This document shows, piece after piece, positions 1 through 64,000 of a DNA stretch of 64,000 nucleotides. The stretch comes from Candidatus Thorarchaeota archaeon (lineage in GTDB: Archaea; Asgardarchaeota; Thorarchaeia; Thorarchaeales; Thorarchaeaceae). The DNA lies in NCBI GenBank assembly GCA_029858305.1, contig JAOUFI010000007.1, positions 763 through 64,762 of the forward strand, written 5' to 3'. The position numbers were made by a program, and so were the translations under genes. Each line of letters starts with the position of its first letter. The stretch's first letter is position 1. The notes beneath the pieces were generated by a model. The model was not told where the DNA came from. It did no database searches and saw only the letters and a program-made list of their open reading frames with translations.

Positions 1-1
1 A

Positions 2-1240
2 GTCATTCATTGTGCAGGGTCGCGTGAAGACGCATCGCTCGAAGGCGCTCGTACTTGGTGTTCTGGTATATGCTGTATGGTAGCTCTAGAGCATACACTT
101 GAGTTGCTTGAGAAATATCCGAACTCTCGAGTATTCCATTTCTATCGAGATTTGCGAGTCTTCTATTCTGCCGAAAACAAGTACCGAGAAGCTCGCAAGA
201 AGGGTGTTGTCTTTGTCAGATATGACAAAGACATTCCACCTGTGGTTAAGAAAGGGAGCGATAAAGCGCTGAGCATTACTGTAATGGATCAAGTGCTAGG
301 AGCTGAACTCACTATAGATGTTGATCATACAGTACTCGCCACTGCAATGGTCCCCAGACCAAACAAAGAAATCTCGGAATTATTCAAGGTCCCTCTCAAT
401 CTCTCAGGCTTTTTCATGGAAGCTCACCCAAAATTGCGACCAGTGGACTTCCAGACCGATGGCGTGTTTGTAGCGGGTACAGCCACAGCTCCAAAGAGTA
501 TTGGAGAATCGATAGCTCAAGGACAAGCAGCCGCCTCAAGAGCGTTGATTCCCCTCATAAAAGGAATTCGAAAGGCTGAGGCTATAGTTTCAGTTGTTGA
601 CCCTGAAATCTGTGTTGGTTGCGGAACTTGTGAGATTAACTGTGCCTACAATGCAATCGAAGTTGTTCCTGGGGACGGAGGTCATGACTATGCGGTGACG
701 AATCCCGTATTGTGTCAAGGTTGTGGGAAATGTGGAGCAGGATGCCCTGCAGGCGCAATTACTATGAAGCATTTCACTGATGACCAGATACTCACTCAGA
801 TTCGCACTGCATTGGACAGTATGCCTGCCAACGATGCAAGAATACTGACTATTCTCTGTAATTGGTGCTCATATGCTGGTGCAGATAGTGCTGGCGTTTC
901 CCGTTTCCAACAACCTTCGAATGTTCGGGATATTCGTGTTATGTGCACCGGGAGGGTAAGTGTACAACACATCTTGGAAGCCTTCAGGCAGGGCGCTGAC
1001 ATGGTTTGGATCTCCGGCTGTCATATTGGAGATTGCCATTATGTTGATGGAAACATCTCCTTTGAGCGTCGGTTTGCCATAGCTAAGAAGATCCTTGAGA
1101 AAGCAGGACTCGAACCTGATCGACTGCAGTTCACGCACATAAGTGCAAGTGAAGGATCTATTTGGGCTGAAACTGTGAAGGAGTTTGCAGAAGTGGCAGA
1201 CAAACTTGGTCCAAGTCCATTGAGACAGAGGAGGCGATAA
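2..1240 (+). CDS. hdrA: HdrA C-terminal part fused to MvhD (5'-truncated by window edge)
   Basis: Frame is open from base 2 (VIHCAGSR...WCSGICC, an HdrA motif). It has C-terminal ferredoxin motifs CVGCGTC and CQGCGKC, then an MvhD [2Fe-2S] domain (CNWCSY, RVMCTGR, GCHIGDCHY). Confidence 0.92.
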   Translation, partial: VIHCAGSREDASLEGARTWCSGICCMVALEHTLELLEKYPNSRVFHFYRDLRVFYSAENKYREARKKGVVFVRYDKDIPPVVKKGSDKALSITVMDQVLGAELTIDVDHTVLATAMVPRPNKEISELFKVPLNLSGFFMEAHPKLRPVDFQTDGVFVAGTATAPKSIGESIAQGQAAASRALIPLIKGIRKAEAIVSVVDPEICVGCGTCEINCAYNAIEVVPGDGGHDYAVTNPVLCQGCGKCGAGCPAGAITMKHFTDDQILTQIRTALDSMPANDARILTILCNWCSYAGADSAGVSRFQQPSNVRDIRVMCTGRVSVQHILEAFRQGADMVWISGCHIGDCHYVDGNISFERRFAIAKKILEKAGLEPDRLQFTHISASEGSIWAETVKEFAEVADKLGPSPLRQRRR

Positions 1241-1242
1241 AG

Positions 1243-1761
1243 ATGACAGAGGTATGGGGACAATTCAAGTCATTTCAGGGAAAGAAGTTCAAAGCTCTGG
1301 ATGTTGAGTTCACCAAAGAGGTTTCAAATCTAATTGGAGGAAAAGACCTCACTGCGTGCTTTCAATGTGCAAAATGCAGTGCTGGTTGCCCCGTTTCTGA
1401 CAAGGTGAACATACAGATTCATGAAGTCATGCGAATGCTTCTCTTTGGACTTAAAGAGGTTCTCGAAACCGACATGGTCTGGCTCTGTTCAACATGCTAT
1501 ACCTGTCAAGAACGTTGTCCACAGGGAATTGACATCACTGATATCTTGTTTGGCCTGAAGAATATGGCTTTCAAGAAGGGGATTACTCCTGCTGGATATT
1601 TAGGAGCACGGCAGTCACTATATGATACAGGACGGCTCTACGAACCTACTGACTGGGAACGCGACGATCTCGGGCTTGATCCAGTTCCTGAGTTGAATAT
1701 TGAAGATACGAAGAAGATGCTCAACAAAACAAAACTCATGAAACTGGAGGAGGATGAGTAA
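1243..1761 (+). CDS. hdrC: Heterodisulfide reductase subunit C
   Basis: CFQCAKCSAGCP and WLCSTCYTCQERCPQG 2x[4Fe-4S] motifs; lies between hdrA and hdrB. Confidence 0.92.
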   Translation: MTEVWGQFKSFQGKKFKALDVEFTKEVSNLIGGKDLTACFQCAKCSAGCPVSDKVNIQIHEVMRMLLFGLKEVLETDMVWLCSTCYTCQERCPQGIDITDILFGLKNMAFKKGITPAGYLGARQSLYDTGRLYEPTDWERDDLGLDPVPELNIEDTKKMLNKTKLMKLEEDE

Positions 1762-2638
1762 ATTGACGCAGAGCTATGAAGTATTCCTTGGATGTGCAAT
1801 TCCTAGTAGGTTCAATAATTACGAGTCTTCCATGCGTGCAGTCGCAAAGGCACTTGACATTGGGCTAATTGATTTCGAAGGTGCATCATGCTGTGGAACT
1901 GTAGTCCTCAAATCCATTGATGAGAGTAGTTGGCTCTCCATGTCAGGTCGTAATATTGCGCTCGCGGAACAAAGAGGCCATGACATTGTCACTCCATGTA
2001 ATGGCTGCTTTGGCTCTCTGAAAGATACAAACCATGTACTTCATGAAGATGCATTGTACAGAGCGAAAGTCAACGCAGCTCTAAAACCGTTAGGTCTGGA
2101 GTATACGGGAAAGACCAAGATACGCCATTTCGTAGAAGTTCTCTACGATTTGAGAAATGAAATCGAAAAGAAGATAGTTCACCGTCTAGATGGTTTAAAG
2201 GTTGCATTTCATCCAGGTTGTCACCTTATTCGACCTTCTAATGTTGCAGGATTTGATAATCCTGAGCTACCTCGAAAAGTCGATGAATTGATTGAGCTTA
2301 CAGGAGCGAAGAGTGTCCATTGGGACATGAAACTTCGGTGTTGTGGTTCACCGCTTCTAATTGCGAGTGAATCAGTTGCCGTCAAAATACTACAGGAAAA
2401 GATGATTTCTGCAAATGGTGCAGGAGCAAACTGCGTGGTCACAAACTGTCCTGCATGTCATACACAGTTTGACATCCAACAGTTGGGACTCAAGGACGAT
2501 GCGGGAAACTCGCTCGAGTTACCAGCTCTCTTTGTCACACAGGTATTGGGTGCTGCAATGGGAGTTGAACCTGAACCATTAGGATTTGAGCTCAACAGAG
2601 TATCCCTTGATCCAATCCGTGATATTCTCGGTATCTAA
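1754..2638 (+). CDS. hdrB: Heterodisulfide reductase subunit B
   Basis: Two CCG domains (ASCCG...TPCNGC; HPGCH...RCCG...NCPACH); overlaps the hdrC stop. Confidence 0.92.
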   Translation: MSKLTQSYEVFLGCAIPSRFNNYESSMRAVAKALDIGLIDFEGASCCGTVVLKSIDESSWLSMSGRNIALAEQRGHDIVTPCNGCFGSLKDTNHVLHEDALYRAKVNAALKPLGLEYTGKTKIRHFVEVLYDLRNEIEKKIVHRLDGLKVAFHPGCHLIRPSNVAGFDNPELPRKVDELIELTGAKSVHWDMKLRCCGSPLLIASESVAVKILQEKMISANGAGANCVVTNCPACHTQFDIQQLGLKDDAGNSLELPALFVTQVLGAAMGVEPEPLGFELNRVSLDPIRDILGI

Positions 2639-2653
2639 CATCCACATCAGGTA

Positions 2654-3226
2654 TCAATTTATTTTACTTTCACCATAGAAGATTTGACCCAACTTCTTCA
2701 TGGCATCTCGAACGCAATCTTTCTTCCCGCTGACCTGTAGATACCTTTCTCCATCTAGAGATATATTCACTCTACAGTTCTCTGCAATCTCAGATATGAC
2801 CTCTACGGGAATATCTTCAGGAAGTTTGATTCGAAAGAAACCTACTTGTTTATCCCTTGGAATGTCAGAGATGTGCACCTGTGGTTCTGGCTTGTAGGCG
2901 TCGCTCTTACCCATTAATGCAGCATCAAATCGTGCTTCCCAAGTGTTTCTGTAATCTACTCCCTCTTTTTCTTCTGCCCAGACCATAAGTGTATCTCGAA
3001 GCCTTTGTATTTTATTTTCCATTTCGACCTGAAGTCGGGTATCAGCATCACACATGTCCCCTGTCCTTAACTCACTCTCAAAAGAGCGAAGATACTCTAT
3101 GCTCATCTTTGAGTTTCTAAGGTCTGCGTAAGTCAAATCCGGAATGAAAACATCTCTCTCTTTCAGAGCTCCTAATAGGTCATTTAAGACCATCCAACCT
3201 GCAAGAAGACCGTCCAACGATACCAT
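2654..3226 (-). CDS. DUF2096-like archaeal conserved protein
   Basis: W-x-VLNDL N-terminus and C-terminal RIKLPEDIP...LQVSG motif resemble DUF2096; immediately downstream of the large hdrA. Confidence 0.6.
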   Translation of the reverse strand: MVSLDGLLAGWMVLNDLLGALKERDVFIPDLTYADLRNSKMSIEYLRSFESELRTGDMCDADTRLQVEMENKIQRLRDTLMVWAEEKEGVDYRNTWEARFDAALMGKSDAYKPEPQVHISDIPRDKQVGFFRIKLPEDIPVEVISEIAENCRVNISLDGERYLQVSGKKDCVRDAMKKLGQIFYGESKIN

Positions 3227-3230
3227 TATG

Positions 3231-6200
3231 TCACTCTCTCAACATTTCTGCTGTTTCGTCGAGAATGCTCTTTTCACGCCACCAGCGGAGATCGCGTGCT
3301 CCAGTGGGGCAAATTGCACAACATGCGCCGCACCCCTCACATCGCATCTCATCAGTGACGCTCTTCTTGACACCGGGCTCAATCTCTATCATTGAAACTG
3401 CATCATACGGACAGATCTCTGAGTAGTGGCAAAGATCGCAACCAACACAAAGGTCTCTATCAACCTCTGCAGTCAGTAGTTCGATTTCCACAGTACCTAG
3501 ATTCAGCGGGATGCATGCTTCGCTTGCAGCTCCGCGAGCCTGATTGATAGAATCTCCAATGTTCTTTGCATAGGTGACACCCAGAAAAACTCCTGGAACT
3601 GTGGTTTCCACTGGCTTGTATTTCATATGCATCTCAGCTAGGAAACCATCCTGTCCTCGGTTAATGCCCATAGCTTTTACGAATTGATCGACATCATGTG
3701 GTGCCTCAAGTCCAAGAGCTAGCACTACCATCTCTGACTTAATCTTGAAAGTTTCCTGTGAAAATGTGTCGTAAATCGTGACAATCGCTGAATCACCATC
3801 TGGATCTTTCTCGATTCTAATCGGTCGTTCTCGTTCCCAGCGGAGATAGGTCACTCCCTTCTGCCTGTTTTCACGCCACATCTCTTCCATCCCTTTCGCA
3901 TATGGACGAATGTGTTCTTTATAGGCTGAAAATATCTTGATATCAGGAAACATCTCTTTCAGCTCGTGCTGCATGGCAATAGTAGCTGAACAGCAGACTC
4001 TTGAGCAATATCGATTACCCTCCCCTGGATTTTGTCTAGATCCCACACAGTGAATGAACAGGGGATTCTTAGGTGGTTTCTTCAACTCTCCGTTCCTCAG
4101 TCGCCTCTCAAGTTCGAGGGTTGAAATCACTCCAGGAACTTCGCCCCATCCATACTCACCCTGTTTTGGTTCATATACATCAGTTCCTACGGTTATCACC
4201 ATAGATCCAATACGGTGAACGGTCTGTTCACCTGTTTTTGTATTCTCTACTGATATGTCGTAGTTCCCGTAGGATCCATCTCGTGCAACAACTTTCGAGT
4301 TTAGAAGAACATGGATGCGTTTACTCTTCTCGATCCTTTCTGTAAGGTCTTCCACAATGTCTTGCGCTGAATCCATAGCTGGAAATAGATGATAAAGTTC
4401 ATTCAATCTTCCACCAAGTCTGTCTTCTTTCTCAACAAGAATCACATCGAATCCTTTTCGTGCAATATCAAGAGCTGCTGTCATACCAGAAACTCCTCCT
4501 CCAACAACCATTGATACTGGTGTCACTTTGACACTCTTTAGAGGAACAACTTCATTATTGACAGCTTTTGCCACAGCGCTCCGTATCATATCCTGAGCTT
4601 TCTCTTGCCTGACTTCAGGACCTGCGTTTACATGGACTAATGCTAAGTGCTCTCGTAGACCAACTGGTCCCACCAAGTAATATCCTGATAGTCCTGCAGC
4701 TTTCAAGGCACTTCTGAATGTTGATTCGTGCTGCAGCGGTGAACAAGATCCTACTACCACCCGGTTTAGCTTGTGCTCCTTGATAGCATCGGTTACAAGC
4801 TGCTGACCTGGGTCACTGCACATGAAGATATAGTCAGTTGCGTATGCTACATTTGGCAGGTCTTTAGCCCACTCCGCAAGACCTGGCGAGCTAATCTCAT
4901 TCCCTATAATACCACCACAATGACATATGAAAACTCCAACTCGTGGTTCATCGCCAAGGTCCGCTGGAGGAATTTCTGGTTCTGGTTCTAGTGTTGGAAT
5001 CGGCAGAATCGAATGAGCTGCCATTGCTGCTCCTTTTCCTTCATTAACACTATCTGTACCATCCCGCGGGCCATGGGCACATCCTGCAACGAAGATACCT
5101 GTACGATTTGTTTCAAGGGCAGCCGCGTTGGCGTGTTTTTCTTTAATCCATCCAGCTTCATCAAGATCTATCTTTAGTATCTTTGAGAGTTCTTCTACAC
5201 CTTCACTGGGTCTGAAGCTACTATTGAGAACGACCATGGAAATCTTGTCGAGCTCGATTATCTTACCCGAATCTGTATCCTCCATCTTGACATACAGGTC
5301 ATGTGTATCAGGATTCTCTTGAATCTCAGATACCCTGCCTCGAATGAACTTGATACCCCGATTCTTCTCAGAGTCCCATAGGAACTCTTCAAGTGCCTTT
5401 CCAGCTGTTCGCATGTCCATGTATGTATAGATTATTTCACAGTGATCCTCAGGATAATGCATCCGAGTTACTTGTGCCAGCTTTAATCCGAATGAACAAC
5501 AGACTCTATTACAATGCGCACTGTATCCACTGATATTCTCTCTAACATCTCTACTTCCTACGCAGTTCACAAACAGGACGTGTTCCGGTTCCTTCCCATC
5601 TGATGGACGAACCATATGGGAATCAGTAGGACCTGTGGGGTGTGATTGCCTATCATACTCCATTGAAGTTACAACATTAGGAAAAACACCGTACCCATAC
5701 TCTCCATAATCCAATGGCCTATATTCTTCAAACCCAGTGGCCACGATTATGGAGCCAACGTGGAGATCGAAAACCTTGTCTTCATCATCATACATGATGC
5801 AATCCTGTGGACAGATTGATGCGCAAGTTCCACAGCCAATACAAGCGTTCCTGTCGATTGTTGCGATTAATGGGATTTGTTGTGGAAAGTTCATGTAGAT
5901 TGCTTTCCGGAGGGAGAGCCCCTTGTCATACTCATTCGGTACTTCTACCGGACATGAACGAATACACAATTGGCAACCAGTACATTTGTCCTCATTGACA
6001 TAGCGGGCTTTCTTTCGAATCGTGACAGTGAAGTCGCCCTCTTTTCCAACCACCTTCTCGACAGTTGATAATGGATGGATGGTGATATTGGGATGCTTCC
6101 CTACAAAGGAAGTGAGAGGAGTCATAACGCAGGCAGAACATTCCAAAGCTGGGAATATCTTGTAGATTGCTACATAGTTCCCACCAATATTCACGGTCTT

Positions 6201-6335
6201 TTCAATCATATGGGCATGATGGCCGCCATTGGCAAGACCCAAAGACGCATTGATTCCTGCCATACCTCCACCAATGACTAGAACGTCTGTTGGCTTAGCC
6301 CTGTGTTCTGATTTCTTGGCTGACTCGCTGACCAT
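3231..6335 (-). CDS. hdrA: Double-length HdrA-like flavoprotein (two FAD modules, several Fe-S clusters)
   Basis: Two GGGxxG FAD motifs, two CVGSR...CxRVCC motifs, inserted and C-terminal ferredoxin motifs, internal VGVFICHCG domain. Start placed at ATG 6335 behind GGAGA; the ORF track start is 6416. Confidence 0.88.
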   Translation of the reverse strand: MVSESAKKSEHRAKPTDVLVIGGGMAGINASLGLANGGHHAHMIEKTVNIGGNYVAIYKIFPALECSACVMTPLTSFVGKHPNITIHPLSTVEKVVGKEGDFTVTIRKKARYVNEDKCTGCQLCIRSCPVEVPNEYDKGLSLRKAIYMNFPQQIPLIATIDRNACIGCGTCASICPQDCIMYDDEDKVFDLHVGSIIVATGFEEYRPLDYGEYGYGVFPNVVTSMEYDRQSHPTGPTDSHMVRPSDGKEPEHVLFVNCVGSRDVRENISGYSAHCNRVCCSFGLKLAQVTRMHYPEDHCEIIYTYMDMRTAGKALEEFLWDSEKNRGIKFIRGRVSEIQENPDTHDLYVKMEDTDSGKIIELDKISMVVLNSSFRPSEGVEELSKILKIDLDEAGWIKEKHANAAALETNRTGIFVAGCAHGPRDGTDSVNEGKGAAMAAHSILPIPTLEPEPEIPPADLGDEPRVGVFICHCGGIIGNEISSPGLAEWAKDLPNVAYATDYIFMCSDPGQQLVTDAIKEHKLNRVVVGSCSPLQHESTFRSALKAAGLSGYYLVGPVGLREHLALVHVNAGPEVRQEKAQDMIRSAVAKAVNNEVVPLKSVKVTPVSMVVGGGVSGMTAALDIARKGFDVILVEKEDRLGGRLNELYHLFPAMDSAQDIVEDLTERIEKSKRIHVLLNSKVVARDGSYGNYDISVENTKTGEQTVHRIGSMVITVGTDVYEPKQGEYGWGEVPGVISTLELERRLRNGELKKPPKNPLFIHCVGSRQNPGEGNRYCSRVCCSATIAMQHELKEMFPDIKIFSAYKEHIRPYAKGMEEMWRENRQKGVTYLRWERERPIRIEKDPDGDSAIVTIYDTFSQETFKIKSEMVVLALGLEAPHDVDQFVKAMGINRGQDGFLAEMHMKYKPVETTVPGVFLGVTYAKNIGDSINQARGAASEACIPLNLGTVEIELLTAEVDRDLCVGCDLCHYSEICPYDAVSMIEIEPGVKKSVTDEMRCEGCGACCAICPTGARDLRWWREKSILDETAEMLRE

Positions 6336-6583
6336 AGGAATATTCTCCAAGGTACTATTGCAACAAGAGCTCGAGCGGAGCGGGAGATATAATCTTTCTG
6401 TCACGACCTTGAGCATGTGAAGAATTTAGCACACGTGTTCTAACATGATAATTGAAGATGCTTTATCAGCCTTAAGGAATGCCCAAATCAGTGGATTCAT
6501 TCCTGCAACAGCTATTTACTCCCATATCACATAGTAGCTAGTAAGTTAGAGCAGGTGAGGGAAAACATCCCTATGCTCCATTT

Positions 6584-7672
6584 CTATTCGGCTGCTCTTC
6601 CTCGCTGCTTCTGATAGATATAAACAATCGAAGCGAAAACTATCGCGAGTAAATAGAGAATAATTGGAATCCAGAGGAATTCGAGCCGCATCAGGTAGCT
6701 GAAGCCTCGACCATATCCACCGAATTCTGTAGGTAAGTAGATCCACGCTAGAGCTCCAAAATAGAGTGCAAAGACAATCCATCTGTACTCTCTCCTTACT
6801 TTGAAAATATACATGTAGGTGAACACGAACATGAACGCAAATCCTGAGGCGAACATTGGCCACATATCAGGTGACGTAGAAGGACTCATTATCGTGTTGT
6901 AGACAGCTACAAAGAACGCATGCACACCTACAAAGCTCTCAAGAAGAACAATCCAACCACGATTAAGATGGACTACTGTATAAGCCAAAGAGAGCTGTGT
7001 GAACAGCAAGAACATGTAGAAGAATCCTGTCAACAGCTGGGGGTCATAGGTCATGGGATGGAACCAGAATGTATACACTAAAGCCCATGCGATAATGTAT
7101 GGATGATTTCTTCTGAAAAATCCTGAAACTTGTGCTGTTATCGGCTTACCCATTTTTCGTCCCATGAAAAGACCGCGCCTTGGATGTTCAATAATCAGGA
7201 TAATGACTAACATCACAATGACTGAGCCTTGACTGGTCCATATAGGAACGTCCTGAGCAAGTCCATCGAACCATATCTGTGTTTGAATCAAATGCAGGAT
7301 GATGAATGCTACATTGATCAGAATCGTAGCCCAGTTATACCTTGTGAGCCCTCTCGTGGGTTGAGTACGATATATCTTCAGGTTCTTTTGAGCCCAGTAT
7401 ATAGCTCCCCAGATTGCAAATTGGTGACTGAGATAGAAACTCCACACAACCAACATGACCATAAAGTCTCGCGCTGGTAATTTCCAAAAGTACCAACTAG
7501 CTCCTAGGTCTGGCCCAAGGGTTGCAAGGACAGGATCAAGGAATGGACCCAACGCCCAAATGATGAATGTGAACACAATTGCAAATAACAGACTTCCAAT
7601 CCAAGCATAGTATGCAGTCCGTGAATCCTGCTTCGTATCCAATTCTTCAGGTTTGGTGTTCGATTCATCCAT
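6584..7672 (-). CDS. Polytopic membrane protein of unknown function
   Basis: 362-aa ORF with about 9 hydrophobic segments. Confidence 0.75.
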   Translation of the reverse strand: MDESNTKPEELDTKQDSRTAYYAWIGSLLFAIVFTFIIWALGPFLDPVLATLGPDLGASWYFWKLPARDFMVMLVVWSFYLSHQFAIWGAIYWAQKNLKIYRTQPTRGLTRYNWATILINVAFIILHLIQTQIWFDGLAQDVPIWTSQGSVIVMLVIILIIEHPRRGLFMGRKMGKPITAQVSGFFRRNHPYIIAWALVYTFWFHPMTYDPQLLTGFFYMFLLFTQLSLAYTVVHLNRGWIVLLESFVGVHAFFVAVYNTIMSPSTSPDMWPMFASGFAFMFVFTYMYIFKVRREYRWIVFALYFGALAWIYLPTEFGGYGRGFSYLMRLEFLWIPIILYLLAIVFASIVYIYQKQRGRAAE

Positions 7673-7773
7673 TGATTTTCAACCCGCAGTAACAGAAATC
7701 ATGGGCTGACCCGGTATTTATAGTATTCATAAGGTATAACTTGCCCTTTGTAAAATAATACCATGGTGTCTGA

Positions 7774-8106
7774 ATGACAAAAGAAAAGATATTGGCCCAA
7801 CTCAAGACTCTTGGAGAGCGATTTCAGGATCCGAAGATTCAGCGTAGGTTTAAGGATTATAATAAAGCCCTCCAGTTCATCTTCCCTGATATTGATGCAA
7901 AGATGTACATGAAAATAGGAGATGCCATACTTGAAGAGGTTGCAGAGGGAGAGATTGAATCAGAGTTGAAGGTGACAATGGACTCCAGTGTCTTCTTTGG
8001 CATAATGGATAAGACAGAGAGTCCCATGGCTGCCTACTCTGCAGGAAAACTAAAGACTGTGGGAGAGGTTCCTGACCTTTTGAAATTGCAGAAACTACTT
8101 CTCTGA
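7774..8106 (+). CDS. Stand-alone SCP2 (sterol carrier protein 2) domain protein
   Basis: SCP2-type pattern LKVTMDSSVFFGIM...PMAAYSAGKLKTVG...LLKL. Confidence 0.8.
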   Translation: MTKEKILAQLKTLGERFQDPKIQRRFKDYNKALQFIFPDIDAKMYMKIGDAILEEVAEGEIESELKVTMDSSVFFGIMDKTESPMAAYSAGKLKTVGEVPDLLKLQKLLL

Positions 8107-8445
8107 TTTTGGTCCCTTTTCCACAACCATCGAAACTAACTCTCGCATTCGAATCATCTGACTTCTTACATGTTCGCCTCCTTCCATAGTCAACACAGCA
8201 AAAGTCGTTGGTTTGAGATCGACAAATCTCTTCGATATTCGAATCAGTCCCATTTCTTCCAATTTCCTAAGATGACTTGATAGATTCCCTGATGTGAGTC
8301 CAAGTTTCTTCTGCAAGACTGGAAAAGTTGCGTGTTGCGTGAAATAGAGATAGACAAGTATAGAGAGTCTTGTGGGAACCATCGTTTCACGGTCTTCTTC
8401 CATGAGTCCTACCAATTTAGATAGGAGATCCCCATCCAGACTCAA
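8095..8445 (-). CDS. Winged-helix transcriptional regulator (ArsR/MarR-like)
   Basis: RLSILVYL...LGLTSGNLSSHLRKLEEMGLI wHTH motif. Confidence 0.85.
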   Translation of the reverse strand: MSLDGDLLSKLVGLMEEDRETMVPTRLSILVYLYFTQHATFPVLQKKLGLTSGNLSSHLRKLEEMGLIRISKRFVDLKPTTFAVLTMEGGEHVRSQMIRMRELVSMVVEKGPKSEK

Positions 8446-8447
8446 AT

Positions 8448-9125
8448 CTATCCCTGTCCTTTGCTTTCTAGAAGTAGTTGTTCAGCTGTGACAAGCATAT
8501 AGATTCCAATTACGTAAATGCCGCCCATATCAACTACGACTAGAAGAACATACGAAAAGATGGGAAACATCAACATTGGGATTATGCTGAGAAAGGTGAC
8601 TAATGCAAAGTAGAAATGTTCCCGAGTGACGAGCCCCTCCTGCACGCTTTTCCTTGCCAATAGATAGTTGGAAAGAAAACCAGTTCCCATGATTGATTGT
8701 AGCACTGGAGGGAATTGACTTGTCATTCCTGATGGAAATAGAATAAGTGAAACTACCACAATCGCTGCTCCCAGAATTCCCCAAACAGCGAAGACATACT
8801 TGCCTTCTACATCACTTTGGGGTTGTTGGGGATAGGAACGTGTCAGTGGTACTATCAGTCTAAAAGCGACAATCCAAGAAAAGAACAGGCTTAGAAAAAC
8901 AAATCCTAAATTGAGTAGGAATGGGTCTCCTGGTCCCAGAATGTTCAGTAGAAACATGAAAGTCAATGTCGTAAATGATATTCCTCCAGCAATAATTATG
9001 TACACTAGACCAGCTACTCGACGTCCTACAACGACTGGATACTTGTCAATCAGGTCTGTGAGCAAAAGGAGCTGCTTTGCTTTTTCGATCATTTCTTCAT
9101 TTTCTTCGGAATTCTCTGGGCTCAT
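8448..9125 (-). CDS. Membrane protein, coupled to the wHTH gene
   Basis: About 6 TM segments; 2-nt gap to the regulator gene. Confidence 0.75.
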   Translation of the reverse strand: MSPENSEENEEMIEKAKQLLLLTDLIDKYPVVVGRRVAGLVYIIIAGGISFTTLTFMFLLNILGPGDPFLLNLGFVFLSLFFSWIVAFRLIVPLTRSYPQQPQSDVEGKYVFAVWGILGAAIVVVSLILFPSGMTSQFPPVLQSIMGTGFLSNYLLARKSVQEGLVTREHFYFALVTFLSIIPMLMFPIFSYVLLVVVDMGGIYVIGIYMLVTAEQLLLESKGQG

Positions 9126-9195
9126 GCACTCACCTCAGTATTATGTGCTATTTTCACTTTCAAACTCTCCCTAATAACTCTACCAGAAAAAGAAC

Positions 9196-9213
9196 GGAGT
9201 CCCGAAGGACTCC
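9196..9213 (-). terminator. Hairpin terminator after the ABC permease
   Basis: Minus strand GGAGTCC-TTCG-GGACTCC (7-bp stem, UUCG loop) followed by GTTCTTTTTCT. Confidence 0.7.
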
Positions 9214-10373
9214 TAGCGAGTACCCTGTCTTCCGAACAGGATAATTCCTACTGCAATGAGTAAGACTCCCACTAATGACACGATGGCCAGCTCAACCCAG
9301 ATTACTGTAGCAGTAATCGGAGCTCCTCTGAGGAACAGAGTTGCTATCGCGTTGGTGATGTGCTTGCTTGGCATGAAGTTTGCGAAAACCTCCATTCCAC
9401 CTCCAAGTGGCATGAATGTGCCAAAAAATAGCTGGGGCATGATGAATGCAAAGCTTATTCCTGTTGATGTTTCAGCTGACTTGGATAATGTCGCTGAGAT
9501 GAGACCGAAGCCTACAGACACCAGTGAGAATGCTAGAGAGATCACAAATGTGAAGCCTATTCCTGCAATTCCGGTTTGGGGTCTGTAGCCAATCATGTAC
9601 GAGGCTGCAAGGACAAGAGTGACCTGGACTACTGCAATAATCATATAGGAAAAGGTGTGACCCAGCATGTAGTCAGCTGATGAGGCCGGTGTTGTCCTCA
9701 GTCTCCTCAGGAGACCCTCATCCCTCTCTACAGTCATCGATTGTGCTACAATCATGGTCATGAATATTGCTGCGAATGCAAAGATTCCTGGTGCCATGAA
9801 ATCCCACTGAGTGAGAGTACTAGACTCCACGAGAGCAGGACTACCAATATCTACAGGCAGACCCATGGCCATTGCGTCCTCTCCAAATATTGACTTAAGA
9901 AGAGCCTCTTGAACAAGCGGGGGAACAGCTGAGACTGCCATCATTGACCCGCTATCGACATACAATCCAATTGTTGAGTTGTCCCAAGCACTAGGATCGA
10001 ACGGAGAACCATAGTACGATTCGATGCTGACACCGAAGCCTTCAGGAATCACAATGAAGGCATCAAGATTTCCTTGTAGGAGTGCGTCTTGTCCTGTGAC
10101 ATTGTCATCAAAGTGATGGATGACAAATACTTCTGATGAAGTGAGGTTGTTAGCAAAAGCTTGACTCCACTCCGCCTGTGGACTAGTAACATCCTGATTC
10201 AGAAGACCAACATCGAAACTCGTTGTGCCTCCTCCACCAATACCACCAAATGCAAGTCCAAACACGAAGGTCATCGCAAGGGGGAATATGATTAGCATAA
10301 AGAGGACAGCTGGTTCCCTGGTCATCATTTTCAGATTCTTCTTTGTTAAGGCTAAAATTCGTCGTCGGTTCAT
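9213..10373 (-). CDS. ABC-2 type exporter permease
   Basis: N-terminal TM, extracellular domain, 5 C-terminal TMs, ERDEGLLRRLRTTP motif. Confidence 0.9.
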   Translation of the reverse strand: MNRRRILALTKKNLKMMTREPAVLFMLIIFPLAMTFVFGLAFGGIGGGGTTSFDVGLLNQDVTSPQAEWSQAFANNLTSSEVFVIHHFDDNVTGQDALLQGNLDAFIVIPEGFGVSIESYYGSPFDPSAWDNSTIGLYVDSGSMMAVSAVPPLVQEALLKSIFGEDAMAMGLPVDIGSPALVESSTLTQWDFMAPGIFAFAAIFMTMIVAQSMTVERDEGLLRRLRTTPASSADYMLGHTFSYMIIAVVQVTLVLAASYMIGYRPQTGIAGIGFTFVISLAFSLVSVGFGLISATLSKSAETSTGISFAFIMPQLFFGTFMPLGGGMEVFANFMPSKHITNAIATLFLRGAPITATVIWVELAIVSLVGVLLIAVGIILFGRQGTR

Positions 10374-10375
10374 CT

Positions 10376-11122
10376 TTAGATTGCCTCCCGCAGTTTCTTT
10401 CCAGTGAGCTTTAGGAATACTTCTTCCAAGTTCTTTGCTTGATGTTTTTGCATGAGTTCTTTCGGAGATCCGATTTCAATCAAGCTGCCTTCATCGATGA
10501 TGGCTACTCTGTCGCAAAGCTCCTGAGCTTCTTCCATGTAGTGAGTGGTCAGGATGACTGTCTTACCTCTCTCCTTCAGTTCGCGAATGAAGTCCCATAC
10601 TGCACGGCGAGATTTCGGATCCATTGCAACAGTTGGTTCATCTAGAAGAGCAATCTTTGGATCGCTGATGAGTGCCATGAGCATACTGACTCGACGAATC
10701 ATTCCTCCGCTGTACTTCTTTGCACGTCTATCAATATGGTCCTCCATCTCGATCTTCTCGACCATAGTGTTGAGCCGTTCTTTTAGGACATCCTTTGGAA
10801 CGAGATGCATATCTCCCATGAGGATGATGTTCTCTCTTCCAGTGAGATGTGGATAGAATGCTGGCTCCTGAGGACAGACACCAATCACTTCCCGAACTCC
10901 CTCAGGATCAAAACCTACATCATGCCCATCAACGGTCGCTGAACCTTCTGTGGGCTCTAATAGCGTGTTAAGTATATTTACTGTAGTGCTCTTACCTGCA
11001 CCATTTGGTCCGAGGATACCAAACAACTCGCCCCACGCAATCTCAAGATTGAGATTATCGAGAGCAGTAATATCATCGAACCGTTTTGTAAGATTAGTTA
11101 TTTTAATCGCAGATTCGGACAT
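10376..11122 (-). CDS. ABC exporter ATP-binding subunit (DrrA-like)
   Basis: Walker A GPNGAGKS, signature YSGGM, Walker B LLDEP. Confidence 0.93.
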   Translation of the reverse strand: MSESAIKITNLTKRFDDITALDNLNLEIAWGELFGILGPNGAGKSTTVNILNTLLEPTEGSATVDGHDVGFDPEGVREVIGVCPQEPAFYPHLTGRENIILMGDMHLVPKDVLKERLNTMVEKIEMEDHIDRRAKKYSGGMIRRVSMLMALISDPKIALLDEPTVAMDPKSRRAVWDFIRELKERGKTVILTTHYMEEAQELCDRVAIIDEGSLIEIGSPKELMQKHQAKNLEEVFLKLTGKKLREAI

Positions 11123-11146
11123 TGTTTTTCACTAGTATTTGCGTAA

Positions 11147-11210
11147 CATAGAATGAATATAAGGAGTGGACAATCTTTGAACTGCATTGTGGTCTGCGCC
11201 ACAAACTCGA
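11147..11210. repeat. 64-bp dispersed promoter cassette, copy A
   Basis: 59/64 identical to 56775-56838; contains a minus-strand TTATAT box and a TTGTGG-N6-CCACAA inverted repeat. Confidence 0.9.
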
Positions 11211-11227
11211 TTTTTGATTGTTTTCGA

Positions 11228-11255
11228 TGAATGTTTAAAGGTTCGTTTACATTCA
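11228..11255 (+). promoter_or_regulatory. Candidate operator straddling the TATA box of the dehydrogenase/kinase operon
   Basis: TGAATGT-N14-ACATTCA inverted repeat enclosing TTTAAAG, 27 nt before the start codon. Confidence 0.4.
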
Positions 11256-11282
11256 CAATATTTGCATTAGGAGTGAGTTGAC

Positions 11283-12281
11283 TTGAAAATCCTCATCACC
11301 GCACCATTCTCAGACTCTTGTTTAAAACAGCTTCAGAATGAAGGATTTGTTGTCGATTATCGCAGTTGGCTTGAGAGTGGCAAGCTACACATGGGCGAAT
11401 CCTTACTAGCAATCCTAAAGGATGGAAACTATGATATCGTGATTGTCGAGGGTGATGAAATCAAAGAGCCCATTCTTGAAAAAATCAGTTTCAAGTTAAT
11501 AGGAGCGGTACGTGGGGATCCAAACAATATCGCGGTTGAAGCAGCAACTGCCAAGAGGATTCCAGTTCTTGCCGTACCTGGTCGAAACACGATAGCCGTA
11601 GCTGAGTTGACAATGGCACTAATCCTCAACCAAGCACGTCATATCAAAAAAGCAGAGTTGTTACTAAAGGATGATTTCTTTGTTGATGACTTCAAGGACT
11701 TTGCAGATATGTACACAAAATTACAGGGCTTCGAGCTAAATGGTCGAGTTGTTGGAATAGTTGGTCTTGGGAGTATTGGTTTTGAAGTAGCCAAGCGACT
11801 CATCTCATTTGGAGTGAGTATTCTCGTCTACGATCCCTATGTACTTCAAGAACGGGTAGAAGCAGTTGATGCAAAGGTAGTTGATCTTGACACTCTTCTG
11901 AGAGAGTCTGATATTGTGACAATTCATTGTACACCCACAGAGGAAACCCGAAGGCTCATCGGTGCTAGAGAATTTTCTCTTATGAAGAAGACTGCCATTT
12001 TCATAAACACAGCAAGAGCATCAATAACTGATGAAAATGCGTTGCTAGAAGCCCTCAATGAAGGAACCATTGCGGGTGCTGGACTAGATGTATTCTCTAT
12101 GGAGCCCGTAGATAGTGATAATATATTCCTTGAATTAGAAAACGTCACAGTTATGCCGCATATGGGAAGTAACACTCTTGAAACAATAGAACGACAATCC
12201 AGAATCATCACTGATGCGATTATTGAATTTGCGCAGAGGAAGAGACCTAGAAATATTGTAAATCCGGAGGTGTTTGACTAG
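11283..12281 (+). CDS. D-isomer-specific 2-hydroxyacid dehydrogenase (SerA/YoaD-like)
   Basis: GxGxxG (GLGSIG), INTAR, LDVFSMEP and PHMGS catalytic motifs. Confidence 0.9.
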   Translation: MKILITAPFSDSCLKQLQNEGFVVDYRSWLESGKLHMGESLLAILKDGNYDIVIVEGDEIKEPILEKISFKLIGAVRGDPNNIAVEAATAKRIPVLAVPGRNTIAVAELTMALILNQARHIKKAELLLKDDFFVDDFKDFADMYTKLQGFELNGRVVGIVGLGSIGFEVAKRLISFGVSILVYDPYVLQERVEAVDAKVVDLDTLLRESDIVTIHCTPTEETRRLIGAREFSLMKKTAIFINTARASITDENALLEALNEGTIAGAGLDVFSMEPVDSDNIFLELENVTVMPHMGSNTLETIERQSRIITDAIIEFAQRKRPRNIVNPEVFD

Positions 12282-12283
12282 AG

Positions 12284-13783
12284 ATGACTGTTGCCGCTAT
12301 TGATGCTGGCACAACTGGTGTGCGTTGCAGTATAATTGATTTAACTGGAAAGGTTCTAGGAATTGGAAGAGAATCATGGTATTACATAACTCCAATCGAT
12401 TTAGAGATTGCAAAGGAATTTGATCCAGAGCATTTCTGGCACCTGACCTGCAAAGTCATCAAAAAAGCGATCAAGACTTCTGGTGTAAAGCCCTCTGATA
12501 TCTTGTCTGTGGCTACAACGAGTCAAAGGCATGGTTGCGTCTTTGTCAATAAGGAAGGAAAGGAGGTCTATTGTGGTCCAAACATTGACGCACGAGGAGC
12601 TATGACTCAGTATATCATCGAGGAAGCACTTGGTGAGAAGTACCACGAAATCACAGGTTGCTGGCCGCCTCTCATGTTTTCCCCAGCGCGCCTCTCATGG
12701 TTTGAAGAGGAGGAACCTGAGATTTTTGAATCGATAGCCCACATACTACCTCTTAATGATTGGATAACCTACAGACTTGGAAATATCTTCGTTACCGACT
12801 CCTCAGCAGGAAGTGGTACGGGTTTCATGGATATCAGAACTAGTGAGTGGAGTGATGAAGTAGCAGATGCAGTTGGTATTGATACTGATATACTGCCAGA
12901 AATTCAAGAAACTGGAACAGTAGTAGGTGAAGTGACCGCAGAGGCTCACAAGGCTTGTGGATTGCCCAAGGGTCTTCCAATTGCTCAAGGTGGGGCGGAT
13001 ACCCATTGTGCACTGCTGGCGAGCAATACTCTGCCAGGAGAAATAGTTGTAGTTGCTGGAAGTACTGCTCCTGTGATGATGATTATAGATGACCTTTATT
13101 GCGACCCGACGCAGAAAATTTGGACTGGATGTCATATGATTCCAGGTCAATGGGTGCTTGAGAGCAATGCCACTCTGACAGGTGCATATTTAGAATGGGT
13201 AGTCAGATTACTCTGCGAACGTGCAAATGAACCTGAGAATTGCAAGCGAGCGACTCTCAATAATCTTGATGAGATCCTCGAAGATATTCCTCCTGGAAGC
13301 AATGAAACATTTGCTGCACTAGGTCCAAGCATCATGGACTGTCAACAGATTACTGATATCAAACAAGCAAAGATGGTTTTTCCGCAGCCTGCGTTACCCC
13401 AAGTGATTCCCCTCAACTCTGCAAGAATGATACATGCAGTCCTTGAGAATATTGCTTATGCTGTGAGAGGCAATTGTGCCCAACTGGAGGCGTATCGAAA
13501 AGCAAGTTGCTTCAAGACTATTGGAGGTATGACTCAGTCGCGCGTATGGCCTGATATGCTTGCCAATGTCCTTGGGCAGCCTGTGAACACTCCGCTTCAA
13601 CCAGAAGGCAGTCTGCTTGGAGCTGCAGTATGTGCTGCCAAAGGTGCTGATCATTATCCAAAGTTGATGGATGCAGCCAAGGCAATGGTCCAATGGAAAC
13701 CACCATCCAATCCTGATTATCGCGCAGATTTATACAAATCCTACTTTTCCAAATGGTCAACCATGTTTTGCGAAGGTGAGTGA
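12284..13783 (+). CDS. FGGY-family carbohydrate kinase (LsrK/YoaC-like)
   Basis: IDAGTT, EFDP, TSQRHG, NIDAR, GGADT, GGMTQS motifs. Confidence 0.88.
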   Translation: MTVAAIDAGTTGVRCSIIDLTGKVLGIGRESWYYITPIDLEIAKEFDPEHFWHLTCKVIKKAIKTSGVKPSDILSVATTSQRHGCVFVNKEGKEVYCGPNIDARGAMTQYIIEEALGEKYHEITGCWPPLMFSPARLSWFEEEEPEIFESIAHILPLNDWITYRLGNIFVTDSSAGSGTGFMDIRTSEWSDEVADAVGIDTDILPEIQETGTVVGEVTAEAHKACGLPKGLPIAQGGADTHCALLASNTLPGEIVVVAGSTAPVMMIIDDLYCDPTQKIWTGCHMIPGQWVLESNATLTGAYLEWVVRLLCERANEPENCKRATLNNLDEILEDIPPGSNETFAALGPSIMDCQQITDIKQAKMVFPQPALPQVIPLNSARMIHAVLENIAYAVRGNCAQLEAYRKASCFKTIGGMTQSRVWPDMLANVLGQPVNTPLQPEGSLLGAAVCAAKGADHYPKLMDAAKAMVQWKPPSNPDYRADLYKSYFSKWSTMFCEGE

Positions 13784-14421
13784 GAGTGTACGAAGATACA
13801 AAGAAAGAACTTTTGGACATCTGTATGCAAATGCTAACAAATGACCTAGTGATTGGTTCAGCAGGTAATGCTAGTGTTCGTGTGGATGACCATGTTGTGA
13901 TAACACCTAGCTCCATCCATTACTCTGAGATGAGTAGCGACGACATGGTTGTCCTCGATTTGAATGGTACCGTCCTTGAAGGCACTAGAAATCCTAGCAT
14001 CGAACATAAGATGCACCTCGCGCTTTACAACACACGAGAGGATGCTAAGGCAGTAGTACATACCCACAGTTTGTATGCCTGCGCAATGGCAATTCTGAAT
14101 GAATCGCTCCCTCCGATTATTGATGAAACTATAACTAAACTTGGTTCAGAGATTCGAGTCAGTAAATATGCAATGCCCGGCACAAAAGACCTTGCAACAA
14201 ATGTTCGAGAAGCAATGGAAGATAGAAGTGCTGCGCTCATTGGCAATCATGGTGCTGTATGCATTGCTAGGACAATGAAAGAAGCTCTACACCTAGCCAT
14301 CCTGCTTGAACGAATTTGCAAGATCTACATGATTGCCAAACAAGTTGGCACTCCCATTCATCTTCCTGAGGAAGTTGTTGAAGACGAGCAAGATGTATGG
14401 GAAATGATGAGGGATTACTGA
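13780..14421 (+). CDS. Class II aldolase (FucA-like)
   Basis: GNASVR, ITPSS, PSIE, VVHTHS, NHG metal-binding motifs. Confidence 0.9.
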   Translation: MRVYEDTKKELLDICMQMLTNDLVIGSAGNASVRVDDHVVITPSSIHYSEMSSDDMVVLDLNGTVLEGTRNPSIEHKMHLALYNTREDAKAVVHTHSLYACAMAILNESLPPIIDETITKLGSEIRVSKYAMPGTKDLATNVREAMEDRSAALIGNHGAVCIARTMKEALHLAILLERICKIYMIAKQVGTPIHLPEEVVEDEQDVWEMMRDY

Positions 14422-16203
14422 ATGTCTGGTTTTCATGGTAAGATATTGGTTGCGGATCTCTCTAAGATGGAAACAAGGTCAATTACAGTTGATAAACGGA
14501 TTTCCACGCTATTTCTAGGAGGTAGTGGGTATGCAAGCCATCTACTGTACGAATTATTAGATCCGGTCTCTGATCCCCTTGGTCCCGATAATATACTCCT
14601 ATTCATGACTGGCCCCTTGGCAGGCACTCTTGCTCCTTGTTCTGGACGTCATGTGGTGTGTGGGAAGTCTCCCATCACAGGGCAGTGGGGGGAATCCCAC
14701 TCTGGTGGGCATTTTGGAGCCAAATTGAAAGCCTCAGGATTTGATGGCATACTGGTCACTGGAGTATCAGAAATTCCCTTGACTCTCGATGTGAGCGATG
14801 GGATAGTTTCCCTTCACACTGCAGAGCATCTATGGGGTATGACGACTGAAGAAACCCAAAAGGCTCTGAAGAGTGATCAGGGACGAATACAGGCTGCTTG
14901 CATAGGTCCTGCGGGTGAGAATCTTGTCAAATTTGCCAGTATCGTAAATGACGAACGTGTTGCAGCACGATGCGGTTTGGGAGCTGTTATGGGTTCTAAG
15001 AAACTCAAAGCCATCACTGTTTCTGGGTCTCAAAGTACGCCTCTAGCTGCACCTGACGAGTTCAATGAGTTAGCACGTTCATCATCAAAGATTCTGGGTG
15101 AAGCCATGTCTATGCTCCGAGACCAAGGTACTGCAATGTACATTGACATCGGAATGATGTTCAATGATGTTCCAATCAAGTATTTCCAAGAGATTGAGTT
15201 CAATGACGCTGACCTCATTAATGCAAAATCGCTCGGCGAAATACTTACAGGAAGGAGTGCATGCCACTCGTGCCCAATTGGATGTGGAAGAAGAGTAACA
15301 CTACATGAGTACAATCTGGAGAACATTGCAGGACCTGAATATCAAACTCTTGCCGCATTTGGAACCAATCTCATGGTATCCGATCTAAAGAAAATCGCAA
15401 TCATGAACAGATTATGCAATCAATATGGAATGGACACTATTAGTTGTGGTAGTACAATTGCTTTTGCTACATATCTTTGTGATATAGGGAAAGCAGACTA
15501 TGGTCTACGATGGAATGACCCTGATGCGGTCATTGAACTAATTCATGCAATAGCTAGACGACAAGAGATTGGAAACATGCTTGCTGATGGATCGCTAAGT
15601 CTTGCCAAGTCACTTGGAGCCGAAGATTTGGCACTTCATGTCAAGGGCCTCGAAATCCCAAATCATGATCCTCGCGCCTTTTCAGGAATGGCAACAATTT
15701 ACACTACGGCGTCTAGAGGAGCTACGCATCTCGAAGGTGATATGTATAGTGTTGATATGGGCGCTGATGTACGAGAGCTTGGAATAACTAGTGGTGATCG
15801 ATTGGAAAACGAGGGAAAAGGGAGGATTGCCGCTCGAGCTCAGGACTTCAGAGCGTTCTGTGATTCTGTCATTATATGCCACTTTGCCATAGTTCCGCCA
15901 AGGACCATAATTGAACTTCTAAATCTAGCAATAGGAACTTCCTATCAAATTGACGACATTCTTCGAATCGGTGCACGTGCTGTTACAATGAAGCGACTGT
16001 TTAATTTACAGTGTGGTCTTAAGCCTCAAGACGAGCGATTGCCTAAGACCCTTCTTACTCCTCATGCCAAAAGTGTTACAGATGACTTCGTACCAGATGT
16101 AGATTCTCAGCTGCAAGATTATTACGAGTATCGAGATTGGGACCGAGGTACAGGCAAACCGAGAGATGGAGCTCTGCGTGAATTGAAAATTGATGTTAAC
16201 TAG
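14422..16203 (+). CDS. aor: Aldehyde:ferredoxin oxidoreductase (tungstopterin)
   Basis: GPAGENLV, GLGAVMGSKKLKAI, CHSCPIGC, GMDTISCG motifs. Confidence 0.92.
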   Translation: MSGFHGKILVADLSKMETRSITVDKRISTLFLGGSGYASHLLYELLDPVSDPLGPDNILLFMTGPLAGTLAPCSGRHVVCGKSPITGQWGESHSGGHFGAKLKASGFDGILVTGVSEIPLTLDVSDGIVSLHTAEHLWGMTTEETQKALKSDQGRIQAACIGPAGENLVKFASIVNDERVAARCGLGAVMGSKKLKAITVSGSQSTPLAAPDEFNELARSSSKILGEAMSMLRDQGTAMYIDIGMMFNDVPIKYFQEIEFNDADLINAKSLGEILTGRSACHSCPIGCGRRVTLHEYNLENIAGPEYQTLAAFGTNLMVSDLKKIAIMNRLCNQYGMDTISCGSTIAFATYLCDIGKADYGLRWNDPDAVIELIHAIARRQEIGNMLADGSLSLAKSLGAEDLALHVKGLEIPNHDPRAFSGMATIYTTASRGATHLEGDMYSVDMGADVRELGITSGDRLENEGKGRIAARAQDFRAFCDSVIICHFAIVPPRTIIELLNLAIGTSYQIDDILRIGARAVTMKRLFNLQCGLKPQDERLPKTLLTPHAKSVTDDFVPDVDSQLQDYYEYRDWDRGTGKPRDGALRELKIDVN

Positions 16204-16216
16204 TAACTAGCAGTCT

Positions 16217-16555
16217 TTACGTCTTTAATAAACGCTGTAATTTCATCAGGTCCTTTGCAGGTCCTTCTGCTTTTATTTTTCCACTCATGAATGCGCGCAT
16301 TGCTGAGAGATTTCCTGCAAGTATATCGATGATTGTCTTACTATCAGTTTTGATGGTCATATTGGGTTCTTCAATTGTGCGCATCTCAACAGTGCCTTTT
16401 CCATTCTCAAAGATGATTGCTACATCTTTTCCAAGATCATCAAATGACATAAGCAAGCTCTTACTATAGTTCACAAAGTGCTTCTGTATCTTAGGGTCTT
16501 CAGCTCTGTCAATCATCTTCTGTAATGTCAAGAGAATCTCATCATCTGTTACCAC
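16217..16555 (-). CDS. Second stand-alone SCP2 domain protein
   Basis: MRAFMSGKIKAEG...LMKLQ SCP2 C-terminus; shares DPKIQ..F..Y.K.L with 7774-8106. Confidence 0.82.
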   Translation of the reverse strand: MVTDDEILLTLQKMIDRAEDPKIQKHFVNYSKSLLMSFDDLGKDVAIIFENGKGTVEMRTIEEPNMTIKTDSKTIIDILAGNLSAMRAFMSGKIKAEGPAKDLMKLQRLLKT

Positions 16556-16668
16556 AGGTCCGTCTCCATAGTTGTATGCATCTTACAAATGAAATGATAA
16601 TAGAAAAGTCTGTCGAGTTTAGTCCTCTTCCGGTAGATTATTCCGTGGTTCACTATCGGGATTGTTGG

Positions 16669-17604
16669 GTGTGTGCCTTACAAACAATATTCGACACTGC
16701 TGCACAGTTTGGTCTGTTCTATGGACTCATTGTACTTGGCTATGTCATAGCAAAGGTATCAGGGAGGGGAAAAGTAATCAATAAACACCTCACATTCATA
16801 CTGATTTATCTACTAATCCCTCTCCTCTTCATTTACACCTTACTCACAGCATCTCCAGACACGCTGCTAGACATACCCCTCATTGTTGCTTTGGTATTAT
16901 TAGTTCTCCTTCTGGGCCCTGCTTTTATGTATATCCGACTATGGAAGCGCGATATTGATGATTCAACAAAAGGTGTTTTCTATCTCTGTGTCACTTTCAA
17001 CAATGCTCTTTTCATACCATTGCCTTTGGTCTTGATGTTCATCGGTAGCGCTGGGATTCCAATCATCATCATTTTCTCTCTCACACAGATGATCCTTCTA
17101 GCAACACTGGGTTCGTTTATGGGAGCTATTTATGGTAGTAAGACATCGCAGTTGTCTAGAATTGCGAAGGATGCACTCACATTCCCTCCCTTTATTGCAG
17201 CGATTATAGCATTAGTCCTATTCACAGCTCAAGTTAGATTGACTGGAGACCTTGCTTCTGTATTTTCGTTCGCAGGTCCCTTGACAACGTATCTTGCACT
17301 GATCTCTGTTGGGGTAAGCATAGGAGTACGATTCTCTCTTATTGATATCAGAGCTGCCTTGGAAGTCGTTGGTATACGACAGCTATTGGTGCCTCTAATC
17401 ACGATACCAATCATTATTCTTTCTGGACTCTCGCACGTGACCACCTCAATTATTATTCTTGAGGCTCTAATGCCTCCTGCTGTTCTCACTGTTGTTTATG
17501 CTACAAGCTTTGAGCTTGATGCTGAAAAAGCTGCAACAATAGTGACCGTTGGGACACTCTTCCTCCTACCAATCATTCCATTTGTATCGATACTGCTTGG
17601 CTAG
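16669..17604 (+). CDS. AEC (auxin efflux carrier) family transporter
   Basis: About 10 TMs, FNNALFIPLP and EALMPPAV motifs. Start is uncertain (in-frame GTG 16669 chosen because the ORF-track start overlaps the divergent SCP2 gene). Confidence 0.8.
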   Translation: MCALQTIFDTAAQFGLFYGLIVLGYVIAKVSGRGKVINKHLTFILIYLLIPLLFIYTLLTASPDTLLDIPLIVALVLLVLLLGPAFMYIRLWKRDIDDSTKGVFYLCVTFNNALFIPLPLVLMFIGSAGIPIIIIFSLTQMILLATLGSFMGAIYGSKTSQLSRIAKDALTFPPFIAAIIALVLFTAQVRLTGDLASVFSFAGPLTTYLALISVGVSIGVRFSLIDIRAALEVVGIRQLLVPLITIPIIILSGLSHVTTSIIILEALMPPAVLTVVYATSFELDAEKAATIVTVGTLFLLPIIPFVSILLG

Positions 17605-17668
17605 TTGTATGCTCAATCTGAAGGCATATATTGGCTTTAAATCGATAAAAAAATGAGTTGTATTAATC

Positions 17669-17983
17669 TTGGATGAACAAGAATCAAAGAAAGATCCTAC
17701 TAAGATCAAAGAGTCTCTTGATGATATAGTTCACAAGCTGGAACAAGACAGCTCTTCAAGTACGAGTTGGGGCGATTTTATCACTTCCAATAAAGAAGAT
17801 TGGGAAAACATTAAGAAACAGATTCAAGAACGGCAGAGAGCATTGAAACAGCTTGTGACTGATAAGAAAGCTGGATTGGTAGGAATTAACGAATTTGAAA
17901 CGAAATACAGAAAGTTGCAGGATGAGCTTGCTGAACTGGAAATAGCTGTCTATAACCGTCGCCTCGGTACAAATGTCAAATAG
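17669..17983 (+). CDS. Small charged helical/coiled-coil hypothetical protein
   Basis: 104-aa ORF fills the gap; heptad-like C-terminal half. Confidence 0.65.
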   Translation: MDEQESKKDPTKIKESLDDIVHKLEQDSSSSTSWGDFITSNKEDWENIKKQIQERQRALKQLVTDKKAGLVGINEFETKYRKLQDELAELEIAVYNRRLGTNVK

Positions 17984-17994
17984 ATATTATCGCG

Positions 17995-19047
17995 CTACTC
18001 AGCTCTGGCTCTCTGAATCAAAAGAATCGTTTCAATTATTATGATGATTCCGAGAACCGATATGAGCGCAATCAATCCAATATTCACGCTCTCATTCACA
18101 ATGCCTCCTGATCTCCCCTCTATTCCTGAAACAAGAGCTCCAAGATTAAAGGTCATCATAGAGAAGTAATCCGATTCCGGATAGAAAATCGTCTGCCACC
18201 AAATCAGTGTTCCTCCGTAGTCTTCTTGAAGTTGGTAGGCGTATTCTCCTCCTGCCTTAAATTGTGAAACATCAGAACCAAGAATGAGTTCCACTGTACC
18301 ATTTCTAAGAGCAGTTTGGACCTCTAGAAGCTTCGCTCCAGATATCGTGATATCCTCGACCTGAAGGACAGCATCGCATGGTATCCCGAATGTTTCTGCG
18401 ACATATGCTTCAGCAGGAGAAACTACTATTGCTCGCATATCTGAGTAACTGTGAATTTCATCAAGAGACTCTACGAGCGACTGGAGATTATCCATTTTTT
18501 GGGTAAAGGAGTCAAAGTTAGAAGACCACGAGTCACTGAGAGTTGAGTTCAAGACCGAGAGTGCTGCTCGCGTGGCATTTGCTATAGCTATTGCATTCTT
18601 TGGGAGGAGCCAGTATGCATGAGGATTGCCACCAGTTCCTTCAAACTCTATGCCGCCTGGTAAGGGTGAAAGTCCGGCTCCAAAATTCTCGTATTGCTCC
18701 CAAGCATCCTCATCCTGAAATGATATGAAGGGTTTGGCTGTCTGATTGGCAATATCCTTCTCCCAATGGAAATGTCCTGTGAAAACAAGCAGATCTGCTG
18801 CTTCTGCAGCAGCTATAATTGCAGGATTGACCGTAAAGGCGTGCGGGTCCGTCTGCTGTTCTAGAAGAATTGATATACTTACCAACGCTCCTCCAATTTC
18901 TTTAACGATTCCTGCAAGTGATGGTACTGATACAGCAACTTTGTGTATAGGTTGCACTTGCGCTTTAACCGGCACAGTAGTCCAACTTAGCACTAAAGGA
19001 GCAAAAAACAATACAAGCAGGAGCAATGTAGCTTCTTTGTGTTTCAC
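17995..19047 (-). CDS. Metal ABC transporter solute-binding protein (ZnuA/TroA-like) with C-terminal TM anchor
   Basis: Signal peptide, DPHAF and NPHAYWL His ligands, C-terminal hydrophobic helix. Confidence 0.88.
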   Translation of the reverse strand: MKHKEATLLLLVLFFAPLVLSWTTVPVKAQVQPIHKVAVSVPSLAGIVKEIGGALVSISILLEQQTDPHAFTVNPAIIAAAEAADLLVFTGHFHWEKDIANQTAKPFISFQDEDAWEQYENFGAGLSPLPGGIEFEGTGGNPHAYWLLPKNAIAIANATRAALSVLNSTLSDSWSSNFDSFTQKMDNLQSLVESLDEIHSYSDMRAIVVSPAEAYVAETFGIPCDAVLQVEDITISGAKLLEVQTALRNGTVELILGSDVSQFKAGGEYAYQLQEDYGGTLIWWQTIFYPESDYFSMMTFNLGALVSGIEGRSGGIVNESVNIGLIALISVLGIIIIIETILLIQRARAE

Positions 19048-19166
19048 ACTCTCTCACCAAAACATCAAATGGTGTAGTACCTCGGTCTGCTCTAACGCTC
19101 TTTCTGAAACGTTATTAAGGATTGTGAAATAGTTACTAACTCGATTAAGGTCGATAGGTGTTAATA

Positions 19167-19565
19167 ATGCCCATTGTTGCTATCTCAATGTCTGATTCCG
19201 ATCTAGATGAATTGGTATCCCTCCAAAAAGAAGGGCGGTTCTCAAATAGATCGGAGGCAGTTCGACATGCGGTACAAAAATTGCTTTCAGAACATCGAAG
19301 TCTTGAACATGTTCAGGGACCAGTAACCGCAGTGTTTACCGCCATCTACTACAAATCGGGACAAGGCCATGGTATCAGTTCAGTACAGCACCAATTTAGA
19401 GATCATATTACTGCGACAATCCACGCTCATACCACTGATGACAACTGTGCTGAGGTGATGATTATGGATGCAGATGCAGAAGTTGTCCGTTCCTTCTTCA
19501 AGAAACTCAGATCACAAAAGAAAGCGCTACGAGTTGAAGTCAACTTGATTGGGGGTGGCAGTTGA
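19167..19565 (+). CDS. nikR: NikR-family ribbon-helix-helix metal-responsive regulator
   Basis: NRSEAVRHAV RHH motif; QH...HAH...NCAEV metal ligands. Confidence 0.82.
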   Translation: MPIVAISMSDSDLDELVSLQKEGRFSNRSEAVRHAVQKLLSEHRSLEHVQGPVTAVFTAIYYKSGQGHGISSVQHQFRDHITATIHAHTTDDNCAEVMIMDADAEVVRSFFKKLRSQKKALRVEVNLIGGGS

Positions 19566-20368
19566 TGGCAACCACTCCACTTCTCGAGGCTCAAAATCTT
19601 GCGGTCCGATATCCCAATGGAGAACTTGCTCTTCATAATGTATCATTTACTATCAAGTCTCCTAGTTTCATGGCAATCATCGGGCCAAATGGCTCTGGCA
19701 AATCAACACTGGTCAAGGCTGCACTAGGACTCATTAAACCGTTTCGTGGAACTATCAAAGTCTTAGGGTATGATTCAGTCAAACAGGCGAGTAAGATACG
19801 AAAACAGATTCGATATGTCCCTCAGAGAGATCGTATCGAGTTGGCAGTACCAATGAAGGTGAAGGATATTGTACTGATGGGCCGACTGCTCAAGAAACTT
19901 CCCCCACGAATCGCATCTTCGAAAGACATAGAGATAGCAAGAGATGCACTTCGTCAGGTGAACATGGATTCCCTTTGGAACCATCCTTTTCCAGAACTCT
20001 CTGGAGGTCAAAGACAGAGAGTTCTTGTGGCACGAGCACTAGCAGGAGAAGGCTCTGTTCTGGTACTTGATGAACCTCTTGCAGGAACCGATGTGGAGAG
20101 CCAAGACCTTATCGTCGAAGCACTCGGTCGTTATCATCGCGAGAATGATGTTAGTATTATCATGATTACTCATGACCTCAATCCAATACACACGTTGGTA
20201 CAGGACGTCCTACTTCTGAAGAACACTGTTATTGGAATAGGTGAACCATGTTCTATAATGGAGCCTGAGTTAATCAAAAAGGTCTATGGACCTACAGCAA
20301 AGATTGTGGAACACTCCGGACATAGATATTGCCTAACACGAGATTCAGGATTTGATCGCCATGATTGA
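19565..20368 (+). CDS. Metal ABC transporter ATPase (ZnuC-like)
   Basis: GPNGSGKS, YVPQ, LSGGQRQR, LDEP. Confidence 0.92.
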   Translation: MATTPLLEAQNLAVRYPNGELALHNVSFTIKSPSFMAIIGPNGSGKSTLVKAALGLIKPFRGTIKVLGYDSVKQASKIRKQIRYVPQRDRIELAVPMKVKDIVLMGRLLKKLPPRIASSKDIEIARDALRQVNMDSLWNHPFPELSGGQRQRVLVARALAGEGSVLVLDEPLAGTDVESQDLIVEALGRYHRENDVSIIMITHDLNPIHTLVQDVLLLKNTVIGIGEPCSIMEPELIKKVYGPTAKIVEHSGHRYCLTRDSGFDRHD

Positions 20369-21311
20369 TATAATTCAGGTAATAGTATCCAGTCCGTTTC
20401 TTCAACGAGCTTTATTTGCGGCTGTTCTCGTCGCTGTAATAGCTGCGGCAAGTGGGACATTTTTGGTATTTAGAGGACTCTCATTCATGGCATCAGGAGT
20501 GGCGCATGCGGCTCTCGGAGGGACTGCGCTTGGAATATTCCTTCAAGAATCTGGACTTGTACCTTGGTTTGATCCTATTCTTGGAGCCTTGCTGTTCAGT
20601 ATTCTTGTAGCCGCCTTTACTGGGTATGCTGGGGAATCTGGCATAACTCAGAAAATGGAGGTTGCCGTTGGTGTATCCTTTGCTCTTTCGATGAGTCTTG
20701 CTGTTTTCCTAATGTACTACATTCCGCCCTATCGAGTCCCCCAGATTTGGGGATATCTTGTTGGTGATATCCTTCTTCTCAACGATTTTGATATCATTAT
20801 GCTGATGAGTACAGCTGTTCTTCTAGGAGTGATAACACTGATGTTCAACAAGGAGTTTGTCTATGTCAGTGTGGACATGGAAGGATCTGTGGCTCATGGA
20901 ATGAATGCACGTATGTATCACTACGCTATGCTCATTGTGTCTGCTCTTGCTATTGCATTGGCAACAAAAGCTGTGGGTGCTATTCTTGTATATGCGATAT
21001 TAGTCGCTCCTGCAGCTGCATCTAACGAGCTTGTGAAATCTGTTAGAGGTGTAATTTTCTCTGTGTTTCTGATAGCGCTCATAGCCGAGCTAATTGGCTT
21101 GATAACTTCATTCGTTGTCTACGTTTCTCCGAGTGCTATTGCTGGAATTCTAGCTGCGCTCTCGTATATTCTAGCGCTTCAGATAAGACGAGTACGAGAA
21201 AGAGTGCAAACGGAAATTGAAGAAACTAGTCTCGCGCCTGAAGATTTGGTTGAAACATTTAATCAGTCAATAACGATTGAACAGAAGGGGGATCACAATC
21301 ACGAACATTAA
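20361..21311 (+). CDS. Metal ABC transporter permease (ZnuB-like)
   Basis: GVAHAALGG motif, multiple TMs, His-rich C-terminus HNHEH. Confidence 0.9.
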   Translation: MIDIIQVIVSSPFLQRALFAAVLVAVIAAASGTFLVFRGLSFMASGVAHAALGGTALGIFLQESGLVPWFDPILGALLFSILVAAFTGYAGESGITQKMEVAVGVSFALSMSLAVFLMYYIPPYRVPQIWGYLVGDILLLNDFDIIMLMSTAVLLGVITLMFNKEFVYVSVDMEGSVAHGMNARMYHYAMLIVSALAIALATKAVGAILVYAILVAPAAASNELVKSVRGVIFSVFLIALIAELIGLITSFVVYVSPSAIAGILAALSYILALQIRRVRERVQTEIEETSLAPEDLVETFNQSITIEQKGDHNHEH

Positions 21312-21498
21312 TCCTGGGATAAATGTCACCGATTGAACTGACGACGACGTTATGCCTACACCAACAGTGAAATACCATGTTCACATGTGCTGAGTAGAAG
21401 AACAATCACCAACAGACTTACACGGACAACCTTGAATCGGTCGGTATGTTTAAGAGTGAAACATAAACCCTCGATTTTCAAGGTCGGAGTGAACAACA

Positions 21499-21897
21499 GT
21501 GAGCGATGACATCCCAGAACGACGTGAAATGATACGCTCTACAGTGATTACTATTTTACTCACAGTTGTGTTTTTGATATTAGGACTTGCATTTTGGGCA
21601 TGGTCTTCACCTGCTGTTATTGATACAAGTCCAATTGGTGTGCTCAATAGCATAAATCCGTTCGTCACAGTGTTAATTGAGTCACTAACAATGCTTGGGA
21701 TGTTTATCTTTTTCTCTGTCACTGTGATAAATTTGAGGCTATTCATATCCAATGTACGAGCAGGTTGGTTTGAAGTAATAGCAATCTTCATTCTAATCAT
21801 TGCCATGTCTTGGCTAATGTTTGGATCTGGAGTTGGTGGTGTTACAGCGGTACTCTCTCTTGGATTCGTTGTATATCTCTATCTCTTGCAAGAGTGA
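21499..21897 (+). CDS. Small 4-TM membrane protein
   Basis: Hydrophobic 132-aa ORF. Confidence 0.7.
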   Translation: MSDDIPERREMIRSTVITILLTVVFLILGLAFWAWSSPAVIDTSPIGVLNSINPFVTVLIESLTMLGMFIFFSVTVINLRLFISNVRAGWFEVIAIFILIIAMSWLMFGSGVGGVTAVLSLGFVVYLYLLQE

Positions 21898-22118
21898 TAC
21901 TCTTCATCAGTCATGAACGGACAAGTATCCAATGTCATTTTGCAGATAGACCAGAAGCTTTATGTGGCTAGTTCCAAGAATTGCCCTTGAGCCTAGGTGA
22001 TAGAATCATCGACAGCTGACTGCAAAGGAGTCTTTACCATCCCCTGGAACTGTCAGGCAATGCTCACTTGTGGGTTCTGGCTTCCGGTGAGTTCTAATGA
22101 CTCTTGGAGGAATACATT

Positions 22119-22850
22119 GTGTTTGGAATCTCTGGCGCTGGTTATGATATGAGTACCAGCATCTTTAGCCCTGATGGAAGAATATTCGCTGCAGAGTATG
22201 CAAAGAAAGCAGTCGAGCAAGGGGCAACCTCAATTGGGGTTCTTGTGAACGATGGAGTCATTCTCCTCACTGAAAAGAGAATCGAGCCTCTGCAAGAACC
22301 CGATAGTGTTGAGAAGATAGCCAAAATTGACGATCATATTGGCACTGCCACATCAGGTTTAATGGCCGACGCTCGTAAGCTCCTATATGAAGCACGGATT
22401 AAGGCTCAATCCTATTGGCTCACATATGAAGAGCCTGTTCCTGCGGAAGTCATTGCTGAACATATCTGTAACAAGAAGGCAGAATTTACTCAGGGCGGAG
22501 GTGCCCGACCATATGGTGTTGCAATGATAATTGGATCAATTGACTTTGATGGCTCTCCAAGGCTCTTCGTAACGGATCCGGTGGGAACATATTGGGGATT
22601 CCTAGCTGCAGTGATTGGCAAAGGTACTGCAAGGGCTGGTGAATTCCTCGAGAAGAACTATTCGAGAGGAAAATCACTATCTGACGCAATTAAACTAGCC
22701 CTTGGAGCACTTCGTGAAGCTACTGAGCGAGATCTCTCCGCAGATAACGTTGAGATTGCAAAGATACCGTTGGCAACACGCAAATTTGAGAAACTCTCTC
22801 GCGCTGATATTGATAAATTTCTCAACCCGCCAAAACCAGCGAAGAAATAA
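22119..22850 (+). CDS. psmA: Proteasome alpha subunit
   Basis: YD...IFSPDGR...EYA and RPYGV motifs; start GTG 22119 behind GGAGG. Confidence 0.95.
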   Translation: MFGISGAGYDMSTSIFSPDGRIFAAEYAKKAVEQGATSIGVLVNDGVILLTEKRIEPLQEPDSVEKIAKIDDHIGTATSGLMADARKLLYEARIKAQSYWLTYEEPVPAEVIAEHICNKKAEFTQGGGARPYGVAMIIGSIDFDGSPRLFVTDPVGTYWGFLAAVIGKGTARAGEFLEKNYSRGKSLSDAIKLALGALREATERDLSADNVEIAKIPLATRKFEKLSRADIDKFLNPPKPAKK

Positions 22851-22867
22851 TAGGAGTTGAACATAAG

Positions 22868-23599
22868 TTGATGGGTGGAGGTTCTGGCAGAAAATCCGGT
22901 GACACTTGGCTTGAGTTAGATGCAGTTGTCATTGGCATTAAAAAGGGGCACCTTAGGTTTGAGCTGTTTGTCGATCCTGACTTAGCCTTCAAATACCGAC
23001 GTGGAGAAGAAATTCCCCTTGAGGACATTCTAAAGTCCTACACAGTGTATGAAGATGCAAGGAGAGGCGAGCATGCAACAGAGAGTCTCGTGAAGGATGC
23101 ATTTGGTTCATCTGAGATTTTTGATATTGCTCCTGAAATCATTAAGCAAGGAGAGTTCAAGCTCACTCATGAACAACGAGTTCAACTCGTACATGAGAAG
23201 ACTGAGACCATCATTGATCACATAGCAAAAAGGGCTATGAACCCTCAAACTGGTCATCCTCATCCACCCGACCGAATTCGTCAGGCTCTTGTAGAGGCAA
23301 AAGTGCAAATTGATGCCTTCATCAGTGTTGATGAGCAAATTCCAAACGTGGTCAAGGCTCTTAGGGTCATCATTCCAATATCCTTTGAGAGTGTTAAACT
23401 CCAGATTACCATCCCTGCCACTTTCTCTGGAAAGGGATACAACATGGTTTCCAATGCAGGAGTCATCAGGTCAGAGTCGTGGAATCTAGACGGCTCTTGG
23501 ACTGGTCTCATTGAACTACCAGCTCAAAAAAGGCAGGAACTCTATGATGAGTTGAACCGGCTTACAAAAGGTCAGATTCGCATTGAAGTCGTCAGATAA
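22868..23599 (+). CDS. sdo1: Ribosome maturation factor SBDS/Sdo1
   Basis: RFELFVDP, NPQTGHPHPPDRI motifs; superoperon position. Confidence 0.93.
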   Translation: MMGGGSGRKSGDTWLELDAVVIGIKKGHLRFELFVDPDLAFKYRRGEEIPLEDILKSYTVYEDARRGEHATESLVKDAFGSSEIFDIAPEIIKQGEFKLTHEQRVQLVHEKTETIIDHIAKRAMNPQTGHPHPPDRIRQALVEAKVQIDAFISVDEQIPNVVKALRVIIPISFESVKLQITIPATFSGKGYNMVSNAGVIRSESWNLDGSWTGLIELPAQKRQELYDELNRLTKGQIRIEVVR

Positions 23600-23657
23600 T
23601 CGAATCCCTATAGAGGAACTATGAAGATTGAAACGATATTACAGAGGGAACAAATAA

Positions 23658-24587
23658 TTGGCAGTATACTTTCAAAAACGTGAAGTCGTAGTACCGGGGC
23701 AGTTACTTGCGGAAGGCAGATACCGACCGTCCTATGGAACTTATGATGAGAACGGCAAAATCTACTCTACACTAGTTGGATTGGCTGAACTTAGAGGCAA
23801 CACCGTTAAAGTCGTTGCACTTGAGGGGGCATATATCCCAAAGGAAGGAGATCTAGTAATTGGTATTATAACCACAGTTGCTGGAAATAACTGGAAGGTT
23901 GATATTGGTGGCCCCTATGGCGCATCACTACATGCAAATAACGCTCTGAGACGTCCATATTCTGATGATATTTCAGAATACATGGACATCGGGGATGTTA
24001 TCTCAGCAGAAGTAATAGCCTTTGATAGACAAACTGGTCCTTTCCTCTCAATGAAGGGAAGAGGCCTTCGGGTATTAGATAAAGGGATGCTTTTTGATGT
24101 TAGCCCTGCAAAAATACCTCGAATCATTGGCAGAAGAGGGTCCATGATTAACATGATTACCGACCACCTGAGAATTCAGACAGTGGTTGGACAAAATGGA
24201 CGTATCTGGATAAAAGCCCCAGACACTGCATCATTACGCTTAGCAATCAAGGCCTTCAAGACCATCGAGGCGCAAGCGCATACATCCAACCTGACTGAGA
24301 GAATCAATACTATGCTTGCTGCAGAGGTTGCAGAAATACGTTCTACTGCGCCCACGATAAAGACAGGCAAGGACACTGAGAACGAAGCTGTCGAGGAGGA
24401 GGAGTCTGTTGATACAGAACAGTCCGATCTTACAGGTGATGAAACAAACGAGGCTGTAGACGACATCGAAGAGCAAGAATTAGAGATGGACGAGAATCCT
24501 GATGAGGAAACTGAAAATGCAGCTTCAGACGATATTGAAGATGAATTAGAAGACAAATTTGATAATGAGGAAGTGAACGAGAAATGA
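23658..24587 (+). CDS. rrp4: Exosome cap protein Rrp4 with acidic C-terminal tail
   Basis: VVVPGQ, YIPKEGDLVIG S1 domain, KH domain IIGRRGSMI, GQNGRIW. Confidence 0.93.
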   Translation: MAVYFQKREVVVPGQLLAEGRYRPSYGTYDENGKIYSTLVGLAELRGNTVKVVALEGAYIPKEGDLVIGIITTVAGNNWKVDIGGPYGASLHANNALRRPYSDDISEYMDIGDVISAEVIAFDRQTGPFLSMKGRGLRVLDKGMLFDVSPAKIPRIIGRRGSMINMITDHLRIQTVVGQNGRIWIKAPDTASLRLAIKAFKTIEAQAHTSNLTERINTMLAAEVAEIRSTAPTIKTGKDTENEAVEEEESVDTEQSDLTGDETNEAVDDIEEQELEMDENPDEETENAASDDIEDELEDKFDNEEVNEK

Positions 24588-25402
24588 GTCCAGAAACGAA
24601 ACCTGACTTTTTAATTAGTCCTGAGGGTTTGAGGGTCGATGGTCGAAGACCTGATGAATTGCGACCAGTTGAGCTTAAAGTTGGTGTCTTGAAGCAAGCC
24701 GATGGTTCTGCATCAATCCGACAGGGAAAAACATACATTATTGCTGGGGTCTATGGTCCAAGGGAACTACACCCGAGGCATTTGGCTCTGAATGATAGAG
24801 CTTTCTTGCGCGTAGTCTATAGAATGGCTACCTTCTCAGTTCCTGATAGAAAGAGACCAGCTCCTTCACGAAGGGAGAAGGAGATCTCAATGGTAATAGC
24901 TAATGCACTAAGTCCCGCTTTATTCCTTGAAGAATTTCCCCGTGCGGTAGTTGATGTATTCATTCAGGTCATACAAGCTGATGGCGGTACACGTTGTGCT
25001 TCAATTAATGCTGCATCGTTGGCTTTGGCAGATGCAGGGATTCCAATGAGGAGTCTTGTACCATCTGTTGCCGTGGGCAAGGCTGATGGCGTACTCGTAG
25101 TCGATTTAGGCGATGAAGAAGACAAATACGGTGAAGGCGATGTTCCAATGGCAATCTTACCCCCTACTGAGGAGATTACACTTCTACAGCAAGATGGTTT
25201 CTTCACCCGAGATGAACTCTTGGAAGCAATGCAGATGGGTATCAGCTCCTGCAAATACCTCCATGAGCTTCAGAAAGAAGCTCTAAAGAAAGCCTATGTC
25301 AAAAAGACTCCAGATGGAGAAGAAGGTGACGTTGATGAGGATGAATTTGATGATGATCTTGAAACAGATCTTGGCGAGTCCGATATGATGGAGGATGAGT
25401 AA
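24584..25402 (+). CDS. rrp41: Exosome RNase PH subunit Rrp41
   Basis: DGRRPDELR, ADGSA, QADGGTRCA, DEEDKYG. Confidence 0.95.
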   Translation: MSPETKPDFLISPEGLRVDGRRPDELRPVELKVGVLKQADGSASIRQGKTYIIAGVYGPRELHPRHLALNDRAFLRVVYRMATFSVPDRKRPAPSRREKEISMVIANALSPALFLEEFPRAVVDVFIQVIQADGGTRCASINAASLALADAGIPMRSLVPSVAVGKADGVLVVDLGDEEDKYGEGDVPMAILPPTEEITLLQQDGFFTRDELLEAMQMGISSCKYLHELQKEALKKAYVKKTPDGEEGDVDEDEFDDDLETDLGESDMMEDE

Positions 25403-26231
25403 AATGGGTGACTTTTCATCACAAACAATTAGTCACATTGACCGCGAGTTCATAGCTGAACTCCTTGGAAAAGGAGAACGCTTGGATGGCCGTGCGTTCA
25501 ATGAATACCGTGACATTCAGATTGAAGCCAATGTAGTACCTGCGAAGGCTGAAGGTTCTGCAATGGTTCAACTTGGTGATACAAGTGTAGTGGCAGGAGT
25601 CAAAGTCCTTGTGGGAGAACCTTATCCTGATTCTCCTGACGAAGGTGTCATAATGGTGACTGCTGAGATGTCCCCCATTGCTTCCCCTCTGTTTGAGCTA
25701 GGGCCTCCTAAAGAGGATGCAATTGAGCTCGCGCGAATTGTTGACAGAGGTGTTCGCGAGTCACAAATGGTAGATGCAAAGGCACTCTGTATAGAGGAAG
25801 GCAAGAAAGTATACATGGTATTTGCTGATGTCTATCCTCTCGAATATGATGGCAATCTCATAGATGCTTCCTCGATTGCTGTGAATGTTGCACTGCTTAC
25901 GACAAAGTTTCCTGAGATGAAGCTAGAAGAAAAAGAGCTTATAGCGACCGGCGAGATCAAATCTCTTCCTGTCACAAATATAGCTGTCGAGCATACAGTG
26001 GTCAAGATTGGTAAACATCTGATTTTGGATCCAGTTCTAAAGGAGGAGTTTGTCCAAGACTGCAGACTAACCATGGCGATTGATGAGAAGGATAACTTTA
26101 CTGCCCTCCAAAAGGGTGGCGGAACCGGAGCAATGTCCCTCAGTCTCATTGAAGAAGCAATGGACATGGCTCTAGATGCAGGGAAGATCATTCGCGAAAA
26201 GATTGACGCATCAGTAAAAGCGATTAAGTAA
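25395..26231 (+). CDS. rrp42: Exosome subunit Rrp42
   Basis: RLDGRAFNEYR, AEGSA, ELARIVDRGVRES, DGNLIDAS. Confidence 0.95.
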   Translation: MSKMGDFSSQTISHIDREFIAELLGKGERLDGRAFNEYRDIQIEANVVPAKAEGSAMVQLGDTSVVAGVKVLVGEPYPDSPDEGVIMVTAEMSPIASPLFELGPPKEDAIELARIVDRGVRESQMVDAKALCIEEGKKVYMVFADVYPLEYDGNLIDASSIAVNVALLTTKFPEMKLEEKELIATGEIKSLPVTNIAVEHTVVKIGKHLILDPVLKEEFVQDCRLTMAIDEKDNFTALQKGGGTGAMSLSLIEEAMDMALDAGKIIREKIDASVKAIK

Positions 26232-26378
26232 ATTCGAGAGAGTGCTCCTGTTCACTCTGCGAGCACTCCTTCATTGTTTACAGATAGATACGCTAATAAG
26301 TGATTCATGTGGGCGATTCGTTGGCTCCAACAGCCACCGCACATTGCCTTCATGTGACACTATAAGGAGAATATTCAA

Positions 26379-26777
26379 TTGGCACGAACCAAAAAGGTTG
26401 GTAGCACTGGAAGATACGGAGCACGGTATGGTGCTAAGCTACGACGTCGAGTGCTTGATATTGAGAAAAAGACGAGTGAACCAGCTCGGTGTCCATCGTG
26501 CGCCACAAAAGCGCTCAAAAGAGAGGCTGTCGGGCTATGGAAGTGCAATAAGTGCAATCTTCTTTTCGCTGGTGGTGCATATGTACCATATACTGAGGCA
26601 GGAAAAGCAGCCAAGCGAGCAATCGCTCAGAGAATTGCTGGTGACTTTCTTGCGCTTCGCGACGATGAAAACATTGAAGATGTTCTAGATTTCCTCCCAA
26701 ACATTCATGAGGAAGAGGTCGTTCTTGATGCTGAAACAGTTTCAACATCAGAAACCAAGGACACCGATGACGAGTAA
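26379..26777 (+). CDS. rpl37ae: Ribosomal protein eL43 (L37Ae) with acidic extension
   Basis: GRYGARYG, CPSC...WKCNKC, FAGGAY. Confidence 0.95.
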   Translation: MARTKKVGSTGRYGARYGAKLRRRVLDIEKKTSEPARCPSCATKALKREAVGLWKCNKCNLLFAGGAYVPYTEAGKAAKRAIAQRIAGDFLALRDDENIEDVLDFLPNIHEEEVVLDAETVSTSETKDTDDE

Positions 26778-26794
26778 TCCTGAGCCGAATAGAA

Positions 26795-27358
26795 TTGCCA
26801 AGTCTGTTACTTACTACATCTCGGAAGACATCAAACAGAGTGCGTGCTTTTGCTCGTGATCTTTCTCAGGTTCTTCCAAATGTTGAGCGGTTTAATCGCG
26901 GAAGAATGGGGCTTCCAGAACTAATTTCTCGAATTAGTCAGAATGGTGCAAAAGCTGCAATTGTTATTTCTATTTGGCAAGGCAATCCTGGCGAGATGAC
27001 CATCCTATCATCTACAGGGCAAGATACTATCAATATCAGACTAGAGAGTGTGCTCCTACGGCGCGAAGTCAATCCAACAGGACCAACTAGAAGCAGTAGA
27101 GTTGATTGTGTTCTAATCAAATCTGGTAGTAGTGCAATAGTAAAAGCACTTGCTGAAGATATCGCATCTCTATTGGATTTGAGCTTGTCTGAGCAAATAG
27201 ACGCATATGCAGCTCTGGCTGATGAAGCCAAAAGTTTCATCTGGCTCGAAGATAGTGGATCTGGTAAAATTCTTTGGACTCATTATAATACTCATAACAG
27301 AATTGAAATTGGCCCAAGAATTCGTGTTTCAGCGGTAAGGGGGACACACAAAGGTTGA
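26795..27358 (+). CDS. Brix/Imp4-domain ribosome biogenesis protein
   Basis: LLTTSRKTSNRVRAF, RFNRG, EIGPRI motifs. Confidence 0.85.
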   Translation: MPSLLLTTSRKTSNRVRAFARDLSQVLPNVERFNRGRMGLPELISRISQNGAKAAIVISIWQGNPGEMTILSSTGQDTINIRLESVLLRREVNPTGPTRSSRVDCVLIKSGSSAIVKALAEDIASLLDLSLSEQIDAYAALADEAKSFIWLEDSGSGKILWTHYNTHNRIEIGPRIRVSAVRGTHKG

Positions 27359-27627
27359 GCACAACTGATATCAAAAGCAGGTCGGTATTAGAGATACCCG
27401 TCGAATCTGAACAGAAGGCAATGATACTTTATTCCGCTCTTCTTCCTGAAACTGAATCTATACCATCAGATAGAGCAACTTCAACCGTGACAGTAAATGG
27501 TTCTTCTTTAATAGTTGAAATAGAGGCCAACGATTTAACAGCAATGCGTGCATCCCTGAACTCTTTTGTTGCTTGGATTTCTGCATGTTTGAGAACTTTG
27601 GATACTATAGATGCCAAAGGGTCCTGA
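27355..27627 (+). CDS. pcc1: KEOPS subunit Pcc1
   Basis: IEANDLTAMRASLNSF motif; superoperon position. Confidence 0.88.
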   Translation: MSTTDIKSRSVLEIPVESEQKAMILYSALLPETESIPSDRATSTVTVNGSSLIVEIEANDLTAMRASLNSFVAWISACLRTLDTIDAKGS

Positions 27628-27702
27628 TGCAAAGCCTTAAGTCACAAGTTCGAACGCGCAATTGGAAACGGCATCTTTGTCGAATTTAGGAGAGATTAGA
27701 TA

Positions 27703-28065
27703 ATGGCTCAGAACATACCTCCCGCATTAGAACAAGAACTGCAGAAGTTCGATACAATGCGTAGGAATCATGAAACTCTCACTACAATGTCACAAGCACT
27801 GCAATCTGAGTTGACTGAAGTTAAAGGTACACTTGAAGAGTTGAAAAAACAGGCTGATGATGTTGTTACTTACAAGGCTGTTGGACAAGTTATGTTCAAG
27901 GTAGAAAAACCTGTTCTTGTAGATGATCTTGAGGATAGGGAGAAAACCTTGGAAATGAGACTTGCATCAACAAAGAAACAGCTTGAAAGCCTAACTGGGA
28001 AACTTCAAGAGCTTCAAAATAAGATACAACTCGAGCTTTCAAAGCAGAATCTACGCCTCCAGTGA
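27703..28065 (+). CDS. pfdB: Prefoldin beta subunit
   Basis: Coiled coils flanking the TYKAVGQVMF beta-hairpin. Confidence 0.93.
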   Translation: MAQNIPPALEQELQKFDTMRRNHETLTTMSQALQSELTEVKGTLEELKKQADDVVTYKAVGQVMFKVEKPVLVDDLEDREKTLEMRLASTKKQLESLTGKLQELQNKIQLELSKQNLRLQ

Positions 28066-28373
28066 GAGATATGACCAACATTATCGATATCGGTCTTCCC
28101 GATATCTCTGAAGAAACTATCGAACGATTGGCTGAAGAGTGTGAATCCCAAATTACAAGCTATCTTCTTGAACGAGTACCAGAGAAAAGCATCGAAGATT
28201 TATTCATCAGCTGTACTCTTAATCTGCTTGATGGTCAACTAGATGTCGATTTTAATGTAGAGATTGGCCAGGGATTTGATACTGGTCAATCCCTTGACGA
28301 TTTGATTCAAAAAGCAATAGAATGGGGCGCAGAATGGCTTGAAAAACAGCTGATGGAGCTGAAGGATAAATGA
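28062..28373 (+). CDS. DUF3194-like acidic protein
   Basis: IGLPDISEE motif; typical position between pfdB and the DHH gene. Confidence 0.65.
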   Translation: MRDMTNIIDIGLPDISEETIERLAEECESQITSYLLERVPEKSIEDLFISCTLNLLDGQLDVDFNVEIGQGFDTGQSLDDLIQKAIEWGAEWLEKQLMELKDK

Positions 28374-29371
28374 ATCTGAGGTCTCTTCTCTCAGAATCTT
28401 CATACCCATTGATATTAGGTCACCAGAATGCTGATCCAGATGCTGTATGTGCAATGCTCGCTTTCGCGAGGATGTATAGGATAATCAACCCCAAAGGAAC
28501 ACCTGTTCTTATTGCAGACGATCTTAGCCGTTTATCGAATCAAGTCATGAACACTTTTGTATCCGGCGAGTCAATCCTAGAAACAGAAGGAATTGAGAGC
28601 GATCTTGTTATTCTCCTTGACACAAACAGTGTTTTCCAACTTGGTCCGAAATTTCAAAAAATCCCTCAGAATCCAAGTAAGACCATAGTCATCGACCATC
28701 ACGAGATCAATCCGGAAACTGAAGCTATAGCTGAACACAGGCTAGTTAAGACTGATCGTTCTTCAACATGTGAGATAATGGTTAATCTCTTTGAGGAATA
28801 CAATATTCCCATTGATTCAATGACTGCAAACCTCTTACTCACAGGAATTATTTTTGATACAAGACGTTTCTATTTTGCAGATGTTCTAACACTTCAGACT
28901 GCCATCAAACTAATAGAATATGGAGCCAACTATGAACAATGCATCAAAGCACTCCTAATGCGTCCTGATCGTTCAGAGAGGATAGCTCGTTTGAAGGCTG
29001 CAGGGAGAGTGAAAATCCATCAGATAGGCGACTGGTTAGTCGTCACCTCTAAAATAGGAGCTTTCGAAGCCAGTGTCTGTAGGTCACTTTTAGATATGGG
29101 AGCTGACGTGGCAATTGTAGGAGGTGCCCCTTCAAATGATGTTGTTAGAATCAGTTCACGCAGCACCCGAGAATTTTCTATATCAACTACGATTAATCTC
29201 GGCAAAGATGTCATGGAACCTCTTGGAAGTATCATTGATGGACGGGGTGGGGGTCATGCAAATGCAGCTGGAGCTAATGGCACAAAAGGTCTTGATGAAG
29301 CAATCGTTAAGTCTGTTGAGTTGATTAGAACAATAGTTGAAAAAGAGCATACATCTTCAAGAGAATCGTAG
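28370..29371 (+). CDS. DHH/DHHA1 phosphoesterase
   Basis: HQNADPDA, LLDT, IDHH, GGGHANAAG. Confidence 0.92.
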   Translation: MNLRSLLSESSYPLILGHQNADPDAVCAMLAFARMYRIINPKGTPVLIADDLSRLSNQVMNTFVSGESILETEGIESDLVILLDTNSVFQLGPKFQKIPQNPSKTIVIDHHEINPETEAIAEHRLVKTDRSSTCEIMVNLFEEYNIPIDSMTANLLLTGIIFDTRRFYFADVLTLQTAIKLIEYGANYEQCIKALLMRPDRSERIARLKAAGRVKIHQIGDWLVVTSKIGAFEASVCRSLLDMGADVAIVGGAPSNDVVRISSRSTREFSISTTINLGKDVMEPLGSIIDGRGGGHANAAGANGTKGLDEAIVKSVELIRTIVEKEHTSSRES

Positions 29372-29384
29372 GGGATTGTAGTCT

Positions 29385-30221
29385 ATGCCATTGATTGAGT
29401 TTCAGGATTTCAGTTTCAAGTATTATGGAGCTGATTTCCTAGCACTCAAGAAAGTCAATCTTACAATCAATGAGGGTGAATATGTAATAATCACTGGACC
29501 TAGTGGTTGTGGCAAGACAACTTTATGCCGTACAATTAATGGACTTGTGCCACAGTTTCATCGTGGATATATTGCCGGAAATGTTATCGTAGATGGGATG
29601 AATACACGCGAGCACACTGTTGCAGAAATGGCGACTATCGCTGGGCTTGTTTTTCAACAACCTGAGAATCAACTTGTTACACTCAATGTTGAAAAAGAGA
29701 TTGCATTTGGTCCTGAAAATCTTGGAGTGGATCCAGTAGAAGTACGACGCAGGGTAGAAGAGCTCATCAGCCTTTTGGATCTCGAACACCTTCGGGATAA
29801 ACATCCCCATGAGATGTCTGGTGGCGAACAACAACGCGTAGCGATAGCATCTACACTAGCACTCAAGCCAAAAATACTAGTGGCTGATGAACCCACATCC
29901 AATCTTGATCCAAAAAGCGCAGAGTTGATTTTAGATATCATTTCTAAATTGAACAAACGAGATATGACTGTCATTCTAGTTGAGCACCGTTTGGACTTAG
30001 TTTCGAAGGATGCAAGCAGGATTGTTTTGATGGATCGCGGACGTATCGTCGCCGATGGTTCGCCGAGAGAGATACTTGTAATGGATTTGTGCCAAGAAAT
30101 TGGTGTGGGTGTTCCTAAGGCTACCCTGGTCTATAAGAGCCTCAGAAAGCGTGGCATCGACCTGGAGTCTGTCCCACTTACAGGAGAAGAGCTTGCCAAT
30201 CTTGTGAAGGAGGCTGCTTAG
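29385..30221 (+). CDS. ecfA1: ECF transporter ATPase A1
   Basis: GPSGCGKT, VFQQPENQ, MSGGEQQR, ADEPTS. Confidence 0.9.
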   Translation: MPLIEFQDFSFKYYGADFLALKKVNLTINEGEYVIITGPSGCGKTTLCRTINGLVPQFHRGYIAGNVIVDGMNTREHTVAEMATIAGLVFQQPENQLVTLNVEKEIAFGPENLGVDPVEVRRRVEELISLLDLEHLRDKHPHEMSGGEQQRVAIASTLALKPKILVADEPTSNLDPKSAELILDIISKLNKRDMTVILVEHRLDLVSKDASRIVLMDRGRIVADGSPREILVMDLCQEIGVGVPKATLVYKSLRKRGIDLESVPLTGEELANLVKEAA

Positions 30222-30223
30222 TA

Positions 30224-31048
30224 GTGATTATTCTCGAGAATGTCCATTTTGCGTACGATGGCATCTATACTGCTTTGCAAGGAGTTTCTCTTCAGATTGG
30301 TGATGGCGAAAGAGTAGCAATAATGGGAACGAACGGTGCAGGGAAGACAACACTTGTTAAACAACTGAATGGTCTTCTTCGTCCCCATAGAGGAAGAGTC
30401 TTTCTTGATGGTGTAGATACCAAACGCTATAGTGTTGCTGAACTGGCTCGTGAAATTGGTTTGGTGATGCAGAATCCAGATCACCAGCTATTCCTTGATA
30501 GTGTCGAGAAGGAGATTCTTTTCGGATTGAAACAACTTGGATTCTCAAGTGAAGATGCTCGTGTCCGTTGTGAGAAGACGCTATCGAATCTTGGTCTAGA
30601 GCATCTCTCGGAACGTTCTCCATTCACACTATCAGGCGGCGAGAGAAAACGTGTGGCGCTTGCCTCCGTGTTGGCCACTGAGCCGCGTGTATTAGTGTTG
30701 GATGAGCCAACGATTGGTCAAGATGCAAAGCAAAAAGAGAATCTTGCCCAGATGCTTCAGGACCTCAACGAGAAGGGGAGAACGGTCATTGTCGTTACAC
30801 ATGATATCGAGTTTGTCATTGAGAACTTTCCAAGAACTATTGCAATGGCGAATGGTACTATTGTTGCAGACGGTCCAACTAACTCTGTTTTGAGCAATGA
30901 TGATGTCATTGTGCGTTGTTCGCTCACAGCTCCGCAACTTACTATCGCAGCAAGATCAATCCATTCAGTATTCCCAGAAGTGCCTGAGCGTTTGACGCTC
31001 TTGTCAAATCTGGAGGGAGAGATTGTTCGTGTTCTGAGAGGTGTCTAG
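30224..31048 (+). CDS. ecfA2: ECF transporter ATPase A2
   Basis: GTNGAGKT, QNPDHQLF, LSGGERKR, LDEPT. Confidence 0.9.
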   Translation: MIILENVHFAYDGIYTALQGVSLQIGDGERVAIMGTNGAGKTTLVKQLNGLLRPHRGRVFLDGVDTKRYSVAELAREIGLVMQNPDHQLFLDSVEKEILFGLKQLGFSSEDARVRCEKTLSNLGLEHLSERSPFTLSGGERKRVALASVLATEPRVLVLDEPTIGQDAKQKENLAQMLQDLNEKGRTVIVVTHDIEFVIENFPRTIAMANGTIVADGPTNSVLSNDDVIVRCSLTAPQLTIAARSIHSVFPEVPERLTLLSNLEGEIVRVLRGV

Positions 31049-31811
31049 AATGTCGTTTCTAGAAGTTTTCCAGTATACTCGGCAAGATTCGATAATTCAT
31101 CGGTTAGATCCAAGAGCAAAGCTGTTCATGGCTATTGTTTCAGCTATAGTGTCACTGATCTTCTTAGAGATTCTCCCACTGGTGATTATTCTAGTAATAT
31201 TGATTCCATTGCTAGTAGCTGCAAAATCCCTCAAACGGTGGTTACGAAGTATGAAGGGGCTCTCGATTCTACTGGCATTTATTCTCGTATTCAATACTCT
31301 CCTCTCCCCCGCCCCAAATCCTCTCAACCATTCAATTGCTCTCACTTTGAGATTGATTGCCCTTATGACCTCGTTCTCACTCTTTTTCCTCACAGTTCAT
31401 CCTGATGAACTCTCACAGGCCTTAATCCAGATGCGGGTTCGATTCGAGTTTGCTTTTGCTATGAGCATGGCGATGCGGTATGTACCCACCTTGGCCCAAG
31501 AAGCCTATGCGATAATGGATGCTCAGAAGGCTCGCGGTGTCGAGCTTGATAAAGGAAATCCACTGAAGCGTATTCGGAATATTGTGCCAATCATTGTACC
31601 CCTGATTATTGTTTCAATTCGAAGGGCTCTCTCGATAGCAGAAAGCATGGAGTCCAGAGGATTTGGTGCCAGTCCTCATAGAACATACTTGAATAGACTT
31701 TCTTTCAAAAAGAGAGATTGGGCTGTGGTTTTCATATCCCTGCTGATTCTTCTGATGACTATCTATATTCGCCTCTTTATTCCATTACAAGTTTGGTCCC
31801 TGCCATTCTAA
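31041..31811 (+). CDS. ecfT: ECF transporter T component
   Basis: LDPRAK, AQKARG and SMESRGF (two XRX motifs). Confidence 0.92.
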   Translation: MSRMSFLEVFQYTRQDSIIHRLDPRAKLFMAIVSAIVSLIFLEILPLVIILVILIPLLVAAKSLKRWLRSMKGLSILLAFILVFNTLLSPAPNPLNHSIALTLRLIALMTSFSLFFLTVHPDELSQALIQMRVRFEFAFAMSMAMRYVPTLAQEAYAIMDAQKARGVELDKGNPLKRIRNIVPIIVPLIIVSIRRALSIAESMESRGFGASPHRTYLNRLSFKKRDWAVVFISLLILLMTIYIRLFIPLQVWSLPF

Positions 31812-31829
31812 TTATCTTAAAATCATTAA

Positions 31830-33212
31830 TTGAAACGGTTCATAAGGGATTGGAAGTACAATTACTGTATCTTGATTCATTCTGATAGAATAAAAGTGCT
31901 TAAAGAAGGTGACCACACAAGAGGTCAGTATGTTCTTTATTGGATGCAAGCCTCACAAAGAGTAGAGTTCAACCATGCCCTAGAATATGCAATTCTCAGA
32001 GCAAATTCATTGGACTTACCCCTTCTTACTGCTTTTTGCCTAGTAGATGAATTTCCAGAGGCAAATACATCACACTACAAGTTCATGCTCGAAGGTCTTC
32101 AGGATGTCAAAAAAAGTCTAGAACAGGAAGGTATTGGCTTCGAGGTGCTACTTGGCCAACCTACTCAAATCATTCCAGAATTAGCTGAAGATGCCTCGCT
32201 GATTGTATTCGACCGTGATTATCTACGGATGCAGAGAAAATGGAGAGAATCTGTTATTTCATTGGTAGCCTGTCCTGTCTTTCAGATAGAATCGAATGTA
32301 ATTGTGCCAATTGAAACAGTGTCGAAAAAGGAAGAATACTCCGCTGGTACTATTCGGCCCAAGATGCAGAGAATCCTCCCCGATTATATGGTCACTCTAC
32401 GTCATCGAAAGATCAACAATCCCTGTCCTGATTTCGGACTTAACGGATTGGACATTACGGGCGCCTCAGATGCAATGAAGCGCCTTCGAATAAAGAATTC
32501 CATTGAACAACAAATCCGATTCCAAGGAGGAACTCGGAATGCAAAGAGGGAGCTTCGTAATTTTATTCGTAACAAACTTGATCAATTTGGGAACTTGCGT
32601 AATGACCCCTCTCATGATTATCTCTCAAATATGAGCCCCTACCTTCATTTCGGAAATATCTCTCCTCTCTTCATTGCTCTTCAGATAGAGGCGACCCGAA
32701 GCCTAGGTTCTGAAGCATTTCTTGAGGAATTAATTATACGTCGAGAGTTAAGTTTGAATTTCGTCTATTTCAATGAGAATTATGATAATTTCGAATGTTT
32801 ACCAAACTGGGCAAAGGAAACACTCGAATTGCACGCTTTTGACCCTAGAGAGTATTCTTACTCCTTTAACGACTTGGAGCAAGCTAAAACGCATGATCCC
32901 TACTGGAATGCAGCTCAGACTGAAATGGTACAATATGGAAAAATGCACGGCTACATGCGAATGTACTGGGGCAAGAAAATATTGGAATGGACAGAATCAC
33001 CAATTGAAGCATTTGAAATCGCACTTCGCTTGAATAACAAGTATGAATTAGATGGTAGAGATGCAAATGGGTTTACAGGCGTAGCATGGTGCTTTGGCAA
33101 GCATGATAGAGCTTGGAATGAAAGATTGATTTTTGGAAAGGTTCGGTACATGAATGACAAGGGACTACGAAGGAAATTCAATATTCAATCCTATGTTGAT
33201 TCGCTTTTGTAG
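31830..33212 (+). CDS. phr: Class II CPD photolyase
   Basis: YWMQASQR, SNMSPYLHFG, MHGYMRMYWGKK, LDGRDANG, KVRYM. Confidence 0.92.
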   Translation: MKRFIRDWKYNYCILIHSDRIKVLKEGDHTRGQYVLYWMQASQRVEFNHALEYAILRANSLDLPLLTAFCLVDEFPEANTSHYKFMLEGLQDVKKSLEQEGIGFEVLLGQPTQIIPELAEDASLIVFDRDYLRMQRKWRESVISLVACPVFQIESNVIVPIETVSKKEEYSAGTIRPKMQRILPDYMVTLRHRKINNPCPDFGLNGLDITGASDAMKRLRIKNSIEQQIRFQGGTRNAKRELRNFIRNKLDQFGNLRNDPSHDYLSNMSPYLHFGNISPLFIALQIEATRSLGSEAFLEELIIRRELSLNFVYFNENYDNFECLPNWAKETLELHAFDPREYSYSFNDLEQAKTHDPYWNAAQTEMVQYGKMHGYMRMYWGKKILEWTESPIEAFEIALRLNNKYELDGRDANGFTGVAWCFGKHDRAWNERLIFGKVRYMNDKGLRRKFNIQSYVDSLL

Positions 33213-33235
33213 TAGAATATTGATTTTGATTACAT

Positions 33236-33254
33236 TCAGATATGATTTATCTGA
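33236..33254. promoter_or_regulatory. Perfect palindrome, candidate operator
   Basis: TCAGATA-TGATT-TATCTGA in the intergenic gap before the TPR gene. Confidence 0.35.
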
Positions 33255-33297
33255 GACAAGAACCATAACATTCTGAGATAGGGTAGGTGAAACAGCA

Positions 33298-33864
33298 TTG
33301 CAGTTACCTGCTAGGAAGAAGTATGCTGTAAAGGATGTCATGAATGACCTAAAGAAGATAGGTCCTTCCCCGAGTCTGCTAGGGGAGATAGGTTCGAAAC
33401 TAGTCTATTACGAATGGAGTTGTTGCGATAATCTCCTAGGAAATGATCATCCTGTTACTATACACTTCAGTGAAACACTTGAGTTCATGGAACACGGTTT
33501 TGAGCAACTGCTTGTAGAAGGTGAGCTCTGGCGAGGGAAGGACACTCCACAGGCTGCAATCAATGATTTTCTCAAGGGTCGTCCAGCTGAATTTCTAAAT
33601 TACACTCTAGACAGACCAGCTGATTACACAAGAGGTCTTCTCGAATCGATTGCGACTGCAAGACAAGAAGAGATTGAACACTATGCACAGATGGAGGAGG
33701 GAGTCCGTCAAGAGATTGAGGAGGATCCAAAGAATCCTGAGTTATGGAATAAGCTCCGTCTTCTCCTCTGGATTATTGGCAAATATAATGAAGCGAGTGA
33801 GGCATTCAAGACTGCTAAAAGTCTTGGGTGGACAAAGGAATCGAGTGGAATCGTGGCTCTTTGA
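33298..33864 (+). CDS. Helical protein with C-terminal TPR motif
   Basis: DPKNPELWNKL...GKYNEASEAFKTA TPR-like pattern. Confidence 0.7.
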   Translation: MQLPARKKYAVKDVMNDLKKIGPSPSLLGEIGSKLVYYEWSCCDNLLGNDHPVTIHFSETLEFMEHGFEQLLVEGELWRGKDTPQAAINDFLKGRPAEFLNYTLDRPADYTRGLLESIATARQEEIEHYAQMEEGVRQEIEEDPKNPELWNKLRLLLWIIGKYNEASEAFKTAKSLGWTKESSGIVAL

Positions 33865-33966
33865 ATCCCGTTACACCAGAAAGGAACTCGGGAAGACGTA
33901 AATACAAGCTCTAGGTAATTTGTTCGGTGATGCATAATTAGAAGCAACGGAAGATCCAACGATGCA

Positions 33967-34872
33967 TTGAAGCCAATGGTACTTCTGAATGCAACTGGTA
34001 ACCCTGTTACTGTTTCTGCTGTTGCTGTTGATGATACATATCTATACGCGTCGGATAGTGAGGGTTGCTTAACAATATGGAATAAACCAGACTTAGATTC
34101 CCCTATCATCCTTCCAGGGCAGACATCGACCCAGATAGAATCGTTGCTTTCGGATGGTCAACACCTATACAGTGGAAGTATTTCTGGAGACACTGTTATT
34201 CGTGTATATAATCAGGACCTAGATCTCATTCACATTATCAAGGGACATGTTGGTACAATCTTTGACATGTCCACAGATGATCAGCACCTCCTTTCTGGCT
34301 CTGCAGATGCAACTGTGAAAATCTGGGAAAAGTCAGATTGGAGTCAAATTGGTTCTATTGTGGCGCAAACGCATTTCGTTTTAGCCGTGGCACTTGATGA
34401 TGACTACATCTATGCAGGAGGTATTGACAACTGTACCAATGTTTTTAGTCGCGCATCATTGAGGCGTATAGCGTCACTTCATGGTCATGACGCAAACGTG
34501 TTGTCACTTGCAACCGATGATAGATACACATATTCTGGATCCGGAGAGCTCTGGTGGGGTGGCCCAGGATCACCGAGACCAAGCATGTTTGAGAGTGCAA
34601 TCAGAGTTTGGGACAAGAGAGATTGGAGTTGTGTTGAAGTTCTTTCTGGTCATCGAGATAATATCAATGCACTTGTGGTCGACAAGCGTTTTATCTACTC
34701 TGCATCAGATGATAGTACTGTTAGGGTCTATTCCAAAGTTGATTGGACAGAAGTCGCATCCATCGACATTGGCCTCGGACGTGTGATTGATTTGACACAC
34801 GATAACAAGTTCTTGTATTTTGGATGTGCTGATGGCAATATCCGCTATATTGCTAAGGATTTGTTTTGCTAA
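33967..34872 (+). CDS. WD40-repeat beta-propeller protein
   Basis: GH...D.T(V)KIW repeats: GHVGTI...SADATVKIW, GHDANV...IRVW, GHRDNI...SDDSTVRVY. Confidence 0.88.
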   Translation: MKPMVLLNATGNPVTVSAVAVDDTYLYASDSEGCLTIWNKPDLDSPIILPGQTSTQIESLLSDGQHLYSGSISGDTVIRVYNQDLDLIHIIKGHVGTIFDMSTDDQHLLSGSADATVKIWEKSDWSQIGSIVAQTHFVLAVALDDDYIYAGGIDNCTNVFSRASLRRIASLHGHDANVLSLATDDRYTYSGSGELWWGGPGSPRPSMFESAIRVWDKRDWSCVEVLSGHRDNINALVVDKRFIYSASDDSTVRVYSKVDWTEVASIDIGLGRVIDLTHDNKFLYFGCADGNIRYIAKDLFC

Positions 34873-35243
34873 TTTTCATTTTGACCAACTTGCCCGATTG
34901 GGTGGAGAAATGTCTGGAATTCCAATACTCTCCCCTCTGGATCTTTGGCAAAGAAATGGTATATCTTGTATACATCACTCTCTACAGGTTTTGTCGTTGC
35001 TATATGCTTCAACATTGTATGCATTTCATCTACATCATCTTTTGTTGGATAGAAGAGGGTAATCATCCCCTCTAGCTCAGCTGAACTACGTTCACAGAAA
35101 CCTATCAAAAGATTACCCTGATTTAGAATCGTACAATCTTTCTGTTTTAACCAGATATGCATCCCTAACTCCTTTACATAGAAGTCTACAATATTCTTTA
35201 GCATCATTGTCTTGAAGAAAACCATCCCTGTCATTGGATGCAC
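34869..35243 (-). CDS. VOC/glyoxalase family protein
   Basis: IVDFY...LG, FFAKDPEGRVLEF. Confidence 0.85.
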   Translation of the reverse strand: MHPMTGMVFFKTMMLKNIVDFYVKELGMHIWLKQKDCTILNQGNLLIGFCERSSAELEGMITLFYPTKDDVDEMHTMLKHIATTKPVESDVYKIYHFFAKDPEGRVLEFQTFLHPIGQVGQNEN

Positions 35244-35456
35244 CTGAAATCCTCTTTGTTAATTAATCTCATAGATTCACTTGTGCCAAATATAAACAGT
35301 CCTTCGGGATAAAGACTCAAAAACGCACTCAATGCTTCAGTTTTGAGCTGATTTTATCTAATGTTCGGTTCAAATCATACCCTCAAAGTTCACGCAAATA
35401 AATATCTCTTTTCTAAAGTTCACAACGTGTCTGCAAAACATTCAGAGGTAGAAAAA

Positions 35457-35759
35457 ATGGCAGCAAGATCTGGACGAACGCCAAAGAGCGCAATCATGAT
35501 TCTCGGTACATTGGCAAATGATGGTCCGATGTGTCCACTTGAAATCAGTGAAAAATTGAACATGGCCCCACGTACTGTAAGTTTCGCTCTCAAGGAGTTG
35601 GTGCGACGTCAATTACTACGCAGGGTTCCAAATCTTCTTGATATGAGGCGTCCTATGTACCATGTCAATAAAGAACTTGCCAAAGATCTCATCCAAAAAT
35701 ATAGTGACCAAGCCTTCAGGGCTCAACCCTCACCGGTAGCTTGGCGCCAAAAGGCCTGA
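35457..35759 (+). CDS. Small wHTH regulator (MarR-like), copy 1
   Basis: GPMCPLEISEKLNMAPRTVSFALKEL...PNLLDMRR; ATG 35457 behind AGAGGT. Confidence 0.82.
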   Translation: MAARSGRTPKSAIMILGTLANDGPMCPLEISEKLNMAPRTVSFALKELVRRQLLRRVPNLLDMRRPMYHVNKELAKDLIQKYSDQAFRAQPSPVAWRQKA

Positions 35760-35813
35760 TTATCTGAATGATGTTTTTCTTTAGCGTAATAGACAAGCAA
35801 AGCAGGTTCTGAA

Positions 35814-36239
35814 ATGGTAGACATTCCAAATCTTCAATCCCGGTTTCATGAAATCATAAAAACTGAACCAGTCTATGATACTCACACTGAAGAACAAGAA
35901 TCCGTATCAATCCTGTATAAAACCAACTGGGCACGAATTCTTGTTGTACGAAAGTCTGAAGATCCCCAATCAATCATAATTGAAATTGAAGTATCTCAGC
36001 CTTATTCCTCTGTCTTTCCAAATTCCTCCTCTCCGCTAAATCCAAGGCAGACGAGCAACAAAACCCGACAAATTCTGGAGCAATTTATTGAATATATCAA
36101 ATATATTCTGAAGCTAGAAGCTTCAGGTTTCTTCATTGATTTTGTTGGGAAAGATTGTCTTATCTTAGCCTCTCGGCATTTTAAAGAAATGCCAAATGCT
36201 GAGATCTTCGAGCTCCTTCTACCTCCATTAGTGAAATAA
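35814..36239 (+). CDS. Uncharacterised protein, partner of wHTH, copy 1
   Basis: Paralog of 36768-37166 (LYKTxW, IEIE, YIL.LE..G, L.PP). Confidence 0.75.
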   Translation: MVDIPNLQSRFHEIIKTEPVYDTHTEEQESVSILYKTNWARILVVRKSEDPQSIIIEIEVSQPYSSVFPNSSSPLNPRQTSNKTRQILEQFIEYIKYILKLEASGFFIDFVGKDCLILASRHFKEMPNAEIFELLLPPLVK

Positions 36240-36466
36240 TAACGGTAGAAGGAGCTGTCTAGAAGTTACTTTTAGTAAGTATGACGAAGGCCTTGAAATT
36301 AGATTCTAATCTCCATACTTTCAATGAGCTGTAGATTTCCGAACCGACTCATTCGTATTTTTACCTTCAATCGTGCCGAATTATCATATTCCCGAACATA
36401 CAACGTCGCGTGCATAGATATGTTATTTCTACACTATAATCCATATATGACTTCAAGTGATGAGCT

Positions 36467-36727
36467 ATGATATCCAGACTAAGATTACCCAAGAGTGCGC
36501 TCTTAGTATTAGATTGTCTTAACAAACAAGGTCCAATGCCACCTAGAGATATTAGTAAGGTGGTCAAGGTGCCTCTACGGACTGTCACCTTCGCACTGGA
36601 CCGACTTGTTGATTCAGATATATGTCAAAAGATGCCAAATCTCGATGACATGCGTAGAACCCTATATATTGTGGACCAAGAAAAAGCGCGGGCTATATTT
36701 CTCAAATATGGATTGATGTTTTCTTGA
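36467..36727 (+). CDS. Small wHTH regulator (MarR-like), copy 2
   Basis: PKSA...GPM.P.DIS...RTVTFAL...PNLDDMRR, paralog of 35457-35759. Confidence 0.82.
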   Translation: MISRLRLPKSALLVLDCLNKQGPMPPRDISKVVKVPLRTVTFALDRLVDSDICQKMPNLDDMRRTLYIVDQEKARAIFLKYGLMFS

Positions 36728-36767
36728 ATCACTCTCTAGTGAGCAATATAATTGGAGTCACCTCTCA

Positions 36768-37166
36768 ATGATAACATCTACTGAGCTGCTCCAGCGGTAT
36801 CGGCGAATTGTTTCAGAGCCAATTAAAGGAGACCTCGACGAGTCTATCGCTCTCTTATACAAGACAGATTGGGTGAAAATCATGATTGTTCGTGACGCTC
36901 AATCGTCAGAGCCATGTTCCATTGAGATTGAGATAACACTGCCGCCCTGTATCATTGAACCATCGACAGACGATGCGGACTCTCAAAAAGAAATCGCTCG
37001 CAAGTTTATTGAAGATACAATCTCTCATCTTGAATATTTGCTTAGACTAGAGGAAGCTGGTCTTATTCTTGGTATTATATCTACAGAGGGAATTTGGTGT
37101 GCTTCTCTTTTTGTCTGTAACTCTCCCGATGAAACTTTCTTCGAGGTCCTAATACCTCCCTGCTGA
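36768..37166 (+). CDS. Uncharacterised protein, partner of wHTH, copy 2
   Basis: Paralog of 35814-36239. Confidence 0.75.
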   Translation: MITSTELLQRYRRIVSEPIKGDLDESIALLYKTDWVKIMIVRDAQSSEPCSIEIEITLPPCIIEPSTDDADSQKEIARKFIEDTISHLEYLLRLEEAGLILGIISTEGIWCASLFVCNSPDETFFEVLIPPC

Positions 37167-37478
37167 CTCGCATCTGTCGTTCTTCAATATGTGAAGATAC
37201 TGTTTGCAACTGCTGACTGGTGGAATGCATCTGTTATGCCATTCGTCCACTTCATTCCTCTGTTCTATGCATGTTTAACTTTATCAACACTCGAAAAAGA
37301 GGGATTCGACTGAGCATCCGCCTTGGCTCTATTCTTGTCCTATCTTCTCTTCAAGGTCGGATTCGATCTTTTAGTCTTGAATCTAGATACGATTTCAATC
37401 AGTCCACTCCTGGTGCTCGCTGCACTCCCTGTTTGGCTGTTGATAATAACTCTCAGAAGAATTGGGATTGCTAAGTGA
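37167..37478 (+). pseudogene. Remnant of a membrane-protein gene with internal TGA
   Basis: One frame reads LASVVLQYVKILFATADWWNASVMPFVHFIPLFYACLTLSTLEKEGFD*ASALALFLSYLLFKVGFDLLVLNLDTISISPLLVLAALPVWLLIITLRRIGIAK*, with TGA at 37311-37313. Confidence 0.5.
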
Positions 37479-37570
37479 TGATAACAGTTCTTTCAATAGC
37501 CTCTCAATGTAAGTCGAGTCCTTTATGAGTAATTGAAGCATTTTCACAACCAACTAAGGGATGTGTTCCA

Positions 37571-39592
37571 ATGACTATTGATGTGTCAAGGGCAATGACA
37601 ATCAAGCTATCTTCAGAGCTGCCTCCTAAACCCAACTTCGATCCTAAAATTCGACGTGCTCCAAATCGCGGATTTAATCTCACGCATCGTGAAACTGTAA
37701 TTGCTGTAAAGAATGCTGTTCGCTATGTTCCACAAAGCCTTCATGCAACTCTTGCTCCTGAATTCTTGGATGAACTGCTCACAAGAGGTCGTATCTATGC
37801 CTATCGCTATCGCCCACAAGGTTCTATCAGTGCAAAACCTGTATCTGAGTATAAAGGAATTTTAGAGGCTCGCGCTCTTCAATTGATGATTGACAATAAT
37901 CTTGACTATGATGTTGCCCTCTATCCATACGAGCTTGTGACGTATGGCGAATCGGGCCAGGTCTGCCAGAATTGGATGCAGTATCAGCTGATTAAGCAAT
38001 ATCTAGAAAACATGACTGAGGAACAGACACTAGTGGTGAGTTCGGGGCATCCAGTAGGCCTTTTCCCATCGAGGCGGGACGCACCTCGAGTGATCTCCAC
38101 AAATGGTCTCATGGTGGGAATGTTTGACAATCCAGAAGGTTTCCATCATGCAACACAGATGGGCGCGGCAAACTATGGACAGATGACAGCTGGAGGTTGG
38201 ATGTACATTGGACCACAAGGAATAGTCCATGGCACCTTCATTACACTGCTCAATGCTGGTAGACTCTATCTTGGATTGGCTGAAGACAAAGATCTGAGAG
38301 GAAAAGTATTCCTTACGTCAGGATTAGGAGGGATGAGTGGGGCTCAGGCAAAAGCCATTGAGATATCTGGCGGAATCGGAATAATCGCTGAAGTGGATAA
38401 AAGTAGGATTGACACGCGACATGAGCAAGGCTGGTTGAGTAAGTATTCCTCCGACCTAGATGAGATTTTTGAGTGGGTTGATGAATATCGCGAAAAGGAG
38501 GAGCCCGTGTCAATCGGCTATTATGGAAATGTTGTAGACCTCTGGGAGTTTGTTCTTGATAACAATATCACCATTGAACTTGCTTCCGACCAGACCTCAT
38601 GCCATGCAGTCTATGACGGCGGATACACTCCTCAAGGAGTGACATTTGAAGAGGGTAGAGAGCTACTCAAGAATGATCGAACTCAGTTCAATCAGCTCGT
38701 GGACAAGTCTCTACGCCGACAATTTGAACTCATTGAGGCAATGACGAAACGTGGCACGTTCTTCTGGGACTATGGGAACTCTTTCATGAAAGCAGTCTTT
38801 GATGCAGGAGCAACCCGTATCGCAAAGAATGGAAAAGACACCTCTGAAGGATTCGTTTTTCCATCATATGTTGAGGATATTATGGGTCCCATCTGTTTTG
38901 ATTACGGTTATGGTCCTTTCCGATGGGTATGCCTGAGTGGAAAACACGAAGACCTCATCGAGACCGATAGGGTAGCTATGTCGAAGATTGATCCTACTCG
39001 CAGAGGTCAAGATCGCGACAATTATCACTGGATAAGAGACGCAGAGAAAAACGCCCTTGTGGTTGGTTCACAGGCAAGAATTCTTTATGCTGATGCACAA
39101 GGTCGTGTTAAGATTGCGTTGGCATTCAATAAACTAGTGAGGGATGGGAAGGTCGGACCAATTATGCTAGGTCGAGATCATCATGATACTGGAGGAACAG
39201 ATTCTCCCTTCCGAGAGACCGCGAATATCTATGATGGTAGTAATGTGATGAGCGACATGGCTCATCAATGTTGGTCTGGGAATGCAGCGCGAGGTATGAC
39301 GATGTGTGTCTTGTCCAACGGTGGTGGCGTGGGAACAGGTAAGGCTATCAATGGCGGCTTCGGACTAGTGCTCGATGGGTCTAAGCGAGTTGATGCAATT
39401 ATCCAGTCTGCCTTGGACTGGGATGTCATGGGTGGGGTAGCACGACGTGCATGGGCAAGAAACGAACATGCTATTGAAACAGTAGTAGAATGGAATGAGA
39501 GACTTGGAGATAAAGGTCACATCTCGCTTCCATTTGTTCCTGAAGAAGGGCTTGTAGAGCGTGTGGTGAAGAAAAGATTTGAAGAAGATTAA
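37571..39592 (+). CDS. hutU: Urocanate hydratase, long (about 670 aa) form
   Basis: YGQMTAGGWMYIGPQGIVHGT, GLGGMSGAQ, SDQTSCH, LGRDHHD. Confidence 0.95.
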   Translation: MTIDVSRAMTIKLSSELPPKPNFDPKIRRAPNRGFNLTHRETVIAVKNAVRYVPQSLHATLAPEFLDELLTRGRIYAYRYRPQGSISAKPVSEYKGILEARALQLMIDNNLDYDVALYPYELVTYGESGQVCQNWMQYQLIKQYLENMTEEQTLVVSSGHPVGLFPSRRDAPRVISTNGLMVGMFDNPEGFHHATQMGAANYGQMTAGGWMYIGPQGIVHGTFITLLNAGRLYLGLAEDKDLRGKVFLTSGLGGMSGAQAKAIEISGGIGIIAEVDKSRIDTRHEQGWLSKYSSDLDEIFEWVDEYREKEEPVSIGYYGNVVDLWEFVLDNNITIELASDQTSCHAVYDGGYTPQGVTFEEGRELLKNDRTQFNQLVDKSLRRQFELIEAMTKRGTFFWDYGNSFMKAVFDAGATRIAKNGKDTSEGFVFPSYVEDIMGPICFDYGYGPFRWVCLSGKHEDLIETDRVAMSKIDPTRRGQDRDNYHWIRDAEKNALVVGSQARILYADAQGRVKIALAFNKLVRDGKVGPIMLGRDHHDTGGTDSPFRETANIYDGSNVMSDMAHQCWSGNAARGMTMCVLSNGGGVGTGKAINGGFGLVLDGSKRVDAIIQSALDWDVMGGVARRAWARNEHAIETVVEWNERLGDKGHISLPFVPEEGLVERVVKKRFEED

Positions 39593-40218
39593 TCCTTATA
39601 CCTATTGAGCGCTTCTTTGGACATTTTATGTGCTCGTCTTAGGACTTCTGGATATCCATCCACACTGGACTCTGAAACAATCTTTACAGCAGTATCCAAT
39701 GTGATTCTGTGCCCGATTGAAACGTAGATGGGTTTTCTCTCATTCAACCACAATACCTTTCCAAGAACCTCACGATCCTGTATAATCTCTGCAGAGTCAC
39801 CGGTACCTGGTCCCATTTCTCCAAGCATTAACTTCTTGGCGACACCAATAGTCTGAACATCCATCTTGATACCAAGATAGGATGCCAGACCAAATCGCCT
39901 TGGATGAAGTATCCCATTTCCATCCACTAGAATGATTCCCTGCATTTCAAGACTCCGAATTAGCTCAATGATTATGGGACCTTCTCGGAGTTGAAAAAAA
40001 CCATGAATGTAATCCGACTCTATTTCCTTAATAATAACCGAAGAGTCAATGATTTCATTTGTATAATTATTGCTCACTACTGCGCACCCAGCGGCAATGT
40101 CTTTAGCATAGGCAACATCTACCCCAGTAACAATAGGACTAGTATAAGACGGGTCATCATACTTTCTGACAAGCTTTGCAAGGTCTTTCTGCTCATTTGC
40201 AAGCGCAGTCAAATCCAA
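39589..40218 (-). CDS. nfi: Endonuclease V
   Basis: GVDVAY, FFQLRE, LVDGNGILHPRRFGLAS, GVAKK, PIYVSIGH. Confidence 0.92.
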   Translation of the reverse strand: MDLTALANEQKDLAKLVRKYDDPSYTSPIVTGVDVAYAKDIAAGCAVVSNNYTNEIIDSSVIIKEIESDYIHGFFQLREGPIIIELIRSLEMQGIILVDGNGILHPRRFGLASYLGIKMDVQTIGVAKKLMLGEMGPGTGDSAEIIQDREVLGKVLWLNERKPIYVSIGHRITLDTAVKIVSESSVDGYPEVLRRAHKMSKEALNRYKD

Positions 40219-40366
40219 TTTTCATTCACACTCTATTTAGTAATCATGGTAGTGAAATACACTTATTGACACTTGGGTATCTGTTCGATAACTACTAAAG
40301 AGAGCATCTGTGACCCTCTTCTGTCAGTAAGTAATCCATATTGTTTATTGGTAGCACTACTTCAGG

Positions 40367-41908
40367 GTGGATATGATGACCGTTTCGATTGATGGTGAAA
40401 GCCTAACGATTGATGAATTTGTGCAAGTAGCCCGTTATAACAAGAAAGTCGAACTTGCCGCATCCGCTAAAGCACAAATCAAGAAGAGTCGTGATGTCAT
40501 TGAATCTGCAATCAAAGAAGGTCGTACAGTTTATGGCGTGAACACTGGGTTTGGAGAATTAGCAAACGTATCGATTAGCCGCGCGGATTTGGCAAAGCTT
40601 CAAGTGAACCTAATTCGGAGTCATAGCGTTGGAGTTGGAGAGCCCTTTCCGATAGAGGCTGTGCGAGGAATGATGCTTCTTCGAGCGAATGCTCTTGCTA
40701 AAGGGTACTCTGGTGTCCGAACTGATGTTATTCTCACACTTATCGAGATGCTCAACGCTGGTGTCACTCCTATCGTTCCTCAGCAGGGATCTGTTGGTTC
40801 AAGCGGGGATCTTGCGCCACTGGCACACATGGCTCTGGTCTTGATAGGCGAGGGTGAAGCACTCTACAAAGGTAAGAGAATGGATGGATTGCTGGCTCTC
40901 AAAAAGGCTGGAATTATGCCAATTGCCCTTCAGGCAAAGGAAGGTGTCGCACTCATCAATGGGACTCAACCCATGACTTCATTGGGTGCGTTAGTAGTGA
41001 ACGATGCGTTAGCTTTGATCAAAGATGCTATCGTTGCAGCCGCTATGAGCCTAGAAGCACTGAGAGGGACACGCGCTGCACTGAATGAAAAAATTCATGC
41101 TATACGAGCCCATGAAGGACAAATTGATGTTGCATCCTCGATGAGATTAATCTTGGTCGACAGTGAGATTAATCAATCCCATGCAAATTGTGGGAAGGTT
41201 CAAGATGCATATTCTCTCAGATGTATCCCTCAGGTCATTGGTGCTTCCTTGGATGCTATCCGATATGTCCAGAGTGTTGTGGAAATTGAAATTAACTCGG
41301 CAACAGACAACCCTCTAGTCTTTACAGATGACCGCACTGTGATTTCAGGTGGTAATTTTCATGGTCAGCCCATAGCTCTTGCAATGGACTTCTTAGCTAT
41401 CGCACTATCAGAGATTGCGAATATCTCTGAGCGGCGGGTTAATCGCCTTGTAAATCCACATCTAAGTGGTCTTCCTGCATTTCTTACAACAGAGGGAGGT
41501 CTCGAATCAGGCATGATGATAGCCCAATACACATCTGCAGCTCTCGTGTCGGAGAACAAAGTCCTCTCACATCCTGCAAGTGTGGACTCAATTCCAACAA
41601 GTGCAGACCAAGAAGATCATGTCAGTATGGGCACAATAGCCGCTCGAAAAGCTTGCAGCATACTTGAGAATGTCAGGAATGTCATAGCTATCGAGTACAT
41701 GTGTGCAGCTCAGGGAATCGATCTATTGTTACCATTAAAACCATCAACACCTCTTGCCAAAGCCTATGCAAAGATACGAGAAGTAGTACCAAAACTAGAG
41801 GATGATAGGTCTCTGAGCCCTGATATTGCTCAAATTTGTAAACTAATACAGTCTGGGGCGATCGTGTCTTCGATAGAGAGTATCACAGGTCCTCTTTTGG
41901 ACGTTTGA
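40367..41908 (+). CDS. hutH: Histidine ammonia-lyase
   Basis: VYGVNTGFG, GSVGSSGDLAPLAH (MIO loop), QDAYSLRC, GGNFHG; hut context. Confidence 0.93.
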   Translation: MDMMTVSIDGESLTIDEFVQVARYNKKVELAASAKAQIKKSRDVIESAIKEGRTVYGVNTGFGELANVSISRADLAKLQVNLIRSHSVGVGEPFPIEAVRGMMLLRANALAKGYSGVRTDVILTLIEMLNAGVTPIVPQQGSVGSSGDLAPLAHMALVLIGEGEALYKGKRMDGLLALKKAGIMPIALQAKEGVALINGTQPMTSLGALVVNDALALIKDAIVAAAMSLEALRGTRAALNEKIHAIRAHEGQIDVASSMRLILVDSEINQSHANCGKVQDAYSLRCIPQVIGASLDAIRYVQSVVEIEINSATDNPLVFTDDRTVISGGNFHGQPIALAMDFLAIALSEIANISERRVNRLVNPHLSGLPAFLTTEGGLESGMMIAQYTSAALVSENKVLSHPASVDSIPTSADQEDHVSMGTIAARKACSILENVRNVIAIEYMCAAQGIDLLLPLKPSTPLAKAYAKIREVVPKLEDDRSLSPDIAQICKLIQSGAIVSSIESITGPLLDV

Positions 41909-43174
41909 TTAAGGTCCTAACTTTGTGTGAATGACCTTCCCATTTGAGATGACGGTATGGACAAGATTAACTCCGAAACGCCACGTCAAGTATTCGGGAT
42001 TTGGGCAGTCTAGAATGAGGATGTCTGCACGTTTTCCGACTTCCAGACTTCCAAGCATCGCTCCCCTATCGAGTGCATGCGCTGCGTTGATTGTGGCTGC
42101 TGATAGTGCCTCACGGGGTAGCATCTTCATCTTGTAACAAGCTAGTGCGATAGTGAAAAACATTGAATCATTGGCACAGTTGGGATTGAAATCTGTAGCA
42201 AGCGCTACTGGCAGTCCCATGTCAATCATCTTTCGAGCATCTGCATAGGTTGTATTTAGACTGAAAGCTGTTGCTGGAAGAAGTGTTGCAATAGTCCCTG
42301 CTTTTTGCATTGCTTCCAGACCATCATCAGATGCCATGAGAAGGTGATCCGCTGAGATTGCTCCCAATTCCGCGGCTAATTCTGCTCCTCCCAATTGAAC
42401 GATCTCATCCGCATGAATCTTTAATTTCATCCCAGCACATTTTGCTGCAAGTAAGATATTTCTAGTTTGATCTAAACCAAACACGCCTCTCTCACAAAAG
42501 ACATCACAGAACTCAGCTAGACCTGTTTCAGACACCGCTGGTATCATTTCATTGATGACCAGGTCTACATAATCATCTGGTCTACCCTCAAACTCAGGCG
42601 GTACTGCATGAGCGCCCAAGAATGTTGATACAAGCCCTGCTGGTATCTTCCGGCGTAGGTCCTCAATCGATCTTAGCATTTTAAGCTCACTTGCAGTGTT
42701 TAGACCATACCCGCTCTTTGCTTCAATAGTCGTAGTTCCCATACTCAACATAGATTCTGCGAAGGAGAATGCATTGCGTGTCAATTGTTCCTCTGAAGCA
42801 GCTCTTGTAGATCGAAGCGTGTTGAGAATCCCACCGCCCTCTGCAAGAATCTCCAAGTATGTTTTTCCAGCTAGTTTCATTTCAAAGTCGTGTTCTCGTG
42901 AGCCTCCAAAAGCAAGATGCGTGTGACAGTCAATGAAGCCGGGAGTTGCAAGCATGTTTGGGAATTCAAGTGGTGGCAAATCTGGCATTTCCGTGATGTG
43001 TGCTAATACCTCTGCAGTTGGTCCTACCGCAGTGATGATACCACCTTCGATGGCAATTGCTCCACCCTCAATAATAGAGAGTTCCTTCATGTCCGCACCG
43101 ATTTTTGGACTTTCGCTGTGTCCCTGAAGTGTTGCTAATTGTCCAATGTTTGTCAGAAGTAGATCCGGCTTCAT
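41909..43174 (-). CDS. hutI: Imidazolonepropionase
   Basis: PGFIDCHTH, EAKSGYG, LGAHA, KIHADE, SADHL, ATDFNP. Confidence 0.95.
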   Translation of the reverse strand: MKPDLLLTNIGQLATLQGHSESPKIGADMKELSIIEGGAIAIEGGIITAVGPTAEVLAHITEMPDLPPLEFPNMLATPGFIDCHTHLAFGGSREHDFEMKLAGKTYLEILAEGGGILNTLRSTRAASEEQLTRNAFSFAESMLSMGTTTIEAKSGYGLNTASELKMLRSIEDLRRKIPAGLVSTFLGAHAVPPEFEGRPDDYVDLVINEMIPAVSETGLAEFCDVFCERGVFGLDQTRNILLAAKCAGMKLKIHADEIVQLGGAELAAELGAISADHLLMASDDGLEAMQKAGTIATLLPATAFSLNTTYADARKMIDMGLPVALATDFNPNCANDSMFFTIALACYKMKMLPREALSAATINAAHALDRGAMLGSLEVGKRADILILDCPNPEYLTWRFGVNLVHTVISNGKVIHTKLGP

Positions 43175-43289
43175 AGATTTCCCTTTGATTTGTCTATCAT
43201 AGATACTGATTTACGTTGTGTTACTTGTAGCGGCATTAATTAGGCAGTGAATAACGAGTTGTTCAAGCCATTTCAAGAGGCAATAACGA

Positions 43290-43871
43290 ATGGACTATCT
43301 CATATTAAGCTGGCAGGATGTTTACAATCTCACTCTTCAGTTATCTGAACGGATTGTGACGAGTGGTTATAGACCTGATATCATCGTGGGAATCGCCCGT
43401 GGTGGTTGGATCCCTGCAAGAATTCTATCTGACGTTCTCTATATGGAATCTCTACAAAACATACGAATAGAGTATTACACGGATGTTGGGGTGAAGGGCA
43501 AAGAGCCAAAAATCACACAACCACTTACAGGTTCGTTAGAAGGGCAGAGCGTTCTTATTGTTGATGAAATTGCTGACACTGGTGACAGTCTCCACCATGC
43601 CATCAATCATGTGAGATCTCTTGGTGTTGAAGAACAACGTTCAGCAGTAATCCATCTAAAACCAACATCGCATGTAACCCCTGACTATTTCATGGTGCAG
43701 ACTAGCAGCTGGGTTGTGTACCCGTGGGAGAATCGTGAGTCAATTATAGCTCTTGTGAAGATATTCAAGAGAGAGAATCCAGCTCTTGAAATGAAAGATA
43801 TACGTGATCGTCTCGTATTCGAAGTTGGTTTTGAACCAACTGTTGCAGACTACTTCATCAAACGCTTGTAA
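43290..43871 (+). CDS. Type I (purine) phosphoribosyltransferase
   Basis: GIARGGWIP, LIVDEIADTGDS PRPP loop, WVVYPWE. Confidence 0.9.
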   Translation: MDYLILSWQDVYNLTLQLSERIVTSGYRPDIIVGIARGGWIPARILSDVLYMESLQNIRIEYYTDVGVKGKEPKITQPLTGSLEGQSVLIVDEIADTGDSLHHAINHVRSLGVEEQRSAVIHLKPTSHVTPDYFMVQTSSWVVYPWENRESIIALVKIFKRENPALEMKDIRDRLVFEVGFEPTVADYFIKRL

Positions 43872-43894
43872 GACACAACAATGAGGTTTGTCTA

Positions 43895-44476
43895 ATGTTA
43901 TTTGAAACAATCACATGGAAGGATGAAGTTATTCACATCTGCATCTCCGAGTTCAGGAACTCTACACATCTCGATAGAGATAAACTGCTCAATTTAGCAA
44001 GTTCCATGTCTGAATTAGTATTAGCGGTTCAATTCTTCAATGGTGCGATGATAGTAGATGAGCTACATCTACTCTCAGCTGCTCAAAATGCGCTTAATGC
44101 TTGGAGGGGTGACTACATGAGATCCCGGAGTCTAGATGTAGAGATAGTCATCTATGCCAGTGCTCAACATCAGATTGGCAGAGCTTTAGAGCTCATGGGT
44201 GTCAGTGATAAAACTGTGACAGTCGCTGTAGTTGCACTTGGAGATGATGAACAGAAGGTCCAAACCAGTGTTTTAGACCTTGAGCAAGCCATAGGGAATG
44301 AGATCTCACCAGCTTTTGAAATGACAGTTGAGAAATTGAAAACGCTGATGGCTGCTTTTCATATTAGTGAATCAGAAATCCTCCTTTTTCTTGACAAAGA
44401 TGATATACCGTCACGGCAGCTTGCCCTGTCAAAATGCCTCGTAAGTAGAATCTCACAGGTCGCAACTATCAGTTGA
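43895..44476 (+). CDS. cgi121: KEOPS subunit Cgi121
   Basis: AAQNALNA...RSRSLDVEIVIYASAQHQIGRAL...G motif. Confidence 0.85.
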   Translation: MLFETITWKDEVIHICISEFRNSTHLDRDKLLNLASSMSELVLAVQFFNGAMIVDELHLLSAAQNALNAWRGDYMRSRSLDVEIVIYASAQHQIGRALELMGVSDKTVTVAVVALGDDEQKVQTSVLDLEQAIGNEISPAFEMTVEKLKTLMAAFHISESEILLFLDKDDIPSRQLALSKCLVSRISQVATIS

Positions 44477-44483
44477 AAATAAT

Positions 44484-45032
44484 CTAAGACACCTCGTTCC
44501 TCAGTGATGCTATTGAGAGAATATCTGTTCTCTCGTCTAGCACAGACATACCTGTCATTTTTCCGACAATCTCAATCCAAATTGTCTTGTCAGGCATTTC
44601 CAAGTTGACAGTCCTAGGTATCTCCTCTGCAACTGCTTTGACCACTTCCATGTTTTCAAGTTCGGTCTGTCTTCTTCTAACCGTTACTCTGAACGTTTCG
44701 TTCTCACTTATCTTGTCTAGCAGTCCACGGGCAGTCTTTGATATAACATCCAGATTTGACTCCACACAGAATTCTAAAGGTGTGAATCGAGTACTAAATC
44801 TGAACTGATATGGATTCTCGAGAGCAAACTCTCGTAGCTTGTGAACAACATAAAATGGATCGAGTGATGTCCAGCAAGTGATAAGCCCTGAGATATCAAT
44901 AAATGAAATCACAAGATCCGTATCCGCTAAGAGGTCTCCAACAAAATATCGAACTTCTGACCTTGCTGCTTTCTCTCGTTCCCTGGGACAACCAACCAAG
45001 AGATTAAAGGCTCTCAGCGAAATTTCCCTCAC
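44484..45032 (-). CDS. THUMP-domain RNA-binding protein
   Basis: TFRVTVRRR...VNLEMPDKTIWIEIVG. Confidence 0.88.
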   Translation of the reverse strand: MREISLRAFNLLVGCPREREKAARSEVRYFVGDLLADTDLVISFIDISGLITCWTSLDPFYVVHKLREFALENPYQFRFSTRFTPLEFCVESNLDVISKTARGLLDKISENETFRVTVRRRQTELENMEVVKAVAEEIPRTVNLEMPDKTIWIEIVGKMTGMSVLDERTDILSIASLRNEVS

Positions 45033-45763
45033 ATGTCTGTAAAAACAAATCTAGTTGTCCACATCCTAAGGGCATCGGAGTCCACCTTGAGACTTTCAGA
45101 TATCATATCTGTCGAGAGTGCGCCTTCTCTGTAGATTTTGATGTTCAATGTTTCTCCTTCACCACTGTCCTCGACTCCAATTATGGTTGAGTTATCCGAA
45201 GCTGAAGATGGCCCACCATCTATGTATAGATCTACTTCATTTCCTAATTGATCTAAAGCCTCAGATACATCAAACGGCGTAGGCCGATGACTCCTGTTTG
45301 CGCTTGTTCCTACAATCGGTCCTCCAACCCTCTGGGCTATTCCTCTTGGGATGATATGATTTGGCACTCGAATGGCAATGGAATTTCGATCCGCAGTAAT
45401 ATGTTCTGGAACATTCGGGGTCGGTGTAACGATGAGAGTGAGCTGCCCTGGCCAGAATATCTTGGCTATGATTTTTTCCAAGCTGCCAAAATCATGATAG
45501 ATTTCACATTGTGCTATGTCTGCAAAGAGGAGTGGCACTCCCAATCTCCGGTCTCGTCTTTTAACAGCTATGAGCCGATTCAAGGCTTCGGGAATTCTCG
45601 GATCGCAACCAAGACCATAGCTAGTATCAGTCGGGTAGACGACGAGACCTCCCGATCTAATTATCTCTGCAGCTCTATCAACGATTGCATCGCAGTTACC
45701 TAAATCTTCGACGCTCATAATTTCAGCTGTCAATAGTCTTCCCATGTGCAACCCTACAAACAT
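45029..45763 (-). CDS. tsaC: Threonylcarbamoyl-AMP synthase (short TsaC/YrdC form)
   Basis: VYPTDTSYGL, K.R, FWPGQLT, AIRVP, GTSANRS; no C-terminal SUA5 domain. Confidence 0.9.
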   Translation of the reverse strand: MFVGLHMGRLLTAEIMSVEDLGNCDAIVDRAAEIIRSGGLVVYPTDTSYGLGCDPRIPEALNRLIAVKRRDRRLGVPLLFADIAQCEIYHDFGSLEKIIAKIFWPGQLTLIVTPTPNVPEHITADRNSIAIRVPNHIIPRGIAQRVGGPIVGTSANRSHRPTPFDVSEALDQLGNEVDLYIDGGPSSASDNSTIIGVEDSGEGETLNIKIYREGALSTDMISESLKVDSDALRMWTTRFVFTDM

Positions 45764-45817
45764 ACATATGGCCCTTACGCTTCATGTTGAGGGACAGGAG
45801 GAATTCATATTCGCGGA

Positions 45818-46846
45818 GTGATTCTTGCAGCTGGAGTCGGGGAACGTGCTCGTCCACTTACTGATCAGATCCCCAAAGCTTTAGTGAGTGTTGCAGGACG
45901 AACACTCCTAGACTGGAGCTTGCACGATTTCTCTCTTGCAGGAATTCAGAACATAACCCTTGCCATTGGCTACAAGGCATCATTGATAGAGAAACATCTC
46001 CAATCAGACGAGCAGCAAAAAGATTGTGAGTCAAGTATCACTATTGTTCCTGTTCAGGATTATGAGATTGGACCACTTAGAACCGCTTTATCTGCCATTG
46101 AAACTTTTTCTGATGAGGAATTCTTCATTTGCCCTGTAGATGCAGTTGTGGGAGCTGATAATATCAAAGATTTGCTAAACAAGTATGAGTATTCAAGGGG
46201 GATGGTTCTGGCTGTCGATTATACAGCAACTTCAGGAACTCCTGTCTACATAGACAAAGATGGGTTTGTTGTAGGATTAGGAAACTCAGTGCCAGAGGGT
46301 GTGTTTTCAACTGGACGAAGTGCGATGATGCTGATTGCTAATAGAACAATAGTTGATTACTGCAGGTCTGCATTATTACAAAATGAGAATCGTCTAGTAT
46401 TTGCTCTTAATCGGATGATAAATGATGGAATCCCATTATACTGTCATGAAGTACACTCAAAATGGTTCGATATCGATACGCTCTCGGATATTATTTTACT
46501 CAATCGTCACCTACTTGAGAGCAGAGTTGCACAAGATGTTAGAAGAGGTCTCTTTGTTCCTAACGGTGATTCGATACAGATAGGTGATAGCCTTGTACTG
46601 AAGGACTCAGATGTTGTTGTGAATGCGAATGTCCATCTTCAAGGTCCTGTTTTATTATTACCTGGTTGTAGAATTGACCAGGACAGCAGAATTGGTCCAA
46701 ATGTCACTATCGGGTTGGCTGCAAGAATTTCAGAGAATTGTGAACTTATCAACACAATTGTATATGGTAAATCTGCTGTACATGCCAATAGCCATATTGA
46801 AAATGCGATAGTCTATGGCTCAAAGATATATCATGCGGAGTTGTAA
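45818..46846 (+). CDS. Sugar-phosphate nucleotidyltransferase with C-terminal LbH domain
   Basis: ILAAGVGERARPLT...PKAL, WFDIDT, hexapeptide repeats. Confidence 0.88.
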   Translation: MILAAGVGERARPLTDQIPKALVSVAGRTLLDWSLHDFSLAGIQNITLAIGYKASLIEKHLQSDEQQKDCESSITIVPVQDYEIGPLRTALSAIETFSDEEFFICPVDAVVGADNIKDLLNKYEYSRGMVLAVDYTATSGTPVYIDKDGFVVGLGNSVPEGVFSTGRSAMMLIANRTIVDYCRSALLQNENRLVFALNRMINDGIPLYCHEVHSKWFDIDTLSDIILLNRHLLESRVAQDVRRGLFVPNGDSIQIGDSLVLKDSDVVVNANVHLQGPVLLLPGCRIDQDSRIGPNVTIGLAARISENCELINTIVYGKSAVHANSHIENAIVYGSKIYHAEL

Positions 46847-46849
46847 TCA

Positions 46850-47440
46850 ATGCCTAGTCGGTTTAGAGTCAGAGGCCCCTTCAAGCGAATTGTGCAAATC
46901 ATAGCACGACCCCTTGCACGTCATGGAGTACGTCCTGACACGATAACCTACTTCAGTCTATTTCTTGCAATGATAGCAGCTCTCTCTCTGATTTTATTGA
47001 GTTCTCAGGCACTGTTCGCAATCCTAGTCTTCCTTGCTGGGCTTTTTGATGGTGTTGATGGTGCCATCGCCCGACTTAATGACAGCTCTTCAAAACAGGG
47101 GGCCTTCTCTGACTCCGTTGTAGATAAGGCGGCTGAGTTGCTGATTCTAGGCTCCATAGGAGTTGCTTATCCTTCCACGGATTTACTGGGACTGCCCGTA
47201 TCATTATGGATCGTTCTCTGTATCTTTGGATGGCTAATGACAAGTTACACACGAGCTCGAGCTGAAGGTTTGGGCATAACGGATCTTGATGTCGGACTTG
47301 GAGGAAGATCTGAAAGACTACTCACTCTCGTTATCTTCTCATTATTTGGTCTTCTTCTCTTAGGATTAATAATAGTGACAGCCTTGGGCCTTGGCACTGC
47401 TGCATATCGGGTGTACCACTATGAGCGGCAGCTCAAATAG
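46850..47440 (+). CDS. CDP-alcohol phosphatidyltransferase (archaetidylinositol-P synthase/PgsA-like)
   Basis: DGVDGAIAR...GAFSDSVVD signature, SYTRARAE. Confidence 0.9.
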   Translation: MPSRFRVRGPFKRIVQIIARPLARHGVRPDTITYFSLFLAMIAALSLILLSSQALFAILVFLAGLFDGVDGAIARLNDSSSKQGAFSDSVVDKAAELLILGSIGVAYPSTDLLGLPVSLWIVLCIFGWLMTSYTRARAEGLGITDLDVGLGGRSERLLTLVIFSLFGLLLLGLIIVTALGLGTAAYRVYHYERQLK

Positions 47441-47530
47441 TAATTTGTAGTCCACCAAATGTTGAACCATTATACTTAAGAGTCGAATTCAAAACGCCGC
47501 TACAAAGACAGCAATCGGAGCGATAAAATA

Positions 47531-47950
47531 ATGCCCAATTTTAGAGCTGATCATTATCTTCTCGCAGAATTCGAGGGGACTCCAGATACTAAGAAGGTTG
47601 GAGAAAAAGTTCTCCAAGCCTTGAAGGAACTACCGGAACTCAAAGATCTTGCCATTGTATCAAAGAGATTAGAGGGGAAGTCATGGTCTGAGATTCTTGG
47701 TCGAATCGACATTCCTGCCGGATCAAGGGCTTTCTGGGCCATGATTAAGAAAGAGTTCTCAGAACGGGAACCCTACCATCTATTCATCCGTTTCGATATG
47801 AATGCAGAGGGTGAGAATATCGACGCAGCTCGTGCAAATGTGAAATTTTGGATTGAAGAGAACGTTGCACCTAAAATTCAAGCCAAGACCTCTGTCAAAA
47901 CATTGAAAGTTCTTCAAGCTAATGAAATCTATATGCCAAAGCTCGAATAG
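47531..47950 (+). CDS. Soluble hypothetical protein
   Basis: 139-aa ORF fills the gap; no recognised motif. Confidence 0.65.
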   Translation: MPNFRADHYLLAEFEGTPDTKKVGEKVLQALKELPELKDLAIVSKRLEGKSWSEILGRIDIPAGSRAFWAMIKKEFSEREPYHLFIRFDMNAEGENIDAARANVKFWIEENVAPKIQAKTSVKTLKVLQANEIYMPKLE

Positions 47951-47953
47951 GTT

Positions 47954-48967
47954 TCAAGTATCATTAAAGTCAATAATATACAGCGTATTTCCTACAGCCT
48001 GCACGATCTCGCGTTTCTTATCGCCATCGATATCGCCAACAGCAAGATTCGATTCTGTTGACTTCTTGGAGGTCTTCAGTGTTGCCTCCTCAGTGATTCT
48101 TTTGCCAACTAGAGTCAATAATGTAATATTGGAGTTGGCATGACTGACCACTATTTGACCGCGTGCAGGTTCTAAATTCCAAAAACGCCCCATTCGTACC
48201 ACATTAACTGGATTGGGTGCTTTTATGGAATCAATCCTTTCCATTGTCCCCTTAACTATTCCATACAAAGTAAGTGTCTTCCCATCAGAAACGGTCATTG
48301 CTTCATAAGTTTCATCATCTGTAATGTCCCCTGTAGAAACAAGCCCCACATCTCCTCCAACGCTGATTCTCGCTCGTTCATGCAATCTATCATCACCATA
48401 TTGATAGATGTAGAAGTATCCTGAATCATCTCCGAAGATAAAACGACTATAGGGCATTCCCTTGGTATAGAGCGGTTGGATTGAGAACACTGGTCGTTCG
48501 AGAACTTTATGGGCTAGCTTATCCAAAGCAACATCATACCACCCATAACATCGCATGCTACCATCACTGGTCGCCACAACGACTTCAGCACTCTCATCAT
48601 CTAGAACATTGAGAACTGAAACTGAGGTAGGAAGACTACCTAAAGGAGTTGAAGCCTTTACGCTAAGACAGTCATCCAAAAACACAACTACACGTAGTGT
48701 GTTATCAAGTCCACCGATGACAAAGTCCTTTACCCCATCACCAGTCACATCTCCAATTCCCATTGCAGCTAAAGGTGGTAGATTCCCTAGTTTGCACCGT
48801 TCTGTAAGAGGATTCTTATCCTCTTGGTGGAATTCATAGACTCTTACATCTCCATTGAGTGTTGATACGACAATATTACTCCTCCCCTTATTTCTTAAAT
48901 CCACAATTTCGACAGATGTGATCACCTCCTTGAAGGTAACCTTTGAAATAACTTCAAGCAAGGTCAT
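47954..48967 (-). CDS. Cytoplasmic beta-propeller with FG-GAP/VCBS-like DxDGD loops
   Basis: Repeats GDVTGDGVKDFVIG, NVLDDESAEVVVA, GDITDDETYE, GDIDGDKKREIV; no signal peptide or TM segment visible. Confidence 0.75.
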   Translation of the reverse strand: MTLLEVISKVTFKEVITSVEIVDLRNKGRSNIVVSTLNGDVRVYEFHQEDKNPLTERCKLGNLPPLAAMGIGDVTGDGVKDFVIGGLDNTLRVVVFLDDCLSVKASTPLGSLPTSVSVLNVLDDESAEVVVATSDGSMRCYGWYDVALDKLAHKVLERPVFSIQPLYTKGMPYSRFIFGDDSGYFYIYQYGDDRLHERARISVGGDVGLVSTGDITDDETYEAMTVSDGKTLTLYGIVKGTMERIDSIKAPNPVNVVRMGRFWNLEPARGQIVVSHANSNITLLTLVGKRITEEATLKTSKKSTESNLAVGDIDGDKKREIVQAVGNTLYIIDFNDT

Positions 48968-49095
48968 GTGGGGAGTCCTCTTACAGCTGATGGCTGAACG
49001 AAAACGTGAAGGACTTTGAGACCATTTAAGAGTTATTGGATTGAGGAGATGCCAAAACTAATGAGCTTAAGAGTGAAGCATGAGACCTTGATACT

Positions 49096-49641
49096 ATGGG
49101 CAGAGAAAAAGAGCCACTCAATCTTGATGAAACCGAGTGGACTTCCACATCGGAAACTGTTGCAAAGGACCTTCAATCTTTTGTAGATGAGTTCGGCTCA
49201 TTCACACCGCAGCATTTCGCTGAAGTTAATTTCCATCTTCTTCGAGGTACGAGTTTGACTAAAACAAGTCGCGATGAGCTTTGTGAAATATCAATTCACA
49301 TTAAGACCTGTCCCAAATGCGATTTCTTGTATGTTGCAAAGAAATGTCTACTCTGGTCACGGCTCTATAAAATGGTGACTTGGGAAATCATAGAGAGAAC
49401 ACCCCCATGTATTCGATTAGCCTTTGCGAAGAGAACAATTAAGACTGTCACAAACTATCTTGTAGCAGTCAATGTACTGGCTCCTCCTTTCTTTAAATCA
49501 CGAAGGGCTCCATCCTGTATTGCTATGCGTCACTGGGGTTATTGCCATCCGAACGAATATTGCAAAGCAATGAAGACAGGCAACACCTTCGAGTATATAG
49601 CAGCTCGAGAACGAGTGAAACTTTCGCGAACACACCCTTGA
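49096..49641 (+). CDS. Small Cys-rich protein resembling the Fe-S C-terminal domain of primase PriL
   Basis: PPC-x35-(PS)C-x8-C-x5-C...N.FEY pattern; also an HxxxCxxC motif. Confidence 0.6.
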   Translation: MGREKEPLNLDETEWTSTSETVAKDLQSFVDEFGSFTPQHFAEVNFHLLRGTSLTKTSRDELCEISIHIKTCPKCDFLYVAKKCLLWSRLYKMVTWEIIERTPPCIRLAFAKRTIKTVTNYLVAVNVLAPPFFKSRRAPSCIAMRHWGYCHPNEYCKAMKTGNTFEYIAARERVKLSRTHP

Positions 49642-49701
49642 AAGTATTCCTTGTTATGGCTTAAATAGCAGGTCTGATATCAAAACTCGGAGTTATCTAC
49701 T

Positions 49702-51210
49702 TTGCAGAATAATGTAGATGTGGATGCCATTCGCCTAATCCGCCTCACTGGACTTAAAGAGAGTGAAATTGCCGATGCAAGAAACCAAGGTGGTGAGAGC
49801 TGGAGTAAAATTGCCCGGTCAATCAAAGAACACGAACAGCTCATCTCAATGGGTGAAAAGCATACAAGGCAAAAAGCCATTCAGGATCCCGTTCATGGAG
49901 CTATTCTATTTGATCCATGGGAGCTAGACATCATCTCATCCTGGGAAATGCTTCGGCTTCGATATGTGATGCAGCTTGGACCTGCACATATTGTTTATCC
50001 TGGGGCTACACACACTCGGTTCCAACACTGCCTAGGCACTAATTTTCTTGCCCAGAAGTCAATCCGTGTGGTGAATTACTGTGAAGATCTTGATTGTGGT
50101 CACTTTACTCCTTTCTCTAACCTGCTTGATGATTATCAGAGGAAATTGTTTAGAGCATCAGCCTTGCTTCACGATGTTGGCCATCCACCCACTTCTCACA
50201 CCATCGAGTTCGCCCTACAGTCTTGGGCTGGCATCAATCACGTAGATCTGGGAGAGTATTTAGTCCTAAATAGTGGACTCACTGACATCCTCCAAAAGAA
50301 CGATATAGAACCACAGGATATAATGAGTATTCTGAGAGGAAAAACCAACAATCCTGTATTGAGGATTCTCCATGACTTTCTAGATCATCCCTTAGATATC
50401 GATAAAACAGACTATTTGATTCGGGATGCACATTATAGTGGTGTACAGCTAGGAGTATTTCCTGCTGAACGAGTTATGCTAACCAACCGCGTAGTTATGG
50501 ACAGAGAAGGAAAATACGTTCGTGCTTTCATGTTGAAAGCAATACACTCTCTTGAGTCTCTGATTCTTAGTCGCAATTGGATGTTCTCTGACCTGTATCT
50601 TCACCATGCAGTAAAACTTGCAGAGGCTCTTGTGTCAAAAGCAACATACTTCAGAATGGAAGAAGAATCTCTTACAAAGAATGAGTGTATCGGTCTCTTT
50701 ACCAGAATGAATGATAGCGACCTCTTCCGCTGGCTCTCCGAATCGGAGGTTGCTTTCGTTAGGGAATATGTATCACGAATCCGATATAGACGGCTGTTCA
50801 AGGTGGCTCTTCTTAGACCTCTTGTGGCATTTGAACCAAGTGCTAGAAAGAAGCTTCTCCTGATGCTCGATGAAATCACTAATCTGATTGAAACAGAGAA
50901 TGAGCTCTCAGAGGAACCTGGCAGCGTAGTAGTCGACGTTGTAGTTCCAGAATTAGGAGAAAAGACCTTGAGTAAGATACCACTCCTGATTGGTGGTGAA
51001 CGAGGTTTCGACCTTGTAGGTCTGGATGAAACAAAGGAGGGCTTTCCTCTTCTGCAGATTCTGAAGCAGCAATCACGAACAATCCCATCAGTTCGTGTAT
51101 ACTCAGAACCTAAGATTGCTAACGCTGTCAGGAAGAAGTTTGAAGAACTATTTCCACCAGCAGATATTCCTACATATCGGGAAGATGAATATGATTTTCT
51201 AGAGTATTAG
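49702..51210 (+). CDS. SAMHD1/YwfO-like HD-domain (d)NTP triphosphohydrolase
   Basis: QDPVHG, RLRYVMQLG, YPGATHTRFQHCLG, LHDVGH, DIDKTDYLIRD. Confidence 0.88.
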   Translation: MQNNVDVDAIRLIRLTGLKESEIADARNQGGESWSKIARSIKEHEQLISMGEKHTRQKAIQDPVHGAILFDPWELDIISSWEMLRLRYVMQLGPAHIVYPGATHTRFQHCLGTNFLAQKSIRVVNYCEDLDCGHFTPFSNLLDDYQRKLFRASALLHDVGHPPTSHTIEFALQSWAGINHVDLGEYLVLNSGLTDILQKNDIEPQDIMSILRGKTNNPVLRILHDFLDHPLDIDKTDYLIRDAHYSGVQLGVFPAERVMLTNRVVMDREGKYVRAFMLKAIHSLESLILSRNWMFSDLYLHHAVKLAEALVSKATYFRMEEESLTKNECIGLFTRMNDSDLFRWLSESEVAFVREYVSRIRYRRLFKVALLRPLVAFEPSARKKLLLMLDEITNLIETENELSEEPGSVVVDVVVPELGEKTLSKIPLLIGGERGFDLVGLDETKEGFPLLQILKQQSRTIPSVRVYSEPKIANAVRKKFEELFPPADIPTYREDEYDFLEY

Positions 51211-51884
51211 AGTAGATGCTTGATGTTTTCAATGACTTTCCTGAAACCATGTTCCATCTGAATGATTCCAAAGATAGCCTCAACAAGTGTTCCCTTATCA
51301 TGCTCTATCTCAGCTTTGCCTGGAACATCAGGATCAAAGTGAATTCTATGTTCGTAGAGTCCCCATCGATCGCACAGGTTTGCCATGTGCATGTTACTAA
51401 CAATCTCTGATTTTTCTTGTGTGATGTGCCCGACATCACTTGGATCTGGTTGCCATAACTGGTACAATACGCCCATATCAATTACAGAGTCCCCAAGCAG
51501 AGCTATCACCTGAGCTATCTCACTTAACGCTATTAGGTCTGCGAACTCGTGATCCTCTAATGGATTGTTCCTCTCATTCTTATAATGCGTGTCTAGCTCT
51601 AGGAATAGGTTCTTTGTACTTGGCTGGAACATTACTACCTGTACGATTTCGATATTTTTGATTCTTATATCTAGAATTTTCTCTAACTTTGGAATCAACT
51701 GACGACGAATATACTCCAAGCGTATCTGTACTTCTTTAAGTTGCTCTCTCCATCGGTCGATTTTTGCATGGAGCCGTGTCTTGTTCGCTTGGGTTTCCTT
51801 TCCTGTCTGATCTATAGCTTTCAATAAGACCTCGAGCTTTTTTTCTATGTGAATAGGTTTCAAGGAGAGTTTCATCCGACTCAA
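51207..51884 (-). CDS. RNase III-domain protein without dsRBD, N-terminal coiled coil
   Basis: LLGDSV, VSN..MA.L...GL, GTLVEAIFG match the RNase III signature blocks. Confidence 0.72.
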   Translation of the reverse strand: MSRMKLSLKPIHIEKKLEVLLKAIDQTGKETQANKTRLHAKIDRWREQLKEVQIRLEYIRRQLIPKLEKILDIRIKNIEIVQVVMFQPSTKNLFLELDTHYKNERNNPLEDHEFADLIALSEIAQVIALLGDSVIDMGVLYQLWQPDPSDVGHITQEKSEIVSNMHMANLCDRWGLYEHRIHFDPDVPGKAEIEHDKGTLVEAIFGIIQMEHGFRKVIENIKHLL

Positions 51885-51897
51885 GATTTCATCCTCC

Positions 51898-52671
51898 TCA
51901 GTAATAGCTTATCTCGGCATTTGTCCTATCATATCTCGTTACACGGAAAGCAGTGATTGAGTACTCAATTGCAAGCTTTGCCATTGCTAGGGTGACCAAT
52001 GACGGCCCGAGAGTCAAATCGATTACCATATCGTGAATAAAGATGTTATCAATTATTCCTGCCTCCATGAAATCAACAGTGCCTTGTAAGTTTCCATATT
52101 CTGTTTCATCATCAGTTCCCGTAACCTCGTCTGGGACTTCAATCCATTCTGTTGTCCAACGTCGGAAAGCATCATCAGGTATGAATCGATCAACTATCCT
52201 TGATACACCTCGAGTCCAGTGTCTTGCCTCCACGAAAACAAGCAATTTCTTTGGATTGAAGTAGGGATTGTTTGTTAACCACTGTACAAACGGTCGTTGA
52301 TCCTCAGGTCGGCTAAGAGACGTAACATACAAAAGCGGTTTTGAGATTCCTAACGCTCTCCGAACAGGATGAATAGCTCTTGGCTCAAGTTCAAAAAGGC
52401 GGTATTGAGATTGTTTCCAGCTGACGATAATCCCCAAGTCTTCGAGGCGTCCAGTGTTATGATAAAGCTTGGGACTAGTCACCTCAACCTTCTCAATCTC
52501 CCTCTTACTCGCACCCTCCACCATCATCTGTGCCTTGATGTCCGTAGCAATCTTCTCTCTAAGTTCTGCGCCAGTCTTCAGTCCTCCCTCAAGTTGATCA
52601 AGAATAATCCGTCTTGCCCTCACTGTTTCAATCTCTTCTTTGATCATATCTTCAAGGGATTTTCGGAGCAT
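51898..52671 (-). CDS. wHTH + CARF-like Rossmann domain regulator
   Basis: N-terminal wHTH (KLYHNTGRLEDLGII..W); C-terminal strands LYVTSLS, KKLLVF, EWIEVP, MVIDLTLG...LAM..LA, TAFRV follow CARF order. Confidence 0.62.
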   Translation of the reverse strand: MLRKSLEDMIKEEIETVRARRIILDQLEGGLKTGAELREKIATDIKAQMMVEGASKREIEKVEVTSPKLYHNTGRLEDLGIIVSWKQSQYRLFELEPRAIHPVRRALGISKPLLYVTSLSRPEDQRPFVQWLTNNPYFNPKKLLVFVEARHWTRGVSRIVDRFIPDDAFRRWTTEWIEVPDEVTGTDDETEYGNLQGTVDFMEAGIIDNIFIHDMVIDLTLGPSLVTLAMAKLAIEYSITAFRVTRYDRTNAEISYY

Positions 52672-52947
52672 TTTATCACACTATCCGCGGATATATTATC
52701 TAGTAATCTCATGTATTAACCTTTTATACTTATCGAAGATAATGTCCTCTCCTGCCTGAAAAACGCTCAGAAAAGCCTCTACAATATACATTGTTAAGAT
52801 ACTTTTCGAAAAGAAAGAGGGGCCGTCCGACGAACCCTTAAATAGAATTTGCAGAAACGGTGTAGTAGCAAGGAGCTTCTCTAGCTCTGAACTGGCGAAT
52901 CTGAATTTCTGGATTTGTCTAAAATTAAAATACACGAGGACCGAAAA

Positions 52948-54087
52948 ATGGCTGAAGACGAGTTTCTTGGCGCAAAGCCGATTGTCATTGACAACGGCAC
53001 TGGATTGAGCAAGAACGGATACGCCGGCGAAGATCAGCCACGAAGTGTCTGGCCGACTCTGATTGGTTATCCAAGATATGAGTCAATCATGACCGATGTT
53101 GATCACTACACACGTGACTACTACATCGGTGAAGAGGCTATCAACCTACGTGGTGTCCTACGTCTGGTTTACCCGATCTCTCATGGAATTGTAGAAGACT
53201 GGGATGCCATCGAGAAGATTTGGAGCTACACGTTCTATAACGACTTGAAGGTAGACCCAAGCGAGAACCCGGTGCTCCTCACTGAGGCACCATTCAACCC
53301 CAGAGAGAACAGAGAGCGTATGGCCTCCGTCATGTTTGATAACTTCGGAGTACCCGCAGTATATGTTGCCACACAGGCAGTGCTATCACTGTACGCATCT
53401 GGTAGAACAACTGGTCTAGTCATCGACTCTGGTGACGGTGTGACCCACATAGTACCAATCTATGAGGGCTTCTCAATCAATCATGCCATCCGCAGAATCG
53501 ATTTAGCTGGAAGAGACATCACCGAGTATCTGCGCAGACTACTCAGACAGAGGGGTTACTCCTTTGTCAGTGGTGCAGAGAAAGAGATTGTCAGAGATGT
53601 CAAAGAGAAGCTATGTTACGTAGCTCTCGATCCCGAGAGGGAACGAACTGTTGCTGACAAGGCTGGTGTCGACAAACCCTACATGCTTCCTGATGGTGAA
53701 GTAATCACTGTTGGTGCAGAGAGGTTCCAAGCTCCTGAGTTGTTCTTCAACCCAAGTGCTATTGGTCTTGACACAATGCCACTCGATGAACACATTGTCG
53801 AGTCAATCAAGGCTTGTGATGTCGACTTGCGACGTGACCTGTACGCCAATGTTGTGCTATCCGGCGGTTCAACTATGTTCCCTGGACTCAAGGAGAGACT
53901 CCACAAGGAGATCACCGAACTAGTACCCGAGAACATCGAGGTTCGTATCATTGCTCCACCAGAGAGACAGTACTCTGTCTGGATTGGTGGTTCTATCCTC
54001 GGCTCACTGAAGACCTTCCAGAAGATGTGGGTCTCAAAGAAAGAGTTCGAAGAAGTCGGACCCGAAGTCATACACCGCTGTATCTAG
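52948..54087 (+). CDS. Asgard (Lokiactin-type) actin
   Basis: [73 protein letters not shown]; ATG 52948 behind GAGG. Confidence 0.97.
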
Positions 54088-54139
54088 TATACAATTAGTT
54101 TACCGAAGAGGGAGTCTTTCCCTCTTCGCTCTCTTGTTT
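54038..54139 (+). repeat. Actin 3' end + terminator, copy 1 (functional gene)
   Basis: Direct repeat of 54775-54870. Confidence 0.9.
54104..54128 (+). terminator. Actin terminator hairpin
   Basis: CGAAGAGGGA-GTCTT-TCCCTCTTCG (10-bp stem) followed by a T-rich tract. Confidence 0.75.
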
Positions 54140-54146
54140 TTCTATC

Positions 54147-54698
54147 TCATTGCTTGTCTTCATCGGAATCAGTTTGGTTCTTTTGCCACCATGGCGGCTT
54201 CTTTTCCAAAAGTTCATCCTCAGGTTTCTTTATTCCTACATTTACAATCCGTATGACAACAAGACCTAGTATAAATTGGAAGGGTAGTGGTCCCGCATAG
54301 ATCCCACTAGTATAAGCTTCAAATGGAAATGAAATTCCTAGAAAGAAAATGGGTATAACCAAGCTCAGAATACCCGAAATGATTGTCCATCGTTGAGCAG
54401 TTGGTTTTATGCAATAGTACGTGACCTGAAGAGCATAGATTACGAAGAATAATAATAACATAAAAATCACCGCCACATACATTGGTCCAATCATCCATCC
54501 TGATGGCTCAGCTCCTCCAGGTGGAGAATAAGATCCAAAGAGGAAATAGTATATTGGTTCCATTTCCCATCCTATTCCTGCTTGGTATGAAAGCGAAATC
54601 GAACCTATGACCAACGGTGTCAAAAATGTCACGCACCATAACAGGAGTAGTCCAAGCTTTGCCTGCCATCTATTTATAGAACTCATCCAATCCCTCAA
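54147..54698 (-). CDS. 4-TM membrane protein lying between the two actin 3'-end copies
   Basis: 183-aa hydrophobic ORF, the only gene between the repeats. Confidence 0.75.
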   Translation of the reverse strand: MRDWMSSINRWQAKLGLLLLWCVTFLTPLVIGSISLSYQAGIGWEMEPIYYFLFGSYSPPGGAEPSGWMIGPMYVAVIFMLLLFFVIYALQVTYYCIKPTAQRWTIISGILSLVIPIFFLGISFPFEAYTSGIYAGPLPFQFILGLVVIRIVNVGIKKPEDELLEKKPPWWQKNQTDSDEDKQ

Positions 54699-54774
54699 TT
54701 ATCAATAGATCACAGTCGGAAATAAATCTCTTCAATAGTAAAAGTATGTACTAGATATTTGATATCAAATTTTT

Positions 54775-54870
54775 AGAAAGAATTCGAGGAAGTAGGACCC
54801 GAAGTCATACACCGCTGTACCTAGTCTGTTCTTGGTTTACCGAAGAGGGATGCTCTTCCCTCTCTTGTTT
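54775..54870 (+). repeat. Actin 3' end + terminator, copy 2 (orphan fragment)
   Basis: Encodes [15 protein letters not shown] and keeps an AGAGGGA/TCCCTCT hairpin. Confidence 0.9.
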
Positions 54871-54899
54871 TAATTGCTGAATTAAGAAAGGCAAATCTA

Positions 54900-55898
54900 T
54901 CATCTGTAGGGGCAAAACGTGCTCTCGATGTAGGAAAGGTCTTCCTCAATATTTCTCCTTAACTTGGTCAGAATTTGCTTACTTCTCTCATCAAGTGCAT
55001 CAAAGGAGCCCTTGTCAGCTAAATCGTAGTCCATGTTCAGTGCAATATAATGAATGAACTCGAACAATTTCAGTGCCTTTGACAAATCCTCTGCCCACAA
55101 CTTGTTCAAGTGATTCTCTCTCTGATATCCAACCATGAAGTGCTTGAGATAGATGTCCGCAAACTCACGATTAGTCATACTCTCTGGTTTCTCCCATATT
55201 GAAAATCCAAGTGCGTTAGCGATATCGAAGACGAAGAAACCGTATGCACAATCATCAAAGTCAAGGATAGTAAGTCGCTTGTCATCCAGGAATAGATTGG
55301 CATGGTGGACATCCTGATGAATTAGTCCAAATGAGTCGCGTGAAGTTGGTTTATCCTTGAAGTATTCCATAAGTGCATCGAATCGTTCAAGTACCCTTTC
55401 CTGGTCCGATGGAATCCATGCACGGCGCAAATATTCATCGTCATACCATTGTATTCGTCCAGTTACTTTTGATGGTGGTCTGTAGTCCTTTGTGAGTCTG
55501 TGCATTAACCCTACTGCTTCTCCCCATGTTTGGAAAAGCTCTGGGGAGAAATCATCCTTTGTTACCAGATGACCAGGTGCCCATTCAAAGCATACAACCG
55601 AGATCGCTCCTGCATCGGTATCGACTGTTTCAACGAGGTTATTGCTCTGAGAAGGGATCACACGTACAACCGGTGCATCATGCTCAGATAGGTATGCCAA
55701 CCAGTTCATCTCCGCCTTCACTTCAGCCTGCGTCTTATGACCTGGTGGAGTGACCCGCACGACGAGCCTATTTTCGGTAGCATCAAACCCGAACATCTTG
55801 TTCTCGTACCCTCCCCCGAGCTTCACGAGTTTGTTTACTACGAATCCATAGAGAGTTGAGGCTTCTTCAAGTGCGGTTTGCAACCAGTGTTCGGTCAT
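54900..55898 (-). CDS. APH/type II homoserine kinase-like phosphotransferase
   Basis: LVVRVT, GLIHQDVHHAN, ILDFDD (Brenner-type motifs); start at ATG 55898. Confidence 0.88.
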   Translation of the reverse strand: MTEHWLQTALEEASTLYGFVVNKLVKLGGGYENKMFGFDATENRLVVRVTPPGHKTQAEVKAEMNWLAYLSEHDAPVVRVIPSQSNNLVETVDTDAGAISVVCFEWAPGHLVTKDDFSPELFQTWGEAVGLMHRLTKDYRPPSKVTGRIQWYDDEYLRRAWIPSDQERVLERFDALMEYFKDKPTSRDSFGLIHQDVHHANLFLDDKRLTILDFDDCAYGFFVFDIANALGFSIWEKPESMTNREFADIYLKHFMVGYQRENHLNKLWAEDLSKALKLFEFIHYIALNMDYDLADKGSFDALDERSKQILTKLRRNIEEDLSYIESTFCPYR

Positions 55899-56115
55899 CT
55901 CCCGTTTTTCTCGGAATGCTACATAAGATGGTTGCGAACAATGCAATAGGATTGAGTGGTAGCCTCAAATATAACAATATTAGAGGGTCTTATTATGCAT
56001 ACTACTCATTAGTTTGGTTCATCAATGCCAGCAAAAGCTGATCTAGATTATGTATGAATTCTGAAGGCAGGCTACATTGCCCACCTTCATATTCGTTTAT
56101 GATGTCAGTTTATGT

Positions 56116-56751
56116 CTAAATCTCATTAGCTTTAGATGTTCCCATCAAGTAACCGCCGAAGCTAATAATCCAAGCGAGAATTGGATAGATTGCCCAACGT
56201 TCCAATGACCCTTTTGCCATCCCAAGAAATGTCTCTGTAGAGCCAGCTGGAAGACCCAAATAGGGTATGAAGACAATTGATAGAACGATTGACATCAATC
56301 CAAGCGTAGCTGCCATTATTGACATTGGTTTACTCTGGAACGAATACGAACCAATGGCTGCTAGCGCTCCAAACATAATTGCTAGCAAGGTAGCAACACT
56401 ATGCATAGGCTGAAGATTAGCCGGGAATATCCCTACGCCCATTGCACCGATTCCAGAAATCGTCAAGAGAATTGGAAGAAGCTTTCTCTCTGTAGCCTTG
56501 AACAAGAAAAATGCACCAAAGACCATGAAAGCTCCGAGCAAGAAAACAGAAAGATTGTAGATTAATGCAGTCGGTCCAGTTCCAAGGTCACTGACATAGT
56601 CAATGCGGCTACTATAGCCATCATACCATGACTCCGCAGCAAGAATGCCCAAGAACCACTGAATACCTCCGATTAGGAAGAAGCAACCACTTACTGCTAT
56701 CTTATCAAACCGTTCTACTAGATTTGTTAGTGAAGTTGTAGATTCTGTCAT
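56116..56751 (-). CDS. DUF998 family membrane protein
   Basis: YS...YVSDLG, GVGIFP, H..A, G.LER motifs. Confidence 0.82.
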   Translation of the reverse strand: MTESTTSLTNLVERFDKIAVSGCFFLIGGIQWFLGILAAESWYDGYSSRIDYVSDLGTGPTALIYNLSVFLLGAFMVFGAFFLFKATERKLLPILLTISGIGAMGVGIFPANLQPMHSVATLLAIMFGALAAIGSYSFQSKPMSIMAATLGLMSIVLSIVFIPYLGLPAGSTETFLGMAKGSLERWAIYPILAWIISFGGYLMGTSKANEI

Positions 56752-56774
56752 TTTGAATCACGCATTTGAACATG

Positions 56775-56838
56775 CATAGAATGAATATAAGTAGTGAACA
56801 ATCTTTGAACTACATTGTGGTCTGCGCTACAAACTTGA
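56775..56838. repeat. 64-bp dispersed promoter cassette, copy B
   Basis: 59/64 identical to 11147-11210. Confidence 0.9.
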
Positions 56839-56973
56839 CTGGTAATGTCTTTGATAGATTGTGTAGATCGAAAAATCCACAGCCCACATCGTGAGATAAA
56901 TGACCCTTGTTGATCTTTGAATCTACAGATTGCTCTATAAGTCATGTACTAGTGAAAGTTTTCGGATGAGAAA

Positions 56974-58227
56974 TTGGCAATTACGTCTTGGATTCCTGTC
57001 ATTGTCCTTGCAATCGTCTTTTCAATGATTGCCATCAGAAAAATTGGTAATGTCCGAGTAAAGATCTGGCAAGCAATGACCATTGGAGCAATAGCAGTTT
57101 TATTGACAGGTCAAATTTCACCGTTCGATGCTCTTTCCTCAATCAACATTGACGTGATGCTATTTCTCTTTGGTATGTTTGTTGTAGGGGAAGCAATGCA
57201 GAGAAGTGGTTATCTCAATATCTTATCATTCAAACTATTTCATCATGCCAAGAATGCGAATCATCTGGTTCTACTAATTCTTTTTCCAATAGGTCTATTG
57301 TCGGCAATTCTAATGAATGACACTCTAGCAATCATCGGTACACCTGTCATGCTGAGTATCTCAAAAAGACAGAACATTTCTTCCAAGCTTCTTCTTATGG
57401 CATTAGCTGTAGCAGTCACGACAGGAAGTGTTCTAAGCCCCATTGGTAATCCTCAGAATCTCTTAATAGCAAGCTCTGGTATAACAAACCCGTTTGTGTC
57501 TTTTCTACAGTATCTGTTCTTGCCTACATTAGTTTCATTGGCAGTTGCCTTCCTCATTCTGAAGATATTCTATAGAAAGCACTTCAAGTCTGAAGTTGTC
57601 CTTGAAAACTTTGATACTAGTACACCTGATGATGGGTTGATCAAAATAGCTAAGCTGTCATTGGGCCTGCTTGTGATTCTTATTGTAGTGAAAATAATCC
57701 TTGGGATAGTAGCGCCATGGATAGATCTAAGACTATCGTACATAGCTCTCATTGCCTCGGTGCCAATTCTCCTACTAAGCAATCAAAGAGTGAAGATTGT
57801 CAAAAGCATCGACTGGTCCACACTACTATTCTTTGCTTCCATGTTTGTCCTGATGGCAAGTGTCTGGTTGAGTGGCTTTTTCCAAGAACTTCTGATTAAT
57901 CTTAGTCTGGACGTAACTTCAATTCCAATAATAATGATAATCGGTGTATCGTTCAGCCAATTAATTTCAAATGTACCTCTTGTTGCCTTGTATCTTCCTC
58001 TCCTCACAATTTCTGGCTCTACTATTCCTCAATTGATGGCGCTTGCCGCCGGAAGTACAATCGCAGGAAACATGCTTATTCTCGGCGCTGCTAGTAATGT
58101 GATTATCATACAGAATGCGGAGAAGCATGGAGAAACTCTAAGTTTCTTAGAATTTGCGAAAGTAGGGATCCCGCTTGTTGGTTTACAAACACTAGTGTAT
58201 CTACTATTCTTGGGTACGCTGGTTTGA
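56974..58227 (+). CDS. ArsB/NhaD (IT superfamily) anion transporter
   Basis: SAILMNDT, SPIGNPQNL, QLISNVP, LGAASNVI. Confidence 0.88.
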   Translation: MAITSWIPVIVLAIVFSMIAIRKIGNVRVKIWQAMTIGAIAVLLTGQISPFDALSSINIDVMLFLFGMFVVGEAMQRSGYLNILSFKLFHHAKNANHLVLLILFPIGLLSAILMNDTLAIIGTPVMLSISKRQNISSKLLLMALAVAVTTGSVLSPIGNPQNLLIASSGITNPFVSFLQYLFLPTLVSLAVAFLILKIFYRKHFKSEVVLENFDTSTPDDGLIKIAKLSLGLLVILIVVKIILGIVAPWIDLRLSYIALIASVPILLLSNQRVKIVKSIDWSTLLFFASMFVLMASVWLSGFFQELLINLSLDVTSIPIIMIIGVSFSQLISNVPLVALYLPLLTISGSTIPQLMALAAGSTIAGNMLILGAASNVIIIQNAEKHGETLSFLEFAKVGIPLVGLQTLVYLLFLGTLV

Positions 58228-58317
58228 TGAAGACAGTGCTTTCTTCGTTCCTTTACTAAAGGAGAAGCATTCTTTATTGTGGATGAATATTGTTTCTTTG
58301 CAAGCAGGTGATGGTAG

Positions 58318-58797
58318 ATGCATTCTCCAATCATTGAATTCCGAAGAGTGTCTAAAAGCGACGTTGATGCAATTGTAGATCTCTGGATGGACTCATCGAC
58401 ATACCACAAAGAACTCGACTCAAGACTAGCTGTTAGACCCGACGCAGCAAAACATGTCCGTGCATTCTTTTCAAAACTAATAACAGATGAAATAAACTAT
58501 TTTGCTGTTGCATCAGTGAACAATACAATAATCGGTTACATATGCGTTCTGATTCAAGAGCGTCCTCCTACTCATTTTGAGAAGACTTCCGGCTTTATCG
58601 ATGGTCTCTATGTCAGACCAGATTATAGGCGACAGGGTGTTGGTTCTGAACTCTATCAAATGGCACTAAAATGGCTTAAGGAGCATCACATCGAGAGCAT
58701 AAGATTAACAGTGTCTTCTAAAAATTCGATTGGCCAAGCTTTTTGGAACCGGCAAGGTTTCTCTGAACTCATGTACCTCATGCTTGCAACAATATGA
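58318..58797 (+). CDS. GNAT acetyltransferase
   Basis: LYVRPDYRRQGVG motif A, N..GQAFW..GF. Confidence 0.9.
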   Translation: MHSPIIEFRRVSKSDVDAIVDLWMDSSTYHKELDSRLAVRPDAAKHVRAFFSKLITDEINYFAVASVNNTIIGYICVLIQERPPTHFEKTSGFIDGLYVRPDYRRQGVGSELYQMALKWLKEHHIESIRLTVSSKNSIGQAFWNRQGFSELMYLMLATI

Positions 58798-58821
58798 TAT
58801 TGATTAAACAAACACATTAAA

Positions 58822-59895
58822 TCAGGCGGTCCAAAACATCCACTCACTATCAATTCTCTCGCCCATTAGTTTTCCCTTATCAAACCGTCGTTTCATAGTT
58901 GCGTAAATAATCTGATCCCTGTTCTTAGCTCTAGGATCTGCTTCCTTGATAGCTGTGATTACCTCTGACATTGACCTTTTGTTTGGTAACTTGAAGTAGC
59001 CTCCATTGATTAGACTGTTGACTGCCTTCGATGCTGACCAAGGATCTGGTTTCGAAGCTATCTCAGCTTCAAGTGACCTTCGTGCTTCTCCGAACTTGAG
59101 TTCCAGCTCATCCATGGAAACGCCAACAATGTCTATTTTATCAAGGTCCCCAATACCCAAGCCTCTCTCAACAAATGATTGGATTAACTGTGTTTTCAGT
59201 GGTTTAATACCCGCGAGGTGGAAACCGACTGCTTCGACTGCTACCGCATCACGCCCAACAAAGAGAAAATCCGTTCTAGTTCTAGCTCCCTTTCCCTTGA
59301 AGAACTGCGAGAAGTAGGTGGCATCCAAAACAGCCAAGTCGATGCCTCCAATGGCCTCATAAAGGGTGGTTAAGAGATTGAAGAATATCTCACTCTTATG
59401 ATACTGAACTTTTTTTCTTGTCGGAGGAAGACCAAAGAGATTCTTGAGGATGCTTCCCCTCTGATAGCTTCTCATAACATGCGTGTTGACAAAGACTCGA
59501 GGTTTCAGAATAATCTTTGCAAGGTCGATGACAACATCTCTGATGGGATTCGAAACCTTAACAGGGATGGTTTCTTCTTCGTCAGATAGGTTCACAGGGA
59601 TAACAGTATCTGAGAATAGCGATTCCCACACCTTTAGCCTATCAGTACCAGTTCCCTGATAGTTGTCAGTTTCAGCGAGGTACTTGTGTGGAGCACGCGA
59701 GAATGCTTTGATTATGCCATCAACAGTTTCGATTGTTGAGTACCATCCACTTTCTGGATAGAATACGCCTACTTTGATGACAACATCACGATCTGAAACA
59801 TCAATATCATCAATCCCGCCTAAGAGATTGCACGCATACTTCACAGCATTGCGTTTGCTCTCTCTAAGATTTACTGCTGCTACGACCGCATTCAA
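58822..59895 (-). CDS. DUF362-domain protein with C-terminal wHTH-like extension
   Basis: VVIK, ILKNLFG...K..YH, DAVAVE DUF362 blocks; about 75-aa helical tail ending in a beta-hairpin. Confidence 0.7.
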   Translation of the reverse strand: MNAVVAAVNLRESKRNAVKYACNLLGGIDDIDVSDRDVVIKVGVFYPESGWYSTIETVDGIIKAFSRAPHKYLAETDNYQGTGTDRLKVWESLFSDTVIPVNLSDEEETIPVKVSNPIRDVVIDLAKIILKPRVFVNTHVMRSYQRGSILKNLFGLPPTRKKVQYHKSEIFFNLLTTLYEAIGGIDLAVLDATYFSQFFKGKGARTRTDFLFVGRDAVAVEAVGFHLAGIKPLKTQLIQSFVERGLGIGDLDKIDIVGVSMDELELKFGEARRSLEAEIASKPDPWSASKAVNSLINGGYFKLPNKRSMSEVITAIKEADPRAKNRDQIIYATMKRRFDKGKLMGERIDSEWMFWTA

Positions 59896-60062
59896 CCCAA
59901 ACTATCACCTCAGTGCCACACCTGCGGCCTCTTCCTGATATCTCCTCTACTCATAGAATCCGAGCTACATAATTCTCGTTTAGACGCTCTTGGAATTTTC
60001 CTACCAACCAATAGTATTGTTATGCTCACAATCTTGAGATTAACATGTTGTTCTCAGTTTCA

Positions 60063-61268
60063 CTAAGAGTCCTGTTTCTGAAGTTGGGCTATTTTTTCTC
60101 TAACCTTATTCAACTCCCCAACGCGTTTCTTGACTCCTCCCTCAGCTTTATCGATTCTTTTTTGAATATTCTTGATTTTATCCTCAATCGTTGAAATCTC
60201 ACGTCTTCTACGATTTTCTGCCTTCTCATATTCCCCTTTTGCATCATCCCACTCTTGCTTTGCAAGTCTCATCTGTTCATTGATACTTTCATATTGTATC
60301 CTCTTGACCTCGGCTTTATTTTGGCTCTCCCTAACACGAGCGTCTAGTTGTGAGCTTATGGCAATTTGATTAGCAGTGACAAGTTGAACCTCCCTATGGA
60401 GATTTCTTAGTTCAGTCAGGAAATCCTTGATTTTTCCATCTTGAAGATCCTCTGAATTTGTTATGCAGGACATTATTGCATCCATCTCTTGTCCGGGAGT
60501 TTCTTGCACTACAGTCAGTGGAGCAATATTAGCAGGTTCAATAGTGGAGGGCATTGTCGTAGCCAAAGTTTCTGGGCTTTTTCGAGGTTGCCGCTCCATC
60601 ATGGTGGTTTGCCTCTCTTGCGGTATTGAACGACTCTGAGGAGCTACCATTGAATCTGGTGGTTCTTTCCTAGATTGCGGTGATGCGATTATTGGAGCAG
60701 GTGTGGATGGAATTCTTTCTTTTTCTTCGAAGGTCTGCATTGGGATCGATTTTGGTGCAACAGCAAGAGGTTTTTCATGTACTGTATTCGTTGCTCTTTG
60801 GATGGTTTGGCTTGGTGCCCTCTCAATTGGATGTTGAGGAGTCTGGGGCTGAGAAGACACGTCCTGCATGAGTTCTCTTACCTCACTTGCTCTGAGCATT
60901 CTGGTTTCAACAATGTCTCCTCCCTCCTCTTGAATACCGACTTTTTCTGCTCTAGCAAATGCTTCCTTCGCCTTTTCCATCTCGGACTTTCCTCTACTGG
61001 AAGATGATGTTCTCATTCTATCCCTGGATATCTCGCTTGGTTTCACCCATTGGTCGCCCGATGTGACGCTAGGCGTTGTGGATACTGGTTTAGCTGGTAC
61101 TTCTGGTTCTGGGTATGATTTTGATTTGTCAATCTCAGATCTGCTTGTTGCTTCTACAGGTGTTTTTATTGATTCGTCAACTTTCGTGGTAAAAAGAGGC
61201 TTGCCACAACGAACGCAATATTTCCTTATTGGATTGTTTGCCTTTCCACAGCTTGCACAAGTTCTCAC
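60063..61268 (-). CDS. Zn-ribbon + disordered linker + coiled-coil protein
   Basis: CASC...CVRC N-terminus, P/S/T/Q-rich middle, heptad-rich C-terminal 120 aa or so. Confidence 0.75.
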   Translation of the reverse strand: MRTCASCGKANNPIRKYCVRCGKPLFTTKVDESIKTPVEATSRSEIDKSKSYPEPEVPAKPVSTTPSVTSGDQWVKPSEISRDRMRTSSSSRGKSEMEKAKEAFARAEKVGIQEEGGDIVETRMLRASEVRELMQDVSSQPQTPQHPIERAPSQTIQRATNTVHEKPLAVAPKSIPMQTFEEKERIPSTPAPIIASPQSRKEPPDSMVAPQSRSIPQERQTTMMERQPRKSPETLATTMPSTIEPANIAPLTVVQETPGQEMDAIMSCITNSEDLQDGKIKDFLTELRNLHREVQLVTANQIAISSQLDARVRESQNKAEVKRIQYESINEQMRLAKQEWDDAKGEYEKAENRRRREISTIEDKIKNIQKRIDKAEGGVKKRVGELNKVREKIAQLQKQDS

Positions 61269-61418
61269 AGACCATTAATCTCCTACTTAACGCGATTAGA
61301 ACTATTCACAGCATAAGTAGTAAAGGTTTTCCAAAGCCTTTGAAACCTAGGAACTTGCTGTATTGTATTGAGAAATTCCTCTAGAACGCCCTCTGGAGAG
61401 CCATTCACCATTTTAGTT

Positions 61419-62966
61419 CTATTTACGCCGTCGATACAACAAAATGAGGACGACAGCAACTCCTGCGACCGCAATACCTCCTAACACAAGTGGATCCACA
61501 ATAATTGGCACCTGTTCCGGCGTAGTTGTTACTCCTCCAACAGTTGTGAAGACAAATCGTTCATAATACCAAACGTCATCTGAATCCAAGGCATACACTT
61601 CAAGGGTATGTTGTCCATTGACATTTGGAAGGCCCGTTAACTCTGTCTGATTCTCTTCAGAATCCCACGAATAATACTGCTGGCTTGGAACTTCACTGAA
61701 GTATATCTCGGGCAGTGTGTTTGGCTGATTTGAGCTCCCATTCCAGATTGCTCGAAGTTCTATCTCTAGTGGTCCTGTATAGGGTAACTGATAATTGTGA
61801 CCAATTGCGCCAGTGAGCATGATTGAAGATATGTTCAGATGATTGTAATTCATATCAATTCTGACATAATGAAAATATGCTCCGCCCCATTGTGTGTTGT
61901 ATACTGGCGCACCACCACCGCCAGTGATAATGTGAACGACGCCATTTACTGTGAGTCTATTGAACAAGTGGTCATGACCGCATATGAAAGCAGTCACATT
62001 ATTGTCCTCAAAGAGTTGCTGCAATCTGATTCTTTCTTCGGGATTACTATCAATCGAGTCTCCCAAATGACTCAATGGATACATTGGACGATGCCCAAAG
62101 ACGTACTTTATTGGGCTGTCGGTAGACTCAAGGTCATTGACTAGCCAAGTATATTGGTCACCAGTAATTCTACCTTCATTATTTTGTTCTTCTGTATCCA
62201 AAAGGATGTAATGAGCTCCAGCATAGTCAAATGAGAAGTAAGTGGAAGGTTCATCATATTGCTCGAATGCATCAAAGAAATATTCAAGCTTTAATGTTCC
62301 AGTCTTAGCTCCGGTGTCATGATTACCTACGACTGCATATATTGGTGCGTAGTGGCCCATTGAATCGCTGATATTTGTAAAAGCTGCCCAACCTGCAAGG
62401 TTGGTTTCGTGATTGTCACTAACATCAAGAACATAGTCACCAGTCATCAAAATGATATGGGGTTCCTCATCTATTATCATCTGAGCCATCTGTTTGAATT
62501 CTTCTGGTTGTAAATAGCTAATTGTTGTTGGCCGGTTATCGCCTATTACAATCATCTTAACATCATCTCCATCAGCAGGAGCTGTACGGAAATGATAAAG
62601 AGGGCTCTCGATGTTGTTTGAGGATACTTTGTAAAAGTACTTGGAATCTATATTCAATCCGTTTAGTCTAACACGGTGATCTGTATCCAAAGTGGTATTA
62701 GCAACTGTTTCTATGACTGATTCGTTCAGACCATACCAGACCGTAGCATTTGCCAGACCATCAGTTCGCCAAAATATCAATGCTGATTCGTTTGTCACCA
62801 TATTTACAGTAGGTCCTCTTACAAAAAATGGCACGTCTGCTAGTATTGCATTTGAATGCTGAATTGGTGTCTGACTATCACTACTAAACATGAATTTTAT
62901 AGGCACTGGACTTGCAAGAATAACTAACAGGATGATGGAGTACCACTTCACATGCATCGAGATCAC
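61419..62966 (-). CDS. Membrane-anchored extracellular metallophosphoesterase (purple acid phosphatase-like, FN3 domain)
   Basis: Signal peptide, FN3-like H.V.L.GL...KYFYKV, GDN, GDYV, GNHD, GH.H; C-terminal TM + RRRK. Confidence 0.85.
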   Translation of the reverse strand: MISMHVKWYSIILLVILASPVPIKFMFSSDSQTPIQHSNAILADVPFFVRGPTVNMVTNESALIFWRTDGLANATVWYGLNESVIETVANTTLDTDHRVRLNGLNIDSKYFYKVSSNNIESPLYHFRTAPADGDDVKMIVIGDNRPTTISYLQPEEFKQMAQMIIDEEPHIILMTGDYVLDVSDNHETNLAGWAAFTNISDSMGHYAPIYAVVGNHDTGAKTGTLKLEYFFDAFEQYDEPSTYFSFDYAGAHYILLDTEEQNNEGRITGDQYTWLVNDLESTDSPIKYVFGHRPMYPLSHLGDSIDSNPEERIRLQQLFEDNNVTAFICGHDHLFNRLTVNGVVHIITGGGGAPVYNTQWGGAYFHYVRIDMNYNHLNISSIMLTGAIGHNYQLPYTGPLEIELRAIWNGSSNQPNTLPEIYFSEVPSQQYYSWDSEENQTELTGLPNVNGQHTLEVYALDSDDVWYYERFVFTTVGGVTTTPEQVPIIVDPLVLGGIAVAGVAVVLILLYRRRK

Positions 62967-63034
62967 AAGCGATACAACACAAGTTGGTCCTATTAAAGGA
63001 TAGGTTCATTTAAACTCCATCAATGAACAAAAAA

Positions 63035-64000
63035 CTATTGAGCCTTCCTGTAGCCTGCCTGTTCCCGTGCAATCTCAAGAGGTGGTTTGAGATTCTTTGG
63101 GACTGGTGATTTGTATATCCTACCCGCTTTTCGTTTCACGAATTCGTCTTGAATCTTCTTAAGCACATCAGATTTAGTGATAAGATCTATTGCAGTCCCA
63201 GCCATGGTCTTTGCGGCGAACAAGAGTGACTTGTGACCAATTCCTGCTCCACTACACGCAACAACTTGCCAAGAGTGCCCTCCTATGCCTAGGACATGGG
63301 TTGAGGTCGTAAACTCTATCGTCGGAGCGACCCAACTCACGTCCCCCACATCTGTGGATCCTGGCCATACGATCCCCTCATCCCACGGATCCATAATCTC
63401 AGTGTCTATGTTGGTGTCTATCAAGTCTTCCCAACCAGGACGCCGTGATAGACGAAGCTCCTCCAATTTATCCTCTCGAGATACTGTAGCAGAGATCTCT
63501 TCTGCAAACTTCAATTCCTGTTTGGAATATTCTGGTGCGCCCACCTCTCTCATATTTGCTGTTACCATGTCACTAAGCCCTTTATTTGGAAGTAGATTGT
63601 AAACTCCTTCAATGAACTCCACGCTATGTGTTGTTCTAGCCATCAAATCGGCACCGTCTGCGATTCTTTGTACCCACTGATACAGTAGTTCGACCTGTTC
63701 CCGCGCCGGCGCTCTGATATAATACCAGCTTCTTGCATAGGGCGGTACAACATTCGGCTGCATCCCTCCCTCTTCGATGACATAATGAATCCGTGCTTCT
63801 TGGATAATATGTTCTCGCATGAAATTTACTCCTGTATTCATAAGTTCCACCGCATCAAGTGCACTTTTCCCTAGAAATGGTGTAAAAGCTGCGTGCGATG
63901 AAACTCCATGAAAATGAAACTTCACCGAGTTCACAGCCAAGGAGCTGCCAACGCCTGCTACATTCGAGCTTCCTGGATGGTGGCTCAATATAGCATCAGC
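63035..64000 (-). CDS. M20 amidohydrolase (AbgB-like), 5'-truncated by window edge
   Basis: Frame is open to the window end; FHGVSSHAA, SALDAVELM, PNVVP, GSTDVGDVSW..P. Confidence 0.85.
   Translation of the reverse strand, partial: ADAILSHHPGSSNVAGVGSSLAVNSVKFHFHGVSSHAAFTPFLGKSALDAVELMNTGVNFMREHIIQEARIHYVIEEGGMQPNVVPPYARSWYYIRAPAREQVELLYQWVQRIADGADLMARTTHSVEFIEGVYNLLPNKGLSDMVTANMREVGAPEYSKQELKFAEEISATVSREDKLEELRLSRRPGWEDLIDTNIDTEIMDPWDEGIVWPGSTDVGDVSWVAPTIEFTTSTHVLGIGGHSWQVVACSGAGIGHKSLLFAAKTMAGTAIDLITKSDVLKKIQDEFVKRKAGRIYKSPVPKNLKPPLEIAREQAGYRKAQ

Follow-up and report, generated by a model that had tools for sequence, protein, structure and literature searches.

Two old paralogous sequences, probably promoter modules, upstream of an ABC-2 exporter operon and a DUF998 gene in Thorarchaeota

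Introduction

The stretch of DNA analyzed here (the window; 64,000 nucleotides of a Candidatus Thorarchaeota genome) contains two short, nearly identical sequences at positions 11147-11210 (copy A) and 56775-56838 (copy B). What kind of element do these copies represent, and what does it do in front of an ABC-2 exporter operon and a gene for a DUF998 membrane protein? The initial annotation of the window interpreted them as a mobile or recombined promoter/operator cassette with unrelated flanks, placed before two unrelated envelope genes, and named a small RNA as an alternative. To our knowledge, almost nothing about gene regulation in Asgard archaea has been established experimentally.

Results

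Recomparison of the window sequence bore out the annotated match between copies A and B, which are identical at 59 of 64 positions; the chance expectation for occurrences of the 22-nt core in the window is 0.00. Searches of the 3.04-Mb assembly with the 64-mer by BLAST and with a profile HMM recovered the two full copies (each at E ~1e-20) and nothing further, the next match having an E-value of ~1. No third copy was found in this genome by BLAST, nhmmer, or a sequence-only covariance model. A 16-nt match on contig C31 (TTATATTCATTCTATG; E=0.17) is a lone TATA-like stretch. Weak covariance-model matches in genomes G016 (contig C208) and G024 (contig C47) lie inside zinc-ribbon-like coding sequence and are false positives, and a match in G034 (E=1e-3) was not reproduced by nhmmer. 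All 27 other genomes of the genus carry the element, as do 8-9 of the 16 genera of the family, from which 69 copies were examined. Its identity is 0.826, compared with 0.449 at 4-fold sites and 0.896 at codon positions 1 and 2 of the adjacent gene; the element is under purifying selection close to that on amino-acid-changing sites. The copies are non-coding, as annotated: open reading frames overlap them mechanically and are unconserved, and an ATG-TAG stands there in most relatives.

Copy A lies 24 nt from the minus-strand ATG at 11122 and copy B 23 nt from that at 56751; the divergent plus-strand genes start at 11283 and 56974, at distances of 72 and 135 nt. These spacings and the neighboring genes (an ABC_tran/ABC2 permease operon, the DUF998 gene, and an HTH_34 winged-helix protein at 8095-8445) agree with the initial annotation. 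The genes of the copy A operon and the stem-loop within it are as follows.

10376-11122, minus strand: DrrA-like ABC ATPase (Pfam)
9213-10373, minus strand: ABC-2 permease (Pfam)
9196-9213, minus strand: stem-loop GGAGTCC-TTCG-GGACTCC with a T-run behind it, immediately past the permease stop
8448-9125, minus strand: 225-amino-acid multi-pass membrane protein of no known family
8095-8445, minus strand: HTH_34/PH1061-like winged-helix (wHTH) protein of 116 amino acids (Pfam and structure-database match)

In 68 of the 69 copies, the element has a single orientation and stands directly 5' of either the DrrAB-like ABC-2 exporter operon or the DUF998 gene, with the start codon ~24 nt away; random positions or orientations relative to genes were not seen. 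The remaining copy, in G016, is a relic left after deletion of the operon. This placement supports the proposal of a common promoter/operator before two envelope-related transcription units.

On the gene side, contrary to the initial annotation, the flanks are related: homology between the copies runs on across the 5' UTR and as far as codon 18 (37 of 54 nucleotides and 10 of 18 amino acids; BLASTP E=1e-6), and the true repeat unit is thus ~141 nt long, spanning 11069-11210 and 56698-56838. Its coding parts are:

11069-11122, minus strand: 18 codons at the start of the ABC ATPase gene (MSESAIKITNLTKRFDDI), included in the duplicated unit
56116-56751, minus strand: DUF998 membrane-protein gene, whose first 18 codons (56698-56751; MTESTTSLTNLVERFDKI) come from the 5' end of the ABC ATPase

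The Pfam DUF998 domain begins at residue 27 of the gene product, and the N-terminus that precedes it is ABC-ATPase-like. An N-terminus of this kind on a DUF998 gene points to an old segmental duplication that carried the 5' end of the ABC ATPase onto DUF998. The two genes are likewise not as unrelated as first annotated: they have these 18 codons in common, and their units stand in tandem (element-DUF998-element-ABC) in genomes G012, G036, and G078.

These observations bear on whether the copies could belong to a cassette that is mobile or was recently recombined, such as a MITE-like element, an att site, or the outcome of recent gene conversion. The two copies in this genome are 0.93 alike over 61 nt, whereas the average within-genome pair is 0.82 alike, and the chromosomal place of the ABC operon varies between genera, as a mobile element might predict. 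However, only two copies exist per genome, constantly before the same two genes at equal spacing, with constant partners in 68 of 69 copies across 8-9 genera; terminal repeats and target duplications, the marks of a MITE, are absent; and the 45-kb interval between the copies contains core genes such as actin. Moreover, mean paralog identity within genomes (0.82) equals cross-genome paralog identity (0.81), which indicates that the duplication is old and predates the radiation of the family, and this identity comparison gave no general signal of gene conversion between copies. We therefore regard mobility or recent recombination as extremely improbable and treat the copies as two fixed sites.

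Alignment of relatives divides the element into conserved blocks with free spacers. Since the host is a Thorarchaeota archaeon, an assignment that its actin gene also supports, archaeal promoter logic applies and a sigma-70 framing does not. The parts of both copies read as follows.

11192-11206, minus strand: copy A dyad GTTTG-TGGCG-CAGAC, a putative operator/UAS with 5-bp arms and a free 5-bp spacer
56820-56834, minus strand: copy B dyad GTTTG-TAGCG-CAGAC (alignment of relatives)
11166-11180, minus strand: copy A proximal box TCAAAGATTGTCCAC, which stops 3 nt short of CTTATATT, in the place expected of a BRE
56794-56808, minus strand: copy B proximal box TCAAAGATTGTTCAC (genus alignment)
11157-11162, minus strand: copy A TATA box TTATAT, 34 nt before the ATG
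56785-56790, minus strand: copy B TATA box TTATAT, 33 nt before the ATG
11123-11156, minus strand: copy A downstream promoter and short leader with conserved CATTCTAT; predicted transcription start site (TSS) near 11133 (+/-3)
11129-11132, minus strand: copy A Shine-Dalgarno (SD) motif GTGA (from sequence)
56752-56784, minus strand: copy B downstream promoter and leader; predicted TSS near 56761 (+/-3)
56757-56761, minus strand: copy B SD motif GTGAT (from sequence)

The TTATAT motif, annotated from the outset as a likely TATA box, stands up well. Positions T46, T49, and A50 are invariant in 42 rows of the genus alignment, and T47, A48, and T51 are at least 90% conserved; across the family, TTATAT occurs in 29 of 31 aligned rows, and the two that lack it are false positives in coding sequence. 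Its distance from the ATG is fixed at 33-34 nt in the aligned copies. Archaeal TATA boxes lie ~26-28 nt before the TSS (PMC8553660), and the fixed box fits an archaeal TBP/TFB promoter that would leave a leader of ~10-11 nt including the SD motif. SD-like motifs in this genome peak at -11, which GTGA(T) at -10 fits. Immediately upstream of the TATA box, the sequence reads GTCCACnYC (CCACTYC) and does not resemble a classical purine/A-rich BRE. Hexamer enrichment aimed at a genome promoter consensus, against which the BRE and the CATTCTAT block could be judged, was suggestive, with small counts; TTATATTCA was not over-represented in the genome (45 seen vs 58 expected), and a home-made EM search of genome promoters for a TATA motif did not converge. 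The proximal box is at least 90% conserved within the genus and partly so across the family, and in copy A it includes CAAAG/ATTG letters similar to the half-sites of the dyad.

The initial annotation had placed its operator at an inverted repeat, TTGTGG-N6-CCACAA, that is perfect in copy A only and unconserved in relatives. The conserved dyad is offset from this repeat and has the 15-bp consensus GTTTG-N5-CA(A/G)AC, with (near-)invariant arms and a variable spacer in 39-42 sequences. As expected of an operator bound by a wHTH dimer, the arms pair in 99.5% of cells and there are no indels. The copies of genus g7 read GCTTG/GCGTG...CAAAC. The centers of the half-sites are 10 bp apart, which corresponds to one helical turn, and a rigid spacing of 37-40 bp separates the center of the dyad from the TATA box downstream of it, with no gaps between the two in 42 sequences.

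Could the same conservation reflect a structured RNA, either a minus-strand cis leader or a plus-strand small RNA that extends from after a AATATAAG box to a hairpin and T-run? The very high conservation of non-coding sequence, the hairpin and T-run on the plus strand of copy A, and the U-A/U-G variation in the 5-bp stem, which allows RNA pairing on the minus strand, would be compatible with this reading. However, RNAalifold recovered the 5-bp dyad only, with zero compensatory changes, and the 6-bp helix originally proposed, TTGTGG-N6-CCACAA, was rejected on 39 sequences, being broken at two pairs in 24 and 18 of them and performing no better than shuffles. Fold z-scores were 0.29, 1.06, -0.24, and 0.85, and the element has no match in Rfam. 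The T-run is missing from copy B and from relatives, no conserved promoter stands upstream of the DUF998 copies to make a long leader, and conservation in blocks with free spacers likewise argues against a folded transcript. We consider an RNA very unlikely.

The initial annotation named the wHTH at 8095-8445 as a possible reader of the element, and it proves a reasonable candidate. The element and the wHTH co-occur at the genus level: both are present in seven genera and neither in another seven (20 genomes). Orthologues of the wHTH share 85-94% identity and, in at least 20 genomes, are found ~2.76 kb downstream of the ABC copy, oriented the same way; the gene order from 8095 to 11122 is conserved in genera g1, g31, g10, g33, g7, and g6. 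The wHTH is always paired with the 225-amino-acid membrane protein. It matches the Pfam models HTH_34, HTH_24, HTH_5, MarR, and HTH_20 and is homologous over residues 23-98 to the dimeric archaeal regulator homologue PH1061 (1ub9; E=1.5e-9). No match to GntR (PF00392) was found at E<=1e-3, which leaves it outside the YtrA subfamily. Assignment as an ArsR/SmtB metalloregulator was rejected, with NF033788 scoring 30.1 bits against a cut-off of 55 and no cysteine among the 116 amino acids. On genus-level co-occurrence and gene linkage, this PH1061-like protein is the best candidate reader of the element.

A regulated promoter might instead be read by another HTH_34/ArsR-like paralogue or a global regulator, with the wHTH/membrane-protein pair serving another role. 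Most genomes contain paralogues of the wHTH gene (35-47% identity). The genera with both element and wHTH include g3, where the wHTH is mostly unlinked to the element and the pair usually stands under its own promoter without a dyad. G008 and G024 keep a well-conserved element before DUF998, and no wHTH orthologue was detected in them, the whole neighborhood being missing from these assemblies. Finally, an 87-nt gap with a conserved terminator-like hairpin and T-run separates the permease from the pair in this genome. The stem-loop at 9196-9213, which precedes the pair, probably acts as a partial terminator or attenuator. Twenty relatives retain it with loops that vary, and a more distant relative has another hairpin in its place. 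The gap with its hairpin and the dyad-free promoter of the pair in g3 imply that autoregulation is not general. Against a different factor stand the genus-level agreement in presence and absence, the unusually high conservation of the wHTH and likewise of its putative site, and the location of the pair inside an element-driven unit in six of seven genera and in some g3 genomes. We judge a different reader unlikely, and we retain the PH1061-like protein as the candidate in what follows.

Discussion

We consider it likely that the two-copy repeat represents old paralogous archaeal promoter/5' modules of ~140 bp, controlled by a transcription factor and copied once, along with ~18 codons at the start of the gene. 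In minus-strand order, each module comprises the dyad, the proximal box (TCAAAGATTGTCCAC in copy A), TTATAT, ~22-24 bp to the predicted start, a leader of ~10-11 nt with GTGA(T), and the ATG with ~18 codons. One module would drive the DrrAB-like ABC-2 exporter operon and the other the DUF998 gene, making a two-member regulon. A dimeric winged-helix factor, for which the PH1061-like HTH_34 protein at 8095-8445 is the best candidate, would bind the dyad through half-sites one helical turn apart, and its 225-amino-acid membrane partner may sense a signal or sequester it. Repressors in archaea mostly occupy sites that overlap the TATA box or follow it, and for archaeal wHTH regulators a site upstream of the BRE/TATA region goes with activation and one over or downstream of it with repression. 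The dyad, centered 37-40 bp upstream of the TATA box at a rigid spacing, is thus a poor fit for repression, and its position suggests activation from upstream as the factor's most likely mode of action. Repression might instead arise through additional occupancy of the proximal box that abuts the TATA/BRE. The DUF998 family has been linked to membrane-lipid homeostasis (PMC13370385), and the gene content (a drug/lipid-type exporter plus DUF998) suggests an envelope or membrane response.

Several known systems resemble this arrangement. YtrA_Sa of Sulfolobus acidocaldarius is a small winged-helix regulator encoded beside a membrane-protein gene; its regulon consists of exactly two membrane-protein loci, each carrying the same semi-palindromic site flanked by half-site-like motifs (PMC6746942). 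The Thorarchaeota system shares with it a small wHTH next to a membrane-protein gene and two loci with a common palindromic site. However, YtrA_Sa belongs to the GntR/YtrA subfamily, whereas the Thorarchaeota wHTH matches HTH_34, ArsR, and MarR models; its operator covers the transcription start, consistent with repression, whereas the Thorarchaeota dyad lies ~40 bp upstream of the TATA box; and the Sulfolobus regulon lacks the ABC exporter that the Thorarchaeota pair includes. In Bacillus subtilis, YtrA is co-operonic with an ABC exporter (ytrGABCDEF) in an envelope-stress/antimicrobial response (PMC12772383, PMC8060467), and the streptococcal MbrR/MbrAB module pairs a repressor with an exporter that itself controls the regulator (bioRxiv 10.64898/2026.02.18.706565). 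In both, as proposed here, an operon-encoded wHTH controls the exporter and a few other membrane-protein genes via a common palindrome. These modules are bacterial, with sigma-70 promoters and GntR-family regulators, in contrast to the archaeal TATA/TFB promoter and different wHTH family in Thorarchaeota, where the regulator's constant partner is, unlike in the YtrA/MbrR modules, a 225-amino-acid membrane protein without known family.

Winged-helix dimers also act on promoter palindromes of transporter operons plus a second target in TrmB/TrmBL1 (Thermococcales, ABC-transporter operons) and the MarR-type activator BldR (Saccharolobus solfataricus). Their motifs differ, they serve sugar uptake or aromatic-aldehyde detoxification, and we liken them to the present system without sequence comparison. 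Among proteins of solved structure, the candidate regulator is most closely related to PH1061 of Pyrococcus horikoshii (PDB 1ub9); we know of no published DNA target or regulon for PH1061, and a literature search on it returned nothing relevant.

A more speculative scheme, to which we give little credence, would make the dyad the activating site of a membrane-tethered pair. The 225-amino-acid protein would hold or release the wHTH upon a membrane or lipid signal, the exporter and DUF998 would be switched on jointly, and the ABC-derived N-terminal strand would dock DUF998 onto the transporter. If true, this would be a compact sensor-regulator-effector circuit hitherto undescribed in Asgard archaea.

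The regulatory mechanism itself is conventional. With its dyad, TATA box, and leader defined, the family-wide, strongly constrained module of ~90 bp ranks among the clearest candidates for an operator/regulator pair in an uncultured lineage of Asgard archaea, and it is open to direct tests with recombinant protein and synthetic DNA. The module would functionally link DUF998 to an ABC-2 exporter, and it offers a clean example of regulon recruitment in which a promoter was duplicated along with the first codons of the neighboring gene.

A repeated, probable promoter element upstream of two transcription units

The 64-bp element at 11147–11210 (copy A) and 56775–56838 (copy B) aligns without gaps at 59 of 64 identical positions, and a 22-nt core is found twice in the window, against 0.00 times in shuffled sequences. 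BLAST and a profile HMM identified just these two full copies in the 3.04-Mb assembly; the HMM, built from relatives, matched both with E ~1e-20, while the next-best match in the whole assembly had E ~1. The minus-strand genes next to copies A and B start at 11122 and 56751, 24 and 23 nt away, and the divergent plus-strand genes start at distances of 72 and 135 nt. The repeat, spacings, and neighboring genes described in the initial annotation were therefore confirmed, the genes by Pfam:

8095–8445, gene side of copy A: HTH_34 winged helix (wHTH)
8448–9125, gene side of copy A: 225-aa membrane protein, no family in the Pfam search
9213–10373, gene side of copy A: ABC-2 permease
10376–11122, gene side of copy A: ABC_tran ATPase
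11283–12281, plus strand, divergent from copy A: 2-hydroxyacid dehydrogenase
56116–56751, minus strand, gene side of copy B: DUF998
56974–58227, plus strand, divergent from copy B: CitMHS permease

One further site matches the TATA block exactly over 16 nt (TTATATTCATTCTATG; G000:C31:437-452, locus L003; E=0.17), which may be due to chance. This site adjoins the start of a minus-strand gene and lies ~85 nt before a 2-oxoacid:ferredoxin-oxidoreductase-like gene.

By BLAST, almost every genome of the genus carries the element, at 78–93% identity and usually twice; copies that share a contig are 45–50 kb apart in three genomes (G005, G014, and G018), as they are here. A sequence-only covariance model (R1) detected the element in 27 of 27 other genus genomes and in eight other genera of the same family, with a weak hit in one. 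We fetched and annotated 69 copies for gene context. The gene directly 3' encodes the ABC ATPase in 42 and DUF998 in 26, and 68 copies share one orientation with a gene start ~24 nt past the 64-mer. Both an assembly artifact and random placement are excluded. The last copy (G016:C92, element 1498–1561; L022) is a relic at a deleted operon: the deletion begins exactly at the ATG and extends through the wHTH, leaving the element next to the SCP2 gene that is the 3' neighbor of the wHTH in other genomes. A search of the same relic-bearing genome did not find DUF998, which looks like co-loss of both element-driven units. On the other side, the neighbor of ABC copies is constant within the genus (dehydrogenase), whereas that of DUF998 copies varies. 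Two side observations concern individual assemblies. One own-genus genome contains a third copy (L079; G018:C288; 72% identity) in the dehydrogenase-SCP2-element-ABC ATPase order typical of genus g3, which may stem from contamination of the bin or from an additional operon of foreign origin. Two near-identical 3930-nt contigs of genome G009 (C22 and C23; L015 and L038) carry the same locus at ~90% identity and are probably two strains binned together.

Anatomy of the element

Among the genes of the window is one for a true actin (PF00022, E=5e-133). Because the organism is a Thorarchaeota archaeon, promoters were read as archaeal (TATA/BRE, TBP/TFB) rather than sigma-70. Shine-Dalgarno use is strong genome-wide, with SD-like motifs 9–15 nt before start codons and a peak at -11. 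Read in gene orientation (minus strand) from alignments A2 and A3, the consensus is A-GTTTG-N5-CA(A/G)AC-N4-ATG-N4-TCAAAGATTGTCCAC-N3-CTTATATT-CATTCTAT-N~16-C-GTGA(T)-N5/6-ATG. The stretch from the dyad to the TATA box contains zero indels in 42 genus sequences, in which variation is limited to short spacers; the dyad (especially GCAAAC), CAAAgA..gTCCAC, TTATAT, GTGA, and the ATG context are the most persistent features family-wide. TTATAT lies 33–34 nt from the ATG. Archaeal TATA boxes are found ~26–28 nt before the transcription start (PMC8553660), so starts are predicted near 11133 and 56761, on a purine at or just before the invariant GTGA. The predicted leader of ~10–11 nt would still contain the Shine-Dalgarno motif.

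The arms of the GTTTG-N5-CA(A/G)AC dyad pair in 99.5% of cells, solely through unchanging arms, and the spacer is free to vary. No compensatory changes were found in the dyad among the aligned copies; together, these features argue for a protein site rather than an RNA helix. Half-site centers are 10 bp apart, or one helical turn, a geometry that would be expected for a dimeric winged-helix protein. The TTGTGG-N6-CCACAA inverted repeat originally highlighted is perfect in copy A only. A small RNA had been offered as an alternative, but of the six pairs in the proposed 6-bp helix, two fail to form in 24 and 18 of the 39 sequences, and the helix did not exceed shuffles by any measure in this set. 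Neither strand of either copy showed excess folding energy (z -0.24 to +1.06), Rfam had no match in the window, and the plus-strand hairpin and T-run of copy A are absent from copy B and relatives. Judged from these sequence comparisons, the element does not appear to be an RNA.

The genus ABC/dehydrogenase intergenic region has a second conserved block at 11229–11243 (CCCTTTAAACATTCA, minus strand), which holds a plus-strand TTTAAA at 11234–11239. The block is located 43 nt before the TTG start of the dehydrogenase, which has a GGAGTGAG Shine-Dalgarno sequence, and is probably the TATA box of this divergent gene.

Constraint and origin

Among 21 orthologous ABC-type copies, the mean identity of the element is 0.826 over 64 nt, compared with 0.449 (near saturation) at 4-fold degenerate sites and 0.896 at codon positions 1+2 of the adjacent ATPase gene. 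The element is therefore constrained almost as tightly as amino-acid-changing positions.

The flanks had been considered unrelated; on the gene side, however, homology continues from the 64-mer through the leader into the coding sequences of the ABC ATPase and DUF998. Of the first 54 coding nucleotides, 37 are identical (11069–11122 vs 56698–56751, minus strand), whereas in-frame windows taken elsewhere from the ABC gene averaged 14.6 and reached at most 23. The encoded protein starts, MSESAIKITNLTKRFDDI (ABC ATPase) and MTESTTSLTNLVERFDKI (DUF998), are identical at 10 of 18 residues (BLASTP E=1e-6). These 18 residues form the first beta-strand region of the ABC ATPase and the Pfam DUF998 domain begins only at residue 27, which identifies the ABC gene as the donor. 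The ABC-like tail is recognizable in DUF998 proteins of several genera (e.g., MSKSVTSITSLTKRFDTTTL and MLQPGITVANLTKSFES), whereas other genera show it in decayed form; it may serve to dock DUF998 to the transporter. Three genomes (G012, G036, and G078) retain a tandem [element]-DUF998-212 nt-[element]-ABC ATPase order, and in G067 DUF998 lies downstream of the ABC operon. A segmental duplication, probably in tandem, of promoter, leader, and ~18 codons that captured DUF998 explains all of these observations. Identity between ABC and DUF998 copies is 0.82 within genomes and 0.81 across genomes, close to that of orthologues (0.85 and 0.79), which indicates that the duplication is old. The 92% identity of the two copies here thus reflects constraint, perhaps with a little local conversion, and the mobile or recombined cassette envisaged previously was not borne out.

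A candidate regulator

In the Pfam search, the wHTH at 8095–8445 matched HTH_34 (E=2e-17), with weaker matches to ArsR/MarR-type models; it falls below the cut-off for ArsR/SmtB metalloregulators and lacks cysteine. Among proteins of solved structure, Pyrococcus horikoshii PH1061 is its nearest relative (1ub9, E=1.5e-9). Within the genus, orthologues share 85–94% identity and exceed both the permease and the dehydrogenase in conservation. They are located ~2.76 kb downstream from the ABC copy, oriented as it is, and are always directly preceded by the 225-aa membrane protein. This pair closes the ABC operon in genera g1, g31, g10, g33, g7, and g6, and in two g3 genomes (L065 and L066) it closes the DUF998 unit ([element]-DUF998-membrane protein-wHTH). 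At the genus level, element and wHTH orthologue are both present in 7 genera and both absent from 7 (20 genomes); in one further genus, the contig is cut at the relevant place. This co-occurrence is not entirely trivial because the g3 pair is usually unlinked to the element (L113–L116): it lies between MBL-fold-like and thioredoxin-like (EKSPYLLQHAYNPVDWYPW) genes, lacks the dyad, and has a TATA-like ACTTAATAC of its own. Two genomes (G008 and G024) have a good element before DUF998 in assemblies that contain no wHTH; loss and a missing region are indistinguishable there because the membrane protein, ABC genes, dehydrogenase, and next membrane-protein gene are absent as well.

In this genome, the 87-nt gap after the permease stop contains a GGAGTCC-loop-GGACTCC hairpin followed by a T-run (9196–9213, minus strand); the GGAGTCC-N4-GGACTCC stem-loop overlaps the stop codon. 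The stem sequence is kept with varying loops in 20 relatives, a distant relative has another hairpin, and a conserved AGAGTTATTA..GG.GGTTT.GAAAGTGAA follows. The stem-loop is probably an internal terminator, attenuator, or processing site, so that the membrane protein/wHTH pair may be attenuated or separately transcribed. Overall, we rate the chances that the wHTH reads the element as roughly even.

Mode of action and function

The dyad center is rigidly spaced 37–40 bp upstream of the TATA box. Archaeal activators such as Ptr2, BldR, and TrmBL1 usually act at such upstream sites, and the position of the dyad suggests activation. The stretch at the BRE position is CCACnYC and not A-rich, which might fit activator dependence. 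Archaeal repressors usually cover the TATA/BRE or start site, as does YtrA_Sa (PMC6746942). The proximal box, which directly adjoins the TATA box, holds CAAAG/(A/T)TTG letters that resemble dyad half-sites; alternatively, cooperative occupancy of dyad and proximal box could therefore cause repression.

YtrA_Sa is the closest known system in logic: this small archaeal wHTH is encoded beside a membrane-protein gene, and its regulon comprises two loci that share a semi-palindrome (PMC6746942). Two bacterial exporter-repressor modules, YtrA/ytr and MbrR/MbrAB, come close as well (PMC12772383; bioRxiv 10.64898/2026.02.18.706565). Pfam found no GntR domain in the wHTH, which places the present system outside that family, and the operator position differs.

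The element is real, under strong conservation, and specific to this lineage, and most probably serves as the promoter and operator of two units that form one regulon; it arose from a segmental duplication long ago and is not mobile. The shared promoter/operator first proposed for these units is supported, with GTTTG-N5-CA(A/G)AC as the likely operator in place of the repeat originally assigned, and regulation from this shared promoter is very probable. The ATPase and permease constitute a DrrA/DrrB-like ABC-2 exporter, and one studied DUF998 protein, the Enterococcus faecalis DrmA, influences the amounts of glycolipids in the membrane (PMC13370385). That the two units share a role in an envelope or membrane response is at most a reasonable guess.

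Follow-up and report, generated by a model that had tools for sequence, protein, structure and literature searches.

The question raised by this locus is whether four genes beside an actin gene of a Thorarchaeota archaeon act together, and whether they do so in defence or in the housekeeping of the cell. They occupy positions 49096-52671 of the window, by which we mean the whole stretch of 64,000 nucleotides that was analysed. An earlier interpretation, here called the sequence-only reading, had seen in them an undescribed nucleotide-sensing or nucleic-acid surveillance system, either a new defence/signalling module or a housekeeping checkpoint tied to the actin promoter.

According to the ORF list, a protein of 181 aa (ORF1; 49096-49641) and an HD-domain protein of 502 aa (49702-51210) are encoded on the forward strand, and a wHTH-CARF protein of 257 aa (51898-52671) and an RNase III-like protein of 225 aa (51207-51884) on the reverse strand. 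The HD and RNase III-like ORFs share 4 bp because their stop codons overlap, the TAG of the former being located at 51208-51210 and the TAA of the latter being the complement of 51207-51209. Between the stop codon of the CARF gene and the TTG start of the RNase III-like gene there are 13 nt, which include a GGAGGA Shine-Dalgarno sequence. The sequence-only reading had described the four ORFs, the convergent overlap of 4 bp, and the gap of 13 nt correctly. All four ORFs are real genes; for each of them, intact orthologs are found in almost every genome sampled from the family. Upstream of the wHTH-CARF gene, a divergent promoter region of 276 nt (52672-52947) is common to this gene and to a lokiactin-type actin gene on the forward strand (52948-54087; Pfam Actin, 5e-133). 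The actin start is likely the ATG at 52948 and not the TTG at 52915 reported by the ORF finder, since the Shine-Dalgarno sequence and ATGGCTGAAGA are conserved in relatives.

In one Thorarchaeia family (f1), nearly all genomes carry each of the four genes in a single copy; the synteny of the four spans approximately 10 genera there and is embedded in a longer syntenic block. At the family level, this block includes genes for an NTP_transferase-like protein (45818-46846, forward), a CDP-alcohol phosphatidyltransferase-like protein (46850-47440, forward), a 139-aa ORF (47531-47950, forward), and an FG-GAP/ITFG2/BBS-like beta-propeller (47954-48967, reverse), the protein names being read from the sequence. 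The first two are also found near the CARF-actin pair in Baldr-, Hermod-, and Atabeyarchaeia. The region is a stable part of the Thorarchaeia core genome and no defence island.

This distribution bears directly on the proposal that the four genes constitute one antiviral or nucleic-acid surveillance module, in which the CARF protein would sense a signal, the HD protein deplete dNTPs, the RNase III-like protein cut dsRNA, and the Fe-S protein sense DNA. The family of each component acts on nucleotides or nucleic acids, and the synteny over these genera speaks for such a module. However, defence systems are typically patchy, whereas these genes are core and single-copy, in a block with housekeeping-type genes and actin. 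They are also separable: the HD gene is lost in genome G024 and ORF1 is decayed in G028, with the remaining genes intact in both cases. As expected by the sequence-only reading, PADLOC returned no full system but domain-level matches only, namely CARF_m5, a profile for the CARF part that can be counted in favour of a module, and a weak dGTPase match (3.7e-5). A complete anti-phage system of PADLOC-DB 2.0 was therefore rejected for the locus, and the scores of the HD protein against anti-phage dGTPase models were far below the cut-offs.

Known signal synthases do not co-occur with these genes either. Neither cas nor cyclase genes are located at the locus, as had been noted before, and no cas genes were found in the window region and at related loci. 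Cas10 and SMODS are absent from the whole assembly, which is 89% complete. Among 61 genomes of the family, 8-9 are matched by Cas10 models and none reveals SMODS above the cut-off, i.e., no CD-NTase; the 10 genomes of the source genus have no Cas10 match. Compared with the wHTH-CARF gene, which 57 of the 59 family genomes sampled carry, these numbers speak against an accessory role of its product in type III CRISPR or CBASS. Outside the Thorarchaeia family the four genes are unlinked, so that the linkage across Asgard genomes on which the sequence-only reading had staked its proposal breaks down there. In view of these findings we consider a surveillance module very improbable, and the four-gene arrangement mostly represents lineage-specific gene order.

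The component that deserves most attention is the wHTH-CARF protein. Residues ~1-107 form an ArsR/PadR-type winged helix and residues ~113-257 a CARF Rossmann-like domain. AF2 reached a pLDDT of only 39 on the lone sequence; a good model (pLDDT 88.4, pTM 0.84) was obtained with an alignment of 38 sequences. When this protein was compared with the PDB by Foldseek, all 30 matches at E <= 0.001 were CARF proteins, including Csm6, Card1, Cdn1, Cam1, Can2, and the ring nuclease Sso2081, with Csa3 and Cad1 just short of this threshold; the N-terminal domain matched ArsR/PadR regulators. A sequence search of the PDB gave no match. The CARF_m5 profile of PADLOC covers residues 12-246 (E 1e-20), and the order of an N-terminal wHTH and a C-terminal CARF domain, as originally proposed, is confirmed by profile, model and structure search alike. 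The match to CARF_m5 means that this family, or one closely related to it, is already on record as a CARF clade; the profile presumably comes from the CARF census that Makarova et al. published in 2020. The named database homologs are all from Asgard archaea and are annotated as hypothetical proteins or PadR/ArsR regulators. Across the phylum, P112, P122, D218, and G222 are nearly invariant in the orthologs, and so is the D218-x-T/S-x-G222 loop, which follows strand 214-218. The conserved loops typical of CARF domains, after the first and the fourth core strand, are present and, by analogy, make up a putative ligand site.

All orthologs of the wHTH-CARF gene that were found come from Asgard archaea, where 12 families have approximately one copy per genome. 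In 10 of these 12 families (81 loci) the gene adjoins actin, always in divergent orientation with the promoter region in common and with gaps of ~90-600 nt. This adjacency covers Thor-, Odin-, Baldr-, Hermod-, and Atabeyarchaeia as well as the families f2, f6, f19, and f21. Among 28 newly sampled loci from outside the Thorarchaeia, 23 adjoin actin, one ends at a contig edge, and four are not adjacent. Almost no other neighbour stays linked to the pair across lineages; in Odinarchaeia not a single further gene of the block is kept beside it. Outside the Thorarchaeia, only CoM-biosynthesis-like or CDP-alcohol transferase genes were found downstream of the CARF gene, so that a search for a conserved partner there gave none. 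Thus, the wHTH-CARF gene is the ancient element of the locus, having remained head-to-head with actin while the other neighbours changed. Its position in many Asgard lineages suggests that its product may regulate actin under the control of a ligand, although frozen synteny could in principle account for the adjacency. The suggestion that a housekeeping function is linked to the actin promoter therefore gains support for this gene, but not for the other three. Literature searches on CARF together with actin, Asgard, RNase III, or Thorarchaeota, whose scope excluded the 2020 CARF census and a 2020 Asgard CRISPR paper, yielded nothing relevant and no mention of a CARF-actin linkage.

The linkage has exceptions. 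In the families f7 and f28 the wHTH-CARF gene sits away from actin, and many Asgard families, probably including Loki- and Heimdallarchaeia, have actin without an ortholog of the gene. Any regulation is thus neither universal nor obligatorily in cis.

The promoter region itself shows features on both sides, with promoter and transcription start positions being predictions from the nucleotide sequence. A predicted TATA box of the CARF gene (52690-52699, reverse strand) would, by its position, imply a leaderless transcript. The predicted BRE/TATA element of actin, CCCTTAAATAG, is located at 52835-52845 and would be followed by a leader of ~82 nt with a hairpin at 52872-52888, for which covariation is the basis, and the Shine-Dalgarno sequence GAGGA at 52936-52940. 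In a footprint alignment at the genus level (20 genomes), strongly conserved non-coding boxes appear symmetrically upstream of both TATA boxes. Two of them are direct copies of ATACTT[A/T]TCGA, at 52724-52742 and 52797-52813, and each precedes one of the TATA boxes by ~36-39 nt. In a phylum-wide operator search against a shuffled control, the TATA boxes were the sole motifs above control. A GAYGATATCG element occurs in three lineages, and GATATCG/TATCGA is enriched in Odinarchaeia, the Baldrarchaeia family f15, and f19; as these motifs were picked after viewing the sequences, they serve as a lead only. A sigma-70 promoter scan is uninformative here, the host being an archaeon.

Conserved boxes near the TATA box of the wHTH-CARF gene itself would also be expected if the protein regulated only its own gene and those downstream, and divergent regulators are often autoregulators. 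In the same vein, the protein might act on actin post-translationally, e.g., as a nucleotide-dependent binding partner. For either variant one may cite the two families which hold the gene away from actin. However, pure autoregulation leaves the persistent adjacency to actin across many lineages without a reason, and nothing found here supports a protein-protein contact. We consider this pair of explanations improbable.

The RNase III-like protein is composed of an N-terminal coiled coil of ~120 aa and a nuclease domain that extends to the C-terminal end. PF00636 matches with 2.4e-9, and the family profile retrieves Drosha RIIIDa (3e-12) and bacterial RNase III (2e-6) from the PDB, so that the initial call of an RNase III fold holds. 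No dsRBD was detected in a Pfam scan. The signature is A-x-x-G-D ... T-x-x-E, in which two of the four canonical carboxylates are kept; the equivalents of E. coli E41 and D114 are A128 and T199. A class 1 enzyme of the bacterial type was ruled out, given the lack of a dsRBD and of the full set of four catalytic carboxylates. In the Thorarchaeia family the gene is single-copy in 37 of 37 genomes and always directly follows the CARF gene, to which its start is translationally coupled by the Shine-Dalgarno sequence; it was found in none of 24 other Asgard genomes. The wider protein family comprises ~100 representative clusters, including one from Methanoculleus, where neither a CARF gene upstream nor any of the partner genes was found.

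One may ask whether the wHTH-CARF and RNase III-like genes form a housekeeping operon for RNA processing, e.g., for rRNA maturation in the manner of Mini-III, with the position next to actin as inherited gene order. The A-x-x-G-D / T-x-x-E signature persists throughout the large family, a remote member of which carries the JGI label mini-RNase III, and the tight coupling to the CARF gene, which holds for all genomes of the Thorarchaeia family, fits such a unit. Yet the RNase is absent from all other sampled Asgard families, most of which keep the CARF-actin pair; the older and wider association is therefore the one with actin and not with the RNase. The invariably divergent orientation with a common promoter region also speaks against inherited order. 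An RNA-processing unit of this kind appears rather unlikely to us.

The two forward genes are more loosely attached. With HD (PF01966, 7e-7) and HD_assoc_2 (PF19276, 1e-17) domains, visible H...HD...D motifs, and PDB matches to 2hek (3e-31), EF1143 (2o6i; 5e-27), and SAMHD1 (7e-19), sequence comparison confirms the HD protein as a member of the EF1143/SAMHD1-type dNTP triphosphohydrolase family, in line with its first assignment as SAMHD1-like. This paralog is specific to the Thorarchaeia and extended by ~55 aa at its N-terminus, and orthologs with at least 56% identity are limited to family f1; a second HD paralog (433 aa, ~35% identity) occurs in most Asgard genomes sampled. The genome from which the Thorarchaeia paralog is deleted, G024, is 99% complete.

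Of 37 genomes sampled from the Thorarchaeia family, 35 were found to carry ORF1, which also has homologs in Baldrarchaeia and f7 that are unlinked to the partner genes. Eight Cys residues are invariant (C63, C72, C75, C84, C105, C141, C150, and C156), and at the C-terminal end four Cys form the pattern PPC...SC...C.P...C, which resembles a shorter version of the Fe-S site of the PriL C-terminal domain. An alignment of the ORF1 family with Asgard PriL by hhalign (probability 33%, E 4.6e-4) pairs each of the four C-terminal Cys with one of the four Fe-S Cys in PriL, and a weak PDB match to PriL 9f26 (E 2.6) covers the same stretch. Pfam and PDB searches otherwise gave no match for ORF1, and across the genome PF04104 detected only the canonical PriL, encoded elsewhere. 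With the four Cys in agreement, the early assignment of ORF1 to a PriL-CTD-like fold is plausible, but no more than that.

Taken as a whole, the locus is best explained by an orphan CARF transcription factor that acts on the promoter region common with actin and to which the Thorarchaeia added an RNase III-like gene, a dNTPase paralog, and a Cys-rich gene. We grant this explanation slightly better than an even chance. The CARF domain would bind a nucleotide-like ligand, and the winged helix would bind the intergenic region between the regulator gene and actin, thereby adjusting how much of the actin mRNA and of the regulator's mRNA is transcribed. The Thorarchaeia family would have extended the regulator's transcript by the gene of an RNase III-domain protein, which is translationally coupled and represents a separate, Mini-III-like class, probably an RNA-processing enzyme with nuclease activity, and the space beside it would have been filled by the lineage-specific dNTPase paralog and the Cys-rich, possibly Fe-S, protein. 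A bolder version is tentative, and we would not expect it to hold in full: in a large part of the Asgard archaea, actin transcription might be gated by the orphan CARF factor in response to a nucleotide-type messenger that does not stem from Cas10 or a CD-NTase, and the Mini-III-like RNase of the Thorarchaeia may act on a structured actin leader.

To our knowledge, almost nothing is known of the control of actin in Asgard archaea, and what is known concerns protein partners (profilin, gelsolin) and not gene regulation. A sensor-regulator gene locked to actin across Asgard lineages provides a concrete handle on actin gene control. Should the proposed explanation be true, it would give a CARF domain a clear role outside immunity; the bolder version would link a second-messenger sensor fold of prokaryotic immunity to cytoskeleton control in the closest prokaryotic relatives of eukaryotes.

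Each of the four proteins can be set against a known system. In comparison with the C-terminal [4Fe-4S] domain of PriL, ORF1 lacks ~40 residues between the first and the second Cys; unlike PriL, it bears another four invariant Cys upstream and lacks the N-terminal domain of PriL. The HD protein has the HD and HD_assoc_2 domains in common with EF1143/SAMHD1-type dNTPases, but differs from these as a lineage-specific second paralog, dispensable in at least one genome, with an N-terminal extension.

The RNase III-like protein resembles Mini-III (class 4 RNase III; B. subtilis MrnC; PDB 4oun) in having an RNase III domain without a dsRBD. B. subtilis Mini-III carries the same A-x-x-G-D and T-x-x-E substitutions. 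In contrast to Mini-III, a stand-alone protein of ~140 aa, the archaeal protein adds the ~120-aa coiled coil and has an insert of ~25 aa before the G-D motif; 4oun scores an insignificant E of 0.58 against the family profile, the best PDB matches being Drosha RIIIDa and bacterial RNase III. Catalysis by Mini-III needs no dsRBD, and RNase III occurs only sporadically in archaea (PMC3867540).

The closest counterpart of the wHTH-CARF protein is Csa3 (PDB 2wte, 6w11), likewise a CARF sensor fused to a wHTH, with ~230-260 aa. A weak Csa3_N Pfam match in one member of the wHTH-CARF family adds to the likeness, and the presumed logic, by analogy, is ligand-controlled transcription in both. An identity with Csa3 is nevertheless ruled out by the lack of cas genes in the window region and related loci and by the domain order, as Csa3 has an N-terminal CARF domain and a C-terminal wHTH and the order is reversed in the wHTH-CARF protein. 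The genomic setting differs accordingly: Cas10 is absent from most genomes with the wHTH-CARF gene, and whereas Csa3 is encoded in cas loci, the conserved neighbour of the wHTH-CARF gene is actin.

All four ORFs lie exactly where a sequence-only reading had placed them on this contig of a Thorarchaeia MAG (3.04 Mb, 205 contigs, 89% complete): ORF1 at 49096-49641 and the HD gene at 49702-51210 on the forward strand, the RNase III-like gene at 51207-51884 and the wHTH-CARF gene at 51898-52671 on the reverse strand. The ORF coordinates of the HD and RNase III-like genes share 4 bp because the stop codons of the convergent genes, TAG (51208-51210) and TAA (51207-51209), overlap. The 13-nt gap from the CARF gene to the RNase III-like gene is equally as described, with the CARF TGA followed by GGAGGA, seven nt and a TTG start, a spacing that would be typical of coupled translation. 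As an observation, that reading was largely right.

It had taken the four genes as a defence or signalling module, or else as a housekeeping dNTP/RNA checkpoint tied to the actin promoter. Each of the four proteins was searched in 61 related genomes. The CARF protein is present as a single copy in 46 of them, other Asgard families included. For the RNase III-like protein, 37/37 genomes of the source family (f1) encode exactly one copy, and 0/24 other Asgard genomes have any. ORF1 occurs in 35 of the 37 f1 genomes; homologs were also found in one Baldrarchaeia and two f7 genomes, away from the other genes. Synteny of the four genes across Asgard is not seen: outside f1, CARF loci are devoid of the other three (ORF1, HD and RNase III-like).

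Within f1, nine genes form a collinear block shared by about 10 genera: NTP-transferase, CDP-alcohol transferase, orf139, FG-GAP propeller, ORF1, HD, RNase III-like, CARF, actin. Linkage of the four genes is thus no more than a part of this family-level order. Even there, the four-gene set is not obligate, since the HD gene is cleanly deleted in genome G024 (99% complete; L063 4843-6044), where ORF1 abuts the RNase III-like gene, and ORF1 is a 42-aa remnant in G028 (L021 281-403), where a further stop-containing copy sits on a different contig. PADLOC returned no system-level match. A defence island would look different: these genes are near-universal, single-copy, vertically inherited and located beside actin. 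A four-gene defence module is thus not supported; these are f1 core genes without obligate linkage or a PADLOC system. The main rival to the regulatory reading developed below is a housekeeping RNA-processing operon with inherited gene order. The tight coupling of the RNase III-like gene to the CARF gene in f1 is what it would build on, and the CARF-actin pairing outside f1, where the RNase III-like gene is lacking, speaks against it; we regard it as rather improbable.

Outside f1, CARF loci keep one feature: the CARF gene is divergent from, and directly beside, actin. A scan with one genome per species recovered 21 related loci from Odin-, Baldr-, Hermod- and Atabeyarchaeia and from 'Promethearchaeota' MAGs. 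Actin is head-to-head with the CARF gene in at least 16; among the remainder, two lie at a contig end and one, from an f7 MAG, is without actin in its vicinity. When 251 Asgard genomes were searched with a profile, full-length CARF orthologs turned up in 12 families (f1, f2, f3, f6, f7, f8, f12, f13, f15, f19, f21 and f28), as a rule a single one in each genome; the 149 genomes of other families yielded none. In 28 further non-Thorarchaeia loci, actin is adjacent and divergent in 23, one locus is at a contig edge and four are non-adjacent (three f7, one f28). Altogether, divergent CARF-actin pairs were counted in 81 fetched loci, a tally in which some genomes appear twice because two search routes led to them; the gaps measure about 90-600 nt. 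In genomes without an ortholog, scanning the regions beside actin with the profile uncovered no hidden CARF gene, save two additional positives (families f6 and f13). The proposed link to the actin promoter hence survives for the wHTH-CARF gene by virtue of this divergent adjacency, and falls for the other three genes. No description of the linkage was found in the literature searched; a CARF census probably lists the protein family.

In Odinarchaeia, the CARF-actin pair occurs without any other gene of the block, while in Baldr-, Hermod- and Atabeyarchaeia the CARF gene has an NTP-transferase/CDP-alcohol-transferase pair on the side away from actin. The corresponding NTP-transferase-like and CDP-alcohol-phosphatidyltransferase-like genes (45818-47440 in the window) are likewise near CARF-actin in Thorarchaeia, and their persistence suggests that actin sits within an ancient syntenic core. 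The FG-GAP beta-propeller of the conserved block (47954-48967) is intracellular, with weak Pfam matches to ITFG2, BBS2, BBS7 and RSE1/DDB1 propellers; in an f2 genome such a propeller directly follows the CARF gene (L032 7523-8497). Read by eye, CARF-flanking genes in f19, Atabeyarchaeia and f7 resemble coenzyme M biosynthesis genes, with ComA-, ComB- and ComDE-like N-termini (L084 1-2952, L058 6664-7422, L039 6674-8185).

The CARF gene and actin share an intergenic region, which would be the conserved target of the CARF transcription factor. Actin likely starts at ATG 52948, not at TTG 52915 of the ORF finder, because an SD (GAGGA) and the ATG are conserved in relatives. Aligning this region across 20 congeneric genomes delineated conserved non-coding blocks: a TATA element for the CARF gene, 23 nt from its start codon, implying a leaderless CARF transcript; the actin BRE/TATA CCCTTAAATAG at 52835-52845; and a predicted actin leader of ~82 nt (52866-52947), long for an archaeon. 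Two direct ATACTT[A/T]TCGA boxes (52724-52742 and 52797-52813) each lie 36-39 nt upstream of one TATA box. All TSS and operator positions in this region are predictions. The leader opens with a 6-bp hairpin (52872-52888), for which 19 Thorarchaeia leaders exhibit compensatory changes in four of the six pairs; inspection by eye shows comparable hairpins in the actin leaders of Odin and Hermod. An unbiased phylum-wide k-mer count yielded nothing but TATA boxes above the shuffled control. GAYGATATCG precedes the actin TATA in Odin (4/4), Baldr f15 (3/3) and f19 (6/6), and is only a lead since it was picked out by eye. Directly after the actin stop, a strong terminator-like hairpin of 11 pairs with a T-rich tail is located at 54104-54128.

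As to the other three proteins, the HD assignment holds: Pfam detects HD (7e-7) and HD_assoc_2 (1e-17) in the 502-aa protein, and a PDB sequence search matched solved EF1143/SAMHD1-type enzymes (2hek 3e-31, 2o6i 5e-27, SAMHD1 7e-19). It is an f1-specific paralog with at least 56% identity within f1; a second HD paralog (~433 aa, ~35% identity) occurs in most Asgard genomes sampled. ORF1 was proposed to be PriL-CTD-like. Its family has eight invariant Cys, and Pfam and PDB searches gave no significant match. A profile-profile comparison with Asgard PriL reached 33% probability (E 4.6e-4) and aligned C105, C141, C150 and C156 to the four PriL Fe-S Cys across a ~40-residue deletion, so the PriL idea is plausible, but unproven. 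In Baldrarchaeia G043 (L060 4297-7636), an ORF1 homolog is directly upstream of, and in the same direction as, an 868-aa DEAD/Helicase_C protein carrying the MrfA Zn-binding domain, a hint that the Cys-rich protein may act in DNA repair or on nucleic acids.

The RNase III call is borne out by PF00636 at residues 126-223 of the 225-aa protein (2.4e-9). The family profile matched Drosha RIIIDa (3e-12), bacterial RNase III (2e-6) and Dicer (~1e-5), and Mini-III at only 0.58. There is no dsRBD, and the first ~120 residues form a coiled coil. D132 and E202 (E. coli D45, E117) do not vary among the Thorarchaeia orthologs, and the equivalents of E. coli E41 and D114 are A128 and T199. B. subtilis Mini-III has the same two substitutions and is active. 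An exhaustive search extended the coiled-coil family beyond Asgard, to about 100 representative clusters. In 58 full-length members plus the query, the motif tally was A 54/59, D 58/59, T/S 50/59 and E 54/59; decay is ruled out as the origin of A128/T199, as the pattern holds through these 59 sequences. By its motif, the family is an RNase III class of its own. A dsRBD is dispensable for Mini-III activity, and archaea possess RNase III only sporadically (PMC3867540). In the non-Asgard locus examined, that of A3CSM4 from Methanoculleus marisnigri (CP000562, L117 5001-5717), no CARF gene precedes the RNase III-like gene, and RNase-CARF coupling is therefore a Thorarchaeia acquisition. This member has G-N in place of G-D, and its gene comes after one for an apparent membrane protein of 202 aa; an HD/HD_assoc gene is found at a distance of four genes.

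For the 257-aa wHTH-CARF protein itself, neither Pfam nor a PDB sequence search gave a match; the PADLOC profile CARF_m5 did (1e-20, residues 12-246), and several family members matched PadR/HTH_20 models of Pfam. An AF2 model built from 38 diverse homologs is confident (pLDDT 88.4, pTM 0.84) and places a winged helix at residues 1-107, ahead of an alpha/beta domain at 113-257. All 30 Foldseek matches with E <= 0.001 are CARF proteins (Csm6, Card1, Cdn1, Cam1, Can2, ring nuclease Sso2081), with Csa3 and Cad1 next at 1.5e-3 to 3e-3, and the N-terminal domain was matched by ArsR/PadR regulators. Model, Foldseek and PADLOC thus agree with the original wHTH-CARF call. Across the phylum there is next to no variation in the D218-x-T/S-x-G222 loop or at other loop residues, which argues for a functional pocket. 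Named homologs are all Asgard, e.g., from Candidatus Thorarchaeota archaeon SMTZ-45, and annotated as hypothetical or PadR/ArsR regulators.

Among 59 f1 genomes sampled, 57 carry the CARF gene. Cas10 models matched in only 8-9 of 61 f1 genomes, in 0/10 sampled genomes of this genus and nowhere in this assembly, and SMODS (CD-NTase) was never above cut-off in the genomes searched; the protein is therefore an orphan with respect to known synthases. On balance, we lean towards an Asgard-only, CRISPR-independent, domain-swapped transcription factor of Csa3-like type whose conserved target would be the promoter region shared with actin. Compared with Csa3, the protein is similar in kind, but its domain order is swapped and it is independent of CRISPR.

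Follow-up and report, generated by a model that had tools for sequence, protein, structure and literature searches.

The iron-sulfur cluster in the primase large subunit's C-terminal domain (PriL-CTD) has a role that is under debate where primer initiation and hand-off are concerned. A stand-alone relative of this domain, PriX, the third primase subunit of Saccharolobus solfataricus, is a cluster-free six-helix bundle that binds PriS and PriL. PriX is devoid of an Fe-S cluster, corresponds to the larger, Fe-S_N part of the domain, and has an NTP site comprising D70, R72 and R74 (PMC5700102); the CTD of S. solfataricus PriL is dispensable for priming and anchors PriX (PMC5700102). The PriCT domains in the AEP primases of mobile elements are also related to the Fe-S_N part of PriL (PMC5862659); the terms Fe-S_N and Fe-S_C are used here after Kazlauskas et al. 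(PMC5862659).

Here, we describe a family of small Asgard proteins related to the PriL-CTD, one member of which is encoded in a 64,000-nucleotide window (the whole stretch of DNA that was analysed) from a Candidatus Thorarchaeota archaeon. A first-pass annotation of this DNA had reported an open reading frame (ORF) for a miniature stand-alone PriL Fe-S domain, and both the 181-aa ORF on the forward strand and the peptide quoted for it are found in the sequence. The protein very probably consists of two modules, a truncated paralogue of the PriL-CTD with all four cluster ligands and a second module with four cysteines of its own, and is present beside a full PriL. The family is previously undescribed; stand-alone relatives of the PriL-CTD were already known in the form of PriX.

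A conserved family of cysteine-rich proteins in Asgard archaea

The gene and the promoter-like element that precedes it are located as follows:

49096 to 49641, + strand: the whole gene, encoding the 181-aa two-module cysteine-rich protein, stop codon included (from the ORF listing)
49065 to 49072, + strand: GCTTAAGA, a conserved TATA-like motif that precedes the ATG by 24 nt and is likely to serve this gene as promoter

Relatives of the 181-aa protein were recovered in 132 clusters from a search of 5.8 billion proteins, nearly all of them 175-200 aa in length, with 49-89% identity to the query among the 120 clusters listed. Every named cluster is annotated as 'hypothetical protein', and the closest relatives are all labelled Candidatus Thorarchaeota. 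An exhaustive HMMER scan of 1.8 billion representatives added no more than a handful of more distant relatives with 27-34% identity, and when the outliers were aligned and used as query to reach further relatives, four proteins only were returned. Based on profile searches of 301 Asgard genomes, the gene is present in one copy per genome in 72 of the 75 genomes sampled from the GTDB family to which the window belongs, within Thorarchaeia. It is also found in three further Asgard families, and for two of these the NCBI names are Jordarchaeales and Candidatus Freyarchaeum; most other Asgard families do not have it. The protein has no match in Pfam (even at E<=1), NCBIfam, PADLOC or PHROGs, no relative in the viral contigs scanned, and nothing meaningful in sequence searches of the PDB with either the single sequence or the whole-family profile. 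The recent papers on Asgard primases and replication that were consulted describe no protein that has kept the cluster ligands, dropped the nucleotide site and gained a second cysteine module.

Residue conservation was read from 31 aligned sequences. Seven cysteines are invariant (C63, C72, C75, C105, C141, C150 and C156) and an eighth, C84, occurs in every sequence at a distance from C75 that varies from x3 to x8 in distant members, so that the eight cysteines of the 181-aa protein form two groups of four. F36, P38, P103, A109, Y167 and R171 are also conserved in the family alignments. The first-pass annotation had additionally singled out HIKTCPKC as a Zn-type HxxxCxxC motif; this motif is indeed present here (H68, C72 and C75), but the H68 column contains H/F/Y/K/S/N/Q/D/L/P/C, and because this position is variable the family has no conserved ZAS-like HxxxCxxC. 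The zinc motif of ZAS-type anti-sigma factors requires a conserved His four residues before CxxC, which the family lacks, and no Pfam match to zf-HC2 was found. The added element instead belongs to an N-terminal module with four conserved cysteines.

Nearly all of the Thorarchaeota loci inspected have the motif (A/G)TG.GCTTAAG(A/T) at this distance upstream of the gene, and the GCTTAAGA box would fit an archaeal promoter with a short leader. The conservation of eight cysteines together with Y167 and R171 across 21-89% identity, the single copy per genome and the promoter-like box indicate that the mini PriL-like protein is the product of a real, functional gene. A separate, full-length priL, the presence of which had been raised as a point to check, is found on contig C152 of the same genome (380 aa; 70 bits to Pfam PF04104), and canonical PriL was detected in 61 of 61 Asgard genomes searched. 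Since canonical PriL is present beside the small protein, the latter is not a replacement for it.

The C-module and the PriL-CTD

The features of the C-terminal half of the protein that bear on its relationship to PriL are:

49372 to 49638, + strand: C-module (residues 93-181), a predicted truncated PriL-CTD-like Fe-S domain (from hhalign, shuffles and reciprocal HMM)
49402 to 49410, + strand: P103-P104-C105 ('PPC'), the first predicted cluster ligand, at a helix start; aligned to FPPC of PriL, with P103 and C105 invariant
49516 to 49563, + strand: C141-x8-C150-x5-C156 (SC..MR.WGYC.PNEYC), predicted cluster ligands 2-4, with spacing and motif as in canonical PriL
49594 to 49608, + strand: Y167...R171, terminal helix, invariant in 31 sequences and aligned to NPLxFY..R of PriL

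The proposal that the C-terminal half reproduces the four-cysteine signature of the PriL-CTD was borne out by profile comparison. In an hhalign comparison of residues 93-181 with short-type PriL-CTDs cut from Asgard loci, a match was obtained with an E value of 4.9e-8 (probability 94.8%, score 50.5, 73 columns), in which the PPC motif (C105) as well as C141, C150 and C156 were all aligned. Column-shuffle controls that kept the cysteine columns (n = 150) gave a maximum score of 24.9 and a mean of 11.5, compared to 50.5 for the real alignment, and a reversed-alignment control scored 14.1. Reciprocally, when a PriL-CTD HMM was run against the 19,794 six-frame ORFs of the genome, the true PriL ranked first (5.7e-45) and the ORF at 49096-49641 second (E 0.016). 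The spacing described initially, i.e., PPC105, 35 residues, C141, x8, C150, x5 and C156, is accurate, and two outcomes that had been named as capable of overturning the idea did not materialize: the four cluster cysteines are invariant, and a PriL profile match was found with both hhalign and the PriL-CTD HMM. Beyond the cysteines, Y167...R171 is the equivalent of (H/N)PL.(Y/F)Y..R in PriL.

Similarity to PriL was also encountered in wider searches. The family profile produced extra partial matches over the 301 genomes by way of positions 138-176 (E 8e-5 to 1e-3 per genome), which correspond to three Freyarchaeum ORFs of 344-350 aa, each flanked by PCNA and PriS. One of them was scanned against Pfam and proved to be a PF04104 PriL, and all three of these Freyarchaeum PriL proteins carry CNTLRTYGLCEKNELC..HPLSYYR with the same C-x8-C-x5-C spacing as the mini PriL-like family. 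The motif of canonical Thermoplasmatota PriL, CDTIRTWGLCYPDEYC, has this spacing as well, and the motifs of both groups are near-identical to that of the family. A scan of one genome each from 185,579 species with the family peptide pattern [WY]G[YL]CxP[ND][EDI][YF]C yielded 54 matches, and the 46 confirmed relatives among them comprised 43 Thorarchaeota family loci and three canonical PriLs from Thermoplasmatota or unclassified archaea (CDTIRTWGLCYPDEYCRGIKHPLFYY).

Other comparisons gave weaker signals. BLASTP of the 181-aa protein against the genome's own PriL was not significant, and the whole-length family profile compared with Thorarchaeal PriL alone gave an E value of 0.092, yet the four cysteines were aligned in order; significance for PriL was reached only when the C-module was compared with short-type PriL-CTDs. 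When the C-module profile was searched against the PDB, PriL (9f26_B) was the second match (E 0.085), with the PPC and the C-terminal motif aligned, while the best match was an unrelated 'virion nicking-joining enzyme' (E 0.018) with the same C-x8-C-x5-C spacing, on which a literature search found nothing. Taken together with the shuffled and reciprocal comparisons, we consider homology between the C-module and the PriL-CTD to be established at the level of sequence.

The C-module is also considerably reduced. The distance between the first and second cysteines is 35 residues in the family compared to about 77 in PriL-CTDs, and the roughly 40 residues that are deleted include the H..R(F) (L.H..RF loop) and YQ(V/I)EH motifs, both of which fall in gaps of the hhalign alignment. 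In human p58C, the counterpart regions hold the initiating nucleotide and the 5'-triphosphate of the primer, and they contain R306 and its neighbours; these residues are indispensable for initiation and take part in recognising the 5'-triphosphate (summarised in PMC5700102). The family retains the small subdomain, Fe-S_C, but of Fe-S_N no more than the first two helices; the PPC helix, the next helix and the terminal Y167/R171 helix are kept. The protein thus has the four cysteines of PriL in the PPC ... C-x8-C-x(3-11)-C arrangement, while a PF04104 match, the PriS-binding N-terminal domain, the H..R(F) and YQ(V/I)EH motifs and linkage to priS are all missing. The loss of H..R/YQxEH argues against a PriL-like role for the C-module in binding the initiating nucleotide. 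With a median net charge of +10 and a pI of 9.9, the module is highly basic, and this charge fits a predicted capacity for nucleic-acid binding. Both features bear on the first-pass suggestion that the protein may be a redox sensor that binds primers or ssDNA and not a primase subunit; none of the analyses showed redox sensing.

AF2 models are all-helical and of moderate confidence, the mean pLDDT being 79.7 when the whole protein was modelled and 82.8 when the C-module was modelled alone. Foldseek searches of the PDB with the models of the whole protein and of the C-module, which were built without a cluster and in the latter case comprise just 89 aa, recovered neither PriL/p58C nor any other significant match, and the whole model likewise had no significant match in BFVD. 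The failure of Foldseek to recover the PriL fold from these predicted models is the main evidence against the PriL-CTD reading.

The N-module and its head

The two features of the N-terminal half are:

49123 to 49275, + strand: N-module 'head' (residues 10-60), helices with W15, F36, P38, F41 and H47 as conserved columns
49282 to 49347, + strand: cysteine knuckle C63-x8-C72-x2-C75-x8-C84, a putative second metal or redox site (from Cys conservation)

The AF2 model places helices at residues 19-33, 38-44 and 56-68 of the N-module, and the general spacing of the knuckle in the family is C-x8-C-x2-C-x(3-8)-C. In another Asgard family, the N-module stands alone as a 105-110-aa ORF with five cysteines, and this independent occurrence indicates that residues 1-92 constitute an autonomous module of about 90 residues. 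As the first-pass annotation had claimed, the PriS-binding N-terminal domain is absent: residues 1-92 have no significant similarity to the N-terminal or mid region of PriL (hhalign E 0.08-0.28). Descent of the N-module from the PriL mid-region, or from the CTD by circular permutation, was likewise unsupported (E 0.08-0.11), an internal duplication relating the N-module to the C-module was rejected (E 0.48), and a comparison of the N-module with the PDB returned noise only.

Two similarities of the N-module to other proteins were detected. The first involves the head, approximately the first 50 residues (W..E..EFG.F.PE.F.E..FH.LR), which also forms the N-terminus of a 606-aa D5_N/DUF5906/Pox_D5 SF3 helicase; the match has an E value of 2.9e-7 with a profile built without that helicase. 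The integrated element that encodes the head-bearing helicase belongs to another Thorarchaeon and also carries genes for a tyrosine integrase and a C5 methylase. Alignment of PHROG 'DNA primase' profiles to the helicase begins only at about position 211, which implies that the head occupies the place of the primase domain in phage relatives. The fusion of head and helicase is a single case.

The second similarity is to small AhpD-like/CMD proteins (PF02627), for which an N-module HMM gave weak matches in two genomes (E 0.0022 and 7.9e-4) and hhalign a score of 30.4 compared to a shuffle maximum of 20.6, with the CxxC aligned. The two share the order of helices and a CxxC at the same place, and Thorarchaeal CMD proteins also carry C-x8-C-x2-C. 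Compared with the CxxCxxxH of CMD proteins, the N-module has a Tyr (Y79) in place of the His, two extra conserved cysteines and no counterpart of the CMD C-terminal half. HMMER gave no reciprocal match between the N-module and CMD, Pfam no CMD match and Foldseek no AhpD fold, and we regard a relation to AhpD-like/CMD proteins as tentative.

Possible functions, genomic context and relation to known systems

Based on the data presented above, we favor, with a probability of roughly 0.5, the interpretation that the protein is a small two-module metalloprotein that acts as an accessory nucleic-acid-binding factor, and not a second primase large subunit. In this model, the C-module would bind a [4Fe-4S] cluster that holds its two halves together, its basic surface would bind DNA or an RNA-DNA junction, and it would be unable to hold the initiating nucleotide in the manner of PriL. 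The N-module would hold either a second metal centre (Zn or Fe-S) or a dithiol with redox activity, and would dock the protein on a replication or repair partner. The mobile-element helicase, which lacks a primase domain, may exploit the same partner by means of its head, plausibly reaching the host priming or replication machinery. That the accessory role lies in replication is a tentative suggestion with the odds leaning against it; because the nucleotide-binding residues of PriL are absent, this part of the interpretation is one of association only. Its most specific form, in which Thorarchaeia, Jordarchaeales and Freyarchaeum possess an unrecognised Fe-S accessory subunit of the replisome or primase with two metal centres, the C-module holding DNA or the primer-template, the head docking, and the element helicase having copied the head to hijack host priming, is in our estimation doubtful.

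Another possibility is that the protein is a true third primase subunit, which would join PriS-PriL in primer initiation, counting or hand-off as PriX does. The homology to the PriL-CTD, the precedent of PriX in Sulfolobales, where it is anchored by a reduced PriL-CTD (PMC5700102), and the replacement of the primase domain by the head in the D5-type helicase are all in keeping with such a role. We nevertheless consider it unlikely, given that the positions of the essential Arg of PriL (human R306) and of YQxEH fall in deletions, that the gene is unlinked to priS or priL, and that most Asgard lineages, whose priming relies on the same PriSL type, lack the family. The small gene in fact never adjoins priS or priL, and since its neighbours differ between lineages, no partner is singled out by context.

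The neighbours in Thorarchaeota raise a further possibility, in which the protein would sense redox state or iron and thereby control either the SAMHD1-like HD triphosphohydrolase encoded next to it or the entire HD / RNase III / CARF block, with the state of its Fe-S cluster or thiols tuning dNTP hydrolysis or a nucleotide-sensing system. The order of genes is a 139-aa protein, an FG-GAP/BBS-like propeller (-), the mini PriL-like gene, HD/HD_assoc_2, an RNase III-like protein (-) and a 257-aa CARF protein (-). The HD/HD_assoc_2 protein (502 aa, with a weak PADLOC dGTPase match) is encoded in the same orientation 60 nt downstream of the mini PriL-like gene, and nearly all Thorarchaeota loci preserve this arrangement, including those in which identity of the small protein is as low as 45%. 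The tentative resemblance of the N-module to CxxC redox proteins of the AhpD/CMD type (30.4 compared to 20.6; E 0.0022 and 7.9e-4) would also suit a sensor. One further element is located in the 60-nt spacer:

49659 to 49667, + strand: GCTTAAATA, a conserved TATA-like box about 35 nt before the start of the HD gene

The motif (G/C)CTTA(A/T)ATA is kept in nearly all Thorarchaeota spacers inspected, and the conserved GCTTAAATA box implies that the HD gene probably has its own promoter. Moreover, the six-gene block represents synteny within one lineage, and as the whole block is syntenic, the adjacency of the HD gene may reflect inherited gene order only. None of these neighbours, the HD gene included, occurs at the loci of Jordarchaeales, Freyarchaeum, family f8 or the 236-248-aa relatives, and two Thorarchaeota loci (L009 and L059) have kept the small gene without the HD gene. 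The resemblance to CMD is, as described above, non-reciprocal in HMMER and unseen by Foldseek. The idea of HD regulation is therefore weakened by the context evidence, and we rate it as rather unlikely. The idea that the small gene and the HD gene form an operon throughout the family was rejected, as the two are not adjacent outside Thorarchaeota and the spacer holds a TATA-like box. As further observations on these neighbourhoods, an Asgard actin (Pfam Actin, E 5e-133) was found in the neighbourhood, and at some distant loci an RPA-like OB protein, Hel308 or a large DEAD helicase is encoded nearby, too inconsistently to serve as evidence.

It is also conceivable that the resemblance to PriL is convergent and that the protein is an unrelated small Zn or Fe-S protein, for instance a WhiB-like or ZAS-like regulator. 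The lack of a fold match to p58C/PriL and of a Pfam PF04104 match, the E value of 0.092 for the full-length profile against Thorarchaeal PriL alone, and a best PDB profile match to the 'virion nicking-joining enzyme' through C-x8-C-x5-C (E 0.018) would be expected in this case. However, the 73 matched columns extend to PPCI, the TxYL/TSFL helix, M(R/K)..G(Y/L)C and PL.Y..R, the score lies far above those of shuffles in which the cysteine columns were kept, and the match is reciprocal with the PriL-CTD HMM; furthermore, the His of ZAS proteins is not conserved and neither WhiB nor zf-HC2 was matched in Pfam. Convergence thus appears quite improbable. Finally, the view that the gene is a pseudogene or a recently truncated remnant, decaying after a duplication of priL, to which the presence of only the C-terminal part of PriL might point, can be dismissed in view of a length of about 181 aa kept in more than 130 clusters, residues invariant across four Asgard families, a fixed genomic position and a promoter-like box.

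The family is of interest as a natural minimal PriL-CTD, in which the predicted cluster-binding core and the terminal helix have become a separate gene beside an intact PriL in several Asgard lineages. Being small and tractable, the protein allows the contribution of this core to be addressed in isolation, and the family adds an uncharacterised conserved component to the information-processing genes of the archaea closest to eukaryotes. That a mobile-element helicase has the same head suggests a docking surface, through which the partner could be identified. Should the function prove unrelated to replication, the family would instead exemplify reuse of the PriL Fe-S core as a general module.

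With regard to known systems, the PriCT-1, PriCT-2 and helix-bundle domains belong to the same wider superfamily as the PriL-CTD and are found just upstream of D5_N/SF3 helicase modules (PMC5862659), the position taken by the N-module head in one Thorarchaeal integrated element. The family, however, has no Pfam PriCT match and has largely lost Fe-S_N, the part to which PriCT relates, and what has been joined to the helicase is not the PriL-like module but the head of the N-module. PriX (4WYH, 5OF3) is alike by description, as a small, stand-alone, helical paralogue of the PriL-CTD that is encoded apart from priL and exists beside a full PriL. In contrast with PriX, again by description, the cluster ligands and the smaller part, Fe-S_C, are what the family has kept, and it has no nucleotide-binding region. 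Because the family retains the cysteine ligands and lacks the Fe-S_N part, orthology with PriX appears unlikely.

The reduced CTD of S. solfataricus PriL (residues ~212-307; 5OF3_B) is of similarly small size, and its terminal motif, SCAKMKQLGLCVSSC..KNPLQLY, is close to the SCIAMRHWGYCHPNEYC..NTFEY of the family; unlike the family, it remains joined to the rest of PriL in one chain and has no second cysteine module. Compared with the PriL-CTD and p58C (the C-terminal part of PF04104; 9f26_B, 3Q36 and 5F0Q), the family differs in its extra N-terminal four-cysteine module and in the 35 residues, in place of about 77, between the first two cysteines. The C-module and the PriL-CTD nevertheless share the four cysteines in the same order and context, the helix that follows, the terminal PL.Y..R helix and an all-helical prediction.

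Gene neighbourhood of the 181-aa protein

The block that holds the gene for the 181-aa protein is flanked by a beta-propeller gene and an actin gene, both of which encode eukaryote-like signature proteins.

47954-48967 (-), FG-GAP / BBS2-BBS7-like beta-propeller protein
49702-51210 (+), 502-aa HD + HD_assoc_2 protein, SAMHD1/dGTPase-like
51207-51884 (-), 225-aa RNase III-domain protein
51898-52671 (-), 257-aa CARF protein (PADLOC CARF_m5, E 1e-20)
52915-54087 (+), Asgard actin (Pfam Actin, E 5e-133)

The CARF gene, the product of which had no match in Pfam, lies directly upstream of the RNase III gene on the same strand, and the two could represent a CARF-sensor / RNase III pair kept across Thorarchaeota. 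The 3' ends of the RNase III and HD genes overlap by 4 nt. PADLOC returned a weak dGTPase match for the HD protein, and a GCTTAAATA box, kept in nearly all of the Thorarchaeota loci inspected, is located ~35 nt upstream of the HD gene start. A TTG start is listed for this gene, and a different start may be the true one.

The N-terminal module and proteins that share features with it

The N-module (residues 1-92) of the 181-aa family, its head or its cysteine spacing recurs in other proteins.

L022:1497-1814 (-), stand-alone N-module protein of another Asgard family
L023:1158-1490 (+), stand-alone N-module protein of that same family
L021:1758-3578 (contig C27 of genome G055, within locus L104) (+), 606-aa D5_N/DUF5906/Pox_D5 SF3 helicase
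G000:C16:494-835 (locus L105), 114-aa CMD/AhpD-like protein in the window's own genome

The stand-alone proteins are 105-110 aa long with five Cys, and in both genomes (2/2) the gene adjoins one for a polytopic membrane protein of 255-262 aa that, judged from its sequence, looks like a prepilin-peptidase-type protein. The helicase has no primase domain; over its first ~60 residues it is homologous to the head that opens the N-module of the 181-aa family, and it resides in an integrated element together with a tyrosine integrase, a C5 methylase, and DUF488. In the CMD/AhpD-like protein, CIVASILSPCEEC contains C-x8-C-x2-C; C63, C72 and C75 of the N-module are spaced identically.

Among the full-length relatives, the most distant ones come from metagenome contigs (L002 and L003); they are 236-248 aa long and bear long extensions at both termini. 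In each, a two-OB-fold RPA-like protein is encoded 1-1.5 kb away, and close to the L002 relative there is, in addition, a fragment of a Hel308-type helicase as well as a Toprim protein resembling Topo VI-A.

The C-terminal module and primase large subunits

The best PDB profile match of the C-module (residues 93-181) was 30ie_B, a 450-aa 'virion nicking-joining enzyme' (E 0.018), for which a literature search found no paper. The match runs through RCKLLKNMKQCTNDIYC, where the C-x8-C-x5-C spacing is the same as that of archaeal PriL, the primase large subunit. In Thorarchaeal PriL the spacing is unusual (x11) and the C-terminal tail is long. Asgard PriL C-terminal domains (L028-L057) fall into two types: the short one has C-x8-C-x4-6-C..HPL.YY, whereas in the long one, which is eukaryote-like, ~50 additional residues precede the fourth Cys. 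This division agrees with the published split between the Loki and Heimdall groups.

Follow-up and report, generated by a model that had tools for sequence, protein, structure and literature searches.

Copies of the actin 3' end bound the gene cassettes of an array common to a genus of Thorarchaeia

The 3' end of the actin gene is an insertion site in a genus of Thorarchaeia: as a preliminary description of a single locus had suggested, different cassettes stand directly behind actin throughout the genus, each with a copy of the actin tail as its boundary. The locus lies in a window of 64,000 nucleotides from a Candidatus Thorarchaeota archaeon, and we found it to be one unit of a multi-cassette array common to the genus, whose cassettes turn over and reshuffle between species. 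Among known organisms, Asgard archaea stand closest to eukaryotes, and the way in which they acquire genes bears on models of eukaryogenesis. Here, a recurrent gene-exchange hotspot with defined borders is attached to the actin gene itself, and at least 41 accessory gene families have moved in and out across one genus with no known mobility enzyme involved. We hold with moderate confidence that cassettes are gained and swapped by recombination at the portable actin tail, most likely through host homologous recombination.

The duplicated actin end in the window

The actin gene that anchors the array (52948..54087, + strand, 379 aa) matches Pfam PF00022 (Actin) with an E-value of 4.5e-133. It is intact in all genomes compared, and its protein is 97-100% identical across 24 genomes of the same genus. 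The gene's final 51 nt serve at the same time as left arm of the primary repeat copy, unit 1 (54037..54146, +), which nhmmer recovers with a genus profile (E 4e-32, profile positions 2-112). This left arm (54037-54087, +), reading AAG AAA GAG ... ATC TAG, comprises the last 17 actin codons including the stop codon TAG, and is followed on the same strand by a 16-nt spacer (54088-54103), a perfect 10-bp hairpin (54104-54128, CGAAGAGGGA/TCCCTCTTCG) and a T-rich tract (54129-54141, CTCTCTTGTTTTT). The hairpin was seen both in the fold and in a pattern search for which 0 matches were expected by chance; the same search for further hairpin and T-tract remnants in the window recovered unit 1 only. 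The secondary, non-coding copy, unit 2 (54775..54875, +; nhmmer E 1.9e-25, profile positions 3-110), retains all four parts, codons, spacer, hairpin and tract. Its pseudo left arm (54775-54824) ends in TAG, its shortened hairpin (54844-54863) folds more weakly than that of unit 1, and its T-tract occupies 54864-54871, all on the + strand.

Without gaps, the direct repeat pairs 54038-54122 with 54775-54859 (85 nt, 84% identity, 737 nt from start to start). With gaps it spans approximately 54037-54146 and 54775-54875, and BLAST aligns the second copy at 82% over 103 nt (E 7e-23). When the whole 3.04-Mb assembly was searched by BLAST with unit 1, two copies only were returned, unit 1 and unit 2. 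The preliminary description had reported an actin tail of about 100 bp repeated 737 bp downstream and enclosing only the gene of a 183-aa membrane protein, and both the direct repeat and the list of open reading frames agree with this. The coding differences are, as it had also stated, mostly synonymous, three of the four being silent (GAG/GAA, GAA/GAG and GTC/GTA) and one changing Ile to Thr (ATC/ACC). Unit 2 carries an allele unlike that of its own genome's actin at 2 of 7 synonymous polymorphic sites, and two private substitutions. Since the two copies are 18% apart and the same architecture is present in many other assemblies, an assembly artefact is implausible, and the duplication is confirmed as genuine. 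The insertion event in the window genome is ancient and the distal copy is decaying. We favour, with medium confidence, the reading that the 740-bp segment is one old cassette of the genus-wide array behind the actin 3' end.

The sole open reading frame between the two units, c17 (54147..54698, - strand), encodes a membrane protein with no Pfam match above the cut-off. Read from a TTG it is 183 aa long; the conserved ATG at 54686, giving 179 aa, is the more likely start. The gene evolves with a dN/dS of 0.18-0.24 and a conserved MSS start. Other genomes have eight homologues of it in their actin arrays, where the position is 1, 2 or 4. The gene occupies position 1 in the window genome (G000), G018, G021 and G010, position 2 in G007 contig 84 and G006, and position 4 in G020 contig 424. 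Its upstream (promoter) region (54699..54774, -) is kept along with it in G007 contig 84, at 79% overall nucleotide identity, and moves together with the cassette. The c17 cassette of the window is common to another lineage, with 79% DNA identity across it, and comparison of G007 contig 84 with G000 places a nitroreductase cassette exactly between the actin stop codon and the c17 right arm.

Further downstream, the APH-family kinase gene c10 (54900..55946, -; Pfam PF01636, E 6e-31) is probably an older cassette; it stands immediately behind a unit in G022 and in G043 contig 129, and its order relative to the DUF998 gene is reversed in G007 contig 84. The DUF998 membrane protein gene, c4 (56116..56751, -; Pfam PF06197), is probably also an older cassette, one whose unit has decayed in the window genome; among the examined c4 carriers, a unit or a right-arm remnant directly precedes the gene in 10 other contigs. 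The CitMHS-family transporter gene c7 (56974..58227, +; Pfam PF03600) is unit-flanked in other genomes, with units on both sides in G010 contig 228, L093 and L100, and two lineages that are 7% apart in actin DNA share it at 99% identity. The conserved distal border of the variable region is c1 (60063..61268, -), which encodes a zinc ribbon, a disordered region and a coiled coil; nearly all relatives have it on the distal side of their variable genes. Flanking the array are, at one end, actin with a CARF-wHTH gene and, at the other, this coiled-coil protein. As a candidate recombinase c1 was rejected, having no Pfam family and no meaningful PDB match or structural relative.

Actin-tail arrays across the genus

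The preliminary description had proposed a comparison of actin-downstream regions in relatives, and this comparison brought out multi-cassette arrays. The ~105-nt unit is present in 25 of the 28 genomes of the genus, with up to 6 BLAST hits each, and 14 of 19 fetched loci hold 1-3 extra copies less than 12 kb from actin. With metagenome contigs added, the count reaches 137 units on 66 contigs, with 8 as the highest number on one contig. Metagenome-assembled genomes (MAGs) make up all of the data, and some of the MAG contigs coincide with metagenome contigs, being the same assemblies. All units share the orientation of actin and are spaced 230-3321 nt apart (median 762 nt). Distal copies begin 51-60 nt before the actin stop, none contains more of actin, and more than 20 independent ones have nearly identical left and right borders. 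The cassettes between units hold 1-4 genes, mostly single genes, on both strands and with their own upstream regions; their cargo amounts to 41 protein families that vary between species and shift array position, and the genes are mutually unrelated and under purifying selection. Arrays recur in different samples, as in L093 and L122, which are 99.7% identical over 5.2 kb. The contigs of several relatives end at the actin 3' end or at units, and because contigs often break at units the array lengths are underestimated. The units explain the frequent breaks of MAG contigs at actin in this genus; future genetic tools could also use them as a natural landing pad and, at ~105 nt, they make a simple PCR probe for cassette diversity in sediments.

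Within 12 kb of actin, no actin-tail array was present in 11 genomes from other Asgard genera and families. A parallel array stands behind the 16S rRNA gene of the same genome that carries the actin array; judged by eye, actin and 16S units have no obvious common motif. Together, the two arrays point to a general docking of cassettes at conserved gene ends, either integrase-free or reliant on an undiscovered recombinase.

The right arm of the unit consists of a 16-20-nt spacer, a GC-rich hairpin of 10-11 bp and a T-rich tract. On folding, only the 10-bp terminal hairpin forms, and the coding arm is unstructured. RNAalifold returned no consensus on 53 right arms because hairpin alleles A and B align out of register; we therefore scored the hairpin with a structure given by hand, under which 92% of cells are paired and pair 31-48 shows a compensatory change, being GC in 24 sequences and AU in 23. 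A dyad, GATACA-CCGC-TGTATC, overlaps the last actin codons; it has a 4-bp spacer, is dictated by the coding sequence and is degraded in old copies. An Rfam search of the unit at E-values up to 10 gave chance matches only, so that attC or any other known RNA or DNA family is without Rfam support.

The distal tails were imported with their cassettes and decayed neutrally thereafter, because they carry synonymous alleles of other lineages' actin and their later decay is even over codon positions. Across the 7 polymorphic synonymous sites, 22 of 27 distal arms are unlike the actin of their own genome, and 23 of 27 equal the actin allele of some sampled lineage with 0-1 differences; two tails use AGG for Arg, which occurs in no sampled actin of the genus. 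We examined codon positions in 19 well-preserved distal copies. All differences that match real actin alleles (42/42) fall at third codon positions, in agreement with the earlier proposal that the downstream copies descend from functional actin alleles, and the 44 private differences are distributed 15/16/13 over the three positions. The left arms of old copies decay evenly, without a protected core. Among distal units alone, decay has no significant gradient with distance from actin (rho -0.21, p 0.23), and the gradient along arrays is significant only when the primary copy is counted in; a rule of newest next to actin is therefore not established. Strain-to-strain differences in the arrays are found at distal positions too.

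Breakpoints, enzymes and the route of cassette gain

Between near-identical strains, the breakpoints of cassette exchange lie within units or at their edges, but not at one fixed base: in a small sample, the three mapped lie in three different places. The right arm moves with the downstream cassette, as seen when G016 contig 181 and L106 are compared. These are identical through the left arm up to TAGTATAC, past which hairpin A and one gene stand against hairpin B and c17, which puts one breakpoint just after the stop codon of the actin tail. Another, from a pair of strains with 99.7% identity along 5.2 kb, falls in the hairpin of a unit that consists of the right arm only, and the third within the c7 gene. 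As the positions are bounded only by the first mismatch, two of the three also fit a crossover at a fixed core. Such variability of the breakpoints speaks for exchange driven by homology rather than for a classical integrase reaction of the attL/attR type. The pattern seen in the preliminary description, of tail-flanked inserts and a restored actin gene, is supported.

No integrase had been noted at the locus originally, and none was found in the window cassette, among the 41 cassette families, where Pfam gave no recombinase or transposase, or in the whole window assembly, which is devoid of PF00589, PF00239 and PF01797. Across the genus, PF00589 and PF00239 each occur in 8 of 28 genomes and PF01797 in 1 of 28, with none of the three on a unit-bearing contig; the PF00589 search was positive in 14 of 14 control genomes. 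Some 70 inter-unit segments, on about 40 multi-unit contigs, contained no integrase, integrase fragment, or viral or plasmid hallmark. A search of viral contigs for the actin 3' tail near an integrase had been proposed: four scans of IMG/VR with the coding core and both hairpin alleles gave one chance match in GC-rich DNA and no viral carrier of the unit. In the metagenome scan, credible unit contigs resemble chromosomal arrays and carry actin when they reach upstream, and the few remaining matches are chance 18-mers. An integrase-bearing element using the actin unit was found in none of the 28 genomes, 39 metagenome loci or IMG/VR, an absence that, being based on MAGs, is not proof.

In the mechanism that we propose, the ~105-nt unit would be the recombination module, made of a left arm (the last 17 actin codons with the stop) and a right arm, and a cassette would run from a right arm through 1-4 genes with their own upstream region to a left arm. 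Entry could occur by a single crossover of the Campbell type, between the actin-tail copy of the cassette and a resident unit, or, with linear donor DNA, by a double crossover that involves two units. By either route an intact actin end and terminator would be regenerated, and a non-coding actin tail would remain distal to the insert. Host homologous recombination would be the agent, with the actin tail, which is highly conserved, as portable homology between species, and the cassettes would encode no enzyme. We infer both the intermediate, circular or linear, and the enzyme responsible. With 51 nt at 80-100% identity, the arm is shorter than many organisms require for homologous recombination to be efficient. 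Nor does such recombination by itself account for the initial joining of new genes to a unit, or for the nearly identical left border of all distal copies, 51-60 nt before the stop, which a founding site-specific element would explain.

The nearly constant borders of the more than 20 independent distal copies are also what a dedicated site-specific recombinase acting in trans on the same array would produce, and the array would then be a true integron analogue, an explanation that we entertain only tentatively. A chromosomal gene of an unrecognised family might encode the enzyme; alternatively, viruses or plasmids that the MAGs lack might supply it. It would act on the unit, for instance at the GATACA-CCGC-TGTATC dyad by the stop codon, or at the hairpin. 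The explanation gains from the strictly uniform orientation of units, the maintenance of the hairpin by compensatory change, the mostly single-gene cassettes (median ~0.76 kb) with cargo like that of chromosomal integrons, and the parallel arrays behind the 16S rRNA gene. It is weakened by the absence of tyrosine, serine and Y1-HUH enzymes from G000 and at least 20 of the 28 genus genomes, and from every unit-bearing contig; by the lack of the unit on viral contigs; by breakpoints at three or more places, one within a gene; by the even decay of old left arms; and by actin and 16S units that look unrelated by eye. A broader version, possible but in our view doubtful, is that Thorarchaeia have a native gene-capture system, evolved independently of integrons, in which an unrecognised trans-acting recombinase inserts, excises and shuffles cassettes at conserved gene ends. 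Cassettes would then bring a replacement for the last ~100 nt (coding end and terminator) of a host transcription unit that is both highly conserved and highly expressed, actin at this locus and the 16S rRNA trailer at another site of the genome.

Integration classically gives rise to direct repeats of a gene 3' end, and each cassette could be the stump of a larger integrase-bearing provirus or integrative plasmid that once used its own tyrosine integrase to enter the actin 3' end and afterwards shed all but part of its cargo. At tRNA-targeting elements such as tycheposons, tandem accretion and degenerate remnants are documented (10.1101/2020.12.28.424599), and the fixed borders would follow from a founding event of this sort. 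We nevertheless think this improbable for the cassettes at large: the ~70 segments on ~40 contigs hold no integrase, fragment or hallmark, they are uniformly small (230-3321 nt), and the same single-gene cassettes are intact at different array positions, unlike the independent decay of large elements. Least credible by far is a local origin, by slippage or unequal crossing-over in the actin terminator region, by misassembly, or by decay of a tandem actin paralog. Direct repeats may have a local origin, repeats can cause misjoins in MAG assemblies, and several relatives' contigs do break at the actin 3' end; against this stand the 18% distance between the copies, the alleles of 22 of 27 distal arms, unlike those of their own actin, the unrelated inter-unit genes under purifying selection, and the same arrays in different samples (L093 and L122, 99.7% over 5.2 kb). 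In-place duplication is rejected for most copies on the grounds of these synonymous-site alleles. The decayed tandem paralog, named in the preliminary description as the scenario that would overturn it, is excluded, with a second actin-body fragment in 0 of 47 contigs and every distal copy starting 51-60 nt before the stop.

Relation to known systems

Tycheposons of Prochlorococcus accrete in tandem at the 3' ends of tRNA and tmRNA genes and leave cargo-only remnants (Hackl et al., bioRxiv 10.1101/2020.12.28.424599). As in these, each insert lies between direct repeats of the 3' end of its target gene, the target is restored, degenerate copies are scattered further into the island, and content varies between close relatives. 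The actin array differs in that its target is a protein-coding gene, its repeat includes the terminator, its inserts are mostly single genes of ~0.8 kb, none of the ~70 examined carries an integrase or replication module, and no tyrosine recombinase can be detected in most of the genomes.

Integrons and integrase-less attC clusters (CALINs) are known in Asgard MAGs (Ghaly et al. 2022, PMC9668308), and archaeal examples are mostly without an adjacent integrase, with six IntI found against 539 attC sites (PMC9668308). The resemblance lies in small, mostly one-gene cassettes between structured repeats of ~100 nt, in an order shuffled among relatives, and in a cargo rich in GNATs, NUDIX, DinB, toxin-antitoxin genes and orphan membrane proteins. 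Unlike integrons, the actin array has no IntI and no attI; an IntI-type gene is absent next to it, and PF00589 is found nowhere in G000. Judged by fold and Rfam against the attC criterion (an imperfect palindrome of 55-141 nt, a single long hairpin and R/L boxes), the unit is a host gene's coding end with a short terminator hairpin, whereas attC is a long imperfect palindrome. Integron cassettes are promoterless, co-oriented and driven from Pc, whereas those of the actin array lie on both strands with their own upstream regions. Xer/dif modules (IMEX, pdif) differ in that they use the host Xer, which is absent here, PF00589 being missing from G000 and 20 of the 28 genus genomes; their site has two 11-bp arms and a 6-8-bp centre (28 bp), and the possible counterpart here is the actin-end dyad, with its spacer of only 4 bp.

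CIMEs of Streptococcus are att-flanked, cis-mobilisable elements without recombination genes that derive from accretion at ICE sites, and are thought to move by an enzyme supplied in trans or by recombination between their repeats. The actin cassettes are likewise flanked by att-type direct repeats of a gene 3' end and lack recombination genes; CIMEs arise from identifiable integrase-bearing ICEs and coexist with them, whereas no parent element was found for the actin unit. Finally, Nobusato and colleagues (Gene, 2000) reportedly proposed insertion with long target duplication for restriction-modification genes of Helicobacter; these cases are said to involve target duplications of ~100 bp with no transposase or integrase, and to have been attributed to a circle carrying a copy of the target. 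The actin array shares the ~100-bp duplication around an insert without mobility genes and the variable breakpoints (three mapped). The Helicobacter cases are sporadic and not restricted to a site, whereas in this genus one actin site is reused throughout, building arrays.

The duplicated actin tail and its genus-wide array

The preliminary description had read positions 54038-54870 of the window as a duplication of the actin 3' end and terminator around one gene, resembling the attL/attR ends of integrated elements. The direct repeat is indeed present: 54038-54122 and 54775-54859 align without gaps over 85 nt at 84% identity, 737 nt from start to start, and with gaps allowed the homology covers ~54037-54146 and ~54775-54875. 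When copy 1 was used as query against the whole 3.04-Mb assembly (G000), it matched only itself and copy 2 (82% over 103 nt, E 7e-23), which rules out a dispersed repeat or a chance match. Copy 1 ends a bona fide actin gene (52948-54087, plus strand; Pfam Actin, E 4.5e-133) and comprises the final 17 codons including the TAG stop, a 16-nt spacer, a perfect 10-bp hairpin (54104-54128, plus strand, found by folding and pattern search) and the tract CTCTCTTGTTTTT. Copy 2 keeps all of these parts, with a shortened hairpin. Its former coding part differs from copy 1 by three synonymous changes and one Ile-to-Thr, and the copies bracket only one ORF, that of a membrane protein (family c17; 54147-54698, minus strand); the preliminary description was right on both points. 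An APH-family kinase gene lies to the right of copy 2 and is convergent on it.

The duplication in the window is one unit of a genus-wide array in Thorarchaeia (Asgard archaea). Comparison of actin-downstream regions in relatives, proposed in the same description, was made by fetching up to 12 kb downstream of actin in 19 same-genus genomes and searching it with a profile of the primary copies. One to three extra actin-tail copies were found in 14 of the 19 loci; one contig of G016 carries three, with segments of 1.6, 3.3 and 3.1 kb in between. By BLAST, the 105-nt unit (left arm, the last 17 codons; right arm, spacer, hairpin and T-tract) has matches in 25 of the 28 genus genomes, up to six in each, and many of the matched contigs are short, with a unit at their start or end. 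We then retrieved the BLAST-matched contigs and, with an 18-nt coding core, scanned JGI metagenome contigs, reaching a total of 137 units on 66 contigs, 41 of them with at least two units, counts that are redundant in that MAG and metagenome contigs are partly the same assemblies. Every array sequence comes from a MAG or a metagenome contig, and contig breaks shorten arrays; the longest has eight units on one 10-kb contig (L093). Units are spaced by a median of 762 nt (range 230-3321 nt), and every credible unit has the orientation of actin. No second actin-tail copy was found within 12 kb of actin in 11 Asgard genomes of other genera or families.

Comparing the G000 assembly with itself for local direct repeats, we found seven direct copies of a ~95-nt unit outside the window (contig C205:128849-137697), 0.8-2 kb apart, with unrelated ORFs in between and a T-tract at the end of each copy. 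A gap of 8 nt separates the last copy from the 3' end of a 16S rRNA gene on the minus strand, and this 16S-type unit is multi-copy in 17 of the 28 genus genomes (up to 8 copies). The C205 array is a second cassette platform, behind 16S; its unit, like the one at actin, consists of the final ~100 nt of a conserved transcription unit as far as the terminator.

Cassettes, their cargo and the source of distal tails

Gene order varies among the arrays. The c17 gene is first in G000, G018, G021 and G010, second in G006 and in contig 84 of G007, and fourth in contig 424 of G020. The order in contig 84 of G007 is actin, unit, nitroreductase, unit, c17, unit, DUF998, kinase; that in G000 is actin, unit, c17, unit, kinase, DUF998. 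To the left of c17, both genomes have the same distinctive spacer AATTAGTTT and the same hairpin, and the actin-adjoining unit of contig 84 has a spacer and hairpin as found with the nitroreductase cassette of G017 and G022. Since right arms stay with their downstream genes (c17; nitroreductase), a cassette consists of spacer, hairpin and T-tract, the gene or genes, and an actin-tail copy. A unit or right-arm remnant lies directly before the DUF998 gene (c4) in 10 other contigs among those examined that carry it, and the transporter gene c7 has units on its flanks in some genomes and none in others. Two allele classes of the hairpin compensate at pair 31-48, which is G-C in 24 sequences and A-U in 23; 92% of cells are paired.

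The c17 cassette and both flanking units share 79% DNA identity between G000 and G007, which shows that the insertion in the window is old. c17 is a genuine gene: its dN/dS against seven homologues is 0.18-0.24, and its start at 54686 is conserved. A TTG (54698) opens the 183-aa ORF, and an MSS motif four codons downstream is the start of all homologues; translation probably begins at the ATG at 54686, for a protein of 179 aa.

We took as cargo the ORFs of at least 80 aa strictly between units, which form 41 families. Those named by Pfam include GNAT acetyltransferases, NUDIX, thioesterase, nitroreductase, SDR, S9 and S15 peptidases, a beta-lactamase-fold hydrolase, FAD oxidoreductase, metallophosphatase, cytidine deaminase, DUF1801, a three-gene ABC transporter, an ArsR regulator, a PIN-like toxin and a 1038-aa HD/B12/radical-SAM fusion; there are also many orphan membrane proteins. 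No recombinase, transposase, viral or plasmid hallmark was detected by Pfam in the 41 families. In locus L050 (G016:C244), three cassettes between units hold a cytidine-deaminase/TPR protein (1262-2758 of the oriented locus), a four-gene block with no Pfam family (3089-6138) and the 1038-aa fusion of HD, B12-binding and radical-SAM domains (6356-9472); these might be defence-type genes.

In all well-preserved distal copies, homology to actin runs from 51-60 nt upstream of the stop codon through the T-tract and no further. The preliminary description had itself named a competing scenario, a tandem actin paralog decayed to this fragment; we looked for it and it is excluded, because none of the 47 contigs checked (0/47) holds any other fragment of the actin body. 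We compared 19 well-preserved distal left arms with the genus consensus by codon position. All 42 differences that are alleles found in real actin genes fall at third positions (42/42), and 44 private differences are spread evenly (15/16/13 at positions 1/2/3), a pattern which shows that the arms were copied from functional actin genes, as had been proposed, and later drifted without coding constraint. Real actins vary at seven synonymous sites; there, 22 of 27 distal arms are unlike the actin of their own genome, and 23 of 27 are within 0-1 differences of an allele from one of the sampled lineages. Two arms use AGG for Arg, found in no sampled actin of the genus; the tails were thus mostly imported with cassettes, not duplicated in place. 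In unit 2 of the window, two of the seven sites depart from the resident actin, and there are two further private changes.

Enzymes, breakpoints and mechanism

Tyrosine (PF00589) and serine (PF00239) recombinases were each detected in 8 of the 28 genus genomes and Y1 HUH transposases (PF01797) in one; all three are absent from G000, and no match lies on a unit-bearing contig. With no integrase among the 41 cargo families either, the statement that none is present stands, recombinase absence from incomplete genomes being suggestive, not proof. Scans of IMG/VR for the coding core and for both alleles of the hairpin did not turn up the proposed viral carrier of the actin 3' end. The border gene c1, conserved on the distal side, encodes a zinc-ribbon and coiled-coil protein. 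As a separate observation, 20 of the 28 genomes, G000 among them, have no detectable Phage_integrase-family protein and hence no XerA-like recombinase, in a search that matched 14 of 14 control genomes, of which four are archaeal. Such an absence would be unusual in archaea, unless it reflects completeness or divergence.

The nearest process described is the tandem build-up of integrase-bearing elements at tRNA/tmRNA 3' ends, accompanied by partial-tRNA repeats and degenerate remnants; tycheposons are an example (Hackl et al., 10.1101/2020.12.28.424599). However, the target here is a protein-coding gene, and an integrase is found in no insert, nor in most genus genomes. Asgard MAGs are reported to be enriched in integrons and in attC clusters that lack an integrase (Ghaly et al. 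2022, PMC9668308). These resemble the actin array in cassette size, cargo and shuffling, but when IntI, attI, attC folding and co-orientation were each tested in the array, none was found. Our literature search returned no description of cassettes at actin.

Three breakpoints could be placed. Contig 181 of G016 and metagenome contig L106 are identical through a left arm as far as TAGTATAC; their breakpoint falls directly after the stop codon, beyond which hairpin alleles and genes differ between the two until they are alike again from the next conserved gene. Between L093 and L122, from different samples, 99.7% identity over 5.2 kb ends at a breakpoint inside the hairpin of a right-arm-only unit, and between L093 and L100 the breakpoint lies inside the c7 gene. 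The c7 block of the latter pair is 99% identical although the actin DNA of these lineages differs by 7%, which shows transfer between lineages. With n=3, and each bounded by the first mismatch only, the breakpoints still do not indicate one fixed crossover position.

A single crossover between the resident actin tail and its copy on an incoming circle would yield the observed structure, and a double crossover at units, with linear DNA of a relative as donor, would do the same; either route would regenerate actin and its terminator and place the donor's tail distal. We favour host homologous recombination as the agent, giving it an even chance, because known site-specific enzymes are lacking, breakpoint positions vary, old arms have no protected core and cassette genes have clearly recombined internally. 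A dedicated recombinase acting in trans is a possible, though less probable, agent and a serious rival, consistent with the borders common to copies, the strict orientation of units, the maintained hairpin, the one-gene size of cassettes and the presence of another platform. It is improbable that the cassettes are decayed integrase elements that were once complete; this fits poorly, as ~70 inter-unit segments hold no trace of such genes. The first linkage of a new gene to a unit is explained by none of these models.

Other repeats and unusual actin genes

Two further repeats were seen in the same genome. On contig C34:45909-49984, a whole tRNA gene together with ~40-200 nt of flank occurs four times (81-96% identity). 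The copies bracket small ORFs of 64-130 aa with no integrase nearby, and form either a cassette array anchored on tRNA or a family of tRNA genes. On contig C17:8446-14936, a 62-98-nt direct repeat occurs three times (78-84% identity), 2-4 kb apart among unrelated genes.

In metagenome contigs of one sub-lineage of the genus (L099, L106 at 7829-9029 as oriented, L109 and L130), actin contains two 30-nt inserts that no other actin of the genus has. Insert 1 comes in frame after codon 10; insert 2 comes after ...WSYT and has two TAG codons in frame. Each folds as a small hairpin. Because actin would be truncated unless insert 2 is removed, we consider them candidate mini-introns in Asgard actin mRNA. 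Finally, the actin of a distant Asgard genome (L091; G026:C1:534612-547700) has an apparent frameshift ~25 codons before its end, at about 1060-1210, and a normal C-terminus, ...KEYQEAGAGVIHRCF*, can be read in another frame just downstream.
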